Source: a virus. Taken from it: a DNA stretch of 64,000 nt. Each line of letters opens with the position of its first letter. Position 1 is the stretch's first letter. This document shows positions 1 through 64,000 of the stretch, in pieces. The notes beneath the pieces are model-generated. The model was not told the origin of the DNA, ran no database searches, and worked only from the letters and a program-made list of their open reading frames with translations. The stretch covers positions 90,361 through 154,360 of the IMG/VR virus record IMGVR_UViG_3300042884_001120; one strand, given 5' to 3'. The position numbers and the translations under genes are program-made.

Positions 1-553
1 CGTTGTATTTATTTCCAACAGTATTAATTAAATTATTATTGTTAAAGAAGTTTTCGGCCATTGTTTTGGCCGCTGTAACTGCGTCCAAAGAATACGGCCC
101 CTTTAAACTAAAATTAATCGACTGCGAATAATTATCTTTATTTAAGTTACGATCAAACGTACTAGATTCCGAGAAGTTCTCCAAGTACTTGGAATAAGTA
201 AATATTAGTCCACCATAATCAGTTCCCAATAAACTAGAAAAATCCCCTTCTTCTGGAATGTCTATATTGACAGTGTAAGTTTTTGTTCTTACGTCATTAC
301 CATTGGCAAAACTAATACTTGTTATTGTACCAAGTCCAAAATCATTACCATTAATTACTATTGGTTGCCAATTTTCAGAATCTAGTTCAAAAGATTTTAA
401 ATCAGTAATAATGCCAGTAACACCATCAGAATTTGTCAGGTCTAATAATAAACCTTCTATAGCTAATTTTTTAACTGTTCTATAACGAACTGTATCTGAA
501 AAAAACTCAGAAGTTCTGGAAACAGAAAGTAATGTAGCATTATTAAAGTTCAT
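1..553 (-). CDS. tail protein downstream of tape measure (partial, runs off window)
   Basis: ATG at 553, 3 nt after the TMP stop; open frame MNFNNATLLSVSRTSEFF... to window edge; position typical of distal tail/hub protein. Confidence 0.6.
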   Translation of the reverse strand, partial: MNFNNATLLSVSRTSEFFSDTVRYRTVKKLAIEGLLLDLTNSDGVTGIITDLKSFELDSENWQPIVINGNDFGLGTITSISFANGNDVRTKTYTVNIDIPEEGDFSSLLGTDYGGLIFTYSKYLENFSESSTFDRNLNKDNYSQSINFSLKGPYSLDAVTAAKTMAENFFNNNNLINTVGNKYN

Positions 554-556
554 TTA

Positions 557-3500
557 TTAAGTGATGTTAAGACCAAGAACGTTGAAAAGAGGTTTTGGTT
601 TTTTGGGCGGCGGATTTAAACTTGGATCCTTAGTTACGGTTGCGGCTGCTATTGCCTCTACTTTGGCTAATCTTCCCTGTATAACATCAATAATTTCCTG
701 ATCAACACCTTGAAGCTCTTGTTGAATTTGTTGCCCCTGAGCTTGTGATGCGGCATTTATTGCGATTGTAATTGGAGAATTAAAACTAAGAGATGATTCG
801 CCCGCTTGTGCTTGAGTCATATTTCTTTGAGTTTCTTCTTTTTGTCTTTGTATAACATCCATTTCCCCCTGAGTACTTAGCATCATACCCTGATATGGAT
901 TTGCTAGAGGGGAACCCGGTAAGGTCTGAGCCCTTTGTGATTCAAGTGCGGCATCTGGCATTGTGAACCTTTCTCTATACATTTGGTTAGGTGCTGATTC
1001 TAGTAAATTACGCCCACCCATTAAAGCCGCACTATTCATGCCAACAGCTGGATTAAATATTGTTGACAAGTCTCCCCCTTTTTGTACTTCTTGTGCCGCC
1101 ATGCCCGGAAGCTGCGCACCTTGTCCAGCTAACCCTCCCAAAATACTTACCATATTAGAAAGATAGCCATTTGACATTCCTATCTGCGTTGTAAAAACAT
1201 CTCCTAGACTTCTTATTCCGTCTGGAATTTTATTGACCTCTTCTGTAGCCGCGCCGTATGTTGCCGATAAAGCAGCGCCTTCCGGACCTAGTTTGCTTAT
1301 TATATCAGATTGCTTGCCCCTAAGTTGTTCAACTCGCGCGCTTTGTATATTAGCATCAGTTGGCTTAAATGCTATACCAGCCTTAACCTTTGCCGCCTCC
1401 ATCAAGCCCTGTTCTGAAGTAAGCGCACCAGTGGTTTGCCTAACGGTTCTTGCAGCCATTGCTGGATCCAAACCAACTTTCGCTAAATTAGCCTCAATTG
1501 ACGCCTGTTGTTTTTGACCAATTTTAGCCATAGATTCTACCGCCATTTGATACATTGGATTGCTTGTGTCTATAGTGCCTCCTGTGGCTTGATAGGCTTT
1601 TATCCAATCGCTAGCGGCCTGTCCCCTTTGTTCGTCCGTAGCTGTCGTGTCTTTTTGTACGGCAATAAAATTATCTGTGGCCTCTGTAAATTTATCTGAC
1701 ACTGAATTGTCTCCCATTCCGCCATCGTTAAACATCTGATCCATCGTTCCACCCAATTTATCCATTTCCTGAATAGTTACTTTAATTAACTCGTCCAGAC
1801 GCTGAACAGTTTTGGTAGCAGCATCTTTTTGCGCAGCGAATAGTAATTTATTATTACTATTGAATGTTTCTCTAAGTTTATTAAGCTGCTCCTCATCTTT
1901 AACCCCATTTTCTTTTAATGCAGAAATCATTCCCTCAGTATCATATTGCTCTAATGGGCCCAAGGGCCCTTGTATTGTATTAGTTTTAACTGACCCAATT
2001 TTAGCAGATATATCTTGAATTTTTTTTGAAAAATCTTGATTGCCAGTCACTCCAGATAAGTCACCTAACTGACCTCTTATATCATTATACTGACTAAAAT
2101 CTTTAACTCCAGTGGCTGTTGGTATTGCTTTTTCGAACGCTGTATTCAAAGACTGTTTAATGGCCTCATCTATGTCTGCCGCAGATTTAGTTTGCTGTGC
2201 GCCAATAGTATCTTGATATATATTTTTTGTTTTAAGGTTTGATGCAGCTTTTTCAAACCCAAGTGCCTCTAAAATATCAACCTGTCCAGTTGATTTTGTT
2301 CTTTTAAAATCCGAAGCAAATTCTGCACCTGAAGTTGCAATGCTTGTTCTCGTTGCAATATCCATACTTGATATTACTTTTTTCAACTTGTTTTCAAAAT
2401 CTTGCAAGGCTTTTACGGCCGCCTGATTACGATCCACAAAACCCTTGGCCGTATTCCTAGCCCCATCTAGTCTTATTCTTTTTTCTTCTGAAATTGCCTT
2501 GGCTAAATCTTGTGCAAAACTCTGCCAAGAATTTCCAAACTGTTGTTCTAATTTTCCAGCTTGCTCCTCAGTAAGTCCTAGCGCACCTCTCAATTTACTT
2601 AAATCAATAGTTGCAGATGATAATTCATCACCCATTGCCTTAAGTTCAGCGTCAGTCTTTCCGCTAATAGCTTGCTTTGATATTTGCGCACCAAATTGTT
2701 CTTTATTAATTTTTCCGCCAATAGCGGCTTCAGCAATAGAAGTTGACTGAACTGCCGCTCCTTGTTTTGCTAGTCTATCACTTAAAGTTTTTAATACATC
2801 AGTTAGATTTTTTTGAGTTTTTGCGAAATCAAGACCACCAGCACTTATAGCCTTTTGTGCTTCTGGACTTGCATTACTTGCGATAGCTCTAATTTCTTTT
2901 TCTAACGCTACGGCCTCTCTAGAACCAGCATTACCACCTTGTCTTAATTCTTGCAGTTGTTCTAATTTTGGAAGTACAGCTTGAGTAACTTCGGCAAGCC
3001 TTGATTGCTCTTCCGATGTTTTTTTGGTGGATGCCTGCAATTCTGGAAGGTTTGTCCTCGACTCATTTAACGCTTTAGTCCAAGCAGTTAATCCGCCGAC
3101 AGCCAAACCAAGCGCCCCACCAATAGCGGTTCCGACAGGCCCTAAGGCGCTACCAACTAAAGCCCCAGTACCAGCGGCAGATAGGGCGGTTCCAATGCCA
3201 GTAACTGCGGCAGATTTAACTCTACCTTCTTTATTTGTGGTATCTATAGATGAGGCAACGGTTTCAGCTATAATCGGTGCAAAAGCCAACGCTGTTCCAG
3301 CAGCGCCAGCACCAGCCTGTAGCCTTGATGCGTTACGGGCGCCACGACTCAGTGTTTCGGCACCACCAGCTTGAATTGTTTTTAGTTTTGCGCGCCTGTC
3401 TTTAATTTCTTGGGCAAGCTGATTTCTTTCCTGCGTCTGTGTTGCGCTTAATTGTTTTGCCGCCTCACGCCTCTGGGAAATTTCTTCGGTAGTAACCTGT

Positions 3501-6346
3501 ATTAAAGCCGCTTTTCTTGTGGCAATTTCTTCTTGATACGAGCGCTTGACATTTGGAATTTGAAAAGCTAGTAGTGTTGCAAAACTTGTAAGTTGCGCGC
3601 CAACAGCTGTAACAGTTGAACTAATACTAGTACCATCTCCCTCTGCAAAATTTGGTATATATCCCTTTGCATAACCACGATTTGACATCGCGCGTTTATC
3701 GGCTGAGGTAGAGCCCTCGTCTCGCTTGTTAAACACGCCAACACCCATTGGATTACTAGAATTTACTAGCTCTGGATATTGTCTGGTATATATGCCGCTC
3801 TTCGGTACTCCAGCGCCAATTTCGCGTGATATTGATTCGTTTAAGGCATTTGCAAAGTTAGGAATATAGCCACTTGCAAATCCGGGCTTTCTTCTTGCTG
3901 GCTTACCGGGTGCTTTTCTTTTCGTTCGCTGTTCGGCACTGCTTCCAAGTATGGCATCTCTACCACCCCTTTCTTTAATAACTTTATCAGCAAAACTTAA
4001 AAGATTACCAGAAGATGCGGATACTTTAAAATCAGCAAGATTTCCAGCATAACCAAATAATTGTTTTAATTTATCAGCGTTTTGTCCACCCCTTACGTCA
4101 AAATCTCCCATATTTGCTGTAGATTTTGCCGCTATATAATCTAACGATTTAGATATAGCAACTTCAAACGCAGACCCAACAAAACCCTGTAAAGCGCCAT
4201 AAGCACCCCTAGACCCACCATCTTTTTCACTTAAAAAACTCTGACTCAGAACTGATTCATCAACACCCTGACCAAGTGGTTGTAAAGTTTTTATATAATC
4301 AGCAACTGTCTGTAATCCTTGTTTTTTTATCAACTCATTTAAATTACCAGCTGGTTTTACTGCGCCCTTTTTATATCCACGGACTGGTATATCCGTTACT
4401 AATATATCTCTATTATTTTTTCCAACTGAACTTGCGTTCGGAAATGTTCCATATTCTGGAACTAACACGCTTGCATTAGAGTTTATACTAGTTTTTGCAT
4501 TAGATTCTGCAAAATTAGGAATATATCCACGACCATACATTGGAATAACAGCAGAATCACCATTTTTACCAAATCTTGGTATTTCCACTTCTTCACTATT
4601 CTTAATAAATTTCTTACCACCAATAGTTCCTCTACTTAATTGCGCCCTTGGGTTTTTAGCACCTAATGCTTTAGCTTGCGCTTCTTCCATTGCGTACTGA
4701 TCAGCAAAATTTGGAATATAACCAGCGGCTTTCGTAGTTACTGGGACTTGACTGCCCTTTGGAACTCTAACACCAGCGCCAAATAAATTTTTTGATATTT
4801 GGGAAGTTAATGCGGCCTGTTGCTGCATTTGTGTAGTTTGTTGCTGAAGAACTGTTAATAAAACCTGAGAAGCCTGATTGACACTCATTGCCCCACTCGC
4901 CATTTGTTGATACAGCTGTGGATTTTTTGCTAATATTGCAGAAATACTAGCTTGAATACCTTGCTGTTGAGATGCCGTTGCGTTTAAACCTAGCAACTCC
5001 TTCACACTTCCTGCTGAAAATTTTGCGAAGTCTCCAAAAAGTTTTAACAAAACACCACCAACAAGTGCCAAACCGGGACCAGCGATAATATCTCCTAGCC
5101 CCTTTAAGATGCCATTTCCAATTTTGCCGCCAACACTTTCGCTATCTACATTATTTAAAGACTCTAATAAACTATTTCCTCCACCAACTAAATTTTCTAG
5201 CGCTGGGCCAAAAAGAGACTCTCCAGATTTTGCGGCAAACTGGGTTGCATTTTGCTTTAGGGCGTTAACTTGCGCAGCTAAAGTTTTGTTTAATTGATCA
5301 TTTCTTGTAATCGCCTCGTTTGTCGCAGTAGAAGATATTTGAACTGCGTTATTATAAACAGAATACTCTTTACCCAAATCAGATAGGGCAGCTTTTAAAA
5401 TGTTAATCTGGAAAACACCACCGACAGCTTCAGCAACCGAAGCCTGTTGTTGAGAGCCAAGAGTATCATAAACCTTTCCAAGATCTTTTAATAAATCAAT
5501 AGTTGATCTTAGTTGTCCACTAGCATCCGTAGTTTCGATACCGAGACTACCAAGTAAGTCAACAACCTTACCACGCTGAAGCCTTGTAAAAATTGTCTTA
5601 AACGAGTTACCAATAACTGCACCACCACGGGCAGTTGTCTGCTGTGCAGAGGTAACCAAACCAATAAGTTCATCTAACTGAACACCAGATTGAGAAGCAC
5701 TGCTACCAACACGACTAATTGCTTCTGCCAAGTCAGCGGAACTAACCGCGAACGCCGCATCAACTGTTGCAAACTTATTAACTATTTGCGTTGCAGTTAC
5801 AGACTGAGAGGCGAAACTGTTAACAGCTGCCGTTAATGCCTCAACGCTCTTTACTGTATCTAAACCGCTTAATCTTGCTAAAATCAGGGCCTCGCTTGTA
5901 CGTTTTAGCGTCTCCTCTACACCAAGGCCCTGACGTGAAAATTCTGTAGCGGCCTTTGCGACTTCCGCAAACGACTGGCCGGTATTTTTTGCAACATTAA
6001 AAAGAGAATCGCCAAATTTAGCTATTTGTTTATCAGATACATTTAAAATTACATTAATATCTGCAAGAGATTTCTCTACTTCAATCGTAGATGTTATTAA
6101 TGATTCGAAAGCCTTATTTAAACCATATAAAATAGTTGCACTAGCACCGAAAGCAACAACACGCGCGTTTGCCGCATCCAAGGATTTATTAAATTCAGAA
6201 AGCTGTCCAGTAATTCTACCTAATGGCTGGTTGCCCTTAGTGCTTAAATTTAAATTAAGATTATACTGTTGATTAACTAGTTTTTGTATCGCAGCATATG
6301 CTGGAGATACATTAGCATTAATATTAACTGTTGCTTGTGCGGGCAT
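557..6346 (-). CDS. tail tape measure protein
   Basis: 1929 aa, Ala/Gln/Lys-rich helical; N-terminal TP901-like core (FAVSSADLAEAISRVG...IGNSFKTIFTRL); follows tail tube and chaperone genes. Confidence 0.9.
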   Translation of the reverse strand: MPAQATVNINANVSPAYAAIQKLVNQQYNLNLNLSTKGNQPLGRITGQLSEFNKSLDAANARVVAFGASATILYGLNKAFESLITSTIEVEKSLADINVILNVSDKQIAKFGDSLFNVAKNTGQSFAEVAKAATEFSRQGLGVEETLKRTSEALILARLSGLDTVKSVEALTAAVNSFASQSVTATQIVNKFATVDAAFAVSSADLAEAISRVGSSASQSGVQLDELIGLVTSAQQTTARGGAVIGNSFKTIFTRLQRGKVVDLLGSLGIETTDASGQLRSTIDLLKDLGKVYDTLGSQQQASVAEAVGGVFQINILKAALSDLGKEYSVYNNAVQISSTATNEAITRNDQLNKTLAAQVNALKQNATQFAAKSGESLFGPALENLVGGGNSLLESLNNVDSESVGGKIGNGILKGLGDIIAGPGLALVGGVLLKLFGDFAKFSAGSVKELLGLNATASQQQGIQASISAILAKNPQLYQQMASGAMSVNQASQVLLTVLQQQTTQMQQQAALTSQISKNLFGAGVRVPKGSQVPVTTKAAGYIPNFADQYAMEEAQAKALGAKNPRAQLSRGTIGGKKFIKNSEEVEIPRFGKNGDSAVIPMYGRGYIPNFAESNAKTSINSNASVLVPEYGTFPNASSVGKNNRDILVTDIPVRGYKKGAVKPAGNLNELIKKQGLQTVADYIKTLQPLGQGVDESVLSQSFLSEKDGGSRGAYGALQGFVGSAFEVAISKSLDYIAAKSTANMGDFDVRGGQNADKLKQLFGYAGNLADFKVSASSGNLLSFADKVIKERGGRDAILGSSAEQRTKRKAPGKPARRKPGFASGYIPNFANALNESISREIGAGVPKSGIYTRQYPELVNSSNPMGVGVFNKRDEGSTSADKRAMSNRGYAKGYIPNFAEGDGTSISSTVTAVGAQLTSFATLLAFQIPNVKRSYQEEIATRKAALIQVTTEEISQRREAAKQLSATQTQERNQLAQEIKDRRAKLKTIQAGGAETLSRGARNASRLQAGAGAAGTALAFAPIIAETVASSIDTTNKEGRVKSAAVTGIGTALSAAGTGALVGSALGPVGTAIGGALGLAVGGLTAWTKALNESRTNLPELQASTKKTSEEQSRLAEVTQAVLPKLEQLQELRQGGNAGSREAVALEKEIRAIASNASPEAQKAISAGGLDFAKTQKNLTDVLKTLSDRLAKQGAAVQSTSIAEAAIGGKINKEQFGAQISKQAISGKTDAELKAMGDELSSATIDLSKLRGALGLTEEQAGKLEQQFGNSWQSFAQDLAKAISEEKRIRLDGARNTAKGFVDRNQAAVKALQDFENKLKKVISSMDIATRTSIATSGAEFASDFKRTKSTGQVDILEALGFEKAASNLKTKNIYQDTIGAQQTKSAADIDEAIKQSLNTAFEKAIPTATGVKDFSQYNDIRGQLGDLSGVTGNQDFSKKIQDISAKIGSVKTNTIQGPLGPLEQYDTEGMISALKENGVKDEEQLNKLRETFNSNNKLLFAAQKDAATKTVQRLDELIKVTIQEMDKLGGTMDQMFNDGGMGDNSVSDKFTEATDNFIAVQKDTTATDEQRGQAASDWIKAYQATGGTIDTSNPMYQMAVESMAKIGQKQQASIEANLAKVGLDPAMAARTVRQTTGALTSEQGLMEAAKVKAGIAFKPTDANIQSARVEQLRGKQSDIISKLGPEGAALSATYGAATEEVNKIPDGIRSLGDVFTTQIGMSNGYLSNMVSILGGLAGQGAQLPGMAAQEVQKGGDLSTIFNPAVGMNSAALMGGRNLLESAPNQMYRERFTMPDAALESQRAQTLPGSPLANPYQGMMLSTQGEMDVIQRQKEETQRNMTQAQAGESSLSFNSPITIAINAASQAQGQQIQQELQGVDQEIIDVIQGRLAKVEAIAAATVTKDPSLNPPPKKPKPLFNVLGLNIT

Positions 6347-6385
6347 ACCTTGTTCCGAGTATTTTTACTCACACTTATTTACACT

Positions 6386-7405
6386 TTACAACTTATCGCG
6401 CGCATTAAGATATTCGGATTTTTCGAGTGTACCGCCACTTTCTTCGGCCAACTGTAATAAACTTTTGCCGCCAATTTTTTCAACCTTTACTCCCAAGTCC
6501 TTTAAATCTGATTGCGTGGCGCCAACATGACCAGTTACTCTGGTAGAACTATTTTTTAAGTTTTGTTTACTTTTTGCGCTAGAACCACTAGATTGTGAAT
6601 CCACCCAAGACACAAGCCTTTCTGGATCAGACAGTATTTCATCATTGATCGGTTTGCCACCCTCAGCAGAATTTTGTATTATATTTTTAAACATTTTACC
6701 ATAAATAAGTAAATCTATTTGATACTTTGTACAAAGAGCCGTCGCCTTACCCCAAAAATTCATGGGAATACAGTCTGTAATATAAATTAAATTTTGAAAA
6801 AACATACAAGCAGATACTAACCTGATATTTTCTAGACTTAATCTTGATATATGTCCATTAAAACCCGTCCGTATATCCTCCACAACGTCTTCAGATAAAT
6901 AATAATAATCATTCTCTGACTCGAACACCCTTTCTGTCAAACCTTCGTTTTTATAGGTTAATTTCAAGATTGTTTCATCATAAAATTTATCGTTAGCATA
7001 CTTCTCCAAAGTATAGCCCACAACCTCATTTCTTTGCTTATGATAAGTAAGTAAGACCCTCTCATTTCTAACTATCTGTTTTTGAATATCTTCTTTTTGC
7101 GATTTATATAATAACTTTTCTTTTGTTTTATGTAGGTTTTTAACAGTCTTTTTTAAGAAATCTATGGTAACTTCGTTTTGTGACGACCACCACCCTTCAG
7201 CAATAGCTCTTTCTAACTTCTCCGCTTCTGTCTCTAGGCCACGATTTTTTGCATCTTGATATATTATATCATACCTATCATATATACTAAAGTGCTCGGC
7301 TTGACTTGGGTGTTTAAAGAAATAGTCTATACCATTTATCGTTTTCTTGGAAAACCCACAGGCTATTTCATTATAAATCCTGCCGTACTCTGTAGATTTA
7401 TCCAC
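6386..7405 (-). CDS. putative tail assembly chaperone-like protein
   Basis: 339-aa ORF directly upstream of TMP; function from synteny only. Confidence 0.45.
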   Translation of the reverse strand: MDKSTEYGRIYNEIACGFSKKTINGIDYFFKHPSQAEHFSIYDRYDIIYQDAKNRGLETEAEKLERAIAEGWWSSQNEVTIDFLKKTVKNLHKTKEKLLYKSQKEDIQKQIVRNERVLLTYHKQRNEVVGYTLEKYANDKFYDETILKLTYKNEGLTERVFESENDYYYLSEDVVEDIRTGFNGHISRLSLENIRLVSACMFFQNLIYITDCIPMNFWGKATALCTKYQIDLLIYGKMFKNIIQNSAEGGKPINDEILSDPERLVSWVDSQSSGSSAKSKQNLKNSSTRVTGHVGATQSDLKDLGVKVEKIGGKSLLQLAEESGGTLEKSEYLNARDKL

Positions 7406-7410
7406 ATCGC

Positions 7411-8172
7411 TTAAGAGTTACCTTCAGGGGTGGTATTTTCCAACTCCTTAGTTTCGGTTTTATCTGGCTGTTTATTAGCGGCCTCATCTAGTTGCTTGAA
7501 GTCTTCTTCGGTTTCTGCGCGGCCTAGGAACCATAAAGTAATTAGGTAAGAAACACGTCTAATTGATGATTGTAATGCCTCGTCGTCGGACTCTTCAATC
7601 TCATCATATCTATCAAGATTTTCATCTAACGTATTCTTGTCAAAGAATTTAGCAAAATCAGTGCCCTTTTCTTGATAAAGTAGATTTGTAATCCACCATA
7701 GGATAGTGCGATTTCTAGCCTTTGCTTCGGCAGTGTTTTCAAAAATATTAATCTGCGCGCTTTCAAAAGATTGAATTTGCCTTCTAACCTCATCTAATTC
7801 TGTTGTTAGTTTATTTAATAATTGCTTGTCTTCTTCCGTACGAACACCATCGGTCTTAATCAAAAGAGACTGAATGTCAAAAGTCTTATCACGAAATGCG
7901 GTTAATAGTTCTCCATATACTTCCCTATCTTGCTCGCTTATGCTTCCACCACCATTTGACAAAATTGTATTCCAAGCGGCCTTTGGTAAAACGCCAGCTT
8001 TTGCAAACCTAGAAACTTCACTAGCAAAAAATAATTCGCCATCCTCACGCAGTCTCCTATTTGGTTTAAGTAGAGCAAAATTTAAAACTTCCTTATTAGA
8101 GGTTCCGTCCGAGTTTTTTACTTCTTTTTCGGTACTAAATTTATAATACCATTTCTTGTTATTTTGTTGCAT
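7411..8172 (-). CDS. putative tail assembly chaperone-like protein
   Basis: 253-aa acidic coiled-coil ORF between tail tube and TMP; synteny. Confidence 0.45.
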   Translation of the reverse strand: MQQNNKKWYYKFSTEKEVKNSDGTSNKEVLNFALLKPNRRLREDGELFFASEVSRFAKAGVLPKAAWNTILSNGGGSISEQDREVYGELLTAFRDKTFDIQSLLIKTDGVRTEEDKQLLNKLTTELDEVRRQIQSFESAQINIFENTAEAKARNRTILWWITNLLYQEKGTDFAKFFDKNTLDENLDRYDEIEESDDEALQSSIRRVSYLITLWFLGRAETEEDFKQLDEAANKQPDKTETKELENTTPEGNS

Positions 8173-8180
8173 ATAATATA

Positions 8181-8405
8181 TTATTTCTGCTTGAATGTGA
8201 AATCAAAATTATCTAACTGTTCTTCCATATTACGAATGCAGTTATTTCCATAATCTAATATACGCTTTCTGGTATATTGAAAATCTTCTTCACTTATCTT
8301 ATCTTTATTTTTTAAATCTTCTATTGTGTATAGAAGTGACAAGTAAAGTTTCTTAACCTCACGTGAGGTCGCGCCAATGACAAAATTATTAATATCAAAA
8401 CTCAT
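8181..8405 (-). CDS. hypothetical protein
   Basis: 74-aa ORF, AAGG upstream, preceded by GTGTAA motif. Confidence 0.6.
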   Translation of the reverse strand: MSFDINNFVIGATSREVKKLYLSLLYTIEDLKNKDKISEEDFQYTRKRILDYGNNCIRNMEEQLDNFDFTFKQK

Positions 8406-8451
8406 CCTTTTACCTTTGTTACCTTATTATACCAAATATAATTACACCTAT

Positions 8452-8487
8452 AAAAAAATAATGGGCACCTTTTACGGTGCCCATTAT
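8452..8487 (-). terminator. intrinsic terminator after tail tube gene
   Basis: ATAATGGGCACC/GGTGCCCATTAT hairpin followed by T-tract on the minus strand. Confidence 0.8.
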
Positions 8488-8510
8488 AATTATAGTTTAA
8501 TTTTTATTAA

Positions 8511-9602
8511 TTAAAGGTAACTTCCAGAGATGAAAACGCCCCTATTTAAGTCTTGAGGACCACCAATCTGCACCTGATACTCTGCACTAAATGTGGCATT
8601 ATCACCAATCGAAGTGGAAATTGATTGAGAATTTACTTTAGCTCCCTTTAGGGTATAAGCTAGAGAAGGTGTCCCCAAAGCTCCACATGCTGGCTTTCTC
8701 ATAATAACAGATAAGTCAAAAGTTCCAGTCTGACAGATCATATCTGCTAAATTACCATCCTGTAAATCTCCAAGAATTGCTTCTACAGAAAGAGTAGCCT
8801 GTACTGGGAAATCAATTTCACGAGAGAAGGCGAATCTATTACCCAGTTTCTGTAATGGAGTTCTACCTAGGTCAAAGGCTAATGAAAAACTCTGAACCTT
8901 TAAGTCGTCGATATTAACACCAGTTAAACCATCAATATTTAAAGTAATATCTCCGGGCTGTAGTGCTGTTACTTGTGAGGCATTATCATTAGTGCTTGCA
9001 ACTGGCAACTTGAAAAACGATCCTGTAACTGGCTGACCATTAGCTGCATTAATAGCTGGAATTACAGTTGATGCAGTAATATCTGAATAAACTCTAATAT
9101 TTAGGGCCTCTAAGTCAACACTGGTAGTTGGGATATCACCCACGGCACCTTCTACGGAATAGGAGGTAATGAAAGCATTTCCAACACCTATAACTCCACT
9201 GCGTGTTCCAGCATACCCAACGGCATCATTTCCTTCGTCAGCAATCAAGAGGAAGTAATTCTTTTCGTCACTTGTCTTGTTCAAGATACCCGATAAGCAA
9301 GAAACTGCTGTCTGCGAACCGGTTGTTACAGTTAATCCAAGATATTTTTCATTACTGCCATCTGTAGGATAGTAACTGAAACTAGAACTTACGGTTGGTG
9401 CTTCAACTTCAACACGGTCTATAGCAGCAAGATTTCCATATTGGTTAACATCAGTGAAGTTTCTTGAAAAGTCTTCATCAAAAGATTGAACACGAGTTAG
9501 TTGCTTGATAGTACCAACTCCAGTATGTTGACCTGTAGCGCTACCAGTAACTTGCCCCGCAAAGAGTGATAACACATTATATATTGTACGATTTCTTGGC
9601 AT
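8511..9602 (-). CDS. major tail (tube) protein
   Basis: 363 aa, Ser/Thr/Gly-rich beta protein with apparent internal duplication (RVQSFDEDF / KVQSFSLAF); own promoter motif and terminator; synteny. Confidence 0.7.
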   Translation of the reverse strand: MPRNRTIYNVLSLFAGQVTGSATGQHTGVGTIKQLTRVQSFDEDFSRNFTDVNQYGNLAAIDRVEVEAPTVSSSFSYYPTDGSNEKYLGLTVTTGSQTAVSCLSGILNKTSDEKNYFLLIADEGNDAVGYAGTRSGVIGVGNAFITSYSVEGAVGDIPTTSVDLEALNIRVYSDITASTVIPAINAANGQPVTGSFFKLPVASTNDNASQVTALQPGDITLNIDGLTGVNIDDLKVQSFSLAFDLGRTPLQKLGNRFAFSREIDFPVQATLSVEAILGDLQDGNLADMICQTGTFDLSVIMRKPACGALGTPSLAYTLKGAKVNSQSISTSIGDNATFSAEYQVQIGGPQDLNRGVFISGSYL

Positions 9603-9660
9603 AAAGTTTTAAAAGGTTACTATTAATTACATTCATCTACCTAAAATAGACACTATAGAA

Positions 9661-10515
9661 TTAATTAAATCTTGGGGTTCTTACGTCAGATAGCTCGAAG
9701 TCAACGATTGCCGCCACTAACTTGCTATTCATTTTTTTATTTTCTGTTTCAGACAATCTAGAAACAGTCACCCTATCCACGTAAACCCAATCATTTTGTC
9801 CAGTACATAAATCAAAATAATTATAACTAGATAATCCAGATTTTAAATCTCCATATATATTATATGGTAATTTTTGCGGTGATACTAGTGGGAATGTTTT
9901 TCTAGCACTATCCGCCATAATAGAAATTGCACCATCTAGCGAATATATGTTCTCCGCCAAAATAACACACCTCATAGAACTCATCGTATTATCCTGCCCA
10001 CCAAAAGCAAATGGTTTATTTTGAATACTTGTATTCTTAAAGAATATACAGGGATATGGATCATCATTCCAAGCTAATGCACCAGTAACTCTAGTTACTT
10101 TTGGCATTGGATCATATCTTTTTTCAAATAGTAAGTTTTCTTCTTTTTCATCTGTATAGTACAGATTGAATTCCTTAAAAGAATAGGCAATAGATAAGTT
10201 TTGTAAATTTTGAGATACCGTATTATTAAATAACACTCTTCCTCTATTAAAATCTAAAGCAGTTCCACTTATCCCCCTAGGAATAAAAGTGCCATTTGAA
10301 AAAACGCCGCTAGGAATCAATGCGTTCTGTACACTAGTGTCTAGAACCCACTGCTTAAAAGGTGAGCCATAAATTGTATTTTGTGAAAAAGTTGGGTCTT
10401 GAGATAAATATAACTTACCACTAAAATTCTGAAAGGCCTCTCCCTTATAAAGCATTTCATGGTCTAACCATAAATAAAAACTAGATGTTAAACTATTTAA
10501 ATAAGTAGGTTTCAT
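9661..10515 (-). CDS. putative tail terminator/neck protein
   Basis: 284 aa, immediately upstream of tail tube; synteny. Confidence 0.45.
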   Translation of the reverse strand: MKPTYLNSLTSSFYLWLDHEMLYKGEAFQNFSGKLYLSQDPTFSQNTIYGSPFKQWVLDTSVQNALIPSGVFSNGTFIPRGISGTALDFNRGRVLFNNTVSQNLQNLSIAYSFKEFNLYYTDEKEENLLFEKRYDPMPKVTRVTGALAWNDDPYPCIFFKNTSIQNKPFAFGGQDNTMSSMRCVILAENIYSLDGAISIMADSARKTFPLVSPQKLPYNIYGDLKSGLSSYNYFDLCTGQNDWVYVDRVTVSRLSETENKKMNSKLVAAIVDFELSDVRTPRFN

Positions 10516-11090
10516 TTTAGTCTTTTTACGAAGTTTTCAAGCATACTAGAAAAGTATGGCACGGGCTTAAAACCCGTACTCCTTACACTTTTTTCGGATT
10601 GTGCTCCAGAGCCAGATCTTGATTTATTATATTTACCATAAAGATACTGACCCAAGCCAGATATTGATCTTTCTACATCATACAACCAACTCCTACCAGC
10701 CTCCCAAGGCATTTTAGTAACCGCTTCAAACTCTGACTTTGCAGGAATTTTAACGGCAAAAGTAAATATACCACTATCACTCGCCTTGAGGAATTTGCCC
10801 AATGTTATTTGACTTATTAGTTCACGAACTGGTTGTACGGGATTTGATTCTCTATTAAAACCTATAAATGAAAATAAATTTCCTATCCCACCCAAAGTGC
10901 CCGAAGAATTTGAAGTATCTGGGCCAGCCTGAATTTCCTTTGTAACTGGATGATCATTAAAGTCTTTTTGTAAATTGTTTTTATTTTCTGCAACAATTTT
11001 CTCTGCTTGTGTCTGTATATATGCCCTAAGTTCCTTATCGGAAAAAATTTCCCTATTAAGTTGCTTGAGATTTATCGTACCCTTTGCCAT
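10512..11090 (-). CDS. putative tail completion/neck protein
   Basis: 192-aa basic ORF ending KPVPYFSSML (HK97 gp10-like ending); overlapping start/stop coupling. Confidence 0.45.
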   Translation of the reverse strand: MAKGTINLKQLNREIFSDKELRAYIQTQAEKIVAENKNNLQKDFNDHPVTKEIQAGPDTSNSSGTLGGIGNLFSFIGFNRESNPVQPVRELISQITLGKFLKASDSGIFTFAVKIPAKSEFEAVTKMPWEAGRSWLYDVERSISGLGQYLYGKYNKSRSGSGAQSEKSVRSTGFKPVPYFSSMLENFVKRLK

Positions 11091-11527
11091 TATAGTGACT
11101 CCTCTAAATATAAAGTATAGAAATCACCAGTAAATAGACCATGTGATTTACCTATTTTATTTGCACTAACTAAACTAAATGCCCTGCCATCTATTTCTAT
11201 TTTTTCCGCACCACTTATATAGGCAACAGCATCGGCCTGAACTTTGATTCTGCAAGTATTTCCAAGTATGTTTTCTCTTATATCTTTTTGGTCGTGTGTA
11301 ATAGCTTGGTCACTCCACTTTATGCGCGCATTAAAGATGCCACTTGATGGAACAAAAGACTGGTCAATATCTGGCTGTTCTTGATATAAAAAATTATAGT
11401 TTTGAGTTGTGGATATAATTGTCCTATTTGGTATTTTCCATACGATAATAGGCCTAGAAAAAGTATCATGTATATTAACAAATACTTGACTATATGCATT
11501 TTTTTCGCCCAGTGTTAATAAATCCAT
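11090..11527 (-). CDS. putative head closure protein
   Basis: 145-aa beta-rich ORF in connector position. Confidence 0.45.
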   Translation of the reverse strand: MDLLTLGEKNAYSQVFVNIHDTFSRPIIVWKIPNRTIISTTQNYNFLYQEQPDIDQSFVPSSGIFNARIKWSDQAITHDQKDIRENILGNTCRIKVQADAVAYISGAEKIEIDGRAFSLVSANKIGKSHGLFTGDFYTLYLEESL

Positions 11528-11528
11528 A

Positions 11529-12068
11529 CTAATATAATTCCCTATAATAATTTCTATTATATTCTACAATAACATAATTATTTAAAGCCACTGTATCGTC
11601 CCCAACCACCTGATTTGGAGTAGCTTCATACTTTAGATACATTTTTACAGATTTATCTAAATTCTGCTTGGTGTCGGACGCAATACCCCTGAGAGTTTTA
11701 CTGACTTCATTTTTATTTACGCGACTTATTCTACTATCTCCCTCCGCAAGCGATGTCCAGTCTCCAGCCGCTGTGCTAGCGCTAATTGCCGTGTCTCTAG
11801 CCAGTTGTGAATAATAATTATATTCAAATACTAAAGAATAAATTGCTAACTCATTATTGCCCGGCTGTGGGGTTATTGCATATCCAGTTACCCCAGTTAC
11901 TCCAGTTATATATTCTGAAATATAATTTGTCCCAATTAGGTTATTTAGTTTACCTAAATTTGAATTATCCAACACCCATCCACTTACTCTACTTAAAGAA
12001 TAAGCGGTAGGTTCCCCAATCTGCCCATAAATACTATTTACAAAGTTGTCTAAATAATTATTGCTCAC
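11529..12068 (-). CDS. putative head-tail adaptor
   Basis: 179 aa; SLAEGDSRIS resembles adaptor beta-hairpin motif; synteny. Confidence 0.5.
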   Translation of the reverse strand: MSNNYLDNFVNSIYGQIGEPTAYSLSRVSGWVLDNSNLGKLNNLIGTNYISEYITGVTGVTGYAITPQPGNNELAIYSLVFEYNYYSQLARDTAISASTAAGDWTSLAEGDSRISRVNKNEVSKTLRGIASDTKQNLDKSVKMYLKYEATPNQVVGDDTVALNNYVIVEYNRNYYRELY

Positions 12069-12097
12069 ATACTATTTTACACATAATATCGTTGCAA

Positions 12098-12472
12098 TCA
12101 CGCACCTTCTCTAAGTATCTTTTGCGCTCTTTGGTTAATATCGTTAATTGTCTTAGATAGCCCACCAATATCGTGTGGAGTCATACGAGTATTCCAGCGT
12201 TCAAATTCCGTACATAGCCTTGAAATTAAAACCCTGCGATCTTCTATTGGAACTAATCCAATTTTATAGGCATGAGTCTGCAAATCTGTTTGATTCATTT
12301 CGGAAATCTGATTTTTATAATCTTCTATATTTGTAACTGAATACAAGGACAAGCACTCACCCATAATCGAATCTAAAGAACCAGCAATCTGAACTTGTGG
12401 TTTCTCATCGCACTTTCCATCTAGTTGTGCCTGTTTATCTAGTTTTACGGAGTTCTTTTTAGTTTTGCTCAT
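12098..12472 (-). CDS. hypothetical protein
   Basis: likely start MSKTKK at 12472; follows capsid terminator. Confidence 0.6.
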   Translation of the reverse strand: MSKTKKNSVKLDKQAQLDGKCDEKPQVQIAGSLDSIMGECLSLYSVTNIEDYKNQISEMNQTDLQTHAYKIGLVPIEDRRVLISRLCTEFERWNTRMTPHDIGGLSKTINDINQRAQKILREGA

Positions 12473-12515
12473 ATATATTATTAACTGATTAATATTAATT
12501 ATCAATTTTAATTAC

Positions 12516-12552
12516 AAAAGAAAAAGCCGCCATTTCTGGCGGCTTTTCTTTG
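12516..12552 (-). terminator. intrinsic terminator after major capsid gene
   Basis: AAAAGCCGCCA-TTTC-TGGCGGCTTTT hairpin with A/T tracts on both sides. Confidence 0.85.
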
Positions 12553-12570
12553 ATAGTTGTTTAAGTCTTA

Positions 12571-13680
12571 TTAGACGATTAAACCGCAAACTGCACGAGC
12601 GTCAGTTACTACACGGCCCTCTTCAACATAACTGTAGAAGCCAACCTTCTGACTGCGAGCTAGGAACTGGTCATCAGGAAGAACCTTAACCTGTCCACGT
12701 GTCTCACTCTGGATGGAAACTGGGCGTAAGAAAGCGTTACGTGTGGAATCCACACCAACGATTACCTGACTTGTGGATCCATTGAAAGTACTTCCACCGT
12801 AGGAAGTTCCACCAGCGAAGGCGGCGAATAGATCGTTGTACTTACGTCCAACACCTAGTTCTAGTAACTCATGGATTGTAACACCAAAGATCTCACTTGT
12901 TCCAGCACTGCGATAGATTTCCTCACGGATACTATCAGGTAGTGCAATGGCTGTGTTACTCTGTGTGGATCCAGTAGAACCAGTACGAGTATTCATTGGC
13001 TGATAAGCAAACCCACGGATCTGCTCCTTGACCTCTGGACTTACGAATAAGTCTGTTAGACCACGACTCTGTAGTGCGGAAGGTGTTCCACCAGTGTAGG
13101 CGGCATTCAATCTACGAACTAGTGTCCATAGCTTGTTCATGTCGTCTAGCTGATATGTACCAGCTGTTCCAGTGCGGATGATGTGCTTCTGGGACTGAGT
13201 AGAAGCCTCGGCAAGAGCCTTAAGGACAACTGCCCACGCATTACGCTCCTGCTTAACAAGAAGCTCGTTGGCCATACGCTCTAATCCAGCTGCAACAACG
13301 TCTAAACGTGCTCTGCGGACATAACGCTTCTCCATGGAGATTGCGCTATCTAAGCGATATGTACTAACCTTCATCTCCTGAGTGCCCTGTACGAAGTTAG
13401 TTGGTAGGCCACCACCGACTGTCTGACTCCAGACACTAATGGTTCCTTCCTGTGCTCCATAGTATAGATCTAGAGGGATTGATGGAGAATCATCTTCATC
13501 AAACTCAATATCACGATAAATAGCGCTAGCAGTACCAGTCTGTAGTAGCACTTGCTGAACTACCTGACTAATGAAAGCTGCGAAAGCTTCCTGAGCCTCT
13601 AGGGCTGTTGATTTATTGTCCGAGGCAAGAGCCTTGATTAGCTCAACCTGTTCTGGATTTTTTTCGAATTGGATTTTCAT
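12571..13680 (-). CDS. major capsid protein
   Basis: 369 aa, biased codon usage, after protease/scaffold and decoration gene, strong terminator; HK97-like C-terminal end (VGFYSYVEEGRVVTDARAV). Confidence 0.8.
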   Translation of the reverse strand: MKIQFEKNPEQVELIKALASDNKSTALEAQEAFAAFISQVVQQVLLQTGTASAIYRDIEFDEDDSPSIPLDLYYGAQEGTISVWSQTVGGGLPTNFVQGTQEMKVSTYRLDSAISMEKRYVRRARLDVVAAGLERMANELLVKQERNAWAVVLKALAEASTQSQKHIIRTGTAGTYQLDDMNKLWTLVRRLNAAYTGGTPSALQSRGLTDLFVSPEVKEQIRGFAYQPMNTRTGSTGSTQSNTAIALPDSIREEIYRSAGTSEIFGVTIHELLELGVGRKYNDLFAAFAGGTSYGGSTFNGSTSQVIVGVDSTRNAFLRPVSIQSETRGQVKVLPDDQFLARSQKVGFYSYVEEGRVVTDARAVCGLIV

Positions 13681-13699
13681 ATTTTTAAATTTTTAGATA

Positions 13700-14236
13700 T
13701 TATAGCTCGATTTTTAGAAGAGCGAAACCTTCGTCATTCTTAGGGCCAAGGAACTTACCTACAGTTGCATTACCATAAGTAACAACCTTGATCTCGCCAT
13801 TTCCGGAATCGGAAACTGCTGCTCCACTGCCGAAAGCTGGTGTTCCAACGACGGGGCCAACTAGTACAACACCCTTTGTTAGAATTGGGGCTGCCTGTCC
13901 ACTAATAATTACGTCCATTTCAGCGGCCTTACGGGGCTTAAATAGAAGTTTTTCGCCATTTTCATCAACGCTACGAACGTCCTTTAGAAGAAGACCAACA
14001 ATCTGGCCCTTTGCTGCGCCAGATGGTGCTGGAGAAACTGTCCAAGGAACTCCTAGGTGGGATGAAACGCTATTTCCAAATACGGAAATGTTATCAACTA
14101 AAGTTGAATCTTTGAGGTTAATACCCTGTCCATCGGCTACGACGACAGTGCCCTTATCGACACTTGCGCCAGAGACAGCGAATAGGTTAATAACATCGTG
14201 TTCACTATAATCACGGAATGGTTTTAAGTTACTCAT
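13700..14236 (-). CDS. putative capsid decoration/cement protein
   Basis: 178-aa Gly/Val-rich beta protein between scaffold and MCP. Confidence 0.55.
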   Translation of the reverse strand: MSNLKPFRDYSEHDVINLFAVSGASVDKGTVVVADGQGINLKDSTLVDNISVFGNSVSSHLGVPWTVSPAPSGAAKGQIVGLLLKDVRSVDENGEKLLFKPRKAAEMDVIISGQAAPILTKGVVLVGPVVGTPAFGSGAAVSDSGNGEIKVVTYGNATVGKFLGPKNDEGFALLKIEL

Positions 14237-14267
14237 ATGTTTTTGTTTAAATTTTTGTTAGATATAA

Positions 14268-15980
14268 TTATCTATTGATCTTTACACTATTTTTATTGAA
14301 AGCGGCACTTATTTTTTCAACTAAGCTAATTTCTTGTGTGCTAGATGTGTTTGGGATGATTTGTTTCTCTTCTTTTACCGAAGAAACAATCTCTTCAACA
14401 GACTTCTCTTCTGATGGAGACTCTTCGGTTTCTACAACAACAGCTTCTTCAGCGACCTCTTTGGCGGGAGCTTCAACAGCAGCTTCTTCCTCAACGGTAC
14501 TAGCAACTACTTCTACTGTTTTATTTGTTTTTTTCTTAGCGGAAGCGATTGTGCTGAATTTGTTATACCACTTCTCGAAAGCCTCGTCATTCTCGATAGC
14601 ATGTAAATCTTCTGCAATAATTTCACGATCCTCGTTGGATAGATTAAACTCTTCATCAACAAGCGACATACGACGCTGGAAAGTTGCTTCAATTTCCTGA
14701 GCCTTGATAGCGTCCTGCATGGAATTGAATTCTTCTTTAAGCTTTTCGCTCTCAGTCTTCATCGCTTCTATCTCGCCCTTAAGCATGTTAACTTTTTCTT
14801 CGGCATTAACTAGTGCGTTATCTTTTTCTTCTACTTTGGATTGCCAATCTTTTGAAAGGTCAGCAATACTATTAGAAATAAATTCACGAACTGCGCTTGC
14901 AGAAACTTCCTTAATGGAATCTTCTGTGATGTCTTCAATCTTATTAATTTGCATAGTACTTTTTACATCATAATTATCACAAGGGACACTTTTTTTATTA
15001 ATTTCATTCTCTTGATTTTCATTTTTATTATTAGCGTCTTCTTCTACTATCTCAATTTCTTGCTTATCATAGGAAATAACTACACCCTTAACTTCCGCTG
15101 CCGGGTTGTTAGTGAAGCCTATTCCTAATGGCAATACTGTTCCTTGTAGATTCAGTAAAAGTAAATTACCGTCCTCATCTGAACCCTTTCCACCAAAGAC
15201 TCTTAAAGAATCTTTTATTTTTAAAATTTCTTCCTCATCGTCTATTATATAGGCTTCAGCCAAATTCTTGCTTCCTTTAGCTATATTAAACTCGTTAAAA
15301 CCAAGCTCCCAACTAGCACTAACCGATAGATAGTCTGTAGAGCTTGGGTCACTGCTCTTAACAAGTTCTTCCGCAAACTCTGGATTAACAATTTTCCATA
15401 CATAGCCAGAAAGAACTACGTTGAAAGGTTCTTTACTTGCAGATACCTGTTCAAGAGTTAATGGATTGCTAGTACCAAATTCACTAAAACCATAACCAGT
15501 ACAAAAACCTACAACAGTTTTTCTATTATGTTCAATATTAAAAGGCTTATTAACAAAATTTTCAACCATAGCTAGTGCTACTTCTGTACTAATTATATGA
15601 CCATTTTTGTTACCACGATTTACAACAAATGCGTCAAAAGCTACGCCCATTAAGTCTTTATTTATATCCAAATCAACTTTTTGTGGCAGATATGATTTTA
15701 ATTGATCAATAGATGCTACAGCTAAATACTTATCTTCCTCAAATGGAACCATTGCCTGTACTATAATGCCATCAAACTTTACTTGGTATTTAAATTTATC
15801 CATGTTAAAATTTACACTGTCTGCCTGAATATGCGCAATATTTTTTAATTTACGATTTACTAATAATTCATTATTTGCATTATTTGCAAATTCAAATGCA
15901 CATAAATTAGTTTTACTACCGGGCCTGTATTCTAGATCAGAATAATCGAAACCTGTTTGCGCTTTTTCTTCTATTATCAT
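14268..15980 (-). CDS. prohead protease / scaffold fusion
   Basis: N-terminal domain with NKNG, FNIEH, SASWE motifs (S78-like); acidic coiled-coil C-terminus. Confidence 0.7.
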   Translation of the reverse strand: MIIEEKAQTGFDYSDLEYRPGSKTNLCAFEFANNANNELLVNRKLKNIAHIQADSVNFNMDKFKYQVKFDGIIVQAMVPFEEDKYLAVASIDQLKSYLPQKVDLDINKDLMGVAFDAFVVNRGNKNGHIISTEVALAMVENFVNKPFNIEHNRKTVVGFCTGYGFSEFGTSNPLTLEQVSASKEPFNVVLSGYVWKIVNPEFAEELVKSSDPSSTDYLSVSASWELGFNEFNIAKGSKNLAEAYIIDDEEEILKIKDSLRVFGGKGSDEDGNLLLLNLQGTVLPLGIGFTNNPAAEVKGVVISYDKQEIEIVEEDANNKNENQENEINKKSVPCDNYDVKSTMQINKIEDITEDSIKEVSASAVREFISNSIADLSKDWQSKVEEKDNALVNAEEKVNMLKGEIEAMKTESEKLKEEFNSMQDAIKAQEIEATFQRRMSLVDEEFNLSNEDREIIAEDLHAIENDEAFEKWYNKFSTIASAKKKTNKTVEVVASTVEEEAAVEAPAKEVAEEAVVVETEESPSEEKSVEEIVSSVKEEKQIIPNTSSTQEISLVEKISAAFNKNSVKINR

Positions 15981-16016
15981 ATATTTATATTATAAATTTT
16001 TACAAATAAAAACAAA

Positions 16017-16631
16017 TTAATTTATACAGGAAAGGATTAAATTTGACTCTGCATCGCGTCTTTCCAATAGGCCATCTAGCCCCCTGTCCTTCCATATACG
16101 TTTCATTTTTTGAAACTCAAGGGCAATACTTCTATAATCCTTTTTCGGCACAAGGATTTTTATTTCCCTCATTTCCCTACGACTATCACCAGTTAAGCTA
16201 GACCCACGGTTAAAAACTAATGAGACAATTGCACCATACGCATTATCACATAGCTTATCTAGTTCTGGGAAAGCTCTTTCGGCAAGCTTGGCAAACTTAG
16301 GCCAAATAAGATCATTAAAAATATCTACAGCTTGATCCCAAGTTATAATTATACCACTATTTTTATATTGATTTGTATACTCCTTACCGGCTAGCCCCTT
16401 TTTGCCAGACGCGCCTTTAACAATGTCTAATTGCTTTTTAGGTAAAAAATTAAATATCTTTTCTAGCTCTGCGGGAGTATAGTAACCACAATCCACTCCT
16501 ATACCAAGCGTCATGCCGCTTGCGCCACCGGGCCACGTTGGCTTGGCTAAAAACCTATCGTAATACGACTTACCACCCCCTACTTCGTACTTCAATATTA
16601 AATCTAGTGCTTTTGGTGAAGGTTTTTTCAT
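16017..16631 (-). CDS. endolysin, pesticin/T4-lysozyme-like muramidase
   Basis: LILKYE...WPGGASGMTLGIGVDCG...VSLVFNRG...GLLERRDAE motifs. Confidence 0.8.
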   Translation of the reverse strand: MKKPSPKALDLILKYEVGGGKSYYDRFLAKPTWPGGASGMTLGIGVDCGYYTPAELEKIFNFLPKKQLDIVKGASGKKGLAGKEYTNQYKNSGIIITWDQAVDIFNDLIWPKFAKLAERAFPELDKLCDNAYGAIVSLVFNRGSSLTGDSRREMREIKILVPKKDYRSIALEFQKMKRIWKDRGLDGLLERRDAESNLILSCIN

Positions 16632-17065
16632 ATTAATATCTCAGAAATATCGTAATCATCTTCTTTTGTATTATGCGTCAGAATAACTTCTTTCTTTTCA
16701 ACCACAATCTCTCCCCTTACCTCTGCATTAGAAGCACTGTTATATTTTAAATCAACAACAGCTTCAACACCAAGGTACGAAGCAATGATAATGGCAAATA
16801 TTTCTATAGTTTTAGAAAATAAGGTAACAAAGGCCGCCACATGTTCAGGCATTCTTATTGCAAGAAGTATTGCAACACTAGAATAATATAAAGCAGCTAA
16901 CATTAATATTGAGGTAAATATAACAAAGAATTTTTTTGAAGAAAGATGGTTAGTCTCTTCCATTTTTTGTTTTAAATAATCAGGAGTATTTGGGGGCACC
17001 TTACCATTTTGTAGAAAAGCGCTAGCCGACCTTGCAATACCCGTAATATTTTCAAATAAGCGCAT
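16628..17065 (-). CDS. putative holin
   Basis: two hydrophobic segments, SSKKF before TM1, overlaps endolysin start. Confidence 0.6.
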   Translation of the reverse strand: MRLFENITGIARSASAFLQNGKVPPNTPDYLKQKMEETNHLSSKKFFVIFTSILMLAALYYSSVAILLAIRMPEHVAAFVTLFSKTIEIFAIIIASYLGVEAVVDLKYNSASNAEVRGEIVVEKKEVILTHNTKEDDYDISEILI

Positions 17066-17066
17066 A

Positions 17067-17651
17067 TTAAAATAATCTAAATCCGCTATTCATTCTAATA
17101 TAGATATATCCACCAATTGCTGCAATAAGAACTGCAATAATAATATTTCTCCAAAGTATAGCTAAGTCTTTCTCTAGCAATTTCTTTTGCATAACATTAA
17201 GATCCCTTACCATCTTATTTTGCATTTCCTGTTGCTTTGTACGTTCAGCATCAAACTCACTTCTAGCCCTTGTTAAAATTTCATTATCTTTCTTTAATTG
17301 AACAGCAATATCTTTATCCTTTAACAGGTTATCATATTCTGTGGAGTTAACTACTACTACTTTATCACTTTTATACTGCTCTGGAACAATTACAATTCTC
17401 TGTTTTGAATCATTTACCTGTATAGGATTTTGATAAATAGCACTAATTCCAATTCTTTTTTTAGGTGGATTAATTAACTTTACAGTTTCGTTAATATAAC
17501 TTTCAGCTAAATCAATTCTAGCCAAATCAATAGAATCTTTGGTAGCATAAACAGATTGGCTTACTGCCTCTGTTTGCTTTTCGGTATAAACTGTACAGCC
17601 ACTTAGTACAAATATACTTAATATAATTAATATATTAAATGCTATTCTCAT
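17067..17651 (-). CDS. putative unimolecular spanin (lipoprotein with C-terminal TM helix)
   Basis: lipobox LSG|C at residue 19, coiled coil, C-terminal hydrophobic helix; adjacent to holin and endolysin. Confidence 0.6.
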   Translation of the reverse strand: MRIAFNILIILSIFVLSGCTVYTEKQTEAVSQSVYATKDSIDLARIDLAESYINETVKLINPPKKRIGISAIYQNPIQVNDSKQRIVIVPEQYKSDKVVVVNSTEYDNLLKDKDIAVQLKKDNEILTRARSEFDAERTKQQEMQNKMVRDLNVMQKKLLEKDLAILWRNIIIAVLIAAIGGYIYIRMNSGFRLF

Positions 17652-17684
17652 ATTATGATTTACACATAATATTAATAACTTTAA

Positions 17685-19634
17685 CTATTCTATTTCGCTG
17701 TGTAGTAAAAGTATAGCTGTTTTACGATCAACCGAATGTTTTTGAGATATCTCATCAACCTTAGTCATATTATCCGTAACCTTGACTGGGTTATTGATAT
17801 AAGACGCGATGCTCTCATTCCATTTATCTGGAGTTTCATTTGTTGCAATGGTCTCAGCAACTTCTTTAATTATATTTTTTTGCTCTTTAGATAACTTATT
17901 TTTCTTATAAGACTTCTTGAGGGAGTCTTCGATACTGGAAATAAGTGAATCAAATTTAACTAGATTCTCTGCTAATTTTTTTGCACTTAATTTTGACTGC
18001 TGTTTTTCTTCACTGCTTCCGCCAATTTTACCTATTCTGTTTGTAATTTTAGGCGTACCTGTACCCGCTGGTCTACCGGGCATATTATTGGCTACCTTAG
18101 ATTTTTTTTCTTCTGGCTTACCACTAGAGCCAGTCTGTTGCACCTTATTTAGTAGTGGCTGATACAAGCCCTGATCTTGAAGTTCTACAAATTTTTTCTG
18201 AGACTCAATGCTCTCTTCGGGTAACGGAAGCCTACCAGTTTCAATTGCAGTTATTCCTTCCTCTGGAGTTAATGCCCCCAACTCAACAAGTCTTGTATAT
18301 ATACGAGTAAGATTTGCGTCATCTCTAAAATCCGAATCTGTAAATCTAGCAGTAGGTATAGATTTAAACCCTAATTTTTTACCAATATCTTTCATTTCTG
18401 GTACAAGAAATTGATTTAAAAACGCCTCTCTAGCATGTTTTAATCTGGACAAAAATACTTCTACCTTTGTGCTAGTATTCGAATATTTTTCATCACCAAC
18501 TAGTACGTTATTTAGTCCGTATCTAATATCTCTATCAACAACTTCATATTTTTTAGGATCTAGTATTTGACCAATTTCTGGTATGACAAATTTTATATTA
18601 GTAGTATAATCAGTTACTAAAATACGACCCACACTTTCATTTTCGAAAATTTTTCTTAAATTTACTATCTGCTCTTTACTTGGCATTCCAACCTCGTCGT
18701 TACCCATTGTAACCAATAAGATGGCCTGTTGTACGGTTCGGCTAATTGCCATGTCAATATTTTTTAATTCCTGTTTCCAGTTAATATCCTCAAGAACGGG
18801 GAAACCCATTGGCACACTGAATGGCTCGTAGTCTTGTTTTTTATAAAAAACCGCCTTCACGCGACTAGGATCTAAATTAAACATTAGAAACTGATTTCCC
18901 TGATTCATTTTTCCACCCTGACGTATTTCTCCGAATTCTTTTATTTTTTGAGCTAATTCCTTATCCTCATCCGTTTGTGGATTAGTCATTACCTGTATTT
19001 CAAAATCATTTAATACTTTTACGTAACGCGGACTCACAAAAGATGCCGAACCAATAGATTGAATATCAGCTGGGTTTAATACTATATATCTTATAGGAAT
19101 ATCCTGATTTTGGGCAGCTAGAATTTCACTGATCTGCATCATATCATCTTTACTGAACTCTGCATTTAATTTATACAAAAATACGTTTCCACTACGGAAA
19201 AACTCCCTGAAAAACATATCCTGTAATTTCCATAGGTTAACTCTTTCACCCCAAGCTTTAAAAAATTTGAGTGATTGCGAGTTTCCACCAGTAAAATATA
19301 TTGACGAACATGTAAAATCCGTCATTAAGTCAATTGTATTTCTAAAAATTGAAAAATTATAATAAGCCTTTTGACAAAGAATAATAGCATCACGAATACT
19401 TACTGTAGAAGTGTACTTGCCGAGACCACCACCATAAGCGAATGGTATAACACCACCTTCTATATTTGCATACTTATCAGTACGGGCAATAGTAGATGCC
19501 GCGTTTCTGCGAACGGTGGAACCCACTTCACCACGAGAAGAGGCCGCAATTTCTATATTTTTTTTATTACCATTACTGGAACCCTCGATTATCTGTGGTT
19601 CTGGAAAAGATAAATTTTTCGCCTTATTGCTCAT
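17685..19634 (-). CDS. portal protein
   Basis: 649 aa directly after TerL; FRNTIDLM, FFRSGNVF and GRP motifs typical of portals. Confidence 0.8.
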   Translation of the reverse strand: MSNKAKNLSFPEPQIIEGSSNGNKKNIEIAASSRGEVGSTVRRNAASTIARTDKYANIEGGVIPFAYGGGLGKYTSTVSIRDAIILCQKAYYNFSIFRNTIDLMTDFTCSSIYFTGGNSQSLKFFKAWGERVNLWKLQDMFFREFFRSGNVFLYKLNAEFSKDDMMQISEILAAQNQDIPIRYIVLNPADIQSIGSASFVSPRYVKVLNDFEIQVMTNPQTDEDKELAQKIKEFGEIRQGGKMNQGNQFLMFNLDPSRVKAVFYKKQDYEPFSVPMGFPVLEDINWKQELKNIDMAISRTVQQAILLVTMGNDEVGMPSKEQIVNLRKIFENESVGRILVTDYTTNIKFVIPEIGQILDPKKYEVVDRDIRYGLNNVLVGDEKYSNTSTKVEVFLSRLKHAREAFLNQFLVPEMKDIGKKLGFKSIPTARFTDSDFRDDANLTRIYTRLVELGALTPEEGITAIETGRLPLPEESIESQKKFVELQDQGLYQPLLNKVQQTGSSGKPEEKKSKVANNMPGRPAGTGTPKITNRIGKIGGSSEEKQQSKLSAKKLAENLVKFDSLISSIEDSLKKSYKKNKLSKEQKNIIKEVAETIATNETPDKWNESIASYINNPVKVTDNMTKVDEISQKHSVDRKTAILLLHSEIE

Positions 19635-19670
19635 ATTTTATTATAAAGATTAATTACACCAAAATCTGTT

Positions 19671-21572
19671 TTAAATCAGCACGGCTACAAATTCAGTGTT
19701 CTTTTTCTTATTATTTTCTGGAGATATCATATCAAAATAACATTTTACAGCCCAATTACCTAACATTAGTGTTGTATAATTATCCTTTCTCGCACGATTA
19801 ACGCTAGTTGACTTTCTTAAGTGCGAAGGTAGGTCAAAGCTTTGTGTTCCCCTAGAAGTGGTCGTAACTTCAACATTGGCACACTGGTCTTTTGTATCCT
19901 TAACAATAAAGTCTTGCTGTTCTATAAATTCTCTAACTGTTAATTTTTTTGTTTCATATTCATTATCAGCACGATCTCCAATACCCCTTGGATAAACATA
20001 ATCCATTGGCAAATTCATAGTAAACATATTTTCTAAAATTTCAGGGTGATTACTAGCTCTAGATGCAAACCATATTTTTTTATGATCAATACAAGTCTGC
20101 AAATAAGAGTTGGCTCTACCTAAAAACGCTGACGTGAAATACTGCTTTACGCAAATCGCCCCAATATCTTTATTATATTGCCTAGCTGCCTCTTTTAACA
20201 TTTTACTATAATCTTCATTTTCCGCATCGGAATCAAAATCTATAAACTTAATAGACCTGTTCATGTCTTTAAAATATTGAGAATTATTTACAGCATCAAT
20301 AAAGGTATCTGCACCAGCATGGTCAATAATCATGAATGTTATATTAAAATTCTTAAATATATAATATAAATACTTAATATGATCCTGTAAAGAACTGCCA
20401 GCCGCTTGATACCCATGAACAAGTATTCCCTGTTTCTTTTCCTCGTCTAGCTCAATAACGCTCATTGCAAAATAGTCAGAGCTTCTAGAAGAAGAGAAGT
20501 TAGGATCTATAGCAAGTATATACTTTTTATCAGCATCTCCAATAATTTTTGTAGTTGGATATTCACCATCTGGTATTGTACAGACATGCATTTTCTTTGG
20601 CGAAAAATAACTATCACCACCATCAATAAATCTTGCACAATATTCTCGAAGGAATGAGTTGTGTGAACTGCCTCCATTTTTGGCTAATTGAATTGCAGCC
20701 TGATCTACCATGTGATTAGGTAATGCCTCATAACCTAACTGTGATATAAAGTACGTACCGGGTAATTCCCCTTCTTTTGCCTCTTGCTCTTCTGGATTTT
20801 CAATTAAATTCGCCCATTGCTCGTGTACCCTAAACAAATGCTCGAAAGTATAGCTAGCAGAACTAAGTGCTAGCATTTGAGAAGTGTTTTCAAAAATTTG
20901 TTTATTATCTGGATGCAATAAACCCTTTTTAATAAGTTCTTCTTCTAACTTTCTAGTTCTAATTCTATCACTAACATCTCTTGGTGAACTCAAGAACGGC
21001 ATTAGCACGTTATCAATAATATCTGGAGGCAACAATAGAAACTCGTCAAGAATAAGAACGTTTGCACGAATACCACGAATCTTTTCGCCAGTAAGCGGGA
21101 TAGCAGTAATGCTACCACCATTGATTAGCCATTCGTATTGATCATTACGTTTCATTTTGTCACCAAAACATTGTCTTGCCAACGATGCCTCTGGACTTGC
21201 TAAAAATTTCTCAATTTCATTAAACAGTCTTCTACTTGTACGAAAGTTAATTGACGCGATTAATATTTTAGTACCGGGCTCGAAAATGCATTTTAGTACG
21301 CAGTAAACAGCTGCACTAAAACTTTTTGCGCAACCACGACCCCAAACCAACATGCAATAATTACGATTAAAAAATGATTTTATCGTTAATTCCTGATAGG
21401 ACTCTAAAGTAATGCCAAGTGCTAACTCAGTGGTAAAGCCCAAGTTATGGCGCATGAATTTAGCCAGTGACCGTCTAGCGTCTTCATCACTAAGCTCACC
21501 AGTAAGTTTTAATAACTCCTCGTTAACGTTAGTGGGATTTTTACTGCGTTGACTTCCTACTATTAAGCTCAT
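19671..21572 (-). CDS. terL: terminase large subunit
   Basis: Walker A WGRGCAKS, IRG, Walker B LILDE, REYCARF, RNase H-like AIDP...SDYF...KD. Confidence 0.92.
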   Translation of the reverse strand: MSLIVGSQRSKNPTNVNEELLKLTGELSDEDARRSLAKFMRHNLGFTTELALGITLESYQELTIKSFFNRNYCMLVWGRGCAKSFSAAVYCVLKCIFEPGTKILIASINFRTSRRLFNEIEKFLASPEASLARQCFGDKMKRNDQYEWLINGGSITAIPLTGEKIRGIRANVLILDEFLLLPPDIIDNVLMPFLSSPRDVSDRIRTRKLEEELIKKGLLHPDNKQIFENTSQMLALSSASYTFEHLFRVHEQWANLIENPEEQEAKEGELPGTYFISQLGYEALPNHMVDQAAIQLAKNGGSSHNSFLREYCARFIDGGDSYFSPKKMHVCTIPDGEYPTTKIIGDADKKYILAIDPNFSSSRSSDYFAMSVIELDEEKKQGILVHGYQAAGSSLQDHIKYLYYIFKNFNITFMIIDHAGADTFIDAVNNSQYFKDMNRSIKFIDFDSDAENEDYSKMLKEAARQYNKDIGAICVKQYFTSAFLGRANSYLQTCIDHKKIWFASRASNHPEILENMFTMNLPMDYVYPRGIGDRADNEYETKKLTVREFIEQQDFIVKDTKDQCANVEVTTTSRGTQSFDLPSHLRKSTSVNRARKDNYTTLMLGNWAVKCYFDMISPENNKKKNTEFVAVLI

Positions 21573-22507
21573 AGCTTTACCTCGTTATCAAATAGATATT
21601 GTAAATCAGTAGTTTTAGCTTTTTCTTTCATATCTAAAATGTATAATACTTTTTTTGTTAAATCTGCCCTGCCATCACAAAAGACAAACTGAACATTATC
21701 AAATTGTCTACATATTTTTCTCATATGGTGCATTATATAGTCACCACTGCACATTCCGAAAGTTCTTTTGCAATAAAGCGCAGTATTTAGAGGTGATTCA
21801 ATTAAAACTACTATATAAATCCCAAGTTTTTTAGCTCTTTCTATTTCCCTAACAAACCTATCAAACCCACCACTTAATGTAGAGAAGAAGTCACTTATAC
21901 TTTTTCTCTCTATAACTAAACTATCATCTTTATGTACAGCGTAATCCCCACATTCTAATTTGGAAGAAATTATTTTTAAATCATTAAACTGTAAGGGTTT
22001 TTGCTCTCTAGTATCTACAACCATTTGATCTAATGATATGTTATTTAAGTCTTTTATAGTATGTTTTTCTTTATAATTAAAATTACATTTTAATTTCAAT
22101 GAACTAGCTATGTCACAAAAAGATTTTCCACAAAACTCATGAAATGTTTCAATAGATGGCAAACAAGCTATTGTTTTTATTTGCGACTGACTTGGAATAC
22201 AGTCTAATCCCTTAACTAAACAATAATCAGTAAGTTTAGATATTAAATAATTGCACGAAGATTCTAAATCAGACTCTTTTAGCCATTTTTTTAAATTTCT
22301 TTTATTGATAAAATCATTTAAATAGTATTGTTCAAAGGATTTATATTCTATTTTTTGCGCATCAAGGAAATCTGATTTTGGGTAGTACTGTGTAAAGTAT
22401 TTTTTTGCAGTAATTTTGTGTATTTTTACGTGCTTTACAATTTCATCCCCATTTTCAAAATTCTTATTGCAAATTTTGCACTGTAAGTATATAGAATATT
22501 TATTCAT
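21569..22507 (-). CDS. ERCC4 (XPF/Mus81-type) nuclease with N-terminal C2H2 zinc finger
   Basis: CKIC..HVKIH; VDTREQ, GDY, ERKS motifs. Confidence 0.8.
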   Translation of the reverse strand: MNKYSIYLQCKICNKNFENGDEIVKHVKIHKITAKKYFTQYYPKSDFLDAQKIEYKSFEQYYLNDFINKRNLKKWLKESDLESSCNYLISKLTDYCLVKGLDCIPSQSQIKTIACLPSIETFHEFCGKSFCDIASSLKLKCNFNYKEKHTIKDLNNISLDQMVVDTREQKPLQFNDLKIISSKLECGDYAVHKDDSLVIERKSISDFFSTLSGGFDRFVREIERAKKLGIYIVVLIESPLNTALYCKRTFGMCSGDYIMHHMRKICRQFDNVQFVFCDGRADLTKKVLYILDMKEKAKTTDLQYLFDNEVKL

Positions 22508-22512
22508 AATTG

Positions 22513-23631
22513 TTATCCATTAACCATGTCATTTATATCTATTCCACGAATAACCGCCTTTAATTCGTCCATGGAAGATAATCTCGCAGCCTCCTGCTTT
22601 AAGTTTTCTTTTTGGGCTTCAGCTAGTAATATAATACCCTTTCTTCTTTCCTCGTCTTTCCATGCTTGTACTAAATTTAAAATACTCGCATTCTCATCTT
22701 TACGCTGCTGTAGGCGTTTAGACCTATCATCAACAAGGGATTTATACAATTTTTGCTGTCGAGATCTACATTGGTTATATTCTGTATGTAGATTATTTAT
22801 AGCGTCATTAAGTTGCATTTTAATATTTCTACCCTCGCCATCTCCACTACTATTTCTTAACATCTCTCTCAACTCTTCTACTTGCTGTAAAACACTTGCG
22901 GCAGTAACTACTTCAGTACATAGAACAATAAACTGATCCAACTCTTCCTGACTAAGCGCTTCCTTGTCATACGTATATCTTATGAAAGCATCTTCAAATA
23001 ACTGCCGATCTCCAGAAGTTTTATATGTATTTATCTGATAACAAAAACTAAAAGTATTTAAATATCTTTGTAGTACGTCAATTTGTTTTAACTGCGATGC
23101 TTTTAAAACGTCGAGTGACCAACCTAAATTTAAATATTTATTTATTCTAAATAGAACCTGATCTTGCCTTCTGGGTGGGAAATAAGCACCCACTGGGGTT
23201 TGCGCATCCCTATCGGGGTTATAATTAATAGTTTCCAGATGTTCTGGATCTTGCTTTTGTAAAGACTGTATATAAGCATTGACCTCCCTACATTCAAGAG
23301 TTACATGTGTTAACCTGTCATTAGTAAATAGTGTTTTTGCTAATTCAACATAATGCTGATCTTTATAATTATTTTTAATAAATTCCTTTTGCTCGTCCGT
23401 TAATTCAACCCTCTCTCTTTGGGTAACTGACTTGTTTTTATAAGTAATTTTATTATCAAGTAAAAATTTCTTTACATTCCGCCCTTCCTTACTTCTACTA
23501 TCAATAGAATCGTCCTGATATGCATATGCAGTTAACTCAGTAATTGTTGCATCTGGGTTTTTGGCCACCAATTCTCTTATCCTCTGTTTTTGCTCTGGCA
23601 GTAAATCTGCATCAGTTATCTCTTCGCTCAT
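22513..23631 (-). CDS. hypothetical protein, possible terminase small subunit
   Basis: 372 aa, repeated N-terminal HTH-like segments (PEQKQRI / DEQKEFI) and C-terminal coiled coil, upstream of TerL. Confidence 0.4.
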   Translation of the reverse strand: MSEEITDADLLPEQKQRIRELVAKNPDATITELTAYAYQDDSIDSRSKEGRNVKKFLLDNKITYKNKSVTQRERVELTDEQKEFIKNNYKDQHYVELAKTLFTNDRLTHVTLECREVNAYIQSLQKQDPEHLETINYNPDRDAQTPVGAYFPPRRQDQVLFRINKYLNLGWSLDVLKASQLKQIDVLQRYLNTFSFCYQINTYKTSGDRQLFEDAFIRYTYDKEALSQEELDQFIVLCTEVVTAASVLQQVEELREMLRNSSGDGEGRNIKMQLNDAINNLHTEYNQCRSRQQKLYKSLVDDRSKRLQQRKDENASILNLVQAWKDEERRKGIILLAEAQKENLKQEAARLSSMDELKAVIRGIDINDMVNG

Positions 23632-24320
23632 AGTATTTCCTTTGCAAGTTCTCTAGCTTTTTGTAAAACTTTAGATTTAATTTTACTTATTTGTCTATAA
23701 GCTGGCCTGCCATCTTTATAACTTAATTTATATCCCATTTTTTTTGCTATAGCGGCCTCCTCTAAGTGCTGTAAAAACATTAAATCATATAATTTCCATT
23801 CAATATTCGACAAGTTTTTTTTCATTATATCGTTAAATGATGGAATCATTCCTTCGATATCTATATAAGATTCCTTGCTTTCTATAAGAGACTCTAAATT
23901 TGTTTCTGGATTTTGTGTGTTTGGAGTATGTATGCTTACTGGAAATTTTATATCATAAGCATTCTTTTTTGTTTTTTCCCATTTAGAATAAGATTTACAA
24001 GAATTGTTCTGTGTGCCGTATACCGAGCAATTATGGTCTCCGGTATTGTATGGACATTTTAAACATGGTCGTGAAAAATTTGAATAATGATTTCTTAACA
24101 TGTTCGTAATCTGATGGTTAATTACTTGATTTAACCAAGGTCTTAATGGCCTTACGTCATCCCATTTATCCCATTTATTATAAATATGAATCCTAAGCCT
24201 CTGTGATACATCTTGAAAATCCATCCAAGCAATAGCAGTTAAGTGCCAGCGATTTTTACGTTTACTAATTTCTTCGTCAATAATATCAATACTATCTTCA
24301 AATGAAGGCTTTATTGTCAT
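23628..24320 (-). CDS. sigma-70/ECF-like RNA polymerase sigma factor with Cys-rich insert
   Basis: region-2-like DFQDVSQ...WLNQVINHQITNMLR; CLKC..C..C insert; region-4-like LSNIEWKL...IAKKMGY. Confidence 0.65.
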   Translation of the reverse strand: MTIKPSFEDSIDIIDEEISKRKNRWHLTAIAWMDFQDVSQRLRIHIYNKWDKWDDVRPLRPWLNQVINHQITNMLRNHYSNFSRPCLKCPYNTGDHNCSVYGTQNNSCKSYSKWEKTKKNAYDIKFPVSIHTPNTQNPETNLESLIESKESYIDIEGMIPSFNDIMKKNLSNIEWKLYDLMFLQHLEEAAIAKKMGYKLSYKDGRPAYRQISKIKSKVLQKARELAKEIL

Positions 24321-24331
24321 AATAAATTATT

Positions 24332-24871
24332 TTAAGCCTGTCCGTTATTACCACGAAGTGAACCCGCCTCTTTTTGAAAATCACTCAGAACATCATCAGC
24401 TGTCCTATTATGAATCGGGGCATTATCATTAAATGAGTCACTTGATGGTTTATAATTATTTACGTAACCATTTGTTAATAAATTCTCGAAAGAAATTCCC
24501 TCGGCCCTTCGTGCTTCAACTTTAAATTGTGGCTTTATGTATTTAAATTTACTAGTATCAAAATCTTCAGAATCTATATATTCAATATCATCACTAGCGA
24601 ACTGTTGCTCACTTGAAGTATCTTCGGATAAAATGTTTACCCTATATTGTGGTGGCATGATCTTTTCAAGAGTAGCATTTATACGCTCATTCTGCTCTTG
24701 GCTCAATGGCTTGGCTTCTGCTAGGGACGCAGAGTTAGACGGGAAGAGTTTTTTTAAATTATCGGACACATTTGGTTTGGTCGCAAAGCTAACACCACAT
24801 TCCGAACAAAATTTTGGCATGTTTAAATTATATATAGTGGGCTTACCACACGAGGAGCAGAAATATTTCAT
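24332..24871 (-). CDS. zinc-ribbon protein
   Basis: FCSSCG...FCSECG N-terminus. Confidence 0.6.
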   Translation of the reverse strand: MKYFCSSCGKPTIYNLNMPKFCSECGVSFATKPNVSDNLKKLFPSNSASLAEAKPLSQEQNERINATLEKIMPPQYRVNILSEDTSSEQQFASDDIEYIDSEDFDTSKFKYIKPQFKVEARRAEGISFENLLTNGYVNNYKPSSDSFNDNAPIHNRTADDVLSDFQKEAGSLRGNNGQA

Positions 24872-24958
24872 ACACTTATTATCAAATAATTACACATAAA
24901 ATTCTAAATTCTCTTTTGAATGGCCTTTTGGTAATATTCACAGTGTAATATTATATTA

Positions 24959-25549
24959 ATGCTTTCGTTAACTAGTTCGGATATTTTTAAAACAATACAA
25001 AACGATTTGGCTGAAAATGATGGTAAAATTTTTATACAAAAAGGCAAGTATTGCGCTGGTCATAGCAAGTGCGAAGGAATCTTTTACTTTAATAGTAAAG
25101 AACAACCTATAATAAAAGTAGCAACTGGCGGCAAAACACAAGAAGAATGGGTTGGCGTATTAATTCATGAGTACTGTCATTTTTTACAATGGCATGAGAA
25201 TAGTAAAATTTGGGAAGAGTTTGATAACCAAGACTTTACGTTTGAAAATGTTATAAGTAATCCCAAAAAATTTAAGAAAGAGATTTTAGTTTTATTGAAA
25301 TTAGAATTAGACTGTGAAAAACGTGCGGTTAAAATAATAAAAAATAATAAACTATTTTGTACTAAAGAGTACGCCAAATTTGCTAACGCGATTCTCTATA
25401 AATATGGTTATTTATATGTAAATAACATTTGGCCGAATTCTGGCGCTAAATATAGAGCAATAGCAGATCACTGCCCAAATGTTCTATTAAAATCGCATCT
25501 TAACTATATAGAAATACCTAATTCTATAAGTACACTATACTCAAGTTAA
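24959..25549 (+). CDS. HExxH metallopeptidase-like protein
   Basis: LIHEYCH plus downstream ELDCE. Confidence 0.6.
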   Translation: MLSLTSSDIFKTIQNDLAENDGKIFIQKGKYCAGHSKCEGIFYFNSKEQPIIKVATGGKTQEEWVGVLIHEYCHFLQWHENSKIWEEFDNQDFTFENVISNPKKFKKEILVLLKLELDCEKRAVKIIKNNKLFCTKEYAKFANAILYKYGYLYVNNIWPNSGAKYRAIADHCPNVLLKSHLNYIEIPNSISTLYSS

Positions 25550-25550
25550 C

Positions 25551-26285
25551 TTATCCGCCCCGTCTAAGGCTCTCAAAGCTTTCAATAACATAGGAAAGAA
25601 TTTCAGATCTTACAATATCTTCTTTTCCAAATTGGAAAGTATGTATACCATGTTGTTTTGATACATCATTATCAAACAGATTATAAACACGGTTAAAACC
25701 GCTGTTTTTAATATCTGATTGTTGATCATCACCAAGGATGTATAGATTTGAAAAATTAGCCATACGGCTCATTACGAGTAGGAAGTCTTCCACGCGGCAG
25801 TTCTGGGCTTCGTCCATGATAAATGCGGCGTTTGCAATATTTAAACCACGTAGGAACCCTAGTGGTAAACCTATAAAACGATTGTCATTACTTAATGCCC
25901 TGACTTGTGGTTCTGGTAATAGCTCATTTAATTTGTCCATTAATGGCTGTATGTATGGACTCATTTTTTCATCTGTTGTTCCCTTTATATATCCGATACC
26001 ATGAATTGAACTCTCAACAGGTACTCTGCTATAATAAATTTCTGATATCTTTTTTTCCTTTATTTTTTTCAGGGCCATGTATGTGGCAAGTAATGTTTTG
26101 GATGTTCCAGCGACACCCTTGATTATGATAACCCTTGTATTTTTATCATTTGCTAGTTCAAAAAACTGCTTTTGTTTATCAGTCCAAGGTAATTCTCTTA
26201 AACTTAAATCAATACTTACTTTTGTTCTTTTCTTGTCAACATAGGGAGAAGTATCTTTTTTGCTTTTATCTGTTTTATTTTTCAT
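25551..26285 (-). CDS. phoH: PhoH-like ATPase
   Basis: GVAGTSKT, FLRG, MDEAQN, GDDQQSD, DIVRS. Confidence 0.92.
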   Translation of the reverse strand: MKNKTDKSKKDTSPYVDKKRTKVSIDLSLRELPWTDKQKQFFELANDKNTRVIIIKGVAGTSKTLLATYMALKKIKEKKISEIYYSRVPVESSIHGIGYIKGTTDEKMSPYIQPLMDKLNELLPEPQVRALSNDNRFIGLPLGFLRGLNIANAAFIMDEAQNCRVEDFLLVMSRMANFSNLYILGDDQQSDIKNSGFNRVYNLFDNDVSKQHGIHTFQFGKEDIVRSEILSYVIESFESLRRGG

Positions 26286-26423
26286 AAAAATTTTTGTAGG
26301 AACAAATTCTCGAACGTGAGAATTTATGGGGCGAAGTTTTGAAAAAGTGTCTGAAGACAGTTTGGGCCACTTGAAAATCTATTCCCGAACTATGGGAGGC
26401 CAATATATTCACTACTATATATA

Positions 26424-27101
26424 TTACACTTTATGTAATGTAATTTTACCTAAATTATCTATTGTAATGTAAGAACATTCCGCATAGGTAAAACATCCGG
26501 TATTGGCATATGTAATATCTTCAACATTTGTGTGTTCGTGCTGATGAACATGTGAACAAATAATTGAATTATAATTTTGATTTTTTGCCCACTTAATTGC
26601 ATTTTGCCGCACTCTACTTGCGGCGTGTATCCAATTCTTGCTACGCTTTTTGAAAAAACCCGGCACACGCTGTTCTTTTGGGTCTATTGCCTGTAACCAG
26701 TAATATATTCCGCCCGCTATGTGTGTTAATATAGGATGATCTCCTATGAAACTATCAAATTGATCGCCATGAGTTACAATAATTTTATTATTATTAACAT
26801 TAATTCTAACTTCTCTTGAGTGCTCGTATCCTATGAATTCAGACAGTATCTTTGAAACATCTTCATCGTGATTACCGGCATTCCAGTAACACTTGCTATT
26901 TTTAGTTAGTTTTCGTAAACTCGATAACAGGTGCCAATCTTTTTTGCCTAATCTTTTTGTATGGTTTACATCTATTATATCACCATTTAGTATAATATTT
27001 TTAGCCGGAATATTTTTTATAACCCATTCGAACTTATCATGTTGACAAACCAAACTCGTAAGGTGTAAATCTGAAACAATTAAATACTCATATTCTTTCA
27101 C
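26424..27101 (-). CDS. calcineurin-like metallophosphoesterase (UDP-2,3-diacylglucosamine hydrolase-like)
   Basis: SDLH, GDIID, GNHD, HGDQFD, HVH; probable GTG start at 27101. Confidence 0.75.
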   Translation of the reverse strand: MKEYEYLIVSDLHLTSLVCQHDKFEWVIKNIPAKNIILNGDIIDVNHTKRLGKKDWHLLSSLRKLTKNSKCYWNAGNHDEDVSKILSEFIGYEHSREVRINVNNNKIIVTHGDQFDSFIGDHPILTHIAGGIYYWLQAIDPKEQRVPGFFKKRSKNWIHAASRVRQNAIKWAKNQNYNSIICSHVHQHEHTNVEDITYANTGCFTYAECSYITIDNLGKITLHKV

Positions 27102-27176
27102 ACTATATATTACAAAGTTTTTTTGAACATTCCAACAAAAGTTTTGTCTCAATATTGTAACAAAAATTACAACAAT

Positions 27177-27626
27177 ATGAATATAACACTAGTACCTAAA
27201 AAAATAGTAAACATACCCAATTATACAGTTGGAAGTATTAATTCGTCTTATGATCCATTTCAAATACTTGACACTTGGTCTAGTAAATGGTCTGGAATTT
27301 GGGACGACTTCGACGCGGTCACCAGCCCATCATTCAACTCTAAGCTATTGAATAAGTGGAAGCAAGACGAGACCAATCAGGATAAATTCAAACTTGAAAT
27401 TGAACTTCCAAGGTTTAAATCTGAGAATATTAATGTATCCATAGATAATGGCGTACTACATGTGTCCGCCGAACAGGATAGTTTAAAATTCTATTCTTCG
27501 GAAAGTTTTCCTGACTTTTTAGATGCGAAAACCATTGCGGCCAAACTTGACCACGGCGTTCTTTACGTGTCGGCAAGCAAATTAGAAGCGGCGAAACCAA
27601 GAAAAATTAAAGTACAGGTTGGGTAA
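27177..27626 (+). CDS. small heat shock protein (Hsp20/alpha-crystallin)
   Basis: IELPRFKSENINVSIDNGVLHV...AKLDHGVLYV...PRKIKV. Confidence 0.85.
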   Translation: MNITLVPKKIVNIPNYTVGSINSSYDPFQILDTWSSKWSGIWDDFDAVTSPSFNSKLLNKWKQDETNQDKFKLEIELPRFKSENINVSIDNGVLHVSAEQDSLKFYSSESFPDFLDAKTIAAKLDHGVLYVSASKLEAAKPRKIKVQVG

Positions 27627-27632
27627 GTAATA

Positions 27633-27905
27633 CTAAACCGAATCTTTGGTTGGCGAGTCAGGCTCTTGTTTGGCTCGCCAATTTTTTTTGTACTCACTAA
27701 CCTTGTTTAAATTATTCTTTTGCCACTCGCGAACCTCGGCAATACGATCCTTTTTTATTATTTCGTATCTTTCGCGCTCTACCTTGCGACAGCAGGTTTT
27801 GCACCAAGCGTGAAAACCGTCCCTGCTCTTGCGGTTAATACTAAAGCAAATTAAGGGTATTTCAGTTCGACAAAGGCCGCAGATTTTAGTGACTTCTGCT
27901 TGCAT
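27633..27905 (-). CDS. zinc-binding hypothetical protein (HNH-associated N-terminal type, no nuclease domain)
   Basis: KICGLC...DG..AWCKTC plus basic helix. Confidence 0.5.
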   Translation of the reverse strand: MQAEVTKICGLCRTEIPLICFSINRKSRDGFHAWCKTCCRKVERERYEIIKKDRIAEVREWQKNNLNKVSEYKKNWRAKQEPDSPTKDSV

Positions 27906-27915
27906 TCGGAAAGTT

Positions 27916-28248
27916 TTAATTTATATCCTCTTCAGTTGTGCCTGATTCGGTTGCGTCCTCTTCAGTTGTGACTGGTTCGGTAATATCCCATTGTATTGGA
28001 GGCGCGTCCTCTATCACTTGAGGAACAGGTACTTCCTCAATCACGGGAGGGCGAACCAGATTGTTGTCAATTATATACTGCTCACACTCCTCTAGTGTTC
28101 CGACGAAAAGATTCGCCTGTGTTGATGTATATAAGGGTTCCAGATTATAAGAAATAATATTTTTACTGTCATCAAAAACTAAATGCCAAAGGTTTTCATG
28201 CTCTTCGGCACTAAATGACCATCCTTGTGAATTTTTTTCTATAATCAT
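27916..28248 (-). CDS. hypothetical acidic protein
   Basis: 110 aa, TTEED repeats, co-oriented after the fibre-like gene. Confidence 0.55.
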   Translation of the reverse strand: MIIEKNSQGWSFSAEEHENLWHLVFDDSKNIISYNLEPLYTSTQANLFVGTLEECEQYIIDNNLVRPPVIEEVPVPQVIEDAPPIQWDITEPVTTEEDATESGTTEEDIN

Positions 28249-28255
28249 ATTATTT

Positions 28256-30187
28256 TTAGTTAGTTAGTGTTAGTGTGGAACTGGCGCTATCATACGTGGC
28301 AGTTCTTCCGGCAGCTGAACCCTGTAGGGTTATTACGGAATAATTATTAACTGTAGGTCCGGCGAATAGTTGAAAAGACTCTCCGAGTGCGGGGACAGAA
28401 TTGAACACCACAATTAAACTAGTGCCTGCGCTGAACGATGCAGAAGTTATTCTTGCGTACGGGTCACTAAATGGCAGACGATTTACTAATGTACCACCTG
28501 TTATGGTTGTGGAGCCAGTATATGTCGGACCAATATTTAAAGCAGGGACACCTGAAAGAGTTAATGTACTAAATGGATTTGTTTTAATTAAATTAATATT
28601 ACCAGAAATACTTCCATTGTATATTGAGTTATGGGCATTTTGAGGATTGATTGTTAAATTAGCAACGGTTGAAGAGTTATTAAATATCTTACATCCCGTC
28701 CCTCCGTTGTTAATACTTCTAAAGATTTGACCGTTTCCATTTAAATTAATGGTTTCTGTGCCTCCAAAAGTTATATTATCATTATTAATTGCAAGTGGAA
28801 CATCGCATCTAACATTACTGCCACCAATAATTCTTAAGGTTTGAAACCTATTCCCACTAACAGCTATAATTGCTGTTGTCACGCCTATAAAACCAAAATT
28901 AACAGCTGTACTATTAAAAATTACAGGAGAGCCAGTTAAAATAGCAGTTGTATTAGTGTTTCCAAAAATATTTACAAGAACTGCTCCCCAAGTTGGTGTT
29001 CCTGAAATACCACCATTAAATGTTAAAGTAATGGATGGAGCACCGAAAGCAAACTGAACATTTTGATTAACGGGACCGCCAGTAACAAAGGTAATCGGAC
29101 CATTAAATGTTGTAGACTTTCCTACATTGATTAATGACAGAGTGCCTACACCGGAAACATAAGATGAATAAATAGGATTGTTGATAACAACAGTTGCTGG
29201 TATGGCAGTTGGTTGTATTAGAATAGGAAATGACGCAGTTGTTTGTAAATAAACACTTCCAGTTCCAAATGGGTTGCTATTAAAAACGCTCACAAAACCA
29301 CTATTAATAAATGTATCTCCTGTATAGGTATTATTACCACTCAATGATAATACTCCTGATCCAAGTTTTGTTAAATTTCCAGAGCCGCCAATATTTCCAC
29401 CAAGAACAATTGGGCCACTATTACAATTTACACCCCTACGCGTTCCAGATAGTAGAATATCATTACGAATTGTCTGGGTTCTGCTGGTATTATTTACGAT
29501 TCCACTATAGGTTAGAATAAATCTATTACCAGTAATAGTAATTGCTCTGGAACCCGCATCAAATATTATACCATTGAATTGCGTGTCCGTTGGGAGATCG
29601 TTAAAAGCACGGTTAGGACCGATGGGGTCGCTGAAGTAAATTGCGTCATAATTAACGGGAACCAGACCATTCGCCCAGTTTACTCCGCTGCTAAACACAG
29701 GGTTCTGCGTAGGTGTACCTGGCGCGCCATTAATCCATGCTTGATCTGCGTACCCATTTACCAAATAATCAACATTAAAATCCAACTTATCTATTTCCGC
29801 CTGATATTTATTAACATTATTTATTCTAATGGTTCTGTCTATTGTGCCCATTTGTGCCCCGGTTAGATTAAAATTAACAGTCTTATTGGCGGCGCCGGTT
29901 ATAGAATTACGATTGGCATAAATACCAGTTGCCACATCCTCCAAACTCTCTTTTGTTAGGTAGTTGTTTTCAAAACGCAGCGTTTGCAAAAGCGGGGCGC
30001 CAGATGTAGATATACCAGTGAGTACTGTTATACCATTACCAGATGCGGTAATGCCGGTAAGGTTAGGAAATATTGATAAATCAACAGTACCGCCCAGTGG
30101 CGTACCACCAACGCCAGTTGGGGAAGTTAACTCTAACCCGAGTTCCCTGATAAATGTTCCACCTAAAATTCCAATTTGTTCTGGCAT
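28256..30187 (-). CDS. putative receptor-binding/fibre protein with LRR-like N-terminus and autotransporter-associated beta-strand (PATR) repeats
   Basis: GSGNLTKLGSGVLSLSGNNTYTGDTFINSG and TYTGSTTITGGTL; DLSIFPNL...LQTLRFENNYL. Confidence 0.65.
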   Translation of the reverse strand: MPEQIGILGGTFIRELGLELTSPTGVGGTPLGGTVDLSIFPNLTGITASGNGITVLTGISTSGAPLLQTLRFENNYLTKESLEDVATGIYANRNSITGAANKTVNFNLTGAQMGTIDRTIRINNVNKYQAEIDKLDFNVDYLVNGYADQAWINGAPGTPTQNPVFSSGVNWANGLVPVNYDAIYFSDPIGPNRAFNDLPTDTQFNGIIFDAGSRAITITGNRFILTYSGIVNNTSRTQTIRNDILLSGTRRGVNCNSGPIVLGGNIGGSGNLTKLGSGVLSLSGNNTYTGDTFINSGFVSVFNSNPFGTGSVYLQTTASFPILIQPTAIPATVVINNPIYSSYVSGVGTLSLINVGKSTTFNGPITFVTGGPVNQNVQFAFGAPSITLTFNGGISGTPTWGAVLVNIFGNTNTTAILTGSPVIFNSTAVNFGFIGVTTAIIAVSGNRFQTLRIIGGSNVRCDVPLAINNDNITFGGTETINLNGNGQIFRSINNGGTGCKIFNNSSTVANLTINPQNAHNSIYNGSISGNINLIKTNPFSTLTLSGVPALNIGPTYTGSTTITGGTLVNRLPFSDPYARITSASFSAGTSLIVVFNSVPALGESFQLFAGPTVNNYSVITLQGSAAGRTATYDSASSTLTLTN

Positions 30188-30288
30188 ATTAATTTATATT
30201 ACACTGCGAGAAAATACCTGACACCTTGTATTGTATTATACAAGATGTATTATATTATATAAAATATATTATATAAATTATAATTAGT

Positions 30289-30480
30289 ATGAAAAGTACA
30301 TTAAATAAATTTAAACTAAATGATAATATTGAGTTTTTAGAGAAAAGTACTAGAAACTGGCGTTATGGCAAGATTGTCGAAATAATTAATGAGAATAAAT
30401 ATAAAATATATAGCGGAATGGATATTTTTTGGGCCAAACAAGTTAAAAACGGCGAAAAGTTTCAGCTTGAGACATTCTAA
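30289..30480 (+). CDS. hypothetical protein (SH3/Tudor-like size)
   Basis: 63-aa ORF in AT-rich gap. Confidence 0.45.
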   Translation: MKSTLNKFKLNDNIEFLEKSTRNWRYGKIVEIINENKYKIYSGMDIFWAKQVKNGEKFQLETF

Positions 30481-30486
30481 TACTGT

Positions 30487-31917
30487 TTATATATAAATTA
30501 ACGGACTGACTATATTAACGCCATTTTGTATTATCGCCTGTGCAATACGTTCGTCGCAAGTTGATACTATCTTGCGCTTGCCGCCAACAAGTAATCCGTT
30601 GAGTAGTGGTGCTGGTGCGCCTGATGCTAGCTGTAAATTCACCAAACCTGTTAGGAATCCAGTCCATGGAACCTCTTTTGGGTTCTCGCCAAGGTGGTTT
30701 TCCCAGTTTAGTAATGTTGCCCACAGGCCGTCACCACCAGTGTTTGTGAAATATAGCGTTGCGGTGGCTTGTCCACCTATGTAATACGTGCCATTAATGT
30801 ATAGGTCTCCATTAACTGTGCCCGTGTTGTAACTTGAGTCGAAAAACGCTGCGTTTCCATTAGTAACCGTGCCACTGTTGTAGCTAGTATCGTTAAAGGT
30901 GGCGTTTCCTATTACTATTCCTCCGCTAGCGTTATAGCTAAAGTCGTTAAACGTGGCATTTCCTGAGACTGTGCCAGCAGGAAAGGAGTTAAAGCTAGTA
31001 TCGTTAAACGTGGCGTTGCCTGTTACTGTGTCGAAGTTGCGGCTAAGGCCGTTAAACGTGGCGTCTCCTGTTACTGTGCCGTTGTTACCGCTTTCTGAAT
31101 CAAATGTGGCATTTCCTGAGACTGTGCCGCCGTTGTAACTATATTCATTAAAGGTAGCGTTCCCTGAGACTGTGCCGTTGTTGTCGCCAGATTCGTTAAA
31201 TGTGGCGTCTCCTGTTACTGTGCCGCTGTTGTAGCTATCCCCGTTAAACGTGGCGTCTCCTGTTACTGTGCCGCCGTTGGCGCTATAGTCGTTAAACGTG
31301 GCATCTCCCAAGACTGTGACGTAGTTGCGGCTAAGGCCGTTAAACGTGGCGTCTCCTGTTACTGTGCCTTGGTTGAAGGCACCCCCGTTAAACGTGGCGT
31401 CTCCTGTTACTGTGCCGAGGTTGTAACCACCACTAAACGTCCATGTTGGGTTGGCGGTTGTAAATATCCAACTGGAAGGGTCATAAGTCCAACTAAGATT
31501 ACCATATGTAAATGTGACTGGAGTTTCGGAAGTAAAATTGTAAGAACCAGCACTACCAAACCTAATATCTACAAATGAACTTGCCGTAAACGTGGCATCT
31601 CCCGTTACTGTTCCATCGTTCTGGCTAAAGTCGTTAAACGTAGCGTCTCCTGAGACTGTGCCGTAGTTGCCGCTATAGTTGTTAAACGTGGCGTTTCCTA
31701 CTGCTCCAGTAAAGTTCACAGGAACGGGATTATCAACATAAATATGAGCAAGAGTTACTGACGTAGATGGGCCGCTAAACATAGGACTCGACAGATACAC
31801 AGTATCCCCATTAGCAGGGAGGGCTAACGCAGGAGTGATAAACGAGGCATCAGACCACCAGTTGCCTAGCGTGTCCCATGCATAATCTACTGCGTTGTTG
31901 TAGTAGAGGTTAGCCAT
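30487..31917 (-). CDS. beta-solenoid repeat protein (putative fibre/adhesin)
   Basis: about 16 copies of a 16-aa GTVTGDATFNxxSxNx repeat. Confidence 0.7.
   Translation of the reverse strand: MANLYYNNAVDYAWDTLGNWWSDASFITPALALPANGDTVYLSSPMFSGPSTSVTLAHIYVDNPVPVNFTGAVGNATFNNYSGNYGTVSGDATFNDFSQNDGTVTGDATFTASSFVDIRFGSAGSYNFTSETPVTFTYGNLSWTYDPSSWIFTTANPTWTFSGGYNLGTVTGDATFNGGAFNQGTVTGDATFNGLSRNYVTVLGDATFNDYSANGGTVTGDATFNGDSYNSGTVTGDATFNESGDNNGTVSGNATFNEYSYNGGTVSGNATFDSESGNNGTVTGDATFNGLSRNFDTVTGNATFNDTSFNSFPAGTVSGNATFNDFSYNASGGIVIGNATFNDTSYNSGTVTNGNAAFFDSSYNTGTVNGDLYINGTYYIGGQATATLYFTNTGGDGLWATLLNWENHLGENPKEVPWTGFLTGLVNLQLASGAPAPLLNGLLVGGKRKIVSTCDERIAQAIIQNGVNIVSPLIYI
30810..31700 (-). repeat. 48-bp coding tandem repeats
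   Basis: recurrent GTTAAACGTGGCGTCTCCTGTTACTGTGCC units. Confidence 0.85.
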
Positions 31918-32225
31918 TAGCGTCTGGTTGCGGGAAGGAATAGGTCAGATATTGCTTTAGCAGGATCCGTTCCCAGAATTTCGGATATACGAGCGTCTAC
32001 ATCCTGATCGGTAAATTGTCCGATAGCACTATATGCTTCCCCCGTCCAAAGAGTGATAGGACGATTAACCCCCTTAATAATCGCCATGGCAACCCTTGCT
32101 GTGTTATCATAAGTAACAATATAATCAATACTATCGAGGACAACTGGCGCGAAGTGTTTTATTGTTCCATCAGACTTTTTGATGGAAGGTATGCTAATCG
32201 TGATGGGTGATTCTAGAGTTATCAT
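31917..32225 (-). CDS. hypothetical protein
   Basis: 102 aa, translationally coupled to the repeat protein, preceded by GTGTAA. Confidence 0.6.
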   Translation of the reverse strand: MITLESPITISIPSIKKSDGTIKHFAPVVLDSIDYIVTYDNTARVAMAIIKGVNRPITLWTGEAYSAIGQFTDQDVDARISEILGTDPAKAISDLFLPATRR

Positions 32226-32670
32226 TATTATTATATATTATAATATAAATTTACACTAATACAGTGGACACCTCCTCATTCATCCTTGTTTTTTGTTTTT
32301 TTACCATTGAGTTAGGGTTAATATAATATTTTTATTCATATTTGGCACACGAGCGCGTAGCATTCGCGCGCGCATTTATTCGTAGCGGCGGATACTTTAG
32401 TATTTAGCCACTGAACTATTAGTTTAAACTGGTTTAAACTTTTAAACCGGTAGAAGTGGCGGTGATTTCTGAATAATGTATGTATTTTGTTGATGGAGAT
32501 TGAAATTTGACCCTACCGGCATCTTACCCGGTCTTACAAGGTCAATTTTTCGGAAAAAGGGGGGGTATGCCTATGTGTGCGTGTTGTCATACATACTCAC
32601 ACTCAAAATAAAAATGAATTAAAATAAAAAAGTTCTTGTGTTTCTACATGAATGATCCTAGTATAGACAC
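32226..32670. other. non-coding late/early strand-switch region, candidate genome terminus/packaging region
   Basis: divergence of minus-strand late and plus-strand early genes; palindromes (GTTTAAAC x2, GCGCG hairpin, TTGACC/GGTCAA). Confidence 0.4.
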
Positions 32671-32778
32671 ATGAACAATAAGAACACGCAGACGCTCGAC
32701 GAGAGGATTGCTGAAGCTAATCGCAAGGCCGCACAGATCGCCCTTGCCAACCTCAAGGCTGATCCCTTGAATCAGTAA
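32671..32778 (+). CDS. 35-aa early protein (leaderless)
   Basis: TTGTGT-17-TAGTAT-6-ATG; MNNKNTQTLDERIAEANRKAAQIALANLKADPLNQ. Confidence 0.6.
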   Translation: MNNKNTQTLDERIAEANRKAAQIALANLKADPLNQ

Positions 32779-32821
32779 TAAAAAACTTTACAACACACCA
32801 CAAAACAACAACACTACATCA

Positions 32822-33013
32822 ATGAAAACATACAAAATCGTGAGAGGTTTCTTTGAGGGAAGAAGCAAGACAATCAAGCGCGGCCTTACTCTTGAAGAGG
32901 CTCGTGAACACTGCCGGAACCAAGAGACATCTTCGCGCACTTGTTCGGAAGCTACCGCTAAGCGGCTCGGGCTAGTCGGTCGCGTGTGGTTTGATGGTTA
33001 TGAAGAGGAATAA
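32822..33013 (+). CDS. early hypothetical protein
   Basis: 63 aa, GLTLEEAREHC...WFDGY; own promoter. Confidence 0.7.
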   Translation: MKTYKIVRGFFEGRSKTIKRGLTLEEAREHCRNQETSSRTCSEATAKRLGLVGRVWFDGYEEE

Positions 33014-33054
33014 AAAACTTTACAGCACACAACAAAACAATCACACTAGAACAA

Positions 33055-33168
33055 ATGAAACACCACCTCACAACGCTCCTAATCCTCATCGACTTTATCG
33101 CCTTTGGTCTTGTCGCGCTGTTTGCGGTCGGCTCGCTTGTCCTTGCAATGGAGACTTTCTCACGCTAA
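33055..33168 (+). CDS. 37-aa membrane peptide
   Basis: MKHHLTTLLILIDFIAFGLVALFAVGSLVLAMETFSR; promoter-like sequence duplicated from the previous gene. Confidence 0.5.
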   Translation: MKHHLTTLLILIDFIAFGLVALFAVGSLVLAMETFSR

Positions 33169-33636
33169 TCTCGCTACCATGAAACGCATCGCCTTCCTTG
33201 TCTTACTTACCATAATCACCATGCTTCCCTTCGCTGCTATCTTCTACTACGCTGACCAACTCTGTAACCACTAATGGAACTTCTCTTGATTTCTTTTGTG
33301 ATTGCTGTTGCAATCTATCACAACAACGCATAGAATAAACGCATGATCCTCGCCATCTACAAACTATCACAACACTTCTTCCATCGCTCTGCATACCATG
33401 GTCGCAGGGGAAACCCTGTCAGGATGTGGGTTAGCTACTACATCAGTCAGGCATTGCTTGAGACAAAGACATTCATCCAATCACGATGAGCATTGTCACA
33501 CAACTGCAATGCAAGAAGGCGTTTGCCGAATGGTGCGCCCTGCATCGCATACCCATTAAGAAGTATCCTGCTTACGGCTTGCGCCTGTATGGTATATGGG
33601 AACGCAAATGGAATAGAAGGTATGACACTGTATAAC

Positions 33637-33807
33637 ATGAAGAAGATCATAGTAGAATCAAGATGGAAGGGTGACACCAAGTGGAGCTATCGTGCCGAGC
33701 TAGTAGGTAGCACAGAGACCAAGGCCCTGCTACAATACTATAAGCTTGTCGCACAAGATGAGCGGCTCAAGTGCAAGAATGAATATAGGGTAAGGCTAGT
33801 GGAATAG
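33637..33807 (+). CDS. early hypothetical protein
   Basis: 56 aa from MKKIIVES. Confidence 0.45.
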   Translation: MKKIIVESRWKGDTKWSYRAELVGSTETKALLQYYKLVAQDERLKCKNEYRVRLVE

Positions 33808-33981
33808 CTAAAGCCCTGAAGATCAACGACTTACGACGCCGGGCCCCGCCGGGCATACGATGCAAGACAACTGTAAGACAGTGCATATGTCAAGAGAAAA
33901 GATATTGTCATACACAAATAAAAATGTAAAAAAATAAAAGTTTTTGTTGCGTTCTGATCCGTTCTGCCCTATCTTAAAACC

Positions 33982-34191
33982 ATGAAGAACAAGACCGCCC
34001 CTCTAAACTTTGACAACGTGTGCAACATCCGCACTTACCTCGCCCTTTCGATCAAGGGGGAAATCAAGTTACGACGCGAAACTGTGACTTACTGGGGCGC
34101 ATCTAGCGCAATGGCTAAACTGCACAATCAGCGAGTGCGTGACATGGTCAGGGCATACAGGGCCGCGAAAGGAATCGAAATAAAGTTTTGA
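33982..34191 (+). CDS. early hypothetical protein (paralog of 38317..38523)
   Basis: TTGCGT-17-TATCTT-6-ATG; LNFDNVCNIRTYLALSI. Confidence 0.75.
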   Translation: MKNKTAPLNFDNVCNIRTYLALSIKGEIKLRRETVTYWGASSAMAKLHNQRVRDMVRAYRAAKGIEIKF

Positions 34192-34222
34192 CACGGCAAT
34201 ACCAAAAGACGATACTATGAAT

Positions 34223-34453
34223 ATGAAAACCGACATCACACACAACACCACCTCCGAACTCATGCTCCGCGCCGTTAACGACCGCGAGCTTTCCACCCTC
34301 GTTGAGAGGAGCTTTGAGGAGTGCGACTTGGGGATCATCAAGCGTCAACTGATGAGGGCCTTTGTTTACACAGGGGCGCAGATGACGGCCTTTGAGCAGG
34401 AATGGGCGTTGTCATACAATGACTGGTATTCGGAACATTGCCCGAACGAATAA
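34223..34453 (+). CDS. early hypothetical protein
   Basis: TTGACA at 34188, ATG 35 nt later. Confidence 0.6.
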   Translation: MKTDITHNTTSELMLRAVNDRELSTLVERSFEECDLGIIKRQLMRAFVYTGAQMTAFEQEWALSYNDWYSEHCPNE

Positions 34454-34457
34454 TCAC

Positions 34458-34589
34458 ATGAACACCGAACGCTTTGTCATACAAGTGAAAGACATCCGCA
34501 AGCGCCAACGCTTTGCGCCCTTGCAGAAGTTAATTGCTTCAAAAAAGCTCTATAAAAGGAGAGCTAAACATCGGGCCGAACGGGATTAA
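34458..34589 (+). CDS. 43-aa basic protein, ArfA-like C-terminal motif
   Basis: RQRFAPLQKLIASKKLYKRRAKHR. Confidence 0.5.
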   Translation: MNTERFVIQVKDIRKRQRFAPLQKLIASKKLYKRRAKHRAERD

Positions 34590-34771
34590 CACAAAGCCCT
34601 GATAATCAACGACTTACGAAGCCGGGCCCCGCCGGGCGCGCGTTGTCTTACAATCTCTCACTTGTTATATCATAGTTGCTCAGCCAGTGTCAAGCATTTT
34701 CTGCAAAAAAAATTTAAAAAAACAAAAAAATACCTATTGCTTTTCTCATGGGCGCATGATACATTTTAATC

Positions 34772-34990
34772 ATGAAAACGAAACTAGCACTAAACGGAAG
34801 GGAAGTTGATTCCCAGTCAATCAACATTGAAGGCGTGAATCGCGCTGACTATCCAGACTTTGCAGATGCCTTCATCGGTGAAGCGGTTTGGATGAACGAT
34901 GGAACAGCCTTGAATGACGAGGAGTTAGAGCAACTCACCGAGGAAAATGGCGAACTGGTAAACCAGTTGGCGCATGAAAACTTTTTTTAA
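34772..34990 (+). CDS. acidic early hypothetical protein
   Basis: DYPDFADAFI motif; TTGCTT-17-TACATT-6-ATG. Confidence 0.75.
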   Translation: MKTKLALNGREVDSQSINIEGVNRADYPDFADAFIGEAVWMNDGTALNDEELEQLTEENGELVNQLAHENFF

Positions 34991-35031
34991 TCTCCTGTTG
35001 ACAAAATCGCAAAAACTGAAATAATCAAATC

Positions 35032-35343
35032 ATGAACAACACGAACACCAAGGAAGCAATCAGGGAACAGGCAAAGCAGAAACTCGCCGCGCTTGTGATT
35101 GGCAAGGTCTACTCTCACGAAAACGAAACTTTCGTTTACGAGGGTGACGACCGCGCAACTCTTCGCAACATGTCGGTTTCTAGCGGTGATGTTCCGTTGC
35201 TTCGGCATGACGGAAATCTGGTGAACATGTCTGTCCTCCTTGGTCTCAAGGAGTCTTACATGAGCAGGGAGGAGTTTGATGCGTCTTACAACAACACCTC
35301 TAACGCCATGACTGAATGGTGCCACAAAAACAATCAATACTAA
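35032..35343 (+). CDS. early hypothetical protein
   Basis: 103 aa, TTGACA promoter directly upstream. Confidence 0.7.
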   Translation: MNNTNTKEAIREQAKQKLAALVIGKVYSHENETFVYEGDDRATLRNMSVSSGDVPLLRHDGNLVNMSVLLGLKESYMSREEFDASYNNTSNAMTEWCHKNNQY

Positions 35344-35612
35344 TATAATATAACATGAGCCTACATAGAATCTCACTACATATAAATTGCTTGATTAATA
35401 GGCCAAAAAATTGGCGTTTCTACATGTTAGGTATTCTCAGAGAGCTGTCTCTATAAAGTGTTGAGGATCAGGGACTTACAGTGCCCGGCCCCGCCCGGCC
35501 CGCGTTGTCATACATTCTCGCACCACGTGTTGTCAAGCGTTTTCTCCCATCCGGTCGAAATTTTTTTATAAATAATTATTGCACACAGATCCCTTTGTGG
35601 TATTCTCTAATC

Positions 35613-35750
35613 ATGGAAAACGAAATGAACCCGAAGGAACTAGCAACGGATGATCTCGCCGCCTATGCCGCCGAATATGAGGCATGGATTGACGAGATGG
35701 AAAAACTCGTCGCAGAGCATGGCAACCCTAACGCTTGGAGCTGGAAATAA
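35613..35750 (+). CDS. 45-aa acidic early protein
   Basis: TTGCAC-16-TATTCT-6-ATG; MENEMNPKELATDDL. Confidence 0.6.
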   Translation: MENEMNPKELATDDLAAYAAEYEAWIDEMEKLVAEHGNPNAWSWK

Positions 35751-35786
35751 GTTGACACGATAATAAAAATCCTTTTTAATTACTTT

Positions 35787-36152
35787 ATGAACCCAGACAC
35801 CAACAACGAGGTCGCCGCGACCCCTGCAACTATGACACCGCAAGAAATCAACCGACGAATCGCCATCGCCTGCGGGTGGAAGTTGCTTCCTAATAGCTTT
35901 CCCCCGAATAGCCGTTTATGGGAGCATCCTAGCGGGAAGAGAGCCTATGAGCCTGATGATCTCCCCAACTACCACGGCGACCTAAACGCGATGCATGAGG
36001 CGGAAAAGGTACTGTCACGCCAACAGACTGAGTGGTATGTCACAACACTATGCCTTGAGGTACAGCCAGAGCCATCGTTACACAACGCAACAGCCAGCCA
36101 ACGAGCCGAGGCTTTCCTCCGCACAATCGGACAATGGGAGGAGGTAAAATGA
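35787..36152 (+). CDS. phage ABA-sandwich-like protein
   Basis: EINRRIAIACGW...PNYHGDLNAMHEAE...AEAFL pattern. Confidence 0.55.
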   Translation: MNPDTNNEVAATPATMTPQEINRRIAIACGWKLLPNSFPPNSRLWEHPSGKRAYEPDDLPNYHGDLNAMHEAEKVLSRQQTEWYVTTLCLEVQPEPSLHNATASQRAEAFLRTIGQWEEVK

Positions 36153-36448
36153 ACCACGAAACCGACACACCGCGAACGGATACCGCTATCTGGAGGCTAA
36201 CTAAATTTGATTCCGCCCTACTTGAGCACGAAGGGGAGACTCTAAATGAGATTCACTGCGCCTCACATGATGAGGCCGAATGTCTCGTTGATCTCCTAAA
36301 CGAGAAGGAACGCGAACTCGCCGCATCCGAGGCCGAGGTTGAGAGGCTCCGTGAGGATAACCAAAAGCTACGCGCCCGCCTCAATTATGTTCAGGGGTGC
36401 GAATGCGACAACTACCTTCATCCCTACTGCAACAAACTAACAAAATGA
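36149..36448 (+). CDS. hypothetical protein (TDTPRTD...ERELAA coiled coil)
   Basis: GGAGG SD, ATGA overlap. Confidence 0.65.
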   Translation: MNHETDTPRTDTAIWRLTKFDSALLEHEGETLNEIHCASHDEAECLVDLLNEKERELAASEAEVERLREDNQKLRARLNYVQGCECDNYLHPYCNKLTK

Positions 36449-36714
36449 ACACCAACACCACAAAGCAAATCGGTATCATCGCAATCGTCGCCCTCTCCTT
36501 TGGACTGGTTGACTCACTAGCAACCTCTCTTTACTGGCGGCATCTCGCCATTAAGCACGGCGCGGCATTCTATGAAACAAATAGCTGGGGCATTCCTAGC
36601 TTCAAATGGAATGATGTCTCGTTCGCACAAGCTCCGTTTCAAGACGGCACTTACTATTCAAAGAAAATGGAAGAGGCTGAAAGCAAGCGCATCCGTTCCC
36701 TTGGTATCAAATAA
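36445..36714 (+). CDS. membrane-anchored hypothetical protein
   Basis: N-terminal TM; ATGA overlap. Confidence 0.6.
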   Translation: MNTNTTKQIGIIAIVALSFGLVDSLATSLYWRHLAIKHGAAFYETNSWGIPSFKWNDVSFAQAPFQDGTYYSKKMEEAESKRIRSLGIK

Positions 36715-36723
36715 GAAAACAAT

Positions 36724-36951
36724 ATGATTAAAAACAATTTTAATAAAATGGATTTTGATCTTATGCTTGATGCCTTTGAAGAGGCAACGGCAAATGTTCC
36801 TCGCCGTGAGATGGTAAAGAAACTTCTGCAAATACAGGTTGAGCGTGATGCGGCAATTACCTTTGGCCTTGCGTTCTGTGAGACTACAGGCAATGTCTCT
36901 GGACTGATTAACGACTTCCGCGCATTCACAAGGGCAATCGGAGAGGCTTGA
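36724..36951 (+). CDS. hypothetical protein
   Basis: 75-aa ORF in operon. Confidence 0.55.
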   Translation: MIKNNFNKMDFDLMLDAFEEATANVPRREMVKKLLQIQVERDAAITFGLAFCETTGNVSGLINDFRAFTRAIGEA

Positions 36952-36982
36952 CACTATAACCAAAAAATATTTTAATAACTAT

Positions 36983-37249
36983 ATGGAAAAAATTACCTAC
37001 CGCATTGAAATGAAAATCTCTGCTCCTCATAAGGGATGGGGGAAATGGAATCTGCTTCATGTGTCCAGAACTGAACGTGCGGCATATAATTGGTTACGCA
37101 AAAATTCAACCAATGAAGATATATGGAAGCATAATAAAGTTTTTCGTATTGAAAAGATTGAGCCTCCATTCTCTATAACCATGCACACACTTTCCAAGAA
37201 AGCGTTGCACGATGCGGTTAACAAGATTGCGCCAATATTGACCACCTAA
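36983..37249 (+). CDS. early hypothetical protein
   Basis: TTGACA at 36948, ATG 35 nt later. Confidence 0.6.
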   Translation: MEKITYRIEMKISAPHKGWGKWNLLHVSRTERAAYNWLRKNSTNEDIWKHNKVFRIEKIEPPFSITMHTLSKKALHDAVNKIAPILTT

Positions 37250-37510
37250 AGGGCTTGACGCACTAACCAAAAAATATATTCATCATAATATGAAAAACAA
37301 GAAAGTCCTTGACACCTCCTCCTAAAGCATATAGAATATACAAATTATGAACATTATAGACATCATTGCAATCAGTTTTCTTATCCCACCTTTTCTTGGC
37401 TTGGCTGTAGTTGTTCTTGATAAACTAGGCTTTTAATAATATGACCAATAGACCCAATTTAACAGAAGAAGAGAAGGAGCACTATAACCAAAAAATACTT
37501 TAATAAGATT

Positions 37511-37729
37511 ATGAAGAAAGAACTATCTGAAAAAATTGTATTACTCATGGGTGCAGTTTGTCTTGGTGGATTAATTGTATTCCTTAACGCTGTTCTGGTA
37601 GCCTTTCTCTGGAACTGGCTAATGCCCGCAATTTTCGGAATCAAGACGATTACCTATCTCCAAGCGATAGGCATTACTTGGCTTGCTCAAATACTTTTTA
37701 AGTCTAGCAATTCAAATAAAAATAGCTAA
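37511..37729 (+). CDS. two-TM membrane protein
   Basis: LWNWLMPAIFGIKTITYLQAIGI. Confidence 0.7.
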   Translation: MKKELSEKIVLLMGAVCLGGLIVFLNAVLVAFLWNWLMPAIFGIKTITYLQAIGITWLAQILFKSSNSNKNS

Positions 37730-37733
37730 TACT

Positions 37734-37907
37734 ATGACTATGACAGACCCCAACCACGACGAAAACGAACCCGAAATCTACAACGATGAGCATGAGCTTG
37801 GTCATACGCCGAGAGACACGGACGAACCACGGGAGCGTGAGCCAGACGATTATCTGGACGCATCCTATGAAGATCGTTTTGATATAGGAGGCGCATATGA
37901 ATTCTAA
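37734..37907 (+). CDS. acidic hypothetical protein
   Basis: 57 aa ending DDYLDASYEDRF. Confidence 0.5.
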   Translation: MTMTDPNHDENEPEIYNDEHELGHTPRDTDEPREREPDDYLDASYEDRFDIGGAYEF

Positions 37908-38148
37908 TCTTGACGAAATTCTTGAGCGATTAGATCCAGATGTTCTAAAAGCAGACGGCTTTGATGATGCGGTAATCGGCGTTGCTTATCGTTGCGGTTC
38001 CGGTGATGTTCTGGCATACGATGCCGAGAAAATAATTCTCAAACTAATGTTGGACGGAATGAGTCGCGAAGAGGCTGAAGAATACTTTGAATTTAACATC
38101 CTTGGCGCATATGTCGGAGAGTATACGCCAGTATTCATAAGTCGCTGA
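37897..38148 (+). CDS. conserved-type phage hypothetical protein
   Basis: ADGFDDAVIG...EEAEEYFEFNILGAYVGEYTP; GGAGG SD. Confidence 0.75.
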   Translation: MNSNLDEILERLDPDVLKADGFDDAVIGVAYRCGSGDVLAYDAEKIILKLMLDGMSREEAEEYFEFNILGAYVGEYTPVFISR

Positions 38149-38316
38149 TAATCAAAGGGTTACAGCGCCCGGCCCCGCCCGGCTAACAATGCAAGACAAT
38201 TGTCATACATCTTATATCATAGTGCGCGAATCTTGTCAAGCCTTTTCGCAAAAAAAAGTTTCGCCTAGCCGCATTTTTTTCTGGGTTTTTTTGTGAGCCC
38301 GTAGTATTCTTTAATC

Positions 38317-38523
38317 ATGAAAAAGAAAGCATCCCTCAACTTCAACAATGTCTGCAACATTCGCACCTTCCTCGCGATTTCAATTCAGAACGAAATCAAG
38401 AGCCGTCGCGAAGCGGTGAAATACTGGGGCGCGACTAGCGGACTGGTGAAGCTACAGAACAACCGCATCCGCGACATGATCGGCGCATACAGGGCATCAC
38501 AAAGCATCGAAATCGTCTCTTGA
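38317..38523 (+). CDS. early hypothetical protein (paralog of 33982..34191)
   Basis: LNFNNVCNIRTFLAISI; TATTCT-6-ATG. Confidence 0.75.
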   Translation: MKKKASLNFNNVCNIRTFLAISIQNEIKSRREAVKYWGATSGLVKLQNNRIRDMIGAYRASQSIEIVS

Positions 38524-38594
38524 CACCACGCACAAAAATTGTAAAAATAGAATCACACTAAACCAACACAACACAAACCCCAAAAAAAACAACA

Positions 38595-38864
38595 ATGAAA
38601 ACTGCAACCCGTATCAGCCTCATGTTCACCAAAATCGCTTACAAGCTCGGCCTTGCCAAGTCTTACAAGATTGTCTATGCCGCAGAGAAGAATGGTTTCG
38701 AGCCTCGCGAGTATATGATCTCGCGCCCGTTCGGTAAGTTCTTCTACAAGGAGGACACCAAGGACAAACCCGCTGGCGAGGGAATCACCTGCTATGTCCC
38801 TGCTGTGGATGACATCCGTAGGTTCCGCTTGGATCGTATCGTTAGGTTTGAACTGATCGCCTAG
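38595..38864 (+). CDS. WYL/Sm-like small protein
   Basis: C-terminal IRRFRLDRIV resembles the WYL-domain signature. Confidence 0.5.
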   Translation: MKTATRISLMFTKIAYKLGLAKSYKIVYAAEKNGFEPREYMISRPFGKFFYKEDTKDKPAGEGITCYVPAVDDIRRFRLDRIVRFELIA

Positions 38865-39003
38865 AAGGTTTTGCTCGACTAGGGGACAAAGGGCTTCATG
38901 CCCTGTTTCCAAACTCCAATGACAATCAAGAAATTGGTTGCAATCTGTAAATATATGGAGCTAGGAACTACCCTAGTCGGGCTTCCATCATAACAAAATA
39001 AAA

Positions 39004-39429
39004 ATGCAATTAAAAACAAATGCAACAGACGGAGGCCGCTCTAGTTCTGGAATCGAAGAGAAAGGAGATTGCACAATCCGAGCTTTGGCGATTAGTGCAG
39101 GCATCCCATACAAATTTGCGCACAAGATCGGAGCGGAAGCAGGGCGCAAGAATAAAAAAGGATTTAGTCCCGAAAAACTTTTGAAGTATGCTAAACGAGA
39201 GTATGGCATAACATATAAGAAAAAGCATTACAAAAGCGTCACGATTGGGAGGTTCATTAAAGAGAACCCAACTGGTCGCTACTATGTCGCAACTAATGTT
39301 CACGCTTTTGCTATCATAAACGGAACAATTTACGACACGGGATTAAATCGTCCACTTCAGCGTCTAGAAGAGGCTTACTTAATATCTAATCATCGCCTAA
39401 CATACCTCCGAGAGACGCAATCTTTCTAA
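39004..39429 (+). CDS. hypothetical protein with C...H...D triad (papain-like?)
   Basis: GDCTIRALA...HAFAIINGTIYDT. Confidence 0.6.
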   Translation: MQLKTNATDGGRSSSGIEEKGDCTIRALAISAGIPYKFAHKIGAEAGRKNKKGFSPEKLLKYAKREYGITYKKKHYKSVTIGRFIKENPTGRYYVATNVHAFAIINGTIYDTGLNRPLQRLEEAYLISNHRLTYLRETQSF

Positions 39430-39662
39430 GTCGCTGATCTTCAACTACTTACAACGCCGGGCCCCGCCGGGCGAGTTGTCTTACAATGTCGAAGCCGCAT
39501 AAACACAGGCTCTAGAAGCAGGGCATGGGCTGGGGATTGAATAGCCCACGGAGCCGCATAAACACAGGCTCTGCAGGCTGTCAACAAGTTTCGCACAAAA
39601 AAAGTTTCAGAAAAAGTGAAAAAGGTTTTGCAATCCGTCGCGCCTGATCGTAGTCTTTACCT

Positions 39663-40169
39663 ATGACAACCAACACAACGCAAAACCCACACTCAACTCT
39701 TCACGCCTTCGCTAACGAGATGATTTCATGTTATGGAAACGGCTTGGCACTTGGCCTTTCTGGAACCAAGGCACAGATCGAACGCTCTTTCAATCGTTTT
39801 TTCAATCTCGGAATTGCAGGGGCAAATGTCACAAGCAACATAGACGAGGAGGGAGGATGGGCAAGCAAGGGGGAAACGCTGGGAGATGGTTTCCTGCACT
39901 ACATCGGCGAGAGATTCGCCTACTTCCTGACAACTGAAGCCGACATCGTGCGCGGTCTTACATGGGAAAACATTAGGCTTTGGCAAGATTCTCCAATCTC
40001 CGCGCAATACAAGGGCAACGCCGAAAAGTTCAAAGCGGATGCACTACAAGCGGCAACGGATACTTTCAAGGCACTACCAAGGGAAAACTTCATGGGCTGG
40101 TCAACTGATCGTATGCCAGAGGGCCACCTAATCCGCGAGGGTCAAAGTGACTGGTGTGATAATGAATAA
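39663..40169 (+). CDS. early hypothetical protein
   Basis: 168 aa; TTGCAA-17-TAGTCT-6-ATG. Confidence 0.7.
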   Translation: MTTNTTQNPHSTLHAFANEMISCYGNGLALGLSGTKAQIERSFNRFFNLGIAGANVTSNIDEEGGWASKGETLGDGFLHYIGERFAYFLTTEADIVRGLTWENIRLWQDSPISAQYKGNAEKFKADALQAATDTFKALPRENFMGWSTDRMPEGHLIREGQSDWCDNE

Positions 40170-40221
40170 AATTGTAAAAAATATCTTTACTGAAAAACGA
40201 AACTCTGCCAACATACAAACC

Positions 40222-40902
40222 ATGAAACTCCTATCACCAAACAACACGAAAATCAAAAAGGGCGAAAAACTCGGTTGGCTTACGCTTGGCCTGTCCCTGT
40301 CACCTTACAATCTTTCCGGCAAAAACTTTTGTTCTCATGCTTCGGCAGGATGCGCGGCGGCTTGCCTCAACACTTCGGGCATGGGTGTTTTTTCTAATGT
40401 GCAAGCGGCACGACTGAAAAAGTCGCGTTACTTCATCGAACAAAAGGAAACTTTCCTTGGACAACTGAACAAGGAAATCCGTTCGGCAATTAAAACCTCA
40501 AAGCGGAAGGGCATGAAGCTCGCGGTGCGTCTCAATGTGCTTTCTGATCTTCCATGGGAAAATCTGATCGACATGAAAGAGTTCCAAGATGTCACCTTTT
40601 ACGACTACACGCCGAACCCTAAACGCATGATCGCACACTTACGCGGTGAGTTGCCGAAAAATTATCACCTTACCTTTTCAAGAAAGGAAAATAATCAGGC
40701 AATGGTTGAATTGATTGCAAGCATGGGCGGAAACATCGCGGCGGTGTTTGCTGGTTCACTCCCTGAAACCTACCTTGGAAAAAAGGTTGTGAACGGCGAC
40801 GACACCGATCTCCGCTTTCTGGATGATAAGGGTGTGATCGTCGGCCTAGTCGCCAAGGGCAAGGGCAAGAAAGACGCTTCGGGCTTTGTCCTTCAGCCCT
40901 AA
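40222..40902 (+). CDS. GP88-family protein (Cys-cluster)
   Basis: CSHASAGCAAACL, RLNVLSD, FYDYT, NYHLTFS, GDDTDLRFLD. Confidence 0.7.
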   Translation: MKLLSPNNTKIKKGEKLGWLTLGLSLSPYNLSGKNFCSHASAGCAAACLNTSGMGVFSNVQAARLKKSRYFIEQKETFLGQLNKEIRSAIKTSKRKGMKLAVRLNVLSDLPWENLIDMKEFQDVTFYDYTPNPKRMIAHLRGELPKNYHLTFSRKENNQAMVELIASMGGNIAAVFAGSLPETYLGKKVVNGDDTDLRFLDDKGVIVGLVAKGKGKKDASGFVLQP

Positions 40903-41268
40903 CCGGATGTCATACAATGGAACTTTTACTAATATGCTTTTTAGTGGCCACAATAATTCACATAAATCTAAACAGATAAAAAAGGAGAAGGAAATGCGCT
41001 AATATAACATCGCCAGAACCGGATCGCCGTAAGTTGCTGAATATCAACGACTTGCGGCGCCGGGCCCCGCCGGGCCGGTTGTCATACAATGTCGAAGCCG
41101 CATAGATACAGGCTGTAGGGATGGGGTACCGGCTGCGGATCAAATAGCCAGCCGAGCCGCATAAACACAGGCTCTATAGCTGTCAACAGAAATCGTGAAA
41201 ATGAAATCGCACAAAATTGTAAAAAAGGTATTGTGCCGCACCGAAAAAAGTAGGATGATTAGATCCTA

Positions 41269-42075
41269 ATGAAAGCACTAAACCTCACACTACACTGCGG
41301 CGGTCACGAAGTCTCCACGGAGCAGGTCGCAAACTCCATCACCCCCAACGCCACCGAGTCGTGGCATCCAATCCCGCACTCTCGCATTATCGAGGGACTG
41401 CGCGAGACGGTCGCAACCGCTGGCCTTGAAATCGTGCAGGAGCGTCATGCTCTCGCTCGTGACGGTCAACGCTACTTCGGCCTTTTCCAAGTGTCGGGCA
41501 TTCCTAACTTTTCCCTAGCGGAAACCGTGGGGACTGTTATCGGCTTGCGTAACTCTCACGACAAGTCATTCCCTGCTGGCATCAACGCTGGTTCCGCGCC
41601 TTTCGTGTGCGACAACCTCGCGTTTCACAACGAAATCAAGATCGCTCGTCGTCATACAAAGTTCATCTTGCGTGACCTTCCCATGCTTCTTGCTGGAGCG
41701 TTCGGCAAGCTCACCTCTGCATGGGGCAACCACGCGAAGCGTGTGGAGGCTTACCAGTCCTGCACTATCAACGACAAGGACGCTCACGATACCATCGTCA
41801 AGGCGTATCGTTGCGGCGCGGTCTCCAAGACTGCCCTTGCGGACGTGGTCGCACAATGGCACGAACCCGAACACGCGGTGTGGGGTTCCGAGCGCAATCT
41901 GTGGGGTCTTCACAACGCCTTCACCAATGTCCTGCGAGGTAACGCAATGGCCTTGCCTCGTCGCTCGGATGCGCTTCACGCCTTGCTCGACCCTCTTGCA
42001 GGGATCGCGGCCCAACAGGTCGTGGAGGCTCAGGACTTGCCGCCAGCACCTCTCGAACTCGCGCCGATCGTCTAA
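41269..42075 (+). CDS. DUF932-family protein
   Basis: IGLRNSHDKS...FVCDNLAF...RRHT; LWGLHNAFT. Confidence 0.7.
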   Translation: MKALNLTLHCGGHEVSTEQVANSITPNATESWHPIPHSRIIEGLRETVATAGLEIVQERHALARDGQRYFGLFQVSGIPNFSLAETVGTVIGLRNSHDKSFPAGINAGSAPFVCDNLAFHNEIKIARRHTKFILRDLPMLLAGAFGKLTSAWGNHAKRVEAYQSCTINDKDAHDTIVKAYRCGAVSKTALADVVAQWHEPEHAVWGSERNLWGLHNAFTNVLRGNAMALPRRSDALHALLDPLAGIAAQQVVEAQDLPPAPLELAPIV

Positions 42076-42267
42076 CATCGGCACTAACATCGCGGGGGTG
42101 GCGATCGCCACCTCCGCAAAGGGTTGAGGATCAACGGTTTGCGCAGCCGGACCCCGCCGGGCATTCTATCGTAAGACAAGCGGTATGTCAAGCTTTTTTT
42201 ATAAATTAATTTTTATTCTTTGAAGATTTTTATTGTGGTTTTTGTAATATGGCGATATACTAATAGT

Positions 42268-42462
42268 ATGAAAATAAGCTATATGAATCTTGACAGAATA
42301 ATTGGCAATTGCACTGAAGAAGATGTAGTAGATAACATCTTCGGTAGTGTATCAGAATTCGCACGTCAGGTAGAAGAGAATGGAGACGAATTTCTATATC
42401 AAAACGACATCGTTGTCAAATATGATGAAGACAACGACGTTCATTACTTCTATCAACTCTAA
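42268..42462 (+). CDS. acidic early protein
   Basis: TTGTGG-17-TATACT-6-ATG. Confidence 0.65.
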   Translation: MKISYMNLDRIIGNCTEEDVVDNIFGSVSEFARQVEENGDEFLYQNDIVVKYDEDNDVHYFYQL

Positions 42463-42499
42463 GCTTGAAAGTTCCACCCAACCCCATTATACTGATAGT

Positions 42500-42685
42500 A
42501 TGAAAATAAGCGAACTAATCATGGCTCTGGAAGACGCGAAACAACAGTATGGAGACATTCATGTAGGTTTTGATCGCGAAGATGGAAGTTTTGACTGGGT
42601 GGAATATCTACAGCCGTTGTATCCTAAGAATGAGTCATGTATTGAGCAGAAGGATAAGCCTGTATGGTGCATCGAATTACGTTGA
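42500..42685 (+). CDS. early hypothetical protein
   Basis: TTGAAA-17-TATACT-6-ATG; MKISELIMALEDAKQQYGD. Confidence 0.7.
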   Translation: MKISELIMALEDAKQQYGDIHVGFDREDGSFDWVEYLQPLYPKNESCIEQKDKPVWCIELR

Positions 42686-42716
42686 ATGTTCCTTGAATAG
42701 CTCTTATACTAATCGT

Positions 42717-42917
42717 ATGAAAGTAACACGCACCTCGCCCTTCACGGGTATCACCCGCACCCTCAACCTCAACATCACCGCCGTACAGGTGGCGAGGTAT
42801 AACAACGGGTGGCTGTTGCAAGACGCCTTCCCTCAACTCTCGGCTGGCGAGCGCGAGTTCTACAAGACGGGCATCACCGACGAGGAGTGGGAAAAGTTCA
42901 TAGGAGGCGACGAGTAA
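42717..42917 (+). CDS. conserved-type phage early protein
   Basis: TTGAAT-17-TATACT-6-ATG; QDAFPQLSAGEREFYKTGIT. Confidence 0.75.
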   Translation: MKVTRTSPFTGITRTLNLNITAVQVARYNNGWLLQDAFPQLSAGEREFYKTGITDEEWEKFIGGDE

Positions 42918-43205
42918 CGCCGCAAGCGCCTGTCTTACAAGGCAGGCCGGGCGGGGCCGGGTGCTGTAAGTCTCTGATACTGAACAACTTAACTGGGCTT
43001 GACAAGCTATCCAAGTTGTGTTATACTTATATAAGTGAGAAACTAATAAATCCCACAAATTAGTTATATAGTTTTTGGGTTAGTTTTTCAGATATGAGGG
43101 ATGGGTATAAGTGCATCGGAAACTATTTAAGGGGATATCGCTCGTAAATCTCGCCCCTATTTGAAATAAACGGCATTCGTAAATTGGATTTTTTTGAAAA
43201 AGTGT

Positions 43206-43234
43206 TTGACGCTATGGGAAAATAAGTTTATAGT
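43206..43234 (+). promoter_or_regulatory. sigma70 promoter of tRNA/ncRNA operon
   Basis: TTGACG-17-TATAGT. Confidence 0.75.
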
Positions 43235-43299
43235 AATAATACGCACTGACCTAGCAGTGTCTAACACAATCTAGGACGATCTTTAACAGAACATTTCGA

Positions 43300-43371
43300 C
43301 GCAGAGTAGAGAACTGGTATCTCGTCACGCTCATAACGTGAAGGTAGTGGGTTCGATTCCCGCCTCTGCCA
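43300..43371 (+). tRNA. tRNA-Met(CAT), initiator-like
   Basis: cloverleaf; C1:C72 mismatch, A11:U24; anticodon loop CTCATAA; no encoded CCA. Confidence 0.8.
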
Positions 43372-43375
43372 GACT

Positions 43376-43499
43376 TGACTAGGCGCAAGTTCCGAAAGCT
43401 AAAGGAACTCCCGCGATAGGTGATAGCGAAGCCCAGTGCACAGGGAACGTGTAGCCTATAAGATAAATCTCCGCGAAAGTGAATGAGATTTTCTAGTCA
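43376..43499 (+). ncRNA. candidate structured RNA A
   Basis: TGACTAG/CTAGTCA closing stem with internal hairpins; no ORF. Confidence 0.5.
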
Positions 43500-43512
43500 T
43501 AACAATTTAACA

Positions 43513-43726
43513 CTCTCATGTTGTAGGCCATAGTCCATGAGAGGGGTAAGACCGAGTTGCTTGTTGGTGTGTTTGTAGGTCTTATTCAAGCTAGGTTAGC
43601 CAAATGCCTTGGTAAGCTACGATCCTAGCAGTTTTGTAAAACACAAGCTAGACGGTTTATACGGGCTCCATGCCCGAGGATCGTTGATACGAAGGAACAA
43701 ATTCTAGAACAAAATCCTTCTTACCA
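43513..43726 (+). ncRNA. candidate structured RNA B
   Basis: multiple stems and loop-tail complementarity; ends ACCA. Confidence 0.45.
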
Positions 43727-43733
43727 TTAATTT

Positions 43734-43958
43734 TTGTAATGCTACCAAACGCACGTCTCAAGTCGTGGGAGGTCGGATACCGAAGCCGATGTGAATGCAG
43801 AGAGCAAAGCCGTGTATGTGAGGGGCCACATATCCTCTATCTATGGGGGGAACATAGAAACTTGTAGGTCGGAGCAGGGAACCCAAATCCGACAAACCCT
43901 GTGCGATTGCAACGCCGAATCCTTTAGCGAGGATAGCGCTCGACGGAGCGGCAGGGTC
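43734..43958 (+). ncRNA. candidate structured RNA C
   Basis: long-range closing stem, several hairpins, possible pseudoknot. Confidence 0.5.
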
Positions 43959-43965
43959 AATTTTT

Positions 43966-44041
43966 ATACGGCAATGTTCCAAGGCTGGCGAGTTGGTCTC
44001 CAAAACCGACTGGGAAAGTTCGATTCTTTCGCCGTGTGCCA
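43966..44041 (+). tRNA. tRNA-Trp(CCA)
   Basis: ATACGGC/GCCGTGT acceptor, loop CTCCAAA, encoded CCA; atypical D arm. Confidence 0.8.
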
Positions 44042-44086
44042 TTGTAGTATTTGACACCCTAACCAAAAAACTATTATCATACAGTA

Positions 44087-44323
44087 ATGAAATACTTCCC
44101 ATTCTTTGCCGTTCTATCTGTAACAATAGTTTCCTTCCTTGTTTATCAGGATCACAAGCCACACAAGACGCCGATGTTCCGTTACTCTCCAAAACTTGCC
44201 ACTTCGGAGGAACAGGTAGCCGCACAAGAAAAACAATTGGTTAAACATATTGTTTGGCGCAAAATGCAAAATAAGGTAAAACAAATCAATTCCACTCAAG
44301 GAAAAGATTTCATAGGTTTCTAG
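44087..44323 (+). CDS. membrane-anchored hypothetical protein
   Basis: TTGACA-18-TATCAT-6-ATG; N-terminal TM. Confidence 0.6.
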   Translation: MKYFPFFAVLSVTIVSFLVYQDHKPHKTPMFRYSPKLATSEEQVAAQEKQLVKHIVWRKMQNKVKQINSTQGKDFIGF

Positions 44324-44646
44324 TTGACACGGCAGTAATCTTATTATAATATAAAAGTCATGAGAGACCCCATCACACTACTGATTAACCTACTTGGTTA
44401 CGAGAAGCGCAAGCCATCACTGCTACTCATGCATATGATAGAGTTTACGCACTCTAATTGGCGGCAGGACTTGTTCGCGCAGAATCGTATTAGTGATTAC
44501 GAGTATAAATTATATAGTTAATTGTTGATAATCAATGGGTTACGTGGACCAAGGGGGCCCGGCGCTGTAAGTTGCTGATAACCAATGAGTTATTAAATTG
44601 TAAAATTGTTCTTGTGCTAGTAGGCAAGAAGGTCTAGTATAGGTGA

Positions 44647-45222
44647 ATGATCACCCCTACCGAAATCACCAATTACAATCGCACCGAGGCTGAACTTGAG
44701 GAGTTCCTTATGTTTGCAATCCTCGTTGCTGGCAAGACGGCAAAGATGCAAGCACAAAAGCTGGAGAACTTTCTTAATCCCATGATGTCCACTATGGGCT
44801 TGACTCCCTTCGGTGTGCTAGAGCAGATGATCAAGACTGCCTCCCTAGGCACTCAGATGAAATTCGCTAGGTTGGGTCAATACAAAAGAATTGAAACTGC
44901 ATTCCGGCAAATCCTCACCTTCAAGGGGGATCTGAAAAAGATTAGCGTACAGGATCTAGAAAGTGTTAAGGGAATCGGAAGTAAGACGGCGCGATTCTTC
45001 GTGCTTCATTCGCGCAAGGATGTGCGTCATGCGGTTCTTGATGTTCATATTTTAAAATGGATGAGGGGGCAGGGATATAGCGCGCCCAAGCAAACGCCCA
45101 CAAAAAAGAAGTATGCTATCCTTGAATCTCAGTTCTTGACTGAAGCATGGGAGCGTGAAATGACTCCTGCTGATCTAGATCTTATGATCTGGAAAAGTTT
45201 CTCGCAGAAAGCCCTTGCGTGA
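44647..45222 (+). CDS. HhH-GPD DNA glycosylase/AP lyase (Ogg-like)
   Basis: VKGIGSKTARFF...AVLDVHILKWM...DLDLMIW. Confidence 0.8.
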   Translation: MITPTEITNYNRTEAELEEFLMFAILVAGKTAKMQAQKLENFLNPMMSTMGLTPFGVLEQMIKTASLGTQMKFARLGQYKRIETAFRQILTFKGDLKKISVQDLESVKGIGSKTARFFVLHSRKDVRHAVLDVHILKWMRGQGYSAPKQTPTKKKYAILESQFLTEAWEREMTPADLDLMIWKSFSQKALA

Positions 45223-45271
45223 TGGGTCAATTTTAATTATTATAAATACTCACCTCTAACACCACAACACC

Positions 45272-46030
45272 ATGCAACTCGACTTCATCGGAAACTCAAT
45301 CTCAACTACTAATACTAATGCAATCGAACAATCAAGATTCTGGGATAATGATTTTAATCGGATCACTATTAACCGCCCTCGCCTTGATACTACGAAAGTA
45401 GATAAGTTTTTTAATTCAATTTTAGACGAGGAGATCGCCGAGTATTCAAAATACTGGGATAGTGTCACGCCTCGCAACGCTTCCGAAGTTTTTCAGCGTT
45501 GGTTGTTCGCATTCATGAGCGTCCATACATCATGGCGTTCAAACATTAACGGATACCTAATGATCCGTAACTGGTGGGAGTGGATGAACAAGCCAGAGGA
45601 GCTTGAGCGTAGGATCGTAGAGAGTGGTGCTGGCCTCCATAAAAACCGCACAAAATTCATTACAGCTTTTGCTGAACACTATTGGGCTAATATTGATTTC
45701 TACAAGAAAGCAGAGGACGAGTCATGGGTAGAGTTTCGTGATCGTCTGGTAGACCAAGTGCTTGGCCTTGGCATGGCGAAAGTTAGCTTTAGCCTTGAGA
45801 TGGTTTATCCCTCTATTGCCGAGGTGACTTGCATGGACACTCACTTGTTCCAGTTGTTCGGATTGGATCAGACCAAAGACAGCAAGCAGTATCACGCGAT
45901 GGAGCGTCATTGGATTGAAATGTGCAAAATGTGGAATGTTAGCTCGTATGTCGCCCGTTGTATCTGGTGGGACAGAAACCAAGGCTACGGAGACAGCCGA
46001 TATTGGAGCTTTGTTTTAGAGAAGGAGTAG
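45272..46030 (+). CDS. second HhH-GPD DNA glycosylase-like protein
   Basis: VLGLGMAKVSF...TCMDTHLFQ...YHAME. Confidence 0.7.
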   Translation: MQLDFIGNSISTTNTNAIEQSRFWDNDFNRITINRPRLDTTKVDKFFNSILDEEIAEYSKYWDSVTPRNASEVFQRWLFAFMSVHTSWRSNINGYLMIRNWWEWMNKPEELERRIVESGAGLHKNRTKFITAFAEHYWANIDFYKKAEDESWVEFRDRLVDQVLGLGMAKVSFSLEMVYPSIAEVTCMDTHLFQLFGLDQTKDSKQYHAMERHWIEMCKMWNVSSYVARCIWWDRNQGYGDSRYWSFVLEKE

Positions 46031-46136
46031 TCAGCAGGAAGGGGAAAAGCTGTAACTCGTTTGTGGTGAGCGGGTTACAGCGCCCGGCCCCGCCCGGATG
46101 TTATACCTGAATATATACCGGATTATACCAGAAAAA

Positions 46137-46214
46137 TGGAGCGTCAGGTAGGATTTGCACCTACGGCTTTAGGGTTTTGCAGACCCTTCCTTTGGGCTAC
46201 TCAGGCACTGACGC
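46137..46214 (-). tRNA. tRNA-Cys(GCA)
   Basis: cloverleaf, U73, CCA. Confidence 0.85.
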
Positions 46215-46220
46215 GTTATT

Positions 46221-46295
46221 TGGCATTCTCGACGGGATTCGAACCCGTGCTAAACCCGTGAAAGGGGCTGGTGCTAACCGCTACACTACGAGAAC
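46221..46295 (-). tRNA. tRNA-Glu(TTC)
   Basis: cloverleaf, CCA. Confidence 0.9.
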
Positions 46296-46304
46296 ATAAA
46301 ATTT

Positions 46305-46379
46305 TGGTGGGATCGGAGGGATTTGAACCCTCAACCAATTCGTTAAAAGCGAACTGCTCTACCATTGAGCTACAATCCC
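46305..46379 (-). tRNA. tRNA-Lys(TTT)
   Basis: cloverleaf, CCA. Confidence 0.92.
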
Positions 46380-46384
46380 ATATT

Positions 46385-46461
46385 TGGCGGAACCAAGGGG
46401 ACTTGAACCCCTGACCCCCTGCGTGACAGGCAGGTGCTCTAACCAACTGAGCTATGATTCC
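46385..46461 (-). tRNA. tRNA-Asp(GTC)
   Basis: cloverleaf, CCA. Confidence 0.92.
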
Positions 46462-46499
46462 ATTTTATAAGTTTGGAATATTTGGAAGGTGTTGTCAAG

Positions 46500-46574
46500 T
46501 GGTGTCTCGTGTTGGAATCGAACCAACATTAGATCTTTAGAAGAGATCTGTCCTATCCGTTGAACGAACGAGAC
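46500..46574 (-). tRNA. tRNA-Arg(TCT)
   Basis: cloverleaf, CCA. Confidence 0.9.
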
Positions 46575-46620
46575 GAAATTTTTTAGATACATATGTAGCT
46601 TAGAGTGTAATATATAGTAT

Positions 46621-47142
46621 ATGAAAACGTGTGAGCTATGTCAATCTGAATTCCCAAATTGGATAAAAATAGATGGTAAGAATAAAAATCTAAAAAATAG
46701 AAAGTATTGTTTAGAATGCTCACCTTGGGGCCAGCACAATACCATTAATAGAAAAAAGAGGGAACATACTCATTGTATTATTTGTAATAGTAAATTAAAA
46801 GAAAGTCAATTAAAGTTTTGCTCTAAAGCCTGTAAGGGTGCTAATGCTTACCAGAATAATCCTAATTGGTATCCAGCTCAGAAACAAAGAGGCATAGATA
46901 GAAAAAAAGAATTGGCATTGCTTAAAGGTGGGAAATGTGAATCTTGTGGATACGATAAAAACTTAGCTGCGCTAGAGTTTCATCATAGGGATCCAAAGGA
47001 TAAAGTGTCTGAATTAGATTCTCGTGTTCTTTCTAATAGAAAATGGGATTTTATTTTAGGAGAGGCCGAAAAATGTTTATTGTTATGTTCTAATTGTCAT
47101 CGCGAACATCATTGCGATGATTTTAATAATTGGAAAGAATAG
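46621..47142 (+). CDS. free-standing HNH (homing) endonuclease
   Basis: N-terminal Zn ribbons; CESCGY...LEFHHRDP...KCLLLCSNCHREHH; GTGTAA motif upstream. Confidence 0.85.
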   Translation: MKTCELCQSEFPNWIKIDGKNKNLKNRKYCLECSPWGQHNTINRKKREHTHCIICNSKLKESQLKFCSKACKGANAYQNNPNWYPAQKQRGIDRKKELALLKGGKCESCGYDKNLAALEFHHRDPKDKVSELDSRVLSNRKWDFILGEAEKCLLLCSNCHREHHCDDFNNWKE

Positions 47143-47416
47143 TGCGCCCGGAGGGATTCGAACCCCCAACCAATCAGTTATGCTTTACCACTTCGGTTTT
47201 CACCGCCCTTTCGGTTTGTGGTCTGGACTTTACCTTCATCCTTTAGGATGCCCCCCGTCAAGTCTCTACACCTTCATCTTTCGATGCTTGGCTCGGTATT
47301 AGGATTTTACACCCTTCACCGACTTTGAGGAGTTATCATCCAAGAGTTTCCCCTTGGTGAGCCCAACCTGCTTTCACAGGTTTAGCCGACTGCTCTGACC
47401 ATTGAGCTACAAGCGC
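47143..47416 (-). tRNA. tRNA(CAT), probably Ile2, interrupted by a group I intron
   Basis: 5' exon 47416-47384 (33 nt, ends U33), 3' exon 47182-47143 starts CATAA; spliced product folds as a cloverleaf. Confidence 0.85.
47183..47383 (-). mobile_element. group I intron (IC3-like), 201 nt, ORF-less
   Basis: P CTCAAAGTCGGTGAA, Q AATACCGAGCCAAG, R GTGTAGAGACTTGA, S AAGGTAAAGTCC; U.G at the 5' splice site; terminal G. Confidence 0.9.
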
Positions 47417-47437
47417 GTTAAATTATATTTTTATATT

Positions 47438-47513
47438 TGGTAGCTGTGGTCGGATTCGAACCGACACTTGAGCGATTTTAAGTCGCTTGTCTCTGCCGTT
47501 GGACTACACAGCC
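47438..47513 (-). tRNA. tRNA-Leu(TAA), short variable loop
   Basis: loop CTTAAAA; 76 nt with CCA. Confidence 0.8.
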
Positions 47514-47558
47514 ATAGATGAATAATAAAGATTTTTTATTTGAGTGTCAAACAAATTA

Positions 47559-47631
47559 CTGCCAAGGTAGGGATCGAACCTACGACCTAGAAGTTAACAG
47601 CTTCCCGCTACTACCGCTGAGCTACTTGGCA
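47559..47631 (-). tRNA. tRNA-Asn(GTT)
   Basis: cloverleaf, G73, no CCA. Confidence 0.88.
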
Positions 47632-47637
47632 TTAAAA

Positions 47638-47817
47638 TTATTTGGTTTCCTTACGGGAAAGTTTGGGGACAGTATTTGTCATCAACTGCCTATTTAGGCG
47701 ATACTCCGCAATCATCGCCTGCCATTCCTCGTCCTTTAAACCCTTTGGGCGATTAGCGGTGAACTTGCGTGTTTTATTATTTGCTTTGAATATAGATAGA
47801 TTAGGCCAAACGTGCAT
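47638..47817 (-). CDS. basic hypothetical protein
   Basis: 59 aa between tRNAs. Confidence 0.4.
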   Translation of the reverse strand: MHVWPNLSIFKANNKTRKFTANRPKGLKDEEWQAMIAEYRLNRQLMTNTVPKLSRKETK

Positions 47818-47837
47818 ATTTTTATTTTGTTTTAATT

Positions 47838-47932
47838 TGGAAGTGGGTATGGGAATCGAACCCATGCTCGTCCCTCATCTAGGGAACACAGATTATAAGT
47901 CTGTCGGTGCTATCCAATTACACTAACCCACC
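47838..47932 (-). tRNA. tRNA with TAT (Ile) anticodon and long variable arm
   Basis: ACAGA-CTTATAA-TCTGT; TCCCT/AGGGA variable stem; U73; CCA. Confidence 0.8.
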
Positions 47933-47942
47933 ACTATAATCA

Positions 47943-48437
47943 TTATACAGAAACTTTATTATCCTGTCTAGCTTCTTCTTTCCTAATTGCGGTTTGGGAT
48001 TCAGCGAGGGCACACAATATACGATCTGCATGCTCGTCATTCCATTCCTTGTAGGATACAGCAGTAGCTTCTAGCTCCTCGTATATATAAGCGTCATCTG
48101 CAAGAGCAACCATAATTTTATAAGAAATATTTTCAAACGTTCCTTTACTGCATTTACCGTATAGATTTTCATTGTCGTCTAGTTCGCCACGGTCTCCAAT
48201 CTCTGCATAGTCACCAGCGACAACAATCCTATCTCCTGCCCAGCTTCCGACGATAGGGTTTTCAGAATGTAGATCTCCACCACCACGTCCGTTGCTATTA
48301 GCAAGCAGGCATGCTAAGGCGGTATTGGCTCCACCCTGAGAACAGCTGAACTCAAGAAGCTTCGTCCCGTGCCCGAAAGCATGAGGGTCTAGGTATTGTT
48401 TCTTGTCTAGGTTGACGATGTAGTAGTATTGGCCCAT
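47943..48437 (-). CDS. conserved-type hypothetical protein
   Basis: MGQYYYIVNLDKKQYL...GSWAGDRIVVAGDY. Confidence 0.75.
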   Translation of the reverse strand: MGQYYYIVNLDKKQYLDPHAFGHGTKLLEFSCSQGGANTALACLLANSNGRGGGDLHSENPIVGSWAGDRIVVAGDYAEIGDRGELDDNENLYGKCSKGTFENISYKIMVALADDAYIYEELEATAVSYKEWNDEHADRILCALAESQTAIRKEEARQDNKVSV

Positions 48438-48452
48438 AGTTTTAGTTTATAA

Positions 48453-48668
48453 TTAATTGTAGTAATCGTCAACATCTTCTTGGCAAAGATGGCAGCGAAA
48501 TTTAGAATTCATTGGGTTAGCCTTGTCTTCTGATATGATAAACAAGTCCAAACTTCCATCCAGTACTTGATCACCACAATAGGTGTGATCGCAATCCTTG
48601 CAATAGAAACGCATGTCTTCAGTTACGCCCTTTAGTGATAATATGGATGGCCTCCTTGTCATTTCCAA
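48453..48668 (-). CDS. zinc-finger hypothetical protein
   Basis: CKDC..C..CHLC. Confidence 0.55.
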   Translation of the reverse strand: MEMTRRPSILSLKGVTEDMRFYCKDCDHTYCGDQVLDGSLDLFIISEDKANPMNSKFRCHLCQEDVDDYYN

Positions 48669-48853
48669 GTGAATTTGGTTGTGGTTTGTTCGGTGGTATT
48701 AGTGCTTCTATATTCAGCATATCCTCTCTTGATTGCCTCTTTCTTCAAGGGATCGACTTGATACGATTGCATGAGTTGGCAAGCACTAAAGAATGCGACG
48801 ATTAATGTAATTACCATTGCACACAGGACTTCTTCAAGGTCGTATTGTTTCAT
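48659..48853 (-). CDS. membrane hypothetical protein
   Basis: TM plus EAIKRGYAEY...FTWK (similar ending to 36445..36714). Confidence 0.55.
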   Translation of the reverse strand: MKQYDLEEVLCAMVITLIVAFFSACQLMQSYQVDPLKKEAIKRGYAEYRSTNTTEQTTTKFTWK

Positions 48854-48857
48854 ATGA

Positions 48858-49106
48858 TTAAGAAATGATTCCGGTTTTCGTTCCGTCTTCGTTGTGCGCA
48901 AAGATTACGCTGGTTGCGTGGCCTCGCATAATGCATCGTGGCTGCCGCTTCTGGTCATGGCTCTCGACATCAATTCCAATTGTTTTAATTTTATTAACAA
49001 GATGGCAAGCGCCTTCCCAATGAATAGTGATGACATTTTTACCCAGCGCGCGCGACGCTGGTTTATTATAGTGGTAGAAGAAACGCTTGGGTTTGGGAGT
49101 TTTCAT
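48858..49106 (-). CDS. hypothetical protein
   Basis: RFFYHYNKPASR...QPRCIMRG; TTGCCA-17-TATAGT promoter. Confidence 0.7.
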   Translation of the reverse strand: MKTPKPKRFFYHYNKPASRALGKNVITIHWEGACHLVNKIKTIGIDVESHDQKRQPRCIMRGHATSVIFAHNEDGTKTGIIS

Positions 49107-49311
49107 GACCTTCACTATATGACTAGTTGGGCAGAGTGGCAAGAAGTATTTTTACAATTTGTTCATGTACACGTTTTGGCGTTTTATCGACACGTTCCGA
49201 GAACATGTCTACGGCATCGACATATTCTTTATATGTATAAATGATTGATAATGAACGACTTACGGTGCCGGGCTCCGCCGGGCTGTTGTAACCTATTGAT
49301 ATTGAAGGGTT

Positions 49312-49385
49312 TCGGAGTGACAGGATTCGAACCTGCGACTTCTTGCTCCCAAAGCAAGCGCACTACCAAGCTGTGCTACACTCCG
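49312..49385 (-). tRNA. tRNA-Pro(TGG)
   Basis: CGGAGTG acceptor, loop TTTGGGA. Confidence 0.9.
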
Positions 49386-49453
49386 TGAAATCTTTCAAAA
49401 GAAAATCGCCCCTAGCTTTTACACTAGGGACGACTTCTGTTTCCCCCTACCTC

Positions 49454-50320
49454 TTAAGCCCTCTTCGCAACAAACCTTCCCTTGGAGTCGCGCACATTGT
49501 GAAAGCGATCACCATTAGGCTTGCGTCCGTAGACCTCGCCATCGTAGTCGCTGTATTCCTCTTCGTAACCATCGTCCTCGTCTTCGTCCTCGTAGCCATC
49601 GTAGTAGCCGTTAGGAAGCGGAGCGTCAAACACTCCGACAACCTCATAACGAGAAGTCCTCATCTTCTGGAAGTCGCAGTCGTGAGGAACCGAAACAACA
49701 TCGGCAGGGTCAACCTTAACGATCACAACCTTGCGGTCGCTACCTCCAAAGGTGGTCGCATACTCAAGCGAACCAACATGGAAGCCATAACTGCAACCAA
49801 GATTAGCGTCATCGCAAACCGAGTTACGGGACATCTCAAGAATCTCTCCGACCTTGTTAGAGAACTTGCCCGTGTGATGGTCAGTCCAATCCGAGCGAAC
49901 GCTCTTATAGCCGAGGAAGTAACCATCGGGAGTGATAGGCATATTGCCATGCTCAAGGAACGAATAGAGTTCCGTTACGCTACGCCGACTAGGATTCTGC
50001 ATCAAGCGAGTGAGGAACTTCACAAGGGGAGTAGGAGAGATTCCTTCCTTGATAAAGGCCAAAATCTTGTCCACAATAGTTCCATGCACGACTTCACCAT
50101 TGAAGTAGACATGACCATCTACGACTTCGACACTACCCTCCGACCAATCGGAGACTACGCTTGCGGTGTCGATGAGATCAAGGAGTTCATCTTCGCTGAC
50201 TCCCTGCTTGACTGCCTCGATAACATTTGCCCAATTCTCGTGGGAACTTTGAATCGTGTAAGGAGTTCCGTTGAGGATTGCGGTTAGTGAGTTATCGGTT
50301 AGGATGTATGGGATGTTCAT
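49454..50320 (-). CDS. rIIB: RIIB-like protein
   Basis: PITPDGYFLGYK, CSYGFHVG, VKVDPADVVSVP..KMRTSRYEVV; GGAG SD. Confidence 0.85.
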   Translation of the reverse strand: MNIPYILTDNSLTAILNGTPYTIQSSHENWANVIEAVKQGVSEDELLDLIDTASVVSDWSEGSVEVVDGHVYFNGEVVHGTIVDKILAFIKEGISPTPLVKFLTRLMQNPSRRSVTELYSFLEHGNMPITPDGYFLGYKSVRSDWTDHHTGKFSNKVGEILEMSRNSVCDDANLGCSYGFHVGSLEYATTFGGSDRKVVIVKVDPADVVSVPHDCDFQKMRTSRYEVVGVFDAPLPNGYYDGYEDEDEDDGYEEEYSDYDGEVYGRKPNGDRFHNVRDSKGRFVAKRA

Positions 50321-50538
50321 AACTCCTTCATCATACATTTTCTTGTATAGCCCCACAAGCATTTTTTTCAATAAAAATACAGATAGTCACAAACCACTGG
50401 TTATCAGGCACTTGCAGCGCCGGGCCCCGCCCGGATGTTAGTTACTAAAAATCGTGGCGTTTCTGTCTGGTATTAAAAAGGTTAGGAGCGAGGCCACACC
50501 ACATAGCCTCGCCCCCGTTTCCCTCACCACAACAATCT

Positions 50539-52779
50539 TTATGCGTTCATGTAGTCCGAAAGCACCTTGGCAAAATCTGCACTAAAGCCCCAGCGCATAT
50601 TGCGTTCCTCAATATAGGAGAGGAGAGGAAACTTTTTCTGCAAGGCTTTCGCACGATTCACAACTTCCTCTGCAATCTTAACTGCCTTCTCGTTTTTACC
50701 CGAAGCGTTTCCTGCGGCGATGTCAAGCCTTTCGATCTTACTGGTAAGCATAATGGCAATTTGCTCTTTCGACTTTGAGTTTGCATCGGTGTTGTGAGAA
50801 TTAACACAAGCAAACAGGTCACGAAGAGTTGCACGATCATTGTCGCTCTTGATAAGTGACATCAGCAAGTCTTGATGCTTCTTGTCTTGGAGACGATAGA
50901 AGAAAGAGTCGCGCAACATGGTATTGCCTAAACGATTTGCAAGCAAAAGATCAATGTCGATTTTGTTTGCAGAGATAAAAGCGTCAAACTCTTCTTGCAT
51001 CTTGTCCTCAAGGCGAACCCATCCGCTACCCATCTTTTTCTTGAGTTGTGTGCTAGTAAAGCCAACGATGTTTGCAGGGTCAATGTTCTTGAAAGGCTGA
51101 ACTAGATCAAGAAGTGAACTACCTACCATCTTATCGCCGCCATTTATGACCGCATGGAAATTATTGATCTGGACATAGATTCCGTTGCCGTTCTTCTCAT
51201 CCACAACACAATCCTTCCAAGCGTTACGATTCCTCCAAGAATTAACATTTTTAGGATCAAGAACCAAAGCACCGACACGCTTTGATTTGGAGGTGGTTGT
51301 TCCAACTGCGTTGACGGGAATGTTGATCTGCGAGGCGAAGATAAAATCCTCATCACAGAAACCATTTGCCTCTTTTAGTTCCGCAATCTGTTGTGCGTAG
51401 GTCGCATACTGCTCTGGCTTGAGAGCCTTCAGCACTTCCGCGCCATTGACAACTTCCATACGCTGAATCGTGAACAGATAAATAGTCTCACGATCACCAG
51501 ACTGCGAAGCAAGGTAACGACCATACTTTGCACCAGCGTTGTAATGTCCAAGGTCATTAAAAACTAATTGAATATCATGCCTAGCCCCAAACTCGTTAAG
51601 GTTGGTAGTCTGAACATTGCCGTTCCAATTCTTGCGATAGCGCATGACATGAAAGCGCAAGCTACGATCCGCACTCTTTCGGGTAGTATCGACATTATCA
51701 GAGGTAACAATCTTGCCGTTAAAGGTAATCCTTTTAACGATCTGTCGGATATAATGGAAACCGCTAACAAGGTTATCCATCTCGGACATAAACTTTTTCG
51801 CCGCATACTCGCTCTTTGCGTTTTGCGTGATCTGCTTTTGAATATCAGTAACAAGCGTCTTGATAATCTCTCCTGCCTTGCTCTTGATGTTCGCAATCGT
51901 CCTATCGGTGTATTGCAGACCCTCGCGGCTTGCCGCAACATCCAAGTCACCGATATTAAAATCAATAACGATAGCACTATTGAACAGATAACTAATCTGC
52001 GTATCTGCATCGTTACCAGAAATGAACTTCAATGCACTTCTGTCAATCGGATAGGCGATGTTGCCCATAACTGCCATCGGGCGATGATCTTCACGATTAT
52101 CATAGAAAGCCCAGCCAGCACCTACGGAAATCGGCTTGGCAAAAACCTTATCATATTCACCCTTGTCCATGCCTACAATGTTCGGGCGAACCTTGAAGAA
52201 ACGGAGGTAACGCTTGACAGCACCCGTGAAGTAATTTGCATCCTCACCCTTGACTGGAATAACGATCTCTACACCATTCTCCTCGGTGGTGTCCTGCGTG
52301 GACAAAAGGGCAATCTGCCCGATTCCGCTAGGATCAATAAACGCATTGTAGGAACGAATCTTGCCATCCGTAAAGGAATTGATAACAAAATTGTCACCAT
52401 AGGCGAACGCACTCTTTGAACCTAGTCCAAGTTGACCGATAAATGCGTTGCTCTGGCGTTTCGTGCTTTCACCATAGAAGCAGTAGATTTCTTGAATGTC
52501 CTGCTCTGAAAGGCCACGACCAAAATCCCTGATCTTGAAAACCTTGGACAGCTTGCTAGGCATGGTGATAGTAATAGGGCAATTAGGCTTGCCAGCTTCA
52601 ACATTGGCATCGTAAGCGTTGGCAGAGTATTCGCGCACGACAGCACCGATCTTGTCGGTGTAGAGTTGGTTCCGAAGAACATTGAAGATATGCGCCAGAC
52701 CAGTATCTTTGATGCCGAAGCTAACGGCAGACTTGATTCCAGCAGAGTTGAGCGAGTTGTATGAGGTGTTTTGTATCAT
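50539..52779 (-). CDS. rIIA: RIIA-like protein (N-terminal GHKL ATPase)
   Basis: LYTDK..VREYSANAYDA, IRDFGRG, STKRQSN..IGQLGLGSKSAFAY, SREGLQY. Confidence 0.85.
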   Translation of the reverse strand: MIQNTSYNSLNSAGIKSAVSFGIKDTGLAHIFNVLRNQLYTDKIGAVVREYSANAYDANVEAGKPNCPITITMPSKLSKVFKIRDFGRGLSEQDIQEIYCFYGESTKRQSNAFIGQLGLGSKSAFAYGDNFVINSFTDGKIRSYNAFIDPSGIGQIALLSTQDTTEENGVEIVIPVKGEDANYFTGAVKRYLRFFKVRPNIVGMDKGEYDKVFAKPISVGAGWAFYDNREDHRPMAVMGNIAYPIDRSALKFISGNDADTQISYLFNSAIVIDFNIGDLDVAASREGLQYTDRTIANIKSKAGEIIKTLVTDIQKQITQNAKSEYAAKKFMSEMDNLVSGFHYIRQIVKRITFNGKIVTSDNVDTTRKSADRSLRFHVMRYRKNWNGNVQTTNLNEFGARHDIQLVFNDLGHYNAGAKYGRYLASQSGDRETIYLFTIQRMEVVNGAEVLKALKPEQYATYAQQIAELKEANGFCDEDFIFASQINIPVNAVGTTTSKSKRVGALVLDPKNVNSWRNRNAWKDCVVDEKNGNGIYVQINNFHAVINGGDKMVGSSLLDLVQPFKNIDPANIVGFTSTQLKKKMGSGWVRLEDKMQEEFDAFISANKIDIDLLLANRLGNTMLRDSFFYRLQDKKHQDLLMSLIKSDNDRATLRDLFACVNSHNTDANSKSKEQIAIMLTSKIERLDIAAGNASGKNEKAVKIAEEVVNRAKALQKKFPLLSYIEERNMRWGFSADFAKVLSDYMNA

Positions 52780-53161
52780 GGTGTTTGGTGTTGTGTGAGC
52801 CTTCATAATAGACTTTCTTGATTCCATGCACAAGAACTTTCTGCGGATTTTTACAATTTACCTAAACCCCTCGCCCATAGCAACTTATGACACCGGGCCC
52901 AGCCCGGCTCGCGCAAGTTTTTAATACCCAGTTACTTACAACTATCTGTCTCTTGGGTCATCCACTAATCCCTTATATAATAAGTATAAAGCAAAAATAA
53001 AGATGGTAAATACGAATATTTTTTCCAGTAAGTAGTATATAATGTCGATCATTTATTTATTACAACTAGAATCCTATATTTACAATACTTACCATCATAT
53101 TTTATTATAGCATACAACCGACCTAGGTTTTATTTAGATCGGTGTATTTCGCTATTTCGGA

Positions 53162-53422
53162 CTAGCTGTTTCGCCTTTGCAGGTGAAAGATATAGTTGCC
53201 CAATAAGATTTTTATTTCGCTCTCGCCTATTACTAAATCAGCAAACTCTAAATCATCAGAAGTAATTTTCTTACCATTACTCAGAAGAATAATGTTATTT
53301 GTTTCCTCTGGATAAGTATCTACTCCGATTATACCGATTTCCGTGTCGCCGCTGGTGCAAGCGATCAGGGTGTGTGACCTTAACGTGTCTAAGATTTCCT
53401 CTACGTGCTTAGAGTTTGCCAT
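53162..53422 (-). CDS. hypothetical protein
   Basis: 86-aa ORF. Confidence 0.5.
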   Translation of the reverse strand: MANSKHVEEILDTLRSHTLIACTSGDTEIGIIGVDTYPEETNNIILLSNGKKITSDDLEFADLVIGESEIKILLGNYIFHLQRRNS

Positions 53423-53430
53423 AGTTTATT

Positions 53431-53631
53431 TTAGGAACACTTGGCGACGAAACGCTCGACCTTGGTCTTACCAACGCGCTTCAGAAGGTCTGCCCGACCC
53501 AAGAAGATCGCGCCGTGAGGCTCACGAAGTGTAACGATTGCGCCAACACGCTGGCGGAGTCGGACGATCTTACCACAATAGTCGTAAATACCGCCGTTCT
53601 TTAGTTTGGTGTTTGTCTTGTTTTTCTTCAT
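53431..53631 (-). CDS. basic hypothetical protein
   Basis: 66 aa, TTGACT promoter upstream. Confidence 0.6.
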   Translation of the reverse strand: MKKNKTNTKLKNGGIYDYCGKIVRLRQRVGAIVTLREPHGAIFLGRADLLKRVGKTKVERFVAKCS

Positions 53632-53679
53632 ATATCTATAATGTATAATTTTTATTTCTTAGTCAATAGTATTTTAATC

Positions 53680-54285
53680 TTATTCTTCCTCTTCATCCCT
53701 ACAATCTAGGAAATACTGAACGTCCAACTCTTCCTTAAGGTGTTCTGGACAATCGTCGATGTCTTGGTAGCAGTTGTCGGACTCGGAACCATCGGTATCG
53801 ACAATGTATTCGCCGCCGAACATCCACCCCTCGTCGTAATAGCTCATGCGTAGGGACTCTCCGGTGAGCTTGGCAAGCTGACGAACGACATTGATAGGTG
53901 GACTCCATGCAGTCTGGAAACCAATGTCATGAATATCTTGAAGGGCAAGGGTCTCGTCCTCAAAGATATAACAAGAGTAGGCATTCCATTTTGTATCCCA
54001 GTTGGCAATACTCCAATCATACCAGTTCTTGTATCCGTGATCTTTAAGGTTCTGTTCACAAAGTTCATCATGCTCCTTCTGTCTTGCTTCGATCTCCTCT
54101 GGTGTTCTAGGCTTAACGATCTCTTCAATGATAGATGAGTTGCAAGTCTTATAGATTCCCTCTGGCATAGGAATGATCTTGTTAAAGTCGATGCTCTTAC
54201 CATCATTAGTAAGATAGGGCTTGATGATCTCTCCGATAGTCTTTCCGCTGGTGCAGGAAAGTAGGTTGGTGCAATGGTTAGGCAT
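53680..54285 (-). CDS. DUF1281/YubB ferredoxin-like domain protein
   Basis: MPNHCTN, DFNKIIPMP, WYDWSIANWDTKWNA, FQTAWSPP. Confidence 0.75.
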   Translation of the reverse strand: MPNHCTNLLSCTSGKTIGEIIKPYLTNDGKSIDFNKIIPMPEGIYKTCNSSIIEEIVKPRTPEEIEARQKEHDELCEQNLKDHGYKNWYDWSIANWDTKWNAYSCYIFEDETLALQDIHDIGFQTAWSPPINVVRQLAKLTGESLRMSYYDEGWMFGGEYIVDTDGSESDNCYQDIDDCPEHLKEELDVQYFLDCRDEEEE

Positions 54286-54298
54286 TTGTTTTGTTGGT

Positions 54299-54622
54299 TT
54301 ATTTGAACTCTACTGAACTTGTTATTGATTTGCTGTTATAGTGGAAATTGAAATGACCCCACTTTATATTCTCCAAGGGATAATTAGAAAGCAGATGCTC
54401 TGCGATTGTTTCCATGTTTCCCTCTAGGGTGACGGACTGCTCGGTTCCGTGAAACGATTCCTGCTCGGTATCCTCTTCGTCAAGATCGTTATACTTGATG
54501 ATGGATATGACCCATTCTACGCTATCGTTATGGATAGTATGGAAGTGGGCGGTAGCAAAGTTTGCGCCAAGGGTTTCGAGGCTATGAAAAACCTCGTCAA
54601 GCAAGGGAGTGATTTGATTCAT
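54299..54622 (-). CDS. acidic hypothetical protein
   Basis: 107 aa, TATTAT-6-ATG. Confidence 0.55.
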   Translation of the reverse strand: MNQITPLLDEVFHSLETLGANFATAHFHTIHNDSVEWVISIIKYNDLDEEDTEQESFHGTEQSVTLEGNMETIAEHLLSNYPLENIKWGHFNFHYNSKSITSSVEFK

Positions 54623-54667
54623 TGATTTATAATAATACAATTATAGAACCCTAGTCAAGAACTTGTT

Positions 54668-54901
54668 TTAATTATTATTGCAGTATGCCTGTCTTTCGTT
54701 ATTCTCTTCCCAACCATTATCTTCCTCTTCATCCTCCGCTTCTTCCATATATTCCACTTCATATTCAGCGTTGCCAGATCCCCATGAAGCATTTTCAGCT
54801 AATTCAATAGCAATCTCATGGGCTTGGTTCTCATCCTTTGCTTCCACATCAAAAGACATGGAATCATAGGTGGTGCGAGTTACTTCAACAACGTATTTCA
54901 T
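54668..54901 (-). CDS. acidic small protein (DpnD/PcfM-like pattern)
   Basis: MKYVVEVT...VEAKDENQA..IA. Confidence 0.55.
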   Translation of the reverse strand: MKYVVEVTRTTYDSMSFDVEAKDENQAHEIAIELAENASWGSGNAEYEVEYMEEAEDEEEDNGWEENNERQAYCNNN

Positions 54902-55131
54902 TGGAGTTCGTGTGTTTGGGTTTGTATTTTGGTTTCTTTTATTCTATAGCAAGTGTGGATAGGATCCGCATGGCCATTTGGATAGTATTGGTCTTCCTTG
55001 TGCAACTCTCTTGCCCTCTCTTCCGCCTCTTCGCGGGTGCTGTAGGTGCAGGAGTATTTGTCCGACCACTTCCTGCGATTGTAGACCTCGATTGTGTAGT
55101 AGGTTTGCTTCATACTAGACACATTCTGCAT
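54898..55131 (-). CDS. hypothetical protein
   Basis: YSTREEAEERA; overlapping neighbours. Confidence 0.55.
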   Translation of the reverse strand: MQNVSSMKQTYYTIEVYNRRKWSDKYSCTYSTREEAEERARELHKEDQYYPNGHADPIHTCYRIKETKIQTQTHELQ

Positions 55132-55297
55132 ACTCTTCCTCGTCGATCTCTTCGATCATCTCGATGTCGTCGGTCTCGGCAGGAGATAGCGTTGCCTCTT
55201 CAAGCATCGCCTTGATAAGGTCTGGCTCATCAAGTGGCCGCTTGCTTTCATGATAATATTCCTCACCATTTTCCAGTATTACTTTATAGTATCTCAT
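55115..55297 (-). CDS. acidic hypothetical protein
   Basis: 60 aa, IEEIDEEEY. Confidence 0.55.
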   Translation of the reverse strand: MRYYKVILENGEEYYHESKRPLDEPDLIKAMLEEATLSPAETDDIEMIEEIDEEEYAECV

Positions 55298-55422
55298 TTT
55301 TGTTTTTGTTTATTTAAGGATTTGATTTCTTCTTTAATGCAATATAGACTAGTATGCTATTTATTATCAACATAAAGAAATTGAATGTTATCGTGTCTGC
55401 GTTTTCATTTCTCAACATAATA

Positions 55423-56427
55423 TTACCCCAATATCGTAACACCATCTGCTAGCGCAGTCAACTCTTTCTGGTCGTTTTGTGGGCACAATCCGTCCAATTG
55501 CTTGAGATAGTTCAAGCCCTGCTGGGTAATCTTTCTGCCACCTTGTGCAACCTCCATTAGGCCATGCTTGAGAAGGTAAAGCTCAAACTCGCTACGGATA
55601 GCATTTGCTGAAAGCCCAGTAACCGCACTCAAATTTGTGAGCGAACAAGTGCCACGATCCTTGAGTATTCTCAATACCTGTAGTTCAGTATTCTCTAGTC
55701 CTAGCGGCAGGATACCGAGGACGCACTTTACGTCTTCCCACTCTTTACGACCAATGTCGTTCAAATTGTGCCGCTTGGCAAATTGAGTAAGATTATCTTT
55801 TGCCATTAGGGTTGCATTTCTGGCATTACCACGGCAAGTGGAACTAATCTCCTTGAGAACTTCTGGACTATAAGTAAGCTCATCCGAATTGTGCTCGACA
55901 ATCTTTGCCAAATCGTCGTAGTTATACTCTTCCATGTGGATCATCTTGCACCTATCCTTTAGCGGCGTAATGACTTTCTGTGGATCTGTAGTGGCAAATA
56001 TAAAACTCACCTTGGTAAAATCAAACTCTATATTATAGTCATCAAACCTAAGAGTATTTCTATTATACTTATTAGGATTAAGAACTGTTAGTAGGCAAGT
56101 CTGAACTGGTTCCGGCATCTCGTGCGCCTCGTCAAAGAAAACCGTGATGTGCTGGTCTCTGATGTAGGTCAGGGCAATGTCCTCGACAAACTGGCGAACG
56201 TTCTTGAGCGTAGAGCAGTTGATCGTGAGCATGGGTTTAACACGCCCTAGAGTCTTGCTACGTAGGTTCTTTGCCACCTGTGTAGCCAACATGGTTTTTC
56301 CCTGTCCACGCTGACCTACCACGAATAAATGAGGGAGTATTTCACTCTTCTCAAATGCATCTATATAGAAAGACAAGACGCGCTTGGTTTTGTCCTGACC
56401 GATCATCTCCTCGAAGTAATTTTCCAT
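55423..56427 (-). CDS. ruvB: RuvB-like AAA+ ATPase
   Basis: FEEMIGQ, GQRGQGKT, FFDEAH, ATT, PLKDR, RGNAR, C-terminal winged helix ELYLLKHG...GRKIT. Confidence 0.8.
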   Translation of the reverse strand: MENYFEEMIGQDKTKRVLSFYIDAFEKSEILPHLFVVGQRGQGKTMLATQVAKNLRSKTLGRVKPMLTINCSTLKNVRQFVEDIALTYIRDQHITVFFDEAHEMPEPVQTCLLTVLNPNKYNRNTLRFDDYNIEFDFTKVSFIFATTDPQKVITPLKDRCKMIHMEEYNYDDLAKIVEHNSDELTYSPEVLKEISSTCRGNARNATLMAKDNLTQFAKRHNLNDIGRKEWEDVKCVLGILPLGLENTELQVLRILKDRGTCSLTNLSAVTGLSANAIRSEFELYLLKHGLMEVAQGGRKITQQGLNYLKQLDGLCPQNDQKELTALADGVTILG

Positions 56428-56467
56428 ACCTTCTTTTAAACTAGTTTTGGGTGTGGGTCAATACTTT

Positions 56468-56788
56468 TTATTCGAAACTTTCAAGCTCGACCGAAACCTT
56501 CTGAACAAGTTCGGTCAATAGAGGCGCACCGGATTTCTCTGTCTTTTCCGTTGCCTCTACCTCATCTTCAAAGGTGTCCAATTCCACGTCGCTCTTGCCA
56601 CCAGCAACTGCAGCGATAAGTGCGTCTGGCTTGGCATCGATCTTCTTACCGGATAGTCCTAGCATCTGTGCATATCTACCCCACACAATTACTCGTGCGT
56701 TTGGTTTAAGATTTGCATTAAGCTCCGCGAGCGAAACACTCATGAAACTTCCACTGCCAGCTTTACGTCCTCGTTTGTTGTTTGTCAT
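56468..56788 (-). CDS. hypothetical DNA-binding protein (KRGRK N-terminus)
   Basis: 106 aa, basic N-terminus and acidic C-terminus. Confidence 0.6.
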   Translation of the reverse strand: MTNNKRGRKAGSGSFMSVSLAELNANLKPNARVIVWGRYAQMLGLSGKKIDAKPDALIAAVAGGKSDVELDTFEDEVEATEKTEKSGAPLLTELVQKVSVELESFE

Positions 56789-56808
56789 TTTTAATTTGTT
56801 TTTAATTG

Positions 56809-56893
56809 TGGTGCTCTAGGAGGGACTCGAACCCCCATGTATTGCTACATCAGATCCTAAGTCTGACGCGTCTGCCAATTTCGCCACTAGAGC
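56809..56893 (-). tRNA. tRNA-Leu(TAG)
   Basis: class II cloverleaf, CCA; TTGACA-17-TAATAT promoter. Confidence 0.92.
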
Positions 56894-57254
56894 ATGGTAT
56901 TATATTACAGGTAATTGTCCCCTGTGTCAACTTTTAATTCATTTTTATTCTAACCCCGAATTAATTGCCTGATATTAATTTTAATAAAAATACTATGATT
57001 GCTGATATGATTAAACATGTTTTTCCGTCCATGTTTATTATACGTATTATTTGGCATTTTTCTATTCGTAAATAAGTATTATATTATTTGGCCGTTTCGC
57101 GTTCGTAAATTTACTTATCAGTCTTACGTTTCTTTTTCCAATCAATTAAATCATAGTTATCTTTATATTTTTTTGAATAGCTTGACCTATCCTTATCACC
57201 CTTCCCGGCGCCGGTACTCTTATTTGGCGTGTTTTCGTTCATAAATTATTTAAA

Positions 57255-57734
57255 TTAAATTTCTTCTAGTTCTGCTATTGGTAGGTTATGGCAATCCCCT
57301 TTGAATTTCCAACCAAGGTGGCTCTTCTCGTCAACGTCGCCCTTTTTGCAAAACCTAGCCTGTTTAAAATACTTTTTTGGCTTTTTCTTTCCTAGTATCC
57401 ATGCTTTTGAAAAATCATCCATAACACGTACAAATACATAATAATCACATTCTTGTCCTGTATTTGCTTCTGATATACTGCATTCGTATTCTGGCTTTGG
57501 CTTACTAGTACAACGCTTTGTCTTTACTTCATATCTAATCTCATCTTTTATTACATCATATTCATATGTATCGGCGTCCTCGGCTTTTAAATGTCTAGCC
57601 ACTAGACCCTGACCAATATAACCAGCAATATTTCCGGCACCTTTTGTAATACTATTATGTAAACGTCCTAATTTTTTACTACGTTTAATAGCATTTATTA
57701 AAATATATTGTGGTATATCAGTTATTTCGATCAT
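57255..57734 (-). CDS. PD-(D/E)xK endonuclease-like protein
   Basis: YEYDVIKDEIRYEVKTK...CDYYVFVRV; start MIEITD. Confidence 0.65.
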   Translation of the reverse strand: MIEITDIPQYILINAIKRSKKLGRLHNSITKGAGNIAGYIGQGLVARHLKAEDADTYEYDVIKDEIRYEVKTKRCTSKPKPEYECSISEANTGQECDYYVFVRVMDDFSKAWILGKKKPKKYFKQARFCKKGDVDEKSHLGWKFKGDCHNLPIAELEEI

Positions 57735-57769
57735 ATTATTTGGCAATTTCGTGTTCGTAAATAAGGAGG

Positions 57770-57860
57770 TGGAGGAGCGAGTGGGATTCGAACCCACGGA
57801 ACCGGTTAGGGTTCGGCTGTTTAGTAAACAGCTCCTTTATGACCGCTCAGGCACCGCTCC
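57770..57860 (-). tRNA. tRNA-Ser with ACT anticodon
   Basis: class II cloverleaf, GCTGT-TTACTAA-ACAGC, CCA. Confidence 0.8.
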
Positions 57861-57903
57861 CAGTATCAATTACTTATTATTTAGCAACTTTTTGTTCACA
57901 AAT

Positions 57904-58815
57904 TCAATATAATACATTACTTATTTGGCAATTTCTATTTCGCAAATGTGGTATTACACTCAATTCTTTTTTCTTTGCTTCTACTTCTATATCATATGGA
58001 GAATCCGGCATCTTGGATACGTAGTCACTGTGGGCCACATCCTTTTCATGGGCCCGGCCCTCTGACCAATGCTGTACGGGGTCATTATTTGGCCAACTTT
58101 CGCTCGTAAATTTAACTATTTCCTCCAGAGTATACTCATCTTCATGGTGTGGATTAATTAATAGATGATGAAAATCTAATGTAATAGGTACTTTAAAGTG
58201 TTTCTTTATATTGCCGGGCTTCCAATAGCCACTCTGCTCGTTCTCAAATACCAATCTTCTAGTAACACTTAAGGGTAGTAGTTCTAAACTCTCCTTAACA
58301 TTATCAACTACAGCTTCTCCTTTAGTACCATTACTTATATGTATATTTATAGGACAATCATAATTACAAGGTAGTTCTAATAAGTCTAAAAGTTCTCCAT
58401 GATACTCTAGATGGGCTATACTATTAACCCTTGTCTGCTTATTTGGCGAACCCAAGCTCACAAATTGGCCGGGGTGAATAGTTAGCCTGCCGCCTAGACT
58501 TCTATAAAGTCTTAGGACATGCCGGGCCGGTTCTACAAACTCCCTCATCCACTCACTGTCTAGACTATCCTTCCAAAGATACCCCCACTTCTCATGATCT
58601 GCAAAAGGAATAAGATCACTACTAATCCTATATAAGAATATATTATTTGCAATATTCCAATTAGTAATTTTTACCAATAAGTTTATATTATGTTCTACTA
58701 TACTCTTCCACTTTTCTTCTACTAGGTTCTCATTCTTGTTTGCCCAAGTGAGCTTCATAGTTTTAAAACTCTCCTCTAGGGTAAGATTTATACAGCAATA
58801 ACCAGTACGGTGCAT
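57904..58815 (-). CDS. uvsE: UV damage endonuclease
   Basis: GYCCIN, YRISSDLIPF, TIHPGQF, FENE, DFHH, HSDY, EVEAKKKE. Confidence 0.88.
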   Translation of the reverse strand: MHRTGYCCINLTLEESFKTMKLTWANKNENLVEEKWKSIVEHNINLLVKITNWNIANNIFLYRISSDLIPFADHEKWGYLWKDSLDSEWMREFVEPARHVLRLYRSLGGRLTIHPGQFVSLGSPNKQTRVNSIAHLEYHGELLDLLELPCNYDCPINIHISNGTKGEAVVDNVKESLELLPLSVTRRLVFENEQSGYWKPGNIKKHFKVPITLDFHHLLINPHHEDEYTLEEIVKFTSESWPNNDPVQHWSEGRAHEKDVAHSDYVSKMPDSPYDIEVEAKKKELSVIPHLRNRNCQISNVLY

Positions 58816-59902
58816 GGTTTTATGATAGTTCTAAATGGGTACAAATGCAAGATAATTCTATATAATCCTTACAGATATGACTAAATGTATCTAAATTTGT
58901 TATTATTTTAATTGACTTTTAAATCAAAAATGGCCCCAATCAGCCGGGCCGATATGTCCAATTTACTCTGTAGTTATTAAGCCGGGCCTAGGGGTAAATA
59001 CAAAAAATTAATACATGCTATAAATGATCTTACTCAACCAAAAACTAATTGAATTATACTGCACTGTATCAACCACGTTCCTATATAATCTTATGTTTTT
59101 TATTTTTCTTCTAATTTTCTCCCTGCGCTTTTTCCTTTGCGGACAACTCAACACCGGAACACTCTCCCTTAACATTTTTAATATATGAATTGGCATTTTA
59201 CTCTGTTAATTAGGGGTTTTATAAGGAATTCATACTATAATGAGAATATGTTTATGTAAATTAATCTACACACGATTTATTTTTACAATTATTTTTTATT
59301 TTTGTAAATTTTTATAATTATATAAGTGGCAATGTTATTTTTACTTTATAACACTACTACTTCTATATACAATATATACAGTATATCTATTATATTCCTT
59401 TCATTACTACTTACTGTTTACTTTATACCTATTACTACTTATATTCTACTTATATATGAAACGTTTATTTACCCTATTAGAAGAAGTGTTTATTTCTCTT
59501 ATTTCTACAGTGTTATTTTGTGTTTTTAGGGTGTTTGGAAGGTAGGTTTTTGTGGGGGGTGTGGTAGGGGTATTATAGGGTGTATTTGGGGGTGCGATAG
59601 GGCGGGTGATTGGGTGTTTAAAACTGTACCCGATAGGGGCGGTACGGATTAGTAGTACAGGGAAATAGGGGGTAAGATGTTCCCGATAGGGTATAGTAAA
59701 ATTAAATGTAAATATATTTAAATCTTGTAAGTATATAAAAGGATAGGGTAAACTGTATTTAGGGTTTATTAAGGGTATATATGTGAGTATAAACAGTATA
59801 AGAATTGTATTTTAAAGTGCCCGGGGCTGTATTTTAATATATAATTGTGTAATTTATATGCGTTAGTGTAATATGTTATAAATAATTTAGCTTAAAGCAC
59901 TT
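58816..59902. other. AT-rich non-coding region with G-tract block; candidate replication origin
   Basis: no credible ORF; strong strand asymmetry; divergence point; adjacent iteron-like array. Confidence 0.4.
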
Positions 59903-60547
59903 ATGAACATAACCCTTCTCCCTGCTGGAATTTATAGTACCCCATACCGTATAATAGTAAATCTCCAATGGGAAATGGATATGGTATACGGATGGAAAAG
60001 AAATCTTGTTAAAGATGGTCTAATTTGGTCTTATCAATGGGAACTATATGTGGATGTACCATTTTCTAGCGTTTTCCCGCGAGTGAACAATTGGTCGCCA
60101 CTAGATAACATTATACCACCATGTTGTGGTGGTAACAATCAAAACCTGTTACTTTTTAAGACTTGGGCGACGGATTGGGCAATGGGGAGTATTGTAAGAC
60201 AAACAAAAGCCAATATGTTGTATGACCTTCGAGGAAGGCCTAGTGAATGGCCACCTAGACCACAACAGAATGGAGTGCCAAATGAATTTGATCTTTGTAA
60301 TCGTAGAACACATAGGGATATTGGTAATACAAATATTGAAATACCAATTGTACTCATACGTAAGCAAAACTGTGATCAAACTTGTCAATGTACAATAAAA
60401 TCAGTTGGTGGCGATTGGCGATTAAATCTCCAACCATTCCAAATACAGCCTATAAATAACTGTCCAGGCCCAGTCGGGGTTCCATATCTACAACCCCTTG
60501 TTCCTCCACTTCCAACCGTCTTTAGCGTAGATTTAAATACAGCATAG
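59903..60547 (+). CDS. Pro/Cys-rich hypothetical late protein
   Basis: 214 aa, two GTGTAA motifs upstream. Confidence 0.6.
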   Translation: MNITLLPAGIYSTPYRIIVNLQWEMDMVYGWKRNLVKDGLIWSYQWELYVDVPFSSVFPRVNNWSPLDNIIPPCCGGNNQNLLLFKTWATDWAMGSIVRQTKANMLYDLRGRPSEWPPRPQQNGVPNEFDLCNRRTHRDIGNTNIEIPIVLIRKQNCDQTCQCTIKSVGGDWRLNLQPFQIQPINNCPGPVGVPYLQPLVPPLPTVFSVDLNTA

Positions 60548-60615
60548 GTAATTACTTATTAAAGGGAAGGGTTCCCGATACCTAACTGTTTACATTAGGT
60601 TATTATAATAATGTA

Positions 60616-62007
60616 TTAGGGACATGGACACCAAATACCACCGCACTGTAATGGTGCGTTCATAGTTAGAGACGCACCACTAATTACGAGCGAGGCGCCA
60701 GCTGCGGCCTCTTCGCCTTCTATTAGTTTGTTATTAGAATAAACTCTATTACCGCAGTTATCAATGGCCAGAGCTTCAACACTGGAACGGGTTACGGAAA
60801 ATGCTACGGGTTGGGCGGGCCAAGATACTGTAATAGTATCATCTGGCCCCTCTAAAGTACCAACGAGTACTGGATCGCATCCAGCAAACGTCGCTTGATA
60901 GCCCGGACTTCCTGCATATCCACCATTTCTATAAACGCTTACTGGATACGAGATTCCTGTTTTACATCCATTTGCTGATAAGTATTCTTCTTGCAATGGG
61001 GAGCATCCACTCAAGTCAGTACGCTCACGTCTCTGGGTGAAAGCTTCACCATAACATACCTGTTCACAAGAAGGTGTCCATTCAGTCCATTCGCTCCAGT
61101 TTTCTTGACAGCAGAATTGTCCCGAAGGTTCGGTACTAAATACCCTATCATAACAATCCGAATAATCAAATGTAACAAAAGCGTGTTCAAGTATTCCACC
61201 TATTCTTTGGGGTTCATCAATTGTACAGCGTTTGTAAGAAACTATCTGACCGTTTCTATCAACAGCGACCCCCTCTACGTGGGAAAATGTTTCTCCGCCG
61301 CCACAAGTTATTTTTGTGAACTCTTTTGAGCGCATCATTGGCTTGTCAAATTTAGGTAAGTTTGGAGTACTTGACATACTCAAAAAAGAATATGTTGTAT
61401 TCCAGAACTCCGGATAAGCTTGAACACCATTAATGTCGGGAGGTGGCGTATAATTTGCCGTTCCCAATGCTTCAAAACTGCCAATTAGCCCCTCATTTCC
61501 TACTGAAGTAATGGGAATAATTGGGTATTTGTTCCAACTAAATGCTATTTGTGGCTTTGGGGGTTCACTGGGGTTGGCGGCAATTTGAGCATCATTTGCG
61601 CGCGATAGAATGTTAAGATCATAAAAATTATCAGAAAGAGAAAAATAACCGGGACCACTAAGCGTAACACCCTTACGAACTGGCTTTGTTATCTGTCCAA
61701 CCAACTCCCAATTACAGCCAGAGGCGTAATAAGTACGAATTCCGCTTACGCCAGTCGTATATGAAATGCTAGCTGTTTTATATATTGATATTGGACACAT
61801 TTCGTCTTGCTCATAACAAGGAGAGCCGTTAGATTCTAAACAGGTTAAACAGTTTTCGTCATTTTGACACGTGTCACATCCTGTTCCGCTAAATGGGGGA
61901 ATTGTTGTAAACTGTGCGCCATTATAAATTAATGCCGCCTCCTGATCATATTGTGCTACTTTTTCGCGCAAAAGGCTTATTAATGTAGCGGTATCAAGTA
62001 CACTCAT
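60616..62007 (-). CDS. Cys-rich putative virion protein with TSP1-like motif
   Basis: WSEWTEWTPSCEQVC...TQRRERT..GC; follows the fibre-like gene. Confidence 0.6.
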   Translation of the reverse strand: MSVLDTATLISLLREKVAQYDQEAALIYNGAQFTTIPPFSGTGCDTCQNDENCLTCLESNGSPCYEQDEMCPISIYKTASISYTTGVSGIRTYYASGCNWELVGQITKPVRKGVTLSGPGYFSLSDNFYDLNILSRANDAQIAANPSEPPKPQIAFSWNKYPIIPITSVGNEGLIGSFEALGTANYTPPPDINGVQAYPEFWNTTYSFLSMSSTPNLPKFDKPMMRSKEFTKITCGGGETFSHVEGVAVDRNGQIVSYKRCTIDEPQRIGGILEHAFVTFDYSDCYDRVFSTEPSGQFCCQENWSEWTEWTPSCEQVCYGEAFTQRRERTDLSGCSPLQEEYLSANGCKTGISYPVSVYRNGGYAGSPGYQATFAGCDPVLVGTLEGPDDTITVSWPAQPVAFSVTRSSVEALAIDNCGNRVYSNNKLIEGEEAAAGASLVISGASLTMNAPLQCGGIWCPCP

Positions 62008-62017
62008 TTTGATTAAA

Positions 62018-64000
62018 TTAGTTTGATGAAGAGGTCGCCATTAAAACATATACAGTTTCAGTTTGTCCACCTGTACATATCCTGAGTGGTCTAAATCTGG
62101 CCGTCTTACCCTGCAGAGCTGAGACATCCATTATAATTTCTCCCCCACCTCCGCCTGCTCCTGTCATATGTAATACACTAGGAGCTATTGATACATTACC
62201 ATCAGGATTTGTTATAGCTATAGCATCATCTACAATTTCTACTTTCTTATCTTGATACTTAATCCGTAAGCCAGTACTGCCCATTTCCCCCACGTAGTCG
62301 TTTGATTGGTTTGAGAATTTTAAACCTTCCGCCCCATATTCCCCCTTGAATTGAAAGGAATCTAATATTTTTATTCCTGTTTCTGCTATTAAAAGTTTTG
62401 CAGCTGTCGCTATGTCCTGTGCGTTTGATGGAGTAATACTATTTAAATTAGGTACTATAGCTATGGTATTTGAAAACAGTACGTTCGCTCTTAGCATAGG
62501 AATAACCGCTTCCATAACTACTTGTCCTAAAACTGCTAATGAGCCACCATTTATTGTACCGCCAGTATCGCTAGTGTAGAATACTTGATTTAAAAGCGCA
62601 GGGCCGTTTGCGCCCACAAACGCCTTGATAGAATTCTTGATCAAATTGCTAGTTGTACCAGCTTGGTCGATAAACTTTGCAAAAATTTCATCTCTTTTAG
62701 CCCCAATCTTCTGAAAAAGGGGAGGGTTTGGATTTGTAAGGCTAGTAGCAAACATTGGTGACAAAATTTGGTCTTGGTTGTCGTCAACGAATTCTACAAT
62801 TGAGTCCCTAATTTCGGGAGTTGTTGATCCTGTAGCAGAAATTATTTGATTGAATATACCATTCCTATTTTCTTTTATATACCTCTCTAAACGATCTTTT
62901 ATTTCTTGAGTAACATTACCATTTGCATCTATTATTTTATATACAATATCATTTTTATTTCTATCAATGAATTCTATAATTGAATCTTTGATTTCGGTTT
63001 TTGTATCGCCATTTGGTTCAATAATTTTAGCAAACAAGTCCTTATCATTTTTTTCTACGAATTCTATAATTGCATTCTTAATTTGGGTGGTTTTGGCATT
63101 GCCGTTTTCATCTATAAATTTATAAAAAAGATTATTTATAGTGCCATCAGTACAACCAGCGGAAATAATTTTATCTAAAACTAAACACCAGTCTATACAA
63201 CTTTGGGAAACAGTGGTACTATTTATAACGTCATTTATAACTGTACATAAATTAAAACCGCAAACATTAGCTGGACCATTAACTTGTATTTCTGCTGGTA
63301 TTAGGTTTAAAATATCGCAAGGATTGGGTATAAGCCCACTTACGTAACCACGTATTCCACTTCTTAATTGACCTAATTTGGTTTGGTCGGAAACACAGTT
63401 AGCTACCCCCTCAGAAATAGATGCCGCTATATATGCATTTATTTTATTTTCTACTTTTATAGAATATTCACAAGCTCCACCATTAGGGCTATTTGGGTTA
63501 TTTGGATCATAGCTAGGACAATCAAATGCGGCTAAAAGCTTTTGATTATAATTTTGCATACCATTATAACTTTGATCTAAGCCCGGATGATCACACAAAT
63601 CGCCAGTATAAACTGTTTGAGAGCCTGAGCTGACAGTACATGGGTCAAAACTATTAAATAACTCTACTAAGTGCTTTGAAACTCTAGTATCAATAGCAAG
63701 GGCCAAATCACAATCACAATCGCCGCTAATAACAGTGTCTATCCCAGAGAAATTACATAGGTCTAGGTTTATGCCGCTAATATCTGAAGCATTATGCCTA
63801 TGACCAACTAACGAATAATTACCCAACGCTTGTTTTCCACTCAGTGCCGACTGTAACCCTGTAACGTCTGAAATCGCATGAGTATGCGTAGCATTTGCGT
63901 AGTTACCCGTAACTTGCTTCGCATCTAGCGCAGACTGTAACCCTGTAACGTCTGAAATCGCATGAGTATGCGTAGCATTTGCGTAGTTACCCGTAACTTG
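62018..64000 (-). CDS. tail fibre-like protein (5' partial; frame open to window end)
   Basis: HTHAISDVTGLQSAL repeats (HxH fibre motif), Cys-rich segment, ~30-aa helical repeats. Confidence 0.7.
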   Translation of the reverse strand, partial: QVTGNYANATHTHAISDVTGLQSALDAKQVTGNYANATHTHAISDVTGLQSALSGKQALGNYSLVGHRHNASDISGINLDLCNFSGIDTVISGDCDCDLALAIDTRVSKHLVELFNSFDPCTVSSGSQTVYTGDLCDHPGLDQSYNGMQNYNQKLLAAFDCPSYDPNNPNSPNGGACEYSIKVENKINAYIAASISEGVANCVSDQTKLGQLRSGIRGYVSGLIPNPCDILNLIPAEIQVNGPANVCGFNLCTVINDVINSTTVSQSCIDWCLVLDKIISAGCTDGTINNLFYKFIDENGNAKTTQIKNAIIEFVEKNDKDLFAKIIEPNGDTKTEIKDSIIEFIDRNKNDIVYKIIDANGNVTQEIKDRLERYIKENRNGIFNQIISATGSTTPEIRDSIVEFVDDNQDQILSPMFATSLTNPNPPLFQKIGAKRDEIFAKFIDQAGTTSNLIKNSIKAFVGANGPALLNQVFYTSDTGGTINGGSLAVLGQVVMEAVIPMLRANVLFSNTIAIVPNLNSITPSNAQDIATAAKLLIAETGIKILDSFQFKGEYGAEGLKFSNQSNDYVGEMGSTGLRIKYQDKKVEIVDDAIAITNPDGNVSIAPSVLHMTGAGGGGGEIIMDVSALQGKTARFRPLRICTGGQTETVYVLMATSSSN
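63849..64000 (-). repeat. 84-bp tandem coding repeat
   Basis: 63849-63916 identical to 63933-64000. Confidence 0.9.

Follow-up and report, generated by a model that had tools for sequence, protein, structure and literature searches.

Several types of repeated intergenic sequences can be compared with the element described here. In E. coli, the RIP/RIB elements (BIME-1), located at operon 3' ends, combine an IHF site with GC-rich REP palindromes on both sides. In T4-type phages, PeSL (promoter-early stem-loop) cassettes have been described, whose short and variable stem-loop forms a terminator hairpin and is recognised by structure (Arbiol et al. 2010, PMC2839356; Comeau et al. 2014, PMC4122927). 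As for the stoperators of Cluster A mycobacteriophages, these 13-14-bp asymmetric sites, oriented with transcription and spread genome-wide in temperate phages, are bound by a monomeric immunity repressor, the bound protein blocking transcription elongation at gene borders (PMC6550527).

The present analysis concerns a 46-bp element, 13 copies of which separate early genes in an uncultured phage from a lake. The window, i.e. the whole stretch of DNA that was analysed (64,000 nucleotides), covers positions 90,361 to 154,360 of a complete virus record of 154,360 bp (IMGVR_UViG_3300042884_001120). No publication on the element or on its double-palindrome family was found.

Structure and distribution of the element

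All 13 copies of the preliminary description were recovered at the positions it gave, far above chance (Table 1): a search of the window for GCCSGGC-NNN-GCCSGGC with at most two mismatches returned 12 matches vs. 0.08 expected from shuffles, and the thirteenth copy possesses a degenerate 23-nt GC spacer with a palindrome on either side. An imperfect palindrome of 26-27 bp is located exactly 3 nt ahead of the GC box in all copies, and the second palindrome reported 3' of the GC box in three of them was also observed. Conservation was counted on 70 copies pooled from six genomes, which align without gaps from -29 to +16. Positions A-28, A-27, T-21, A-13, T-7, T-6 and most of the GC box are invariant or nearly so, loop and spacer lengths are constant, and the copies hardly differ from one another over about 40 bp; no U-tract was found on either flank in this alignment.

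Table 1. Coordinates of the element copies and neighbouring features in the window
Feature	Position	Strand	GC box at	Remarks
Copy 1	33809..33854	+	33838	Palindrome then GC box GCCGGGCCCCGCCGGGC; upstream ORF stop at 33805-33807
Copy 2	34592..34637	+	34621	Right arm is an exact IHF-consensus match
Copy 3	35454..35499	+	35483	CC type; site of the cassette insertion of relative G001
Copy 4	38138..38183	+	38167	TGA of the element is the stop codon of ORF 37897-38148
Copy 5	39427..39472	+	39456	Long module follows
Long module	39473..39662	+		TGTCTTACA box first, two hairpin-like repeats (conserved loop GCATAAACACW), reversed TTGACA, A-tract, promoter; leaderless ATG at 39663
Copy 6	41030..41075	+	41059	Metagenome joints at right edge (41077, 41078)
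Paralogous long module	41076..41268			Paralogue of 39473..39662
Copy 7	42117..42162	+	42146	GC box abutted by consensus leftward promoter TTGACA-17-TAGAAT, 42191-42163
Copy 8	42946..42991	-	42946	Inverted (GC box with GGG spacer, then palindrome); rightward promoter TTGACA-17-TATACT (42999-43027) starts 6 nt past it
Copy 9	44517..44594	+		Full form, 78 bp: palindrome, 23-nt GC-rich spacer, palindrome (44567)
Copy 10	46053..46098	+	46082	Flanked by the end of ORF 45272-46030 (+) and by the minus-strand tRNA cluster (its 3' end)
Copy 11	49238..49314	+	49267	Second, weaker palindrome 49288-49314; 3' of minus-strand tRNA-Pro
Copy 12	50390..50435	+	50419	Separates the minus-strand genes rIIA and rIIB
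Canonical intrinsic terminator	50484..50516	-		15-bp stem and T-run; directly after rIIA; 48 nt before copy 12
Copy 13	52863..52939	+	52892	Weak left palindrome; second palindrome 52913-52939; upstream of rIIA start 52833

In the whole genome, every GC box and every palindrome with a weight-matrix score of at least 14 are confined to 33.8-52.9 kb of the window; composition-shuffled genomes gave 0-3 palindrome matches even at the laxer score of 10. Five close relatives hold 13-15 copies apiece, and seven more distant viral contigs possess the same 27-bp palindrome, paired about a GC-rich spacer of fixed length. This palindrome/GC-rich spacer/palindrome architecture (about 77 bp) was recovered in the 7 related contigs and in 3 window copies. 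The carriers are a large group of uncultured freshwater phages, where the element occupies the gaps that separate transcription units (early, tRNA and rII). The dyad consensus is kept in lineages whose shared proteins are just 27-72% identical and the terminal palindromes are common to all, whereas the spacers (88-100% G+C, length fixed per lineage) are uniform inside a lineage and differ between lineages. In the clade of this phage, the spacer is the fixed GCCSGGC-CCC-GCCSGGC box, and the right-hand palindrome has been lost from most copies, being replaced by TGTCWTACA and TGTCAAG boxes, which yields half elements. The 46-bp motif is the local version, halved in part, of a palindrome-GC-palindrome unit common to many related phages.

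Concerning the resemblance to the IHF consensus claimed for the arms, the right arm matches WATCAANNNNTTR exactly in 31 of the 70 copies and with at most one mismatch in 49, a fit that includes the low information at NNNN and the R at -5; the likeness holds at the consensus level only. Genome-wide, matches to this short consensus are at chance level (23 vs. 18.5 expected), and no HU/IHF gene was found in the phage genome. Restriction-site avoidance hints that the host may be a Nostocales cyanobacterium, a group not known for IHF.

Position, base pairing and the nature of the site

The element sits directly 3' of stop codons and ahead of the next promoter. Its reported overlap with, or proximity to, the preceding stop codon was confirmed, since 22 of the 26 scorable upstream frames end 18-35 nt ahead of the GC box, and some of these ends are stop codons within the element itself (TAA at -29, TGA at -21). 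The downstream order given for the 33.8-42.2 kb copies also holds, with TGTCWTACA boxes, reversed TTGACA, A-tract and rightward promoter all present. The spacing between the element and the promoter that follows is modular (about 105, 113, 127-135 and 170-200 nt), and a comparison of these distances revealed no helical phasing, so that a fixed architectural role at promoters is not seen here. The constant absolute orientation that had been noted applies to the window and its nearest relative but not to three other relatives, in which the rII/tRNA block is inverted and the elements along with it; as an argument for a DNA-level role, it falls, since it rests on a lineage-specific block inversion. 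Relative to transcription, both orientations occur and each is conserved, as expected of a symmetric DNA site.

Our preferred, though tentative, interpretation is that the element is a putative protein-docking site on double-stranded DNA, marking the borders of transcription units. The dyad (G)TAAGTnnTTGAnnATCAAnnACTTAC, of 25-27 bp, would be bound by a sequence-specific protein, dimeric or DNA-bending; candidates are a phage early protein and a host nucleoid protein of the IHF/HU kind. The geometry would be maintained by the spacer, which is all G+C and fixed in length. Once formed, the complex would mark the borders and insulate them, and it could do so as a roadblock or as an architectural boundary beside promoters; alternatively, it could be a handle for switching early genes off.

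Sequence and length of the element are conserved, but base pairing is not. No covariation was found at the variable pairs of the palindrome arms in the 70-copy set, Watson-Crick pairs amounting to 21, 26 and 21 vs. 24.8, 26.8 and 30.4 expected from independent columns. In the GC box, the two central S bases vary together in the manner of direct repeats (GG 25, CC 22, GC 22 and CG 1), which works against pairing, and the folding of the spacer does not differ from that of shuffles (z near 0) in the 23/24-nt lineages and in the GG and CC types of the clade. Canonical hairpin-plus-U terminators do exist in this phage, where one follows rIIA, and in relatives they lie 22-45 nt off the palindrome centre. 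With no covariation, spacers mostly folding like shuffles, no U-tract and separate, adjacent terminators, the element is not simply a terminator, and on this point the preliminary description is supported.

A role at the RNA level is nevertheless conceivable, if unlikely: palindrome and GC box would be two adjacent hairpins at transcript 3' ends, in either direction, acting as a terminator devoid of U-tract, an RNase III/RNase E processing site or a 3'-end stabiliser, and sequence conservation would reflect recognition by an RNA-binding factor. The location between stop codons and promoters fits such a role, as do similar dyads in bacterial genomes, sometimes flanked by an A-run and a T-run or located right behind tRNA/tmRNA genes. 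Three other observations speak for it and, at the same time, against a DNA docking site. Early-block mismatches compatible with wobble pairing give G-U pairs in 82 cases in leftward RNA vs. 29 in rightward RNA, an asymmetry that favours a leftward-RNA hairpin and that a pure DNA site leaves unexplained; the spacers of lineage L050 and of the clade's GC type do form good hairpins (z -1.7 to -2.7); and no other terminator-like structure was found at cassette ends in the early block. The chance level of the IHF matches, the lack of an HU/IHF gene in the phage, the hint of a Nostocales host and the unphased promoter distances also count against the docking site. Reversed TTGACA hexamers aim into the element in about 26 of the 43 early-block copies, a few of them with consensus -10 boxes, which would suit an RNA-level role, but the conserved final T is missing from most leftward -10 boxes. 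Beside the pairing, folding and terminator data above, the invariable loop and spacer lengths and the absence of any matching Rfam family also argue against it.

Cassette exchange at the element

The element is one of the seams at which relatives have swapped gene cassettes. In one relative, a cassette of about 400 bp is inserted at copy 3 between two elements, and its left GC box is chimeric (CG type), the crossover having taken place within the 17-bp GC box. In metagenomes, a joint from 34633 to 33864, present in 3 runs, connects the GC box of copy 2 to the sequence after copy 1; another runs from 41077 to 38248, and replacements start at 41078 and 42163. The earlier view of a real, undescribed intergenic unit bounding gene cassettes is supported. 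That breakpoints fall at the element is true in part: some gene-content breakpoints lie inside the GC box, but many others are at repeated promoters. Since about 40 bp are nearly identical in all copies, these also act as short homologies where cassettes enter, leave or get exchanged; if the element is a docking site, recombination would be a by-product of this common sequence.

Recombination between copies would also be expected of a selfish or neutral repeat with no phage function, MITE- or REP-like or else a regulatory scrap homogenised by gene conversion, spread through the plastic early region. Spacers uniform per lineage with shared terminal palindromes are the pattern expected of copies of lineage-specific master elements, and the RIP/RIB elements of E. 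coli offer a precedent. We consider this origin rather improbable. Pfam models detected neither an HUH (Y1) transposase nor a serine or tyrosine recombinase in the complete genome, target-site duplications were not seen, and between relatives whole cassettes alone differ, with no presence/absence polymorphism of the bare element. Moreover, the dyad is kept at syntenic borders, e.g. rIIA/rIIB, in lineages with 27-50% protein identity, which points to selection.

Even less probable is a dedicated site-specific recombination site, where the dyad or the GC box would be the target of a recombinase that escaped recognition, in an integron-like shuffling. The crossover within the GC box, the metagenome joints at GC boxes, the variable cassette order among relatives and the dyad, which has the size of a recombinase core site, are compatible with it. 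The integron-like system proposed earlier is, however, not supported: the recombinase search was negative, and junctions are broken only mildly more often with an element (48%) than without (34%), i.e. 1.8-fold more likely. Indels relative to the closest relative are mostly at repeated promoter-ATG junctions or in paralogous genes, and 40 bp of shared sequence suffices for ordinary homologous recombination.

Finally, the suggested paired CCSGG restriction or methylation decoys can practically be dismissed: although each GC box carries two CCSGG sites with a central S in 70/70 copies at both positions, the genome shows no depletion of CCSGG (73 observed vs. 60 expected, 48 sites lying outside elements), the GC spacers of related lineages are devoid of it, and the strong avoidance of CCWGG (6 vs. 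106 expected) explains the missing central W more simply.

Comparison with known systems

The element shares with intrinsic bidirectional terminators (hairpin plus U-tract) its site after stop codons, its palindromic make-up and a G+C-rich core, but it differs by the absence of U- or A-tract and of covariation, by its invariant length, and by the canonical terminators that lie separately, some of them adjacent. Like RIP/RIB, it is an extragenic repeat ending transcription units and combining an IHF-consensus sequence with GC-rich quasi-palindromes. The order is reversed, however, with AT-rich dyads enclosing the GC unit. The element does not resemble REP in sequence and belongs to a phage, not to a chromosome, and the phage genome yielded no RAYT-type transposase.

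With the stoperators, the likeness lies in the 13-30 copies of one protein-type site in short intergenic gaps, mostly outside promoters. The element differs in being a putative binding site made of a 25-27-bp dyad and a GC spacer, which is restricted to 20 kb and occurs in both orientations, in a phage with no detected integrase.

As for the PeSL cassettes, the element departs from them by a core of 46-77 bp with fixed length and conserved sequence, by its lack of pairing constraint and U-tract, with terminators beside it, and by its occurrence also where no promoter module is present, in either orientation, and in phages that are not related to T4; genes are leaderless here, whereas PeSL genes are preceded by a Shine-Dalgarno sequence. 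Both are nonetheless composite units that recur between the small early genes of a hyperplastic region, and in each the palindromic part shortly precedes an A/T-rich tract and a sigma-70-type promoter. When close relatives are compared, indels and exchanges occur at or near the unit in both cases. The insertion of a cassette with a unit on each side fits the mini-circle model.

Structure and distribution of the element

According to the preliminary description, the 33.8-52.9 kb stretch of the window holds 13 copies of a two-part repeat about 45 bp long, and the searches bore this out. The GC half (GC box), GCCSGGC-NNN-GCCSGGC with S being G or C, gave 12 matches against 0.08 expected when up to two mismatches were allowed, and the 13th site (see the table below) has a degenerate 23-nt GC stretch flanked by two palindromes. 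Each GC box is preceded, at a gap of exactly 3 nt, by an imperfect palindrome of 26-27 bp, hereafter the dyad. The virus record is complete (154,360 bp, with terminal repeats), the window being its final 64 kb, and a weight-matrix scan of the whole genome restricted the element to one 20-kb stretch (33.8-52.9 kb), which contains every GC box and every palindrome with a score of at least 14; outside it, only two weak palindrome matches were found, with scores of 10.2 and 13.8, composition-shuffled genomes giving 0-3 matches at a score of at least 10. As had also been claimed, a second palindrome lies 3' of the GC part in three copies (44517, 49238 and 52863), which gives a full dyad-spacer-dyad form, the other ten consisting of one dyad and the spacer.

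An exact-pattern scan of viral contigs yielded five relatives, in which the copies number 13-15 (four in the case of a short fragment) and are restricted to about 20 kb of the contig. The 70 copies of the six genomes align without gaps from -29 to +16, with the consensus TAAgTnnYTGAnnATCAAnnACTTAC-rgc-GCCSGGCCCCGCCSGGY. A looser scan combined with a weight matrix added at least seven viral contigs in which the dyad (G)TAAGTnnTTGAnnATCAAnnACTTAC recurs, with 6-16 copies at each locus, and whose proteins shared with the window phage (GP88-like, DUF932, rIIA, rIIB, Ogg-like glycosylase and RuvB-like ATPase) are 27-72% identical; dyad-bearing contigs seem to number over 100 in all. In the seven contigs, the dyads are paired around a spacer of 88-100% G+C in most lineages, lower values (56-85%) being found in L038, parts of L057 and one L054 unit, and spacer length is constant within a lineage: 14-15, 23 (also counted 23/24) and 26 nt. 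In the related contigs the full form is two copies of the dyad TAAGTnnTTGAnnnTCAAnnACTTA and a fixed-length GC-rich spacer, repeated in the early region. Since the 23/24-nt class is a 77-78-bp unit, as in the three full-form window copies, most copies of the window are half units, their right dyad having been replaced.

No publication of the element sequence was found in a literature search: the palindrome string matched a single unrelated primer, and general searches on such elements returned only papers on the promoter-early stem-loop (PeSL) cassettes of T4-type phages. Close cultured relatives were found neither by DNA, among 50,697 phage records, nor by the large terminase and structural genes, the large terminase reaching at best about 22-25% identity to those of Bacillus and Clostridium phages; the genome also has a tape-measure-size ORF of 1929 aa. 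No RNA dataset with this phage is listed among public runs.

As for bacteria, the 25-bp dyad TAAGTnnTTGAnnnTCAAnnACTTA was found at no fewer than 120 places in MAGs and genomes. Among the matches listed, these are mainly MAGs of Bacteroidota, other members of the FCB group and WOR-3, with the dyad located after tRNA or tmRNA genes (at 8-15 nt in several cases), between A- and T-runs or in local repeat families. One WOR-3 and one Hydrothermia MAG carry it within a larger local repeat, and a few matches fall on contigs resembling mis-binned phages. No Rfam family covering the dyad was found for the bacterial loci. These matches may reflect either a shared binding protein or convergent AT-rich hairpins, and no host evidence was taken from them.

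Features of the window and of the complete genome (window positions unless stated)
Feature	Position	Strand	Remark
13th element site	44517-44594
ATGs of probably leaderless genes (examples)	33982, 34772, 35613, 38317, 39663, 44647
Paralogous 68-69-aa early genes	33982-34191 and 38317-38523		recombine in natural populations; joint 34187/38520
Long gap module	39473-39640, 41076-41245		about 160 nt, between boundary element and next promoter
HNH endonuclease gene	46621-47142	+	adjoins the group I intron-like match
Group I intron-like match	47202-47414	-	within tRNA cluster; 38 bits, under the gathering score of 50
tRNA-Ile(tat)	47838-47932		unusually long (95 nt); near the group I intron-like match
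Clustered DNA-repair-type genes	55423-56427, 57904-58815; 44647-45222 and 45272-46030	-, -; +	RuvB-like AAA+ ATPase (kept in distant relatives), UvdE UV endonuclease, two tandem Ogg/HhH glycosylase-like paralogues (one absent from the closest relative)
tRNA-Ser, anticodon ACT (ARAGORN)	57770-57860	-	unusual; may be miscalled or a modified-decoding tRNA
Genome ends	1-340 and 154233-154360 of the complete genome		terminal repeat short; initial 30 bases repeated at offsets 0, 84 and 252 and near the right end, so that the ends carry 84-bp-period repeats

Gene setting and orientation

The copies at 33.8-42.2 kb sit within a block of small plus-strand genes (the early block), and the later ones amid minus-strand tRNA genes and rIIA/rIIB (the rII block). 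The upstream frame ends 18-35 nt before the GC box in 22 of 26 scorable cases, the stop codon of the preceding gene abutting or overlapping the element and being, in some cases, the element's own TAA or TGA. Orientation had been thought constant across the strand switch, which would have argued for a DNA-level role; this did not hold, as the rII/tRNA block is inverted along with its elements in three other close relatives (G002-G004). Conservation was seen with respect to the local genes, the palindrome preceding the GC part in the early block and following it in the rII block. The use of both arrangements is compatible with an essentially symmetric unit.

Early-block copies are followed by one or two TGTCWTACA boxes and then, in this order, by a reversed TTGACA, an A-tract, the promoter and the ATG. 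This succession of palindromic unit, A-tract and promoter was found in the 43 early-block copies, with 60-190 nt of other boxes intervening, the remaining 27 copies having no such promoter module. No helical phasing between the element and the next promoter was seen. The long gap module, which is present in many gaps of L020, L022 and L024 as well as in the window, contains two repeats about 59 nt apart, each a short stem around a conserved 11-nt loop, GCATAAACACW, for which no Rfam match was found.

In the early block, a distance of 6 nt separates the -10 hexamer from the ATG, with no Shine-Dalgarno sequence, so that the early genes are probably leaderless. At least 11 of the 25 early genes (window 32671-44647) have TAnnnT or TTTAAT precisely at positions -12 to -7 relative to the ATG, about 0.75 cases being expected by chance for TAnnnT, and the genes with a -10-like hexamer have a -35 element 17 nt upstream. 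Late genes are also without Shine-Dalgarno sequences. Concerning the reversed TTGACA that faces the element, a perfect hexamer was found in about 26 of the 43 early-block copies, with -10 partners that mostly miss the final T and score little above shuffles. Leftward promoters of small-RNA genes, which these hexamers may represent, were considered and not adopted.

Double-stranded site or folded nucleic acid

Several tests point to a double-stranded site rather than to a folded nucleic acid. No covariation was found at the variable positions of the palindrome arms in the 70 copies, the Watson-Crick pairs observed vs. those expected from independent columns being 34/36.3, 21/24.8, 26/26.8 and 21/30.4. 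The central S bases of the GC box (GG in 25 copies, CC in 22, GC in 22 and CG in one) are alike far more often than complementary; that they are never A or T has a simple explanation, the genome strongly avoiding CCWGG (6 observed vs. 106 expected). The spacers of the 23/24-nt lineages and the GG and CC boxes of the window clade show no more folding than composition-matched shuffles, good hairpin spacers being confined to lineage L050 and to the GC type of the window clade.

The length of the element is invariant in the 70 copies, and no U- or A-run adjoins it, positions +17 to +29 and -30 to -45 being nearly information-free. An intrinsic terminator, in which a G+C-rich hairpin is directly followed by a U-tract, was rejected because the element has no U-tract, and a terminator scan detected a single copy, weakly. 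Ordinary hairpin-plus-U terminators are in use elsewhere in the phage and occur separately beside elements, at 22-45 nt from the dyad centre in five elements of L060, two of L054 and two of L076 and, in the window, directly after rIIA, adjoining copy 50390. The element is therefore distinct from a terminator.

These results stand against the unlikely alternative of an RNA 3'-end element, to which two other observations lend some weight: the reversed TTGACA hexamers that face the element, although most of their -10 partners are defective, and the would-be G-U mismatches, of which the early block has 82 in the leftward vs. 29 in the rightward RNA, the other block having 38 and 42, respectively. 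We cannot account for the early-block asymmetry, and the RNA reading was kept for this reason. An Rfam search of 30-58 kb returned tRNAs, the weak group I intron match and nothing else.

Judged from its sequence, the core of the element, a rigid and conserved dyad plus GC spacer, has the properties of a DNA site on which a protein docks and not those of a terminator, and its conservation points to a specific protein-DNA interaction. A candidate protein would dock on the double-stranded dyad and GC spacer; which protein binds, and what the complex does, we propose tentatively, as a reading that falls a little short of an even chance. The right arm matches the IHF consensus WATCAANNNNTTR exactly in 31 of the 70 copies and with at most one mismatch in 49 (the left arm, exactly in six), has low information at the N positions of the consensus and accepts only A or G at its R position. 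This resemblance is real, but the consensus is short; its matches genome-wide are at chance level (23 vs. 18.5 expected), and no HU/IHF gene was found in the complete phage genome with Pfam. Besides CCWGG, the genome strongly avoids GGWCC (25 observed vs. 106 expected), CYCGRG (13/41), GCCGGC (0/11), GCATGC (2/16), GAGCTC (1/10) and GTGCAC (2/10), a set of depleted palindromes that we take to resemble Nostoc/Anabaena restriction systems. This possible host clue is only a hint; a host of that type would not favour IHF.

Exchange of cassettes and comparison with known systems

Over 27 kb, the window and its closest relative, G001 (about 95% identity), differ by about 17 indels or replacements, two located at elements and most of the others at repeated promoter-ATG junctions. 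Twelve elements correspond one to one, the sole difference being one inserted cassette of about 400 bp, with its additional element: in G001 two elements flank this cassette, the window having a single element at that point. On the left of the cassette, the GC box is the only CG type among the 70 and unites the resident CC box with the GG box preceding the same cassette in G004, which places the crossover somewhere in the 9 bp that separate the two S positions; on the right, the junction is likewise at a GC box. This clean crossover inside the 17-bp box is a concrete example of cassette movement. Other lake metagenomes contain contigs in which GC box 34621 is joined to what follows GC box 33838 (three runs) and 41077 to 38248, as well as replacements that start from the right-hand edges of boxes 41059 and 42146; further joints lie within paralogous genes and within promoters. 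As for the two 68-69-aa paralogues, the intervening 4.3 kb are missing from contigs of three lake metagenomes.

In five genomes, 48% of the adjacencies with an element are broken vs. 34% of those without (odds ratio 1.8), the p-value being only indicative because the genome pairs are non-independent and the ORF families crude. The expectation that breakpoints between relatives fall at the element is thus supported by the chimeric GC box and the metagenome joints, but not by most indels, and the enrichment is modest. The element is one of several kinds of short repeats where cassettes recombine.

A selfish or neutral repeat seems improbable, given the one-to-one correspondence with G001, in which only a whole cassette differs, and the lack of a Y1 transposase. 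Less probable still is a dedicated site-specific recombination site, of the integron-like kind suggested by the preliminary description: the crossover within the GC box and the joints at GC boxes would agree with it, but no serine recombinase, tyrosine recombinase or Y1 transposase was detected in the complete 154-kb genome (Pfam PF00239, PF00589 and PF01797), indels lie mostly at promoter-ATG junctions, the odds ratio is low and the element is one among several recombining repeats. Paired CCSGG restriction or methylation decoys, also suggested earlier, can be dismissed, as no depletion of CCSGG was found in the genome.

Beyond the docking site itself, the dyad-GC-dyad could conceivably, as a long shot, be the DNA half of a nucleoprotein boundary system that a large group of uncultured phages from aquatic habitats shares and that would correspond, in lytic phages, to stoperators: a candidate protein would insulate or silence early units, and the same complex, in place of plain homology, would direct the exchange of promoter-gene cassettes. 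If so, the early region would be an integron-like array of accessory genes without any known recombinase. Early regions of large phages house most of their uncharacterised anti-host genes, and the organisation, timing and exchange of early genes are poorly understood beyond T4. A rigid intergenic element, distinct from terminators and promoters and conserved across lineages with only 27-50% protein identity, offers a landmark to delimit early cassettes and their exchange in metagenomic phage genomes.

Among known systems, integron attC sites have a conserved fold with variable sequence and length and are expected to have a cognate recombinase, whereas the element has a fixed sequence and length, its pairing is not maintained and no such enzyme was detected. 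It differs from REP/BIME or MITE repeats in the absence of empty sites at otherwise identical loci between the window and G001 and, again, of a Y1 transposase. Like stoperators, at which a bound phage protein blocks elongation, it has many intergenic copies of one site; a comparable protein and block would be hypothetical here. In PeSL units, the stem-loop directly adjoins the A/T-rich tract and a sigma-70-type early promoter on their 5' side, a Shine-Dalgarno sequence and the start codon come next, and the stem-loop is a terminator hairpin defined by its structure. The early-block copies resemble this order in part, with other boxes in between and genes that are probably leaderless, and the element shows no covariation, no U-tract and, for most types, no folding beyond that of shuffles. 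Also, PeSLs belong to T4-type myoviruses, and the window phage has no close cultured relatives by terminase or structural genes. The two systems share indels or exchanges at the units between close relatives, here with modest enrichment; cassette recombination at short repeated units has been proposed for PeSLs (PMC2839356, PMC4122927). The element is most aptly regarded as a variant of the promoter/stem-loop cassettes that form boundaries in T4-type phages.

Follow-up and report, generated by a model that had tools for sequence, protein, structure and literature searches.

Region C (43732-43957, + strand), which lies between a tRNA-Met and a tRNA-Trp gene of an uncultured phage, is a non-coding, conserved, structured RNA, and comparison with its relatives makes it very probable that its 5′ third is a genuine twister self-cleaving ribozyme. 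The ribozyme represents a new variant within a known class and falls below the Rfam gathering score, and the small putative pseudoknot modules and the four-way junction that follow it are absent from Rfam. We consider it probable that region C is a composite module within a polycistronic tRNA/ncRNA precursor, in which the twister cut would separate an upstream RNA, region B, from a downstream RNA of ∼228 nt.

The source record is a 154,360-bp IMG/VR uncultured phage with direct terminal repeats, and the window, the whole stretch of DNA that was analysed, is its last 64 kb. Region C is held in a 594-nt ORF-poor spacer that runs from tRNA-Met to tRNA-Trp, both on the + strand (Table 1). A promoter scan identified a sigma-70-like site upstream of tRNA-Met, and the next good + strand promoter was found only at 44051; a simple scan for terminator-like sites on the + strand between 43000 and 44500 found none. 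Because there is a single promoter at 43206 and no terminator or good promoter before 44051, the leader, tRNA-Met, A, B, C and tRNA-Trp are most simply one transcript, and the 43206 site probably drives this chain. Region C followed by tRNA-Trp was also found in two homologues (L002 and L073). A BLASTN search of the spacer against 50,697 GenBank phages returned no match.

The first-pass annotation of this sequence had described region C as a non-coding, multi-stem RNA, which was borne out, and the region is also conserved: ORFs overlapping region C had no Pfam match and the indels between homologues were module-sized and not multiples of three, which together argue against coding, and the helices covary in relatives. 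The folding energy of the single region C sequence was no better than that of shuffled sequences (z = 0.22), and the fold is thus supported by comparison among homologues and not by thermodynamics. The strings and local hairpins listed in that annotation are present where it placed them, and most are conserved with compensatory changes. The genes nearby (Ogg-HhH-like, DUF932 and small ORFs) gave no functional clue. Clustering of neighbouring genes revealed lineage synteny only (a 53-aa ORF and Ogg-HhH-like genes), with no RNA-end enzyme among them.

Table 1. Features of the tRNA-Met to tRNA-Trp spacer and its flanks, in window coordinates.
Feature	Position	Strand	Basis or remark
Promoter-like site, sigma-70-like (TTGACG-17-TATAGT)	43206..43234	+	promoter scan
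tRNA-Met (CAU), upstream border of spacer	43300..43371	+	tRNA and Rfam searches
Region A	43372-43508	+	separate conserved RNA module, nhmmer
Region B	43509-43731	+	separate conserved RNA module; ends ∼5-15 nt before twister P1
Putative type-P1 twister self-cleaving ribozyme, P5 hairpin, no P3	43732..43809	+	RF03160, CM R2, covariation
P1 5′ strand UUUUG, with CAAAG 43805-43809	43732..43736	+	alignment, covariation
Predicted scissile bond U43737^A43738, A43738 being the general-acid adenine	43737..43738	+	N^A step in Rfam alignment
P2 5′ strand UGC, with GCA 43797-43799	43740..43742	+	Rfam alignment, relatives
T2 pseudoknot, L2 AC with L4 G43762-U43763	43744..43745	+	Rfam alignment, PMC5408937, relatives
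P4 CACG/CGUG, loop L4 UCUCAAGU (43756-43763)	43752..43767	+	Rfam alignment, covariation
T1 pseudoknot, CUC with G43802-A43803-G43804	43757..43759	+	covariation; T1 per PMC5408937
P5 hairpin, GUCGG/CCGAU core, optional peripheral stem	43770..43792	+	relatives
G 3′ of P2, position of the twister general-base guanine	43800..43800	+	RF03160 alignment
Optional mid-domain, hairpins M1-M3	43810..43895	+	homologue comparison
M1	43814-43820/43827-43833	+	mid-domain hairpin TATGTG/CACATA
M2	43840-43845/43853-43858	+	mid-domain hairpin TCTATG/CATAGA
M3	43868-43873/43888-43893	+	mid-domain hairpin GTCGGA/TCCGAC
Four-way-junction domain (P-a, H1, J, H2, J, H3)	43897..43956	+	alignments, RNAalifold
P-a closing helix CCCUGU/GCAGGG	43897-43902/43951-43956	+	comparative
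H1, loop AUUGCAA	43903-05/43913-15	+	comparative
H2, preceded by J CGA	43919-23/43930-34	+	comparative
H3, loop GACG, preceded by J AG	43937-41/43946-50	+	comparative
A/U-rich tail UCAAUUUUU, junction to tRNA-Trp	43957..43965	+	conserved
tRNA-Trp (CCA)	43966..44041	+	tRNA search

Relatives of region C were gathered by synteny and by pattern. A neighbouring protein (45272-46030) used as a marker yielded 34 related viral loci, five of which contain region C by nhmmer. Scans of IMG/VR with twister-core patterns gave 22 and 31 stretches, and a 3′-hairpin pattern gave 7 viral stretches plus 96 metagenome stretches, the latter mostly GC-rich chance matches with only 8 new true members. A twister-pattern scan of genome contigs returned at least 120 stretches, among which only three were true twisters (L222, L249 and L273). 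From 22 twister domains a covariance model, R2, was built, with which 62 hits were aligned, 51 of them distinct; a second model, R1, represents the 3′ junction domain.

At Rfam gathering thresholds, the tRNAs were the only matches in the window. With permissive settings the only non-tRNA match in the spacer was to RF03160, the type-P1 twister, at 43733-43808 (E = 0.0066), and its score of 25.8 bits is well under the gathering cut-off of 67.2 bits, as are the scores of relatives (45.4, 37.5 and 36.9 bits). R2 scored the window's twister at 68.6 bits and placed it as a single copy in the genome. Across the 51 distinct sequences, 87.6% of cells were paired for the whole twister structure including both pseudoknots, compared with 70.7% for shuffles and 30-47% for slid registers. 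The helices that define a type-P1 twister occur in the canonical order and covary: all eight P1 pairs show changes on both sides, the three P4 pairs covary and are 100% paired, and P2 consists of three almost invariant pairs. Core nucleotides are likewise conserved: at the cleavage site the A of N^A and the AA, next to P2 the G on its 3′ side, and in L4 the U..AA. The AA after the scissile position is invariant, U occupies the N position in 47 of 51 sequences, and the G43800 column is invariant in both twister alignments (A2 and A7).

The double pseudoknot of the class is also present. In described twisters, T1 consists of three Watson-Crick pairs between L4 and L1, and T2 joins a conserved GC dinucleotide of L2 to two bulged L4 nucleotides (PMC5408937). 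The window departs from the RF03160 consensus in L4 (UCUCAAGU versus UCCCAAGC), in L1 (GAGAG versus GAGGG) and in L2 (ACC versus GCC), and these differences resolve into two compensated pseudoknot changes, with T1 going from CCC:GGG to CUC:GAG and T2 from GC:GC to AC:GU. The same correspondence runs through the alignment, in which AAGC in L4 is matched by GC in L2, and AAGU by AC; relatives of the CAC:GUG type have GC:GC at T2. T1 was paired in 100% of the 51 sequences (middle pair UA in 46, AU in 3 and CG in 2), with the qualification that T1 and most of T2 are invariant in the closest family partly because the search patterns fixed them, so that the T1/T2 covariation comes from five more distant sequences. 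The first-pass annotation's suggestion of a ribozyme-sized RNA with a possible pseudoknot was thus well founded as regards T1 and T2, which are paired and have compensatory variants. The compensated pseudoknot changes, together with a missing P3 and an insertion at P5, account for the low RF03160 score.

Compared with the type-P1 class (RF03160, clan CL00120; PMC5408937, PMC6154101), the window's copy has the same P1-L1-P2-L2-P4-L4 order, N^AA context, G after P2, L4 U..AA, 3-bp T1 (L4-L1) and 2-bp T2 (L4-L2), and the canonical sites of the optional P3 and P5 stems are those used in its family, where unrelated hairpins fill them. The hairpin GTCGG/CCGAT (43772-76 / 43786-90) singled out in the first-pass annotation is P5, an element reported in ∼1% of annotated twisters (PMC6154101). 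Besides the two pseudoknot substitutions and the low score, the family differs from the class in a fourth P2 pair that is often U-U and, in the window's clade, in the uncatalogued junction domain that always stands behind the twister. The cut between U43737 and A43738 is predicted from the Rfam alignment and the rules of the class (PMC5408937, PMC11662667).

In the window the fourth P2 position is a U43743 × U43796 mismatch, and P1 is only 4-5 bp. Both features are common in the family (among relatives with letters at both P2 positions, 15 of 46 have U-U and 20 of 46 a standard pair), and either could lower activity. One explanation for these imperfections, for a score of 25.8 bits against a cut-off of 67.2 and for a single-sequence folding energy no better than shuffles is that the element only resembles a twister, by decay or by chance, and does not cleave, region C then being a mere structured spacer. 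We regard this as highly improbable, since compensatory changes preserve both pseudoknots and every helix that defines the class in 51 sequences from unrelated phage contigs, and the catalytic positions are invariant. Moreover, natural twisters in a large-scale assay tolerated imperfections except in the pseudoknots and catalytic residues (PMC11662667), a tolerance that matters here because the window's copy has the U-U in P2 and the short P1.

Between the twister and the junction lies an optional mid-domain, which has no Rfam entry. Its hairpins M1 to M3 correspond to TATGTG/CACATA, TCTATG/CATAGA and GTCGGA/TCCGAC of the first-pass annotation, and they covary among homologues. The mid-domain is found in L004, L107, L119 and L073, partially in L025 and L081, and is missing from L002, L003, L005, L050 and L114. 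Inspected by eye, M1 and M2 resemble small pseudoknots of the H type, with a 5′ flank rich in C that would pair with a G-rich loop; matched flank and loop changes seen in the same way include GCC/GGC versus CCC/GGG for one set, and CCUC/GGGG versus ACUC/GGGU and UCCC/GGGA for another.

The 3′ part of region C folds into a four-way junction. Two of its helices, H2 and H3, are the ATCCT/AGGAT and GCTC/GAGC pairings noticed earlier, and the complementarity of the terminal CAGGGT with ACCCTG, which had been read as a possible pseudoknot, is a real pairing that forms P-a, an ordinary closing helix. In 15 sequences P-a and H3 had every cell paired, and three of the H3 pairs showed changes on both sides. 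RNAalifold recovered P-a, H1 and H3 in type 1 members and all four helices in type 2 members, with compensatory pairs in each. H1 in homologues is a short stem with a RUUGCAA(A) loop, whereas in type 2 members it is a longer hairpin that lacks the loop motif; the junction strands read C-R-A and (U)AG across the family, H3 has 5 bp and a GACG loop, and H2 is optional, being missing from L070. A divergent member, L301, which was located solely via its twister, adds compensation in P-a (GUGCUG/CAGCAC) and in the loop-closing pair of H3, and its sequence alone folds to the same junction. Two further loci (L041 and L055) carry a possible distant variant (GUCCCAG...AUCCU/AGGAU-AG...CUGGGAC); they were not counted, their own MFE folds lacking the junction. 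A tRNA-like identity for the junction was rejected, as neither ARAGORN nor a tRNA covariance model made a call on 43897-43956, the H3 loop has 4 nt and L070 has no H2.

No Rfam model matched 43805-43970 at E ≤ 10 with the most permissive filters. The first-pass annotation had taken region C for an undescribed RNA, which is right for the mid-domain and the junction and wrong for the 5′ third, twisters having been known since 2014. The junction domain is single-copy in the phage genome, and a search with R1 of 759 kb of related loci and the phage's own genome revealed no extra copies. One 16-bit R1 hit (E = 0.59) was dismissed. All 16 true hits to the 3′-domain pattern in the viral and metagenome collections have a twister upstream, and more than 30 twisters of the window's variant have no junction domain; the domain was absent within 10 kb of the marker gene in the more distant relatives L006-L035. 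The link between junction and twister could reflect shared descent in one phage clade, the pattern having been derived from close relatives.

Our best guess is that the junction is a 3′-terminal body that stabilises a small phage RNA lacking a 5′-triphosphate, or a protein-binding part of it, and we favour such a body over two other roles. One of these is that the junction and its U-run act merely as a branched terminator or as 3′-end protection, with B the sole cargo of the twister and C a 3′ processing cassette. A U-run follows P-a in every homologue, at least 11 loci have B next to the cleavage site, a new promoter comes next in loci of the L003 type, and at the same place sister phages have A-B-twister, a small hairpin and a canonical GC-rich terminator. 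However, the gap between P-a and the U-run is 3-5 nt, whereas an intrinsic terminator has a GC-rich stem with its U-tract within 0-2 nt, and the loop and junction sequences are conserved beyond what a terminator needs. The terminator scan made no call at the U-rich tail, and in three genomes (the window, L002 and L073) tRNA-Trp follows 9 nt downstream with no promoter of its own and must be read through the tail; the missing call and the read-through make a plain terminator less likely. In addition, neither A nor B precedes the unit in at least 9 twister-junction loci, and those scanned have promoter-like sites a short way upstream, so that the only cleavage product there would be the downstream RNA. 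On balance we consider the terminator role unlikely, although the tail may act as a weak or unconventional terminator.

The other role is a catalytic or regulatory one, in which the junction, alone or with the mid-domain, would itself belong to a new self-cleaving class or would be a switch for the neighbouring twister. The strict linkage to a twister in every true hit invites this idea, as does the precedent of new ribozyme classes found through association with twister and hammerhead ribozymes (PMC6765202). The GACG and RUUGCAA(A) loops and the CGA and AG strands are also conserved beyond helix needs, and a pairing of the H1 loop with the strand of the cleavage site is possible in the window and in L002. 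Nevertheless, this pairing is not compensated in L079 and L070, type 2 members have a different H1 without the loop motif, and the domain, one copy per genome, lacks the kind of internal loop seen in known small ribozymes. Twister-sister, hatchet, pistol, hammerhead and HDV-like models had no match on 43805-43970 at E ≤ 10. Finally, optional modules place the domain anywhere from 0 to ∼95 nt from the twister, and it is this variable spacing that makes a second catalytic or regulatory domain less likely; overall we judge it very unlikely. A pairing of the H3 loop GACG with CGUC of the twister was also considered and rejected, as it is not compensated in the P4 variants L070, L114 and L301. The broader proposition that the junction is a new functional RNA class, be it another ribozyme or a regulatory or effector domain that makes use of the 5′-OH left by the twister, seems to us quite doubtful; were it true, the twister-junction unit would be a phage gene dedicated to a small RNA that plays a part in infection.

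Regions A and B occur in relatives as modules of their own. By nhmmer, B lies directly 5′ of a twister in at least 11 distinct viral loci, and RNAalifold on B gave 40 pairs, 12 of them compensatory. A precedes B in L278, L286, L293 and L305 (plus duplicates), and a tRNA-Met lies upstream of B-twister in L276, L278, L283, L293 and L297. The loci that have twister and junction with no A or B match are L003, L004, L005, L025, L079, L081, L107, L114 and L119, and in the three of them that were scanned (L003, L005 and L079) a promoter-like site lies 10-60 nt upstream of the unit. L002 lacks both B and the mid-domain. The combinations seen thus include C lacking both A and B, A lacking B, and A-B-twister lacking the junction.

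These combinations bear on the proposal, made in the first-pass annotation, that A, B and C form one large (∼580-nt) undescribed RNA closed by long-range pairing. Co-transcription of all three is probable, with one promoter and no terminator found; several phages share the A-B-twister synteny, and a 12-bp long-range helix (TTGTAAT..CGCAC / GTGCG-ATTGCAA) is possible in the window. However, the modules are separable and occur independently, a self-cleaving site is predicted between B and C, and there is no match to GOLLD, ROOL or RNase P. The long-range helix itself has 12 of 12 pairs in the window, 11 of 12 in L002 and at most 8 of 12 in the 13 other homologues, and is thus absent from 13 of 15; its strands belong instead to twister P1 and the cleavage site, P4 and H1. 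A single large RNA is accordingly scarcely credible, and we conclude that A, B and C are modules of one precursor.

The conserved, covarying fold, the arrangement in modules and the syntenies lead us to infer cleavage, the resulting ends and a role for the junction as follows. The precursor would run in the order promoter (43206), leader, tRNA-Met, A, B, C and tRNA-Trp. Once folded, the twister would cut between U43737 and A43738, trimming the 3′ tail of B to a short, defined tail with a 2′,3′-cyclic phosphate and giving the downstream RNA (43738-43965) a 5′-OH in place of a triphosphate. This RNA of ∼228 nt would comprise the ribozyme body, two or three small pseudoknot or hairpin modules and the four-way junction, and RNase P cleavage at tRNA-Trp would set its 3′ end; in relatives without a tRNA, the 3′ end may come from termination or processing in the U-rich tail. 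The phage genome contains no RtcB or RNA_ligase-family (PF09414) match, and there is thus no phage-encoded support for circularisation or end-joining of the cut RNA. A search for T4 Rnl1 gave no match in the control genomes either and carries no weight.

Judged from sequence and gene order, the role of the region C twister is likely to be transcript punctuation. The variant was found in three settings: at the head of twister-junction units; in sister phages, between A-B on one side and a small hairpin plus a canonical terminator on the other; and immediately before Shine-Dalgarno/ATG sequences. Common to all three would be co-transcriptional cutting that parts what lies upstream from what lies downstream. 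Where A and B are absent and the unit stands near a promoter, the cut would remove only a short, triphosphate-bearing leader, which suggests that the twister-junction RNA is itself a product. Such a role is consistent with a published proposal that ribozymes of bacteria and phages serve to process polycistronic transcripts (PMC6765202).

The purpose of bacterial and phage twister ribozymes is an open question (PMC6765202, PMC5408937), and this locus offers an unusually clear setting in which to address it, with a twister at the seam of two conserved structured RNAs in a phage tRNA operon. In sister phages the twister heads stand-alone small-RNA genes, precedes terminators or precedes ribosome-binding sites, and the three settings support a general role as RNA punctuation. 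The results also mean that an entire phage sub-family whose pseudoknot changes are compensated escapes the Rfam twister models. To the phage RNAs of unknown function they add small pseudoknot modules and a junction domain that is not catalogued.

Several known systems resemble the locus in part. The species 1 and 2 RNAs of phage T4 (rnaC/rnaD) belong to the stable RNAs that phage tRNA clusters encode and whose function is unknown; they are small, structured, non-tRNA RNAs that are co-transcribed with tRNAs and released by processing. Their release depends on host RNases and not on a built-in ribozyme, and the likeness to region C is one of description only. GOLLD and ROOL are large ornate RNAs often found near phage tRNAs, and bacterial RNase P RNA has short strings in common with the window. 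The first-pass annotation had named all three and taken region C for none of them, correctly, as their Rfam models were unmatched at the gathering score or at E ≤ 10. The echo of RNase P RNA that it had nonetheless noted in CAGAGAGCAAA did not hold, since this string is the L1/T1 strand of the twister followed by the 3′ strand of P1, and no RNase P model matched at E ≤ 10 in 43000-44300 or in 43805-43970. A parallel is given by theta ribozymes, minimal HDV-like ribozymes near phage tRNAs (bioRxiv 10.1101/2023.06.13.544163), which like the window's twister are small, self-cleaving elements in a tRNA array and presumably process RNA ends in a polycistronic transcript. In contrast to theta, the window's ribozyme would belong to another class with another fold, it adjoins region B upstream with no tRNA at its cleavage side, and a junction domain stands between it and tRNA-Trp.

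The predicted cleavage site of the type-P1 twister variant lies directly 3′ of region B, a conserved structured RNA, in 11 or more distinct phage contigs; where this arrangement occurs, region A, a second conserved RNA module, and tRNA-Met often stand ahead of region B. An ACC(A) motif is kept in region B, 10–15 nt ahead of the predicted cut. On the other side of the ribozyme, a sister phage group (L278, L279, L282, L283, L286, L293, L297, L305 and L045) has a palindromic hairpin (GAGUUCGAACUC) and then a canonical GC-rich terminator 3′ of the twister, an order that gives A-B-twister-terminator mini-units.

A promoter-proximal leader hairpin (CCUAG...CUAGG) stands 5′ of tRNA-Met in the window, whereas in L005, L081 and L114 the next element after it is the twister. 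The comparison suggests that tRNA-Met and regions A and B have either been inserted into the interval separating leader and ribozyme or dropped out of it. Shine-Dalgarno/ATG sequences immediately follow the same twister variant in five loci, where the purine-rich ribosome-binding region is overlapped or abutted by the P1 3′ strand. Two to three twisters per contig were observed in L277, L280, L281 and L285.

Inspected by eye, the hairpins of the mid-domain, the optional block between twister and four-way junction, resemble small H-type pseudoknots arranged in tandem, each with a C-rich flank on its 5′ side that would pair with a GGGG-type loop; in the same by-eye reading, flank and loop show matched changes between phages.

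Coordinates of RNA elements and genes in the window and in related viral loci (L-numbers)
Feature	Location	Remarks
Region B	window 43509-43731	~210 nt; 12 compensatory pairs
Region B homologues	L297:9348-9569; L050:3558-3779; L293:1137-1350; and others
Leader hairpin	window 43235-43299; L005:8262-8307; also L081, L114
Twisters ahead of Shine-Dalgarno/ATG	L277:3993-4072; L287:10673-10738(-); L288:9705-9771(-); L304:2640-2704(-); L036:7879-7948
Mid-domain hairpins	window 43810-43895; L079:2391-2429(-); L073:2052-2150
DUF932 gene	window 41269-42075	E = 1.8e-10
Ogg-HhH genes	window 44647-45222; 45272-46030
tRNA-Ile(UAU)	window 47838-47932	ARAGORN
tRNA-Ser(ACU)	window 57770-57860	ARAGORN
tmRNA genes	L045:5230-5662; L043:8054-8488(-)
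abiF motif	L043:1516-1552(-)
Twister-P5 match	L036:5468-5525
HDV-F-prausnitzii match	L036:11591-11661

Within the window, a DUF932 gene lies upstream of the RNA cluster. Two adjacent genes have Ogg-HhH (8-oxoguanine DNA glycosylase-like) Pfam matches just over the cut-off and form a putative tandem HhH glycosylase-like pair in the phage early region. The predicted tRNA-Ile(UAU), unusually long at 95 nt, and tRNA-Ser(ACU), of 91 nt, are odd in anticodon and length for tRNAs of a phage.

Known RNA families were also found on twister-bearing contigs. Phage tmRNA genes are encoded by L045 and L043, and L043 has an abiF RNA motif scoring above gathering. The related viral contig L036 is predicted to be ribozyme-rich: it contains a canonical Twister-P5 match above the gathering score (42 bits versus 37.6) and an HDV-F-prausnitzii match near threshold, below its gathering score (39.8 versus 44).

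Follow-up and report, generated by a model that had tools for sequence, protein, structure and literature searches.

A compact group I intron in a phage tRNA(CAU) gene, adjacent to a free-standing HNH endonuclease gene

A tRNA gene with the anticodon CAU, found on the minus strand of a phage genome (47416-47143), is split by a very small group I intron. In the reading that we favour, to which a probability of about 85% may be given, this gene would encode a functional phage tRNA, most likely tRNA-Ile2, and a compact intron of the IC3 type, devoid of an ORF, would separate U33 from C34. The exons total 73 nt and the intervening sequence measures 201 nt. A tRNA intron of IC3 type at a classical insertion site is in itself a known object. 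The unusual aspect is the host gene: phage tRNA arrays are a poorly documented niche, and here a free-standing HNH endonuclease gene accompanies the intron.

The window analysed here is the whole stretch of 64,000 nucleotides, that is bases 90361-154360 of a 154,360-bp IMG/VR virus record (IMGVR_UViG_3300042884_001120), which has direct terminal repeats and is rated complete. Metagenomes from 14 studies, sampling lakes, fresh water, wetlands and soil, contain near-identical DNA. A megablast search with 20 kb of the phage gave matches of tRNA size only, and Pfam profiles run on eight large ORFs did not help to place it. The GC content of the phage is 36%, and, counted over a crude set of ORFs, AUA has a frequency of about 27 per 1000 codons. 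Eighteen tRNA genes of the phage are visible to ARAGORN and the majority of them form a minus-strand array (window positions 46137-49385). In this array, the adjoining upstream neighbour of the split gene is a tRNA-Leu(UAA) gene detected by ARAGORN (47438-47513, minus strand). This neighbour is intron-less; among the matches listed, tRNA-Leu(UAA) is the commonest home of the present intron lineage in other phages. The gap between tRNA-Leu(UAA) and the HNH gene is left blank by default ARAGORN and default Rfam scans.

The sequence-only reading had placed in this gap a tRNA(CAU) gene with a 201-nt intron at position 33/34. The gene is indeed found there, and an Rfam match, covariation and intron-less alleles agree with the assignment. 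The 5′ exon (47384-47416, minus strand) is read from the sequence as tRNA nucleotides 1-33, comprising the acceptor 5′ strand, the D arm, the anticodon stem 5′ strand, C32 and U33. It ends with GGCU and has the same letters as nucleotides 1-33 of the intron-less alleles L022, L014, L016, L029 and L039. The intron (47183-47383, minus strand) starts with AAACC and terminates with AAAG; its description as an ORF-less, IC3-like element draws on the RF00028 match, covariation, the z-score of its fold and a second copy that is 97% identical. The 40-nt 3′ exon (47143-47182, minus strand), defined by the sequence and by the intron-less alleles, corresponds to nucleotides 34-73. It begins with CAUAA and contains the anticodon CAU (47182-47180), the anticodon stem 3′ strand, a 5-nt variable loop, the T arm, the acceptor 3′ strand and the discriminator A. 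Once the exons are joined, a regular cloverleaf is obtained with the anticodon loop CUCAUAA, and the claim that removal of the intron restores a CU-CAU-AA loop is borne out.

The position of the junction can be read from natural alleles. A 25-mer spanning the predicted splice junction is unbroken in 37 viral contigs, about half of which correspond to phage tRNA-array genes like that of the window. The intron-less allele L022 equals the predicted spliced tRNA at 73/73 positions, and L014, L016, L039 and L029 do so at 72/73. The intron-less alleles and the window also have a gene order in common, Ile(UAU, long arm) ... Leu(UAA) - CAU - Arg(UCU) - Lys .... Near-identity and common gene order argue that the intron-less genes are orthologues, differing from that of the window by exactly 201 nt. 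Because the flanking bases differ (T versus G, A versus C), the junction has no sliding ambiguity. U33, which precedes the 5′ splice site, and G201 (47183), which precedes the 3′ splice site, lie at the two ends of the 201-nt indel. From this comparison, the predicted splice junction is fixed by natural alleles, and the survey of intron-less alleles that had been proposed as a check returns the claimed junction. Two other junctions were considered and rejected. ARAGORN in intron mode recovers the frame but proposes a tRNA-Phe(AAA) with a 182-nt intron at 34/35, a solution that leaves the true indel without a U-1/terminal-G pair and is at odds with the intron-less alleles. In metagenome data, a contig joint from 47173 to 47390 (skipping 216 positions, depth 2.6, side 22) misfits the intron ends and was taken as the tRNA of another organism.

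A second intron-bearing allele is present in L043 (3372-3597, minus strand), with an intron 97% identical to that of the window. In the tRNA part, the T stem changes from GGGGG/CCCUC to GUAGG/CCUAC with pairing kept. In the intron, the P1 extension shows a U.G pair replaced by C-G and a G-C pair replaced by G.U, again with pairing kept, and changes in P3 are likewise compensatory. Such pairing-preserving changes suggest that the tRNA and the ribozyme are both under selection. The intron-bearing allele was moreover found in lake metagenome contigs of four studies. Among the metagenome contigs aligned to the locus, no intron-less version of the same phage was found.

Assignment of the intron to group I is strongly supported by sequence and covariation. 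The Rfam model RF00028 matches positions 47414-47202 (minus strand) with 38.3 bits, corresponding to an E-value of 6.2e-8 when 1.2 kb is searched and of 1.9e-9 for the whole phage. This score falls short of the gathering score of 50 bits, which is the membership criterion of the family, and a default Rfam scan is therefore silent on the intron. The cmscan search proposed earlier thus gives a clear group I match, but one that stays below the family cut-off. The minimum free energy of the intron is -67.8 kcal/mol (z -4.2), a value attained by 0 of 200 shuffled sequences, and the corresponding fold already contains the P1 extension, P2, P3, P5, P6, P6a, P8 and the P9 domain.

The predicted fold runs from P1 to P9, with window positions obtained as 47384 minus the intron position and all elements on the minus strand. 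P1 (47360-47387) would pair exon nucleotides G30-U33 (47387-47384) with the guide GGCU (intron 21-24, 47363-47360), and U33.G21 is located at the splice site. The pairing of exon GGCU with intron GGCU, the U.G pair and the terminal G, all claimed before, are seen in the sequence. Beyond P1, an A.G mismatch is followed by a 7-bp extension (intron 2-8 with 13-19) capped by GAAA. P2 (47340-47357, intron 27-44) is a hairpin with a GAAA loop in which 7/7 pairs covary. P3 (47251-47332, intron 52-57 with 128-133) is 100% paired, with 4/6 pairs covarying. Within its span lie P4 (62-66/87-91, 99% paired), P5 (70-72/81-83), P6 (92-94/112-114, 100% paired) and P6a (98-101/106-109, GAAA loop), P5 and P6a being taken from the structure model. 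P7 (47225-47266) is formed by intron nucleotides 118 and 120-123 with 155-159, A119 being bulged; it is invariant in 53/53 relatives. Its 5′ strand (118-123) is inside the span of P3, with which it forms a pseudoknot, and it encloses P8 (134-147, 4/5 pairs covarying) and J8/7 (148-154). By analogy with the family, G120-C158 of P7 is presumed to be the guanosine-binding pair. Finally, the P9 domain (47183-47222) contains P9 (162-166/193-197, 97.6% paired), a CC-GAAA-GG hairpin (170-177) and P9a (179-190, GAAA loop, 4/4 pairs covarying), before AAA and the terminal G201.

Covariation was evaluated by mapping the model of the window onto a plain MAFFT alignment (A2) of 53 compact relatives, both viral and bacterial. 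Standard pairs occupy 88.5% of the cells, compared with 74.0% after shuffling (0/500 shuffles reach the observed value), and the covariation score is 0.366 versus 0.132 in shuffles. When partners are slid by 1-3 columns, pairing amounts to only 24-45%. The U-1.G pair occurs in 51/53 relatives. Taking the model from one of the aligned sequences introduces some bias in its favour, but the pairing effect and the numerous double changes far exceed this own-sequence bias. The P, Q, R and S elements, earlier said to be complete, are recovered as a P3-P8 core with a P3/P7 pseudoknot backed by covariation.

Considering these features, the following pathway may be envisaged. The minus-strand tRNA array would be transcribed and the intron would fold, with exon G30-U33 and the guide GGCU forming P1 and with a P3-P9 core containing the P3/P7 pseudoknot, a fold to which covariation lends support. 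As expected from the chemistry of the family, free guanosine would attack after U33. G201 would then occupy the guanosine site in P7, and the 3′-OH of U33 would attack after G201, thereby joining the exons. The product would be a tRNA identical to that of the intron-less alleles of related phages. Host enzymes would trim its ends, add CCA and probably make lysidine from C34. As for the free-standing HNH endonuclease, it would probably spread itself, and perhaps the intron too, by cutting alleles devoid of them.

The nature of the tRNA was considered from its identity marks. The body is of the non-initiator type, with G1-C72 paired and a D stem having C11-G24 instead of A11-U24. In a second CAU tRNA of the phage (43300-43371), C1 and C72 are mismatched (C1xC72) and A11-U24 is present, as in initiators. 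The anticodon arm of the split tRNA, including G27.U43, is identical to that of a group of bacterial Ile2-type CAU genes, the T arm and acceptor of which presumably resemble those of E. coli ileX. In the acceptor stem, G3-C70 and C4-G69 fit Ile2, while position 5-68 is U.G, not C5-G68. According to Silva et al. (PMC1635315), G3-C70 counts against both Met and fMet; C4-G69 and C5-G68 are frequent in Ile2, these marks not being universal. The remaining tRNA set of the phage is biased to A-ending codons. A comparison with E. coli genomes gave tRNA-Arg and tRNA-Asn as best matches (74-82%) and did not type the tRNA. Taken together, these sequence marks make tRNA-Ile2, an AUA reader, the probable identity, with good though not high confidence, and the earlier description of the tRNA as Ile2-like holds, U.G at 5-68 being the exception. 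An elongator tRNA-Met reading AUG is appreciably less probable, though it would leave the intron reading unaffected. ARAGORN calls the intron-less alleles Met, the U.G at 5-68 departs from the C-G frequent in Ile2, and the separation of Met from Ile2 requires profiles rather than universal marks (PMC1635315). No TilS was found in the phage, a further point on the side of Met, and if the tRNA is Ile2, modification of C34 would fall to the enzyme of the host. Against Met stand the negative mark G3-C70, C4-G69 and G27.U43 as in Ile2, the anticodon arm shared with the ileX-like bacterial genes, and the common use of AUA together with the leaning of the tRNA set to A-ending codons.

Whichever codon is read, maturation of the tRNA bears on whether the gene is functional. 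CCA is not encoded, its place being occupied by the stop codon of the HNH gene, whereas the intron-less alleles and most tRNAs of the phage encode it, and no CCA-adding enzyme was found in the phage. With CCA lost and neither this enzyme nor TilS present in the phage, maturation would depend wholly on the host, and we count this against a functional gene. It may thus be imagined that the intron is a decaying remnant, or depends on a protein helper from host or phage, and that the gene is a pseudogene or conditionally expressed. The RF00028 score under the gathering threshold would agree with such a view, and a tRNA(UAU) gene located 400 nt away, a possible second AUA reader, would make loss of the split gene tolerable. 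However, the core helices are all intact, P7 and J8/7 are invariant, the differences that separate L043 from the window are compensatory in intron and tRNA alike, and the intron-bearing allele persists in several lakes and studies, so that decay or helper dependence appears improbable. A more radical alternative would be that there is no intron at all, the locus consisting of two tRNA halves or of a chance insert mimicking a group I core. Apart from the blank left by the default ARAGORN run and the other junction set in intron mode, little speaks for it, and E-values of 1e-8 to 1e-9 with helix covariation, as well as an exact 201-nt difference from intron-less orthologues with U-1.G and the terminal G precisely at its ends, render it extremely improbable. 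A functional tRNA(CAU) gene split by a group I intron is therefore retained as the preferred reading.

Relatives of the intron were collected with an exact 21-nt core motif covering J6/7-P7-J7/3-P3′, which we take to be common to the Azoarcus intron. It matches at least 120 loci each among viral and bacterial sequences; being limited to one exact 21-mer, this sample is biased and its counts are not frequencies. Junctions were mapped by a heuristic script seeking tRNA halves around each match, and script junctions at 31/32 or 32/33 with anticodons ATG or ACG, probably mis-registered, were discarded. Among the bacterial matches listed, 65 loci have the intron in tRNA-Leu(UAA) at 34/35, 9 in CAU genes at 36/37 and, by the same heuristic mapping, 8 in CAU genes at 33/34. 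The hosts of the 33/34 introns include clear initiator tRNAs (Nitrospirales, Saccharibacteria) and Ile2-like genes (Anaerolineae, Chloroflexia). The 21-nt motif recurs in bacterial introns occupying the classical sites Leu 34/35, CAU 36/37 and fMet 33/34, which would agree with IC3 kinship. In its build, too, the intron fits IC3: it is compact, has a P2, lacks P5abc, its P5 being simple, and carries GNRA-capped peripheral hairpins. A place among the bacterial tRNA introns is thereby supported, and the intron may be called IC3-like.

Williams (2020; 10.1101/2020.01.27.920355) names four classical bacterial settings, Leu.3Ug, Arg.5Ug, fMet.2Ug and Ile2.5Ug, all of them IC3 in GISSD, the group I intron database, and adds 17 new ones. 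In this nomenclature, fMet.2Ug designates insertion after loop nucleotide 2, that is 33/34. The place 5′ of the anticodon therefore does not single out the present intron. The sequence-only reading was right about this location; it is the presentation of the site as distinctive that has to be given up, in view of fMet.2Ug and of the bacterial 33/34 introns. The same applies to size. With 201 nt, the intron is about as small as that of Azoarcus, but this is unexceptional among relatives of 176-199 nt, the sample containing phage tRNA introns of 184-199 nt and L043 one of 176 nt. The closest introns among the matches listed share about 80% identity over some 175 nt with that of the window and reside in tRNA-Leu(UAA) and tRNA-Lys(UUU) genes of viral contigs, both at 34/35, whereas the bacterial CAU 33/34 introns listed are farther (60-77% identity). 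Divergence from the tRNA-Leu(UAA) relatives is centred on P1, P2, P5 and P8. Since the nearest relatives are in phage Leu and Lys tRNA genes and not in bacterial CAU genes, the comparison points to a phage-resident lineage that would have moved to other tRNA genes and other loop positions, in each case inserting after a U.

How unusual is the phage setting? According to a 2014 review (PMC3984707), every phage group I intron is found in a protein-coding gene, although phages have numerous tRNA genes. Introns in tRNA genes of Lak megaphages were described later, none having previously been reported in phage tRNAs to the authors' knowledge (Devoto et al., 2019; PMC6784885). These introns were tested against Rfam, termed 'enigmatic' and given no intron class (PMC6784885). 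None of the literature searched describes a phage tRNA gene split by a group I intron, an absence that is not proof. In IMG/VR, however, phage tRNA genes commonly house such introns, and among the matches listed 84 viral ones could be mapped into tRNA genes. Another tRNA gene lies within 500 nt in 50/84 of these viral cases, compared with 8/105 bacterial ones among the matches listed, which is the mark of phage tRNA arrays and not of host sequence at the ends of prophages. In GenBank phages, relatives of the intron occur only in capsid genes of Pelagibacter phage HTVC120P and of an uncultured marine podovirus, and in huge metagenomic phages that lack annotation; two of the latter, LR756501 and LR756511, have tRNA-Leu(UAA) split by them. 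The present case and the dozens of relatives in viral contigs would show that phage tRNA arrays do harbour classical self-splicing tRNA introns. The statement that classical phage group I introns are in protein genes thus agrees with the 2014 review, but dozens of tRNA genes in viral contigs carry such introns.

Immediately beside the split gene is a free-standing gene for an HNH endonuclease of 173 amino acids (46621-47142, plus strand), assigned to phrog_2255 with an E-value of 5e-37; its Pfam matches are weak only. It is convergent with the tRNA gene and its stop codon abuts the discriminator base of the tRNA. L043 has an HNH gene 67% identical to it at the same place beside the intron-bearing tRNA. 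A variant without the HNH gene is seen in three lake metagenome runs, whose contigs pass from 46581 to 47141 through 5 other letters. From this presence and absence, the HNH gene appears to be a separate mobile unit. Homologues of this HNH gene, or of a second HNH gene of L043, are found about 1-150 nt away from approximately 30 of the 84 viral intron-bearing tRNAs (among the matches listed). In LR756511, the intron itself houses a homologous ORF, which occupies the P6 loop and whose stop codon falls within the J6/7-P7 core. HNH homologues also occur beside intron-less tRNAs (L013, L023), so that the link between HNH gene and intron is not strict. The most economical reading would be that HNH genes home into phage tRNA clusters, the ORF-less introns travelling as their passengers and/or shielding the cut site.

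Several consequences may be considered. Standard tRNA finders miss split genes of this kind. Here, default ARAGORN is blind to a probable tRNA-Ile2(CAU), and the only Ile/AUA reader that it reports is an odd long-arm tRNA(UAU). The decoding capacity of phages can therefore be misjudged. The lineage would also offer natural ribozymes equal to or smaller than the Azoarcus model intron. Besides, it provides a natural series, consisting of an ORF-less intron with an adjacent HNH gene, the same locus without the HNH gene and an HNH gene inside the intron, which would allow tests of the origin of mobile introns. It is tempting to go further and to imagine that phage tRNA arrays are a large overlooked home of very small, phage-resident IC3 introns (176-201 nt), hopping between loop positions after U among the Leu-UAA, Lys-UUU, Arg-UCU, Thr-UGU, Asp, Asn and CAU tRNA genes, with HNH partners cutting empty alleles of co-infecting phages and the intron shielding its own gene. 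We regard this broader picture as tentative and on the whole rather doubtful. If it were true, relatives with the HNH gene in the intron, as in LR756511, would be the end point of a proposed pathway of mobile intron birth.

Among known systems, the nearest in position is the cyanobacterial tRNA-fMet group I intron (fMet.2Ug, IC3), reportedly described by Biniszkiewicz and colleagues in 1994. It occupies the same site after U33, 5′ of a CAU anticodon, and has the same U.G/terminal-G rule and the same compact tRNA-intron build. Unlike fMet.2Ug, the present intron is in a non-initiator, phage-encoded gene within a tRNA array, and it is nearer to phage tRNA-Leu and tRNA-Lys introns than to the bacterial introns at 33/34. 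In Synechocystis, the fMet intron itself encodes an endonuclease, I-Ssp6803I, of the PD-(D/E)XK type; in our case the nuclease is of the HNH type and is encoded outside the intron. The Azoarcus tRNA-Ile intron, whose type of J6/7-P7-J7/3-P3′ motif is found in the 9 bacterial CAU 36/37 introns among the matches listed, resides in the same kind of tRNA (CAU, Ile2), has about the same size, is ORF-less and has GNRA-capped P2 and P9. However, it is inserted at 36/37, 3′ of the anticodon, with exon CAU pairing with the guide, whereas here the site is 33/34 and exon GGCU pairs with the guide. The present intron further differs from it by a long GAAA-capped P1 extension and by residing in a phage, not a bacterial, genome. 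The classical tRNA-Leu(UAA) 34/35 setting houses, among the matches listed, the closest relatives in viral contigs, but in another tRNA and at another loop position.

With respect to the neighbouring nuclease gene, Zeng, Bonocora and Shub are said to have described in 2009 the endonuclease F-CphI beside a cyanophage psbA intron, and ride-along or cut-site protection was reportedly proposed for that pair. There too, the nuclease gene is outside an ORF-less intron and adjoins the split gene; in the present case the target would be a tRNA gene. In T4, SegB is a homing endonuclease encoded in the tRNA gene cluster (PMC2330249). The HNH gene described here is likewise in a phage tRNA gene cluster, SegB being of the GIY-YIG type. 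Finally, the introns of Lak megaphages also split phage tRNA genes; they were left unclassed, whereas the present one is clearly of group I.

Among the matches listed, the compact intron lineage sits in many different phage tRNA genes, and at the viral loci among them the insertion always lies 3′ of a U in the anticodon loop. The interrupted genes are those of tRNA-Lys(UUU) at 34/35 (viral loci L076, L081 and L152), tRNA-Arg(UCU) either at 34/35 (L082 and L105) or at 33/34 (L093), tRNA-Thr(UGU) at 34/35 (L100 and L156), tRNA-Asp(GUC) at 33/34 (L077) and tRNA-Asn(GUU) at 33/34 (L050), the junctions at all these loci having been set by a heuristic script and checked by alignment only.

The split CAU tRNA itself was found in one other contig only, the viral contig L043. 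In this contig, tRNA-Leu(UAA) (4142-4399, minus strand) is likewise split, at 34/35, by an intron of only 176 nt (4365-4190, minus strand), for which Rfam gave no match at E ≤0.01. Directly upstream of this gene and on the same strand lies a second HNH ORF (4409-4834), unrelated to the first HNH gene of the contig. In the related arrays L013 and L023, both HNH types are represented by homologues located between intron-less tRNA genes (L013:7809-8303; L023:3593-4057 and 4334-4828). Therefore, these nucleases are not restricted to intron-bearing genes.

The HNH gene of the window is not always present either. In lake-metagenome contigs from three runs (X5, X6 and X19), window position 46581 is joined straight to position 47141 via five other letters (AAGTA), a natural variant from which the 559-nt HNH gene segment is missing. 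Judging by contig depths, HNH-less genomes may carry the intron as well, a linkage that is not provable with contigs. The split tRNA is among the few tRNAs of the window phage without an encoded CCA (47141-47145). Since the TAG stop codon of the HNH gene occupies the position of the CCA found in intron-less alleles and in L043, the encoded CCA appears to have been removed by the HNH insertion.

The other CAU tRNA of the window phage (43300-43371, plus strand) carries the initiator marks C1xC72 mismatch and A11-U24, and its anticodon stem is devoid of the three G-C pairs. A further tRNA (47838-47932, minus strand) combines the anticodon UAU with a long variable arm. Many related viral contigs (L009, L010, L013, L014, L016, L023, L029, L033, L038, L039 and L043) retain it in the same position, close to tRNA-Leu(UAA) and the CAU tRNA. 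It is thus a stable array member in this phage group, alongside the probable tRNA-Ile2.

Related small group I introns also interrupt the major capsid gene in Pelagibacter phage HTVC120P (L001, 19433-20607) and in uvDeep KM23-C739 (L002), where two introns score 78 and 77 bits with RF00028; the annotation treats the split gene as two distinct CDSs, each labelled 'capsid protein'. Finally, in the 595-kb metagenomic phage LR756511 (LR756511.1 407722-410822, reverse complement, taken as locus L004), a group I intron interrupts tRNA-Leu(UAA) at 34/35 (split region at about 880-1650 of the locus). An ORF-less version of this intron is found in LR756501 (L003:1449-1665), both records being unannotated. 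The LR756511 intron houses in its P6 loop an HNH ORF, whose stop codon falls within the J6/7-P7 core and which is a homologue of the free-standing HNH in L043.
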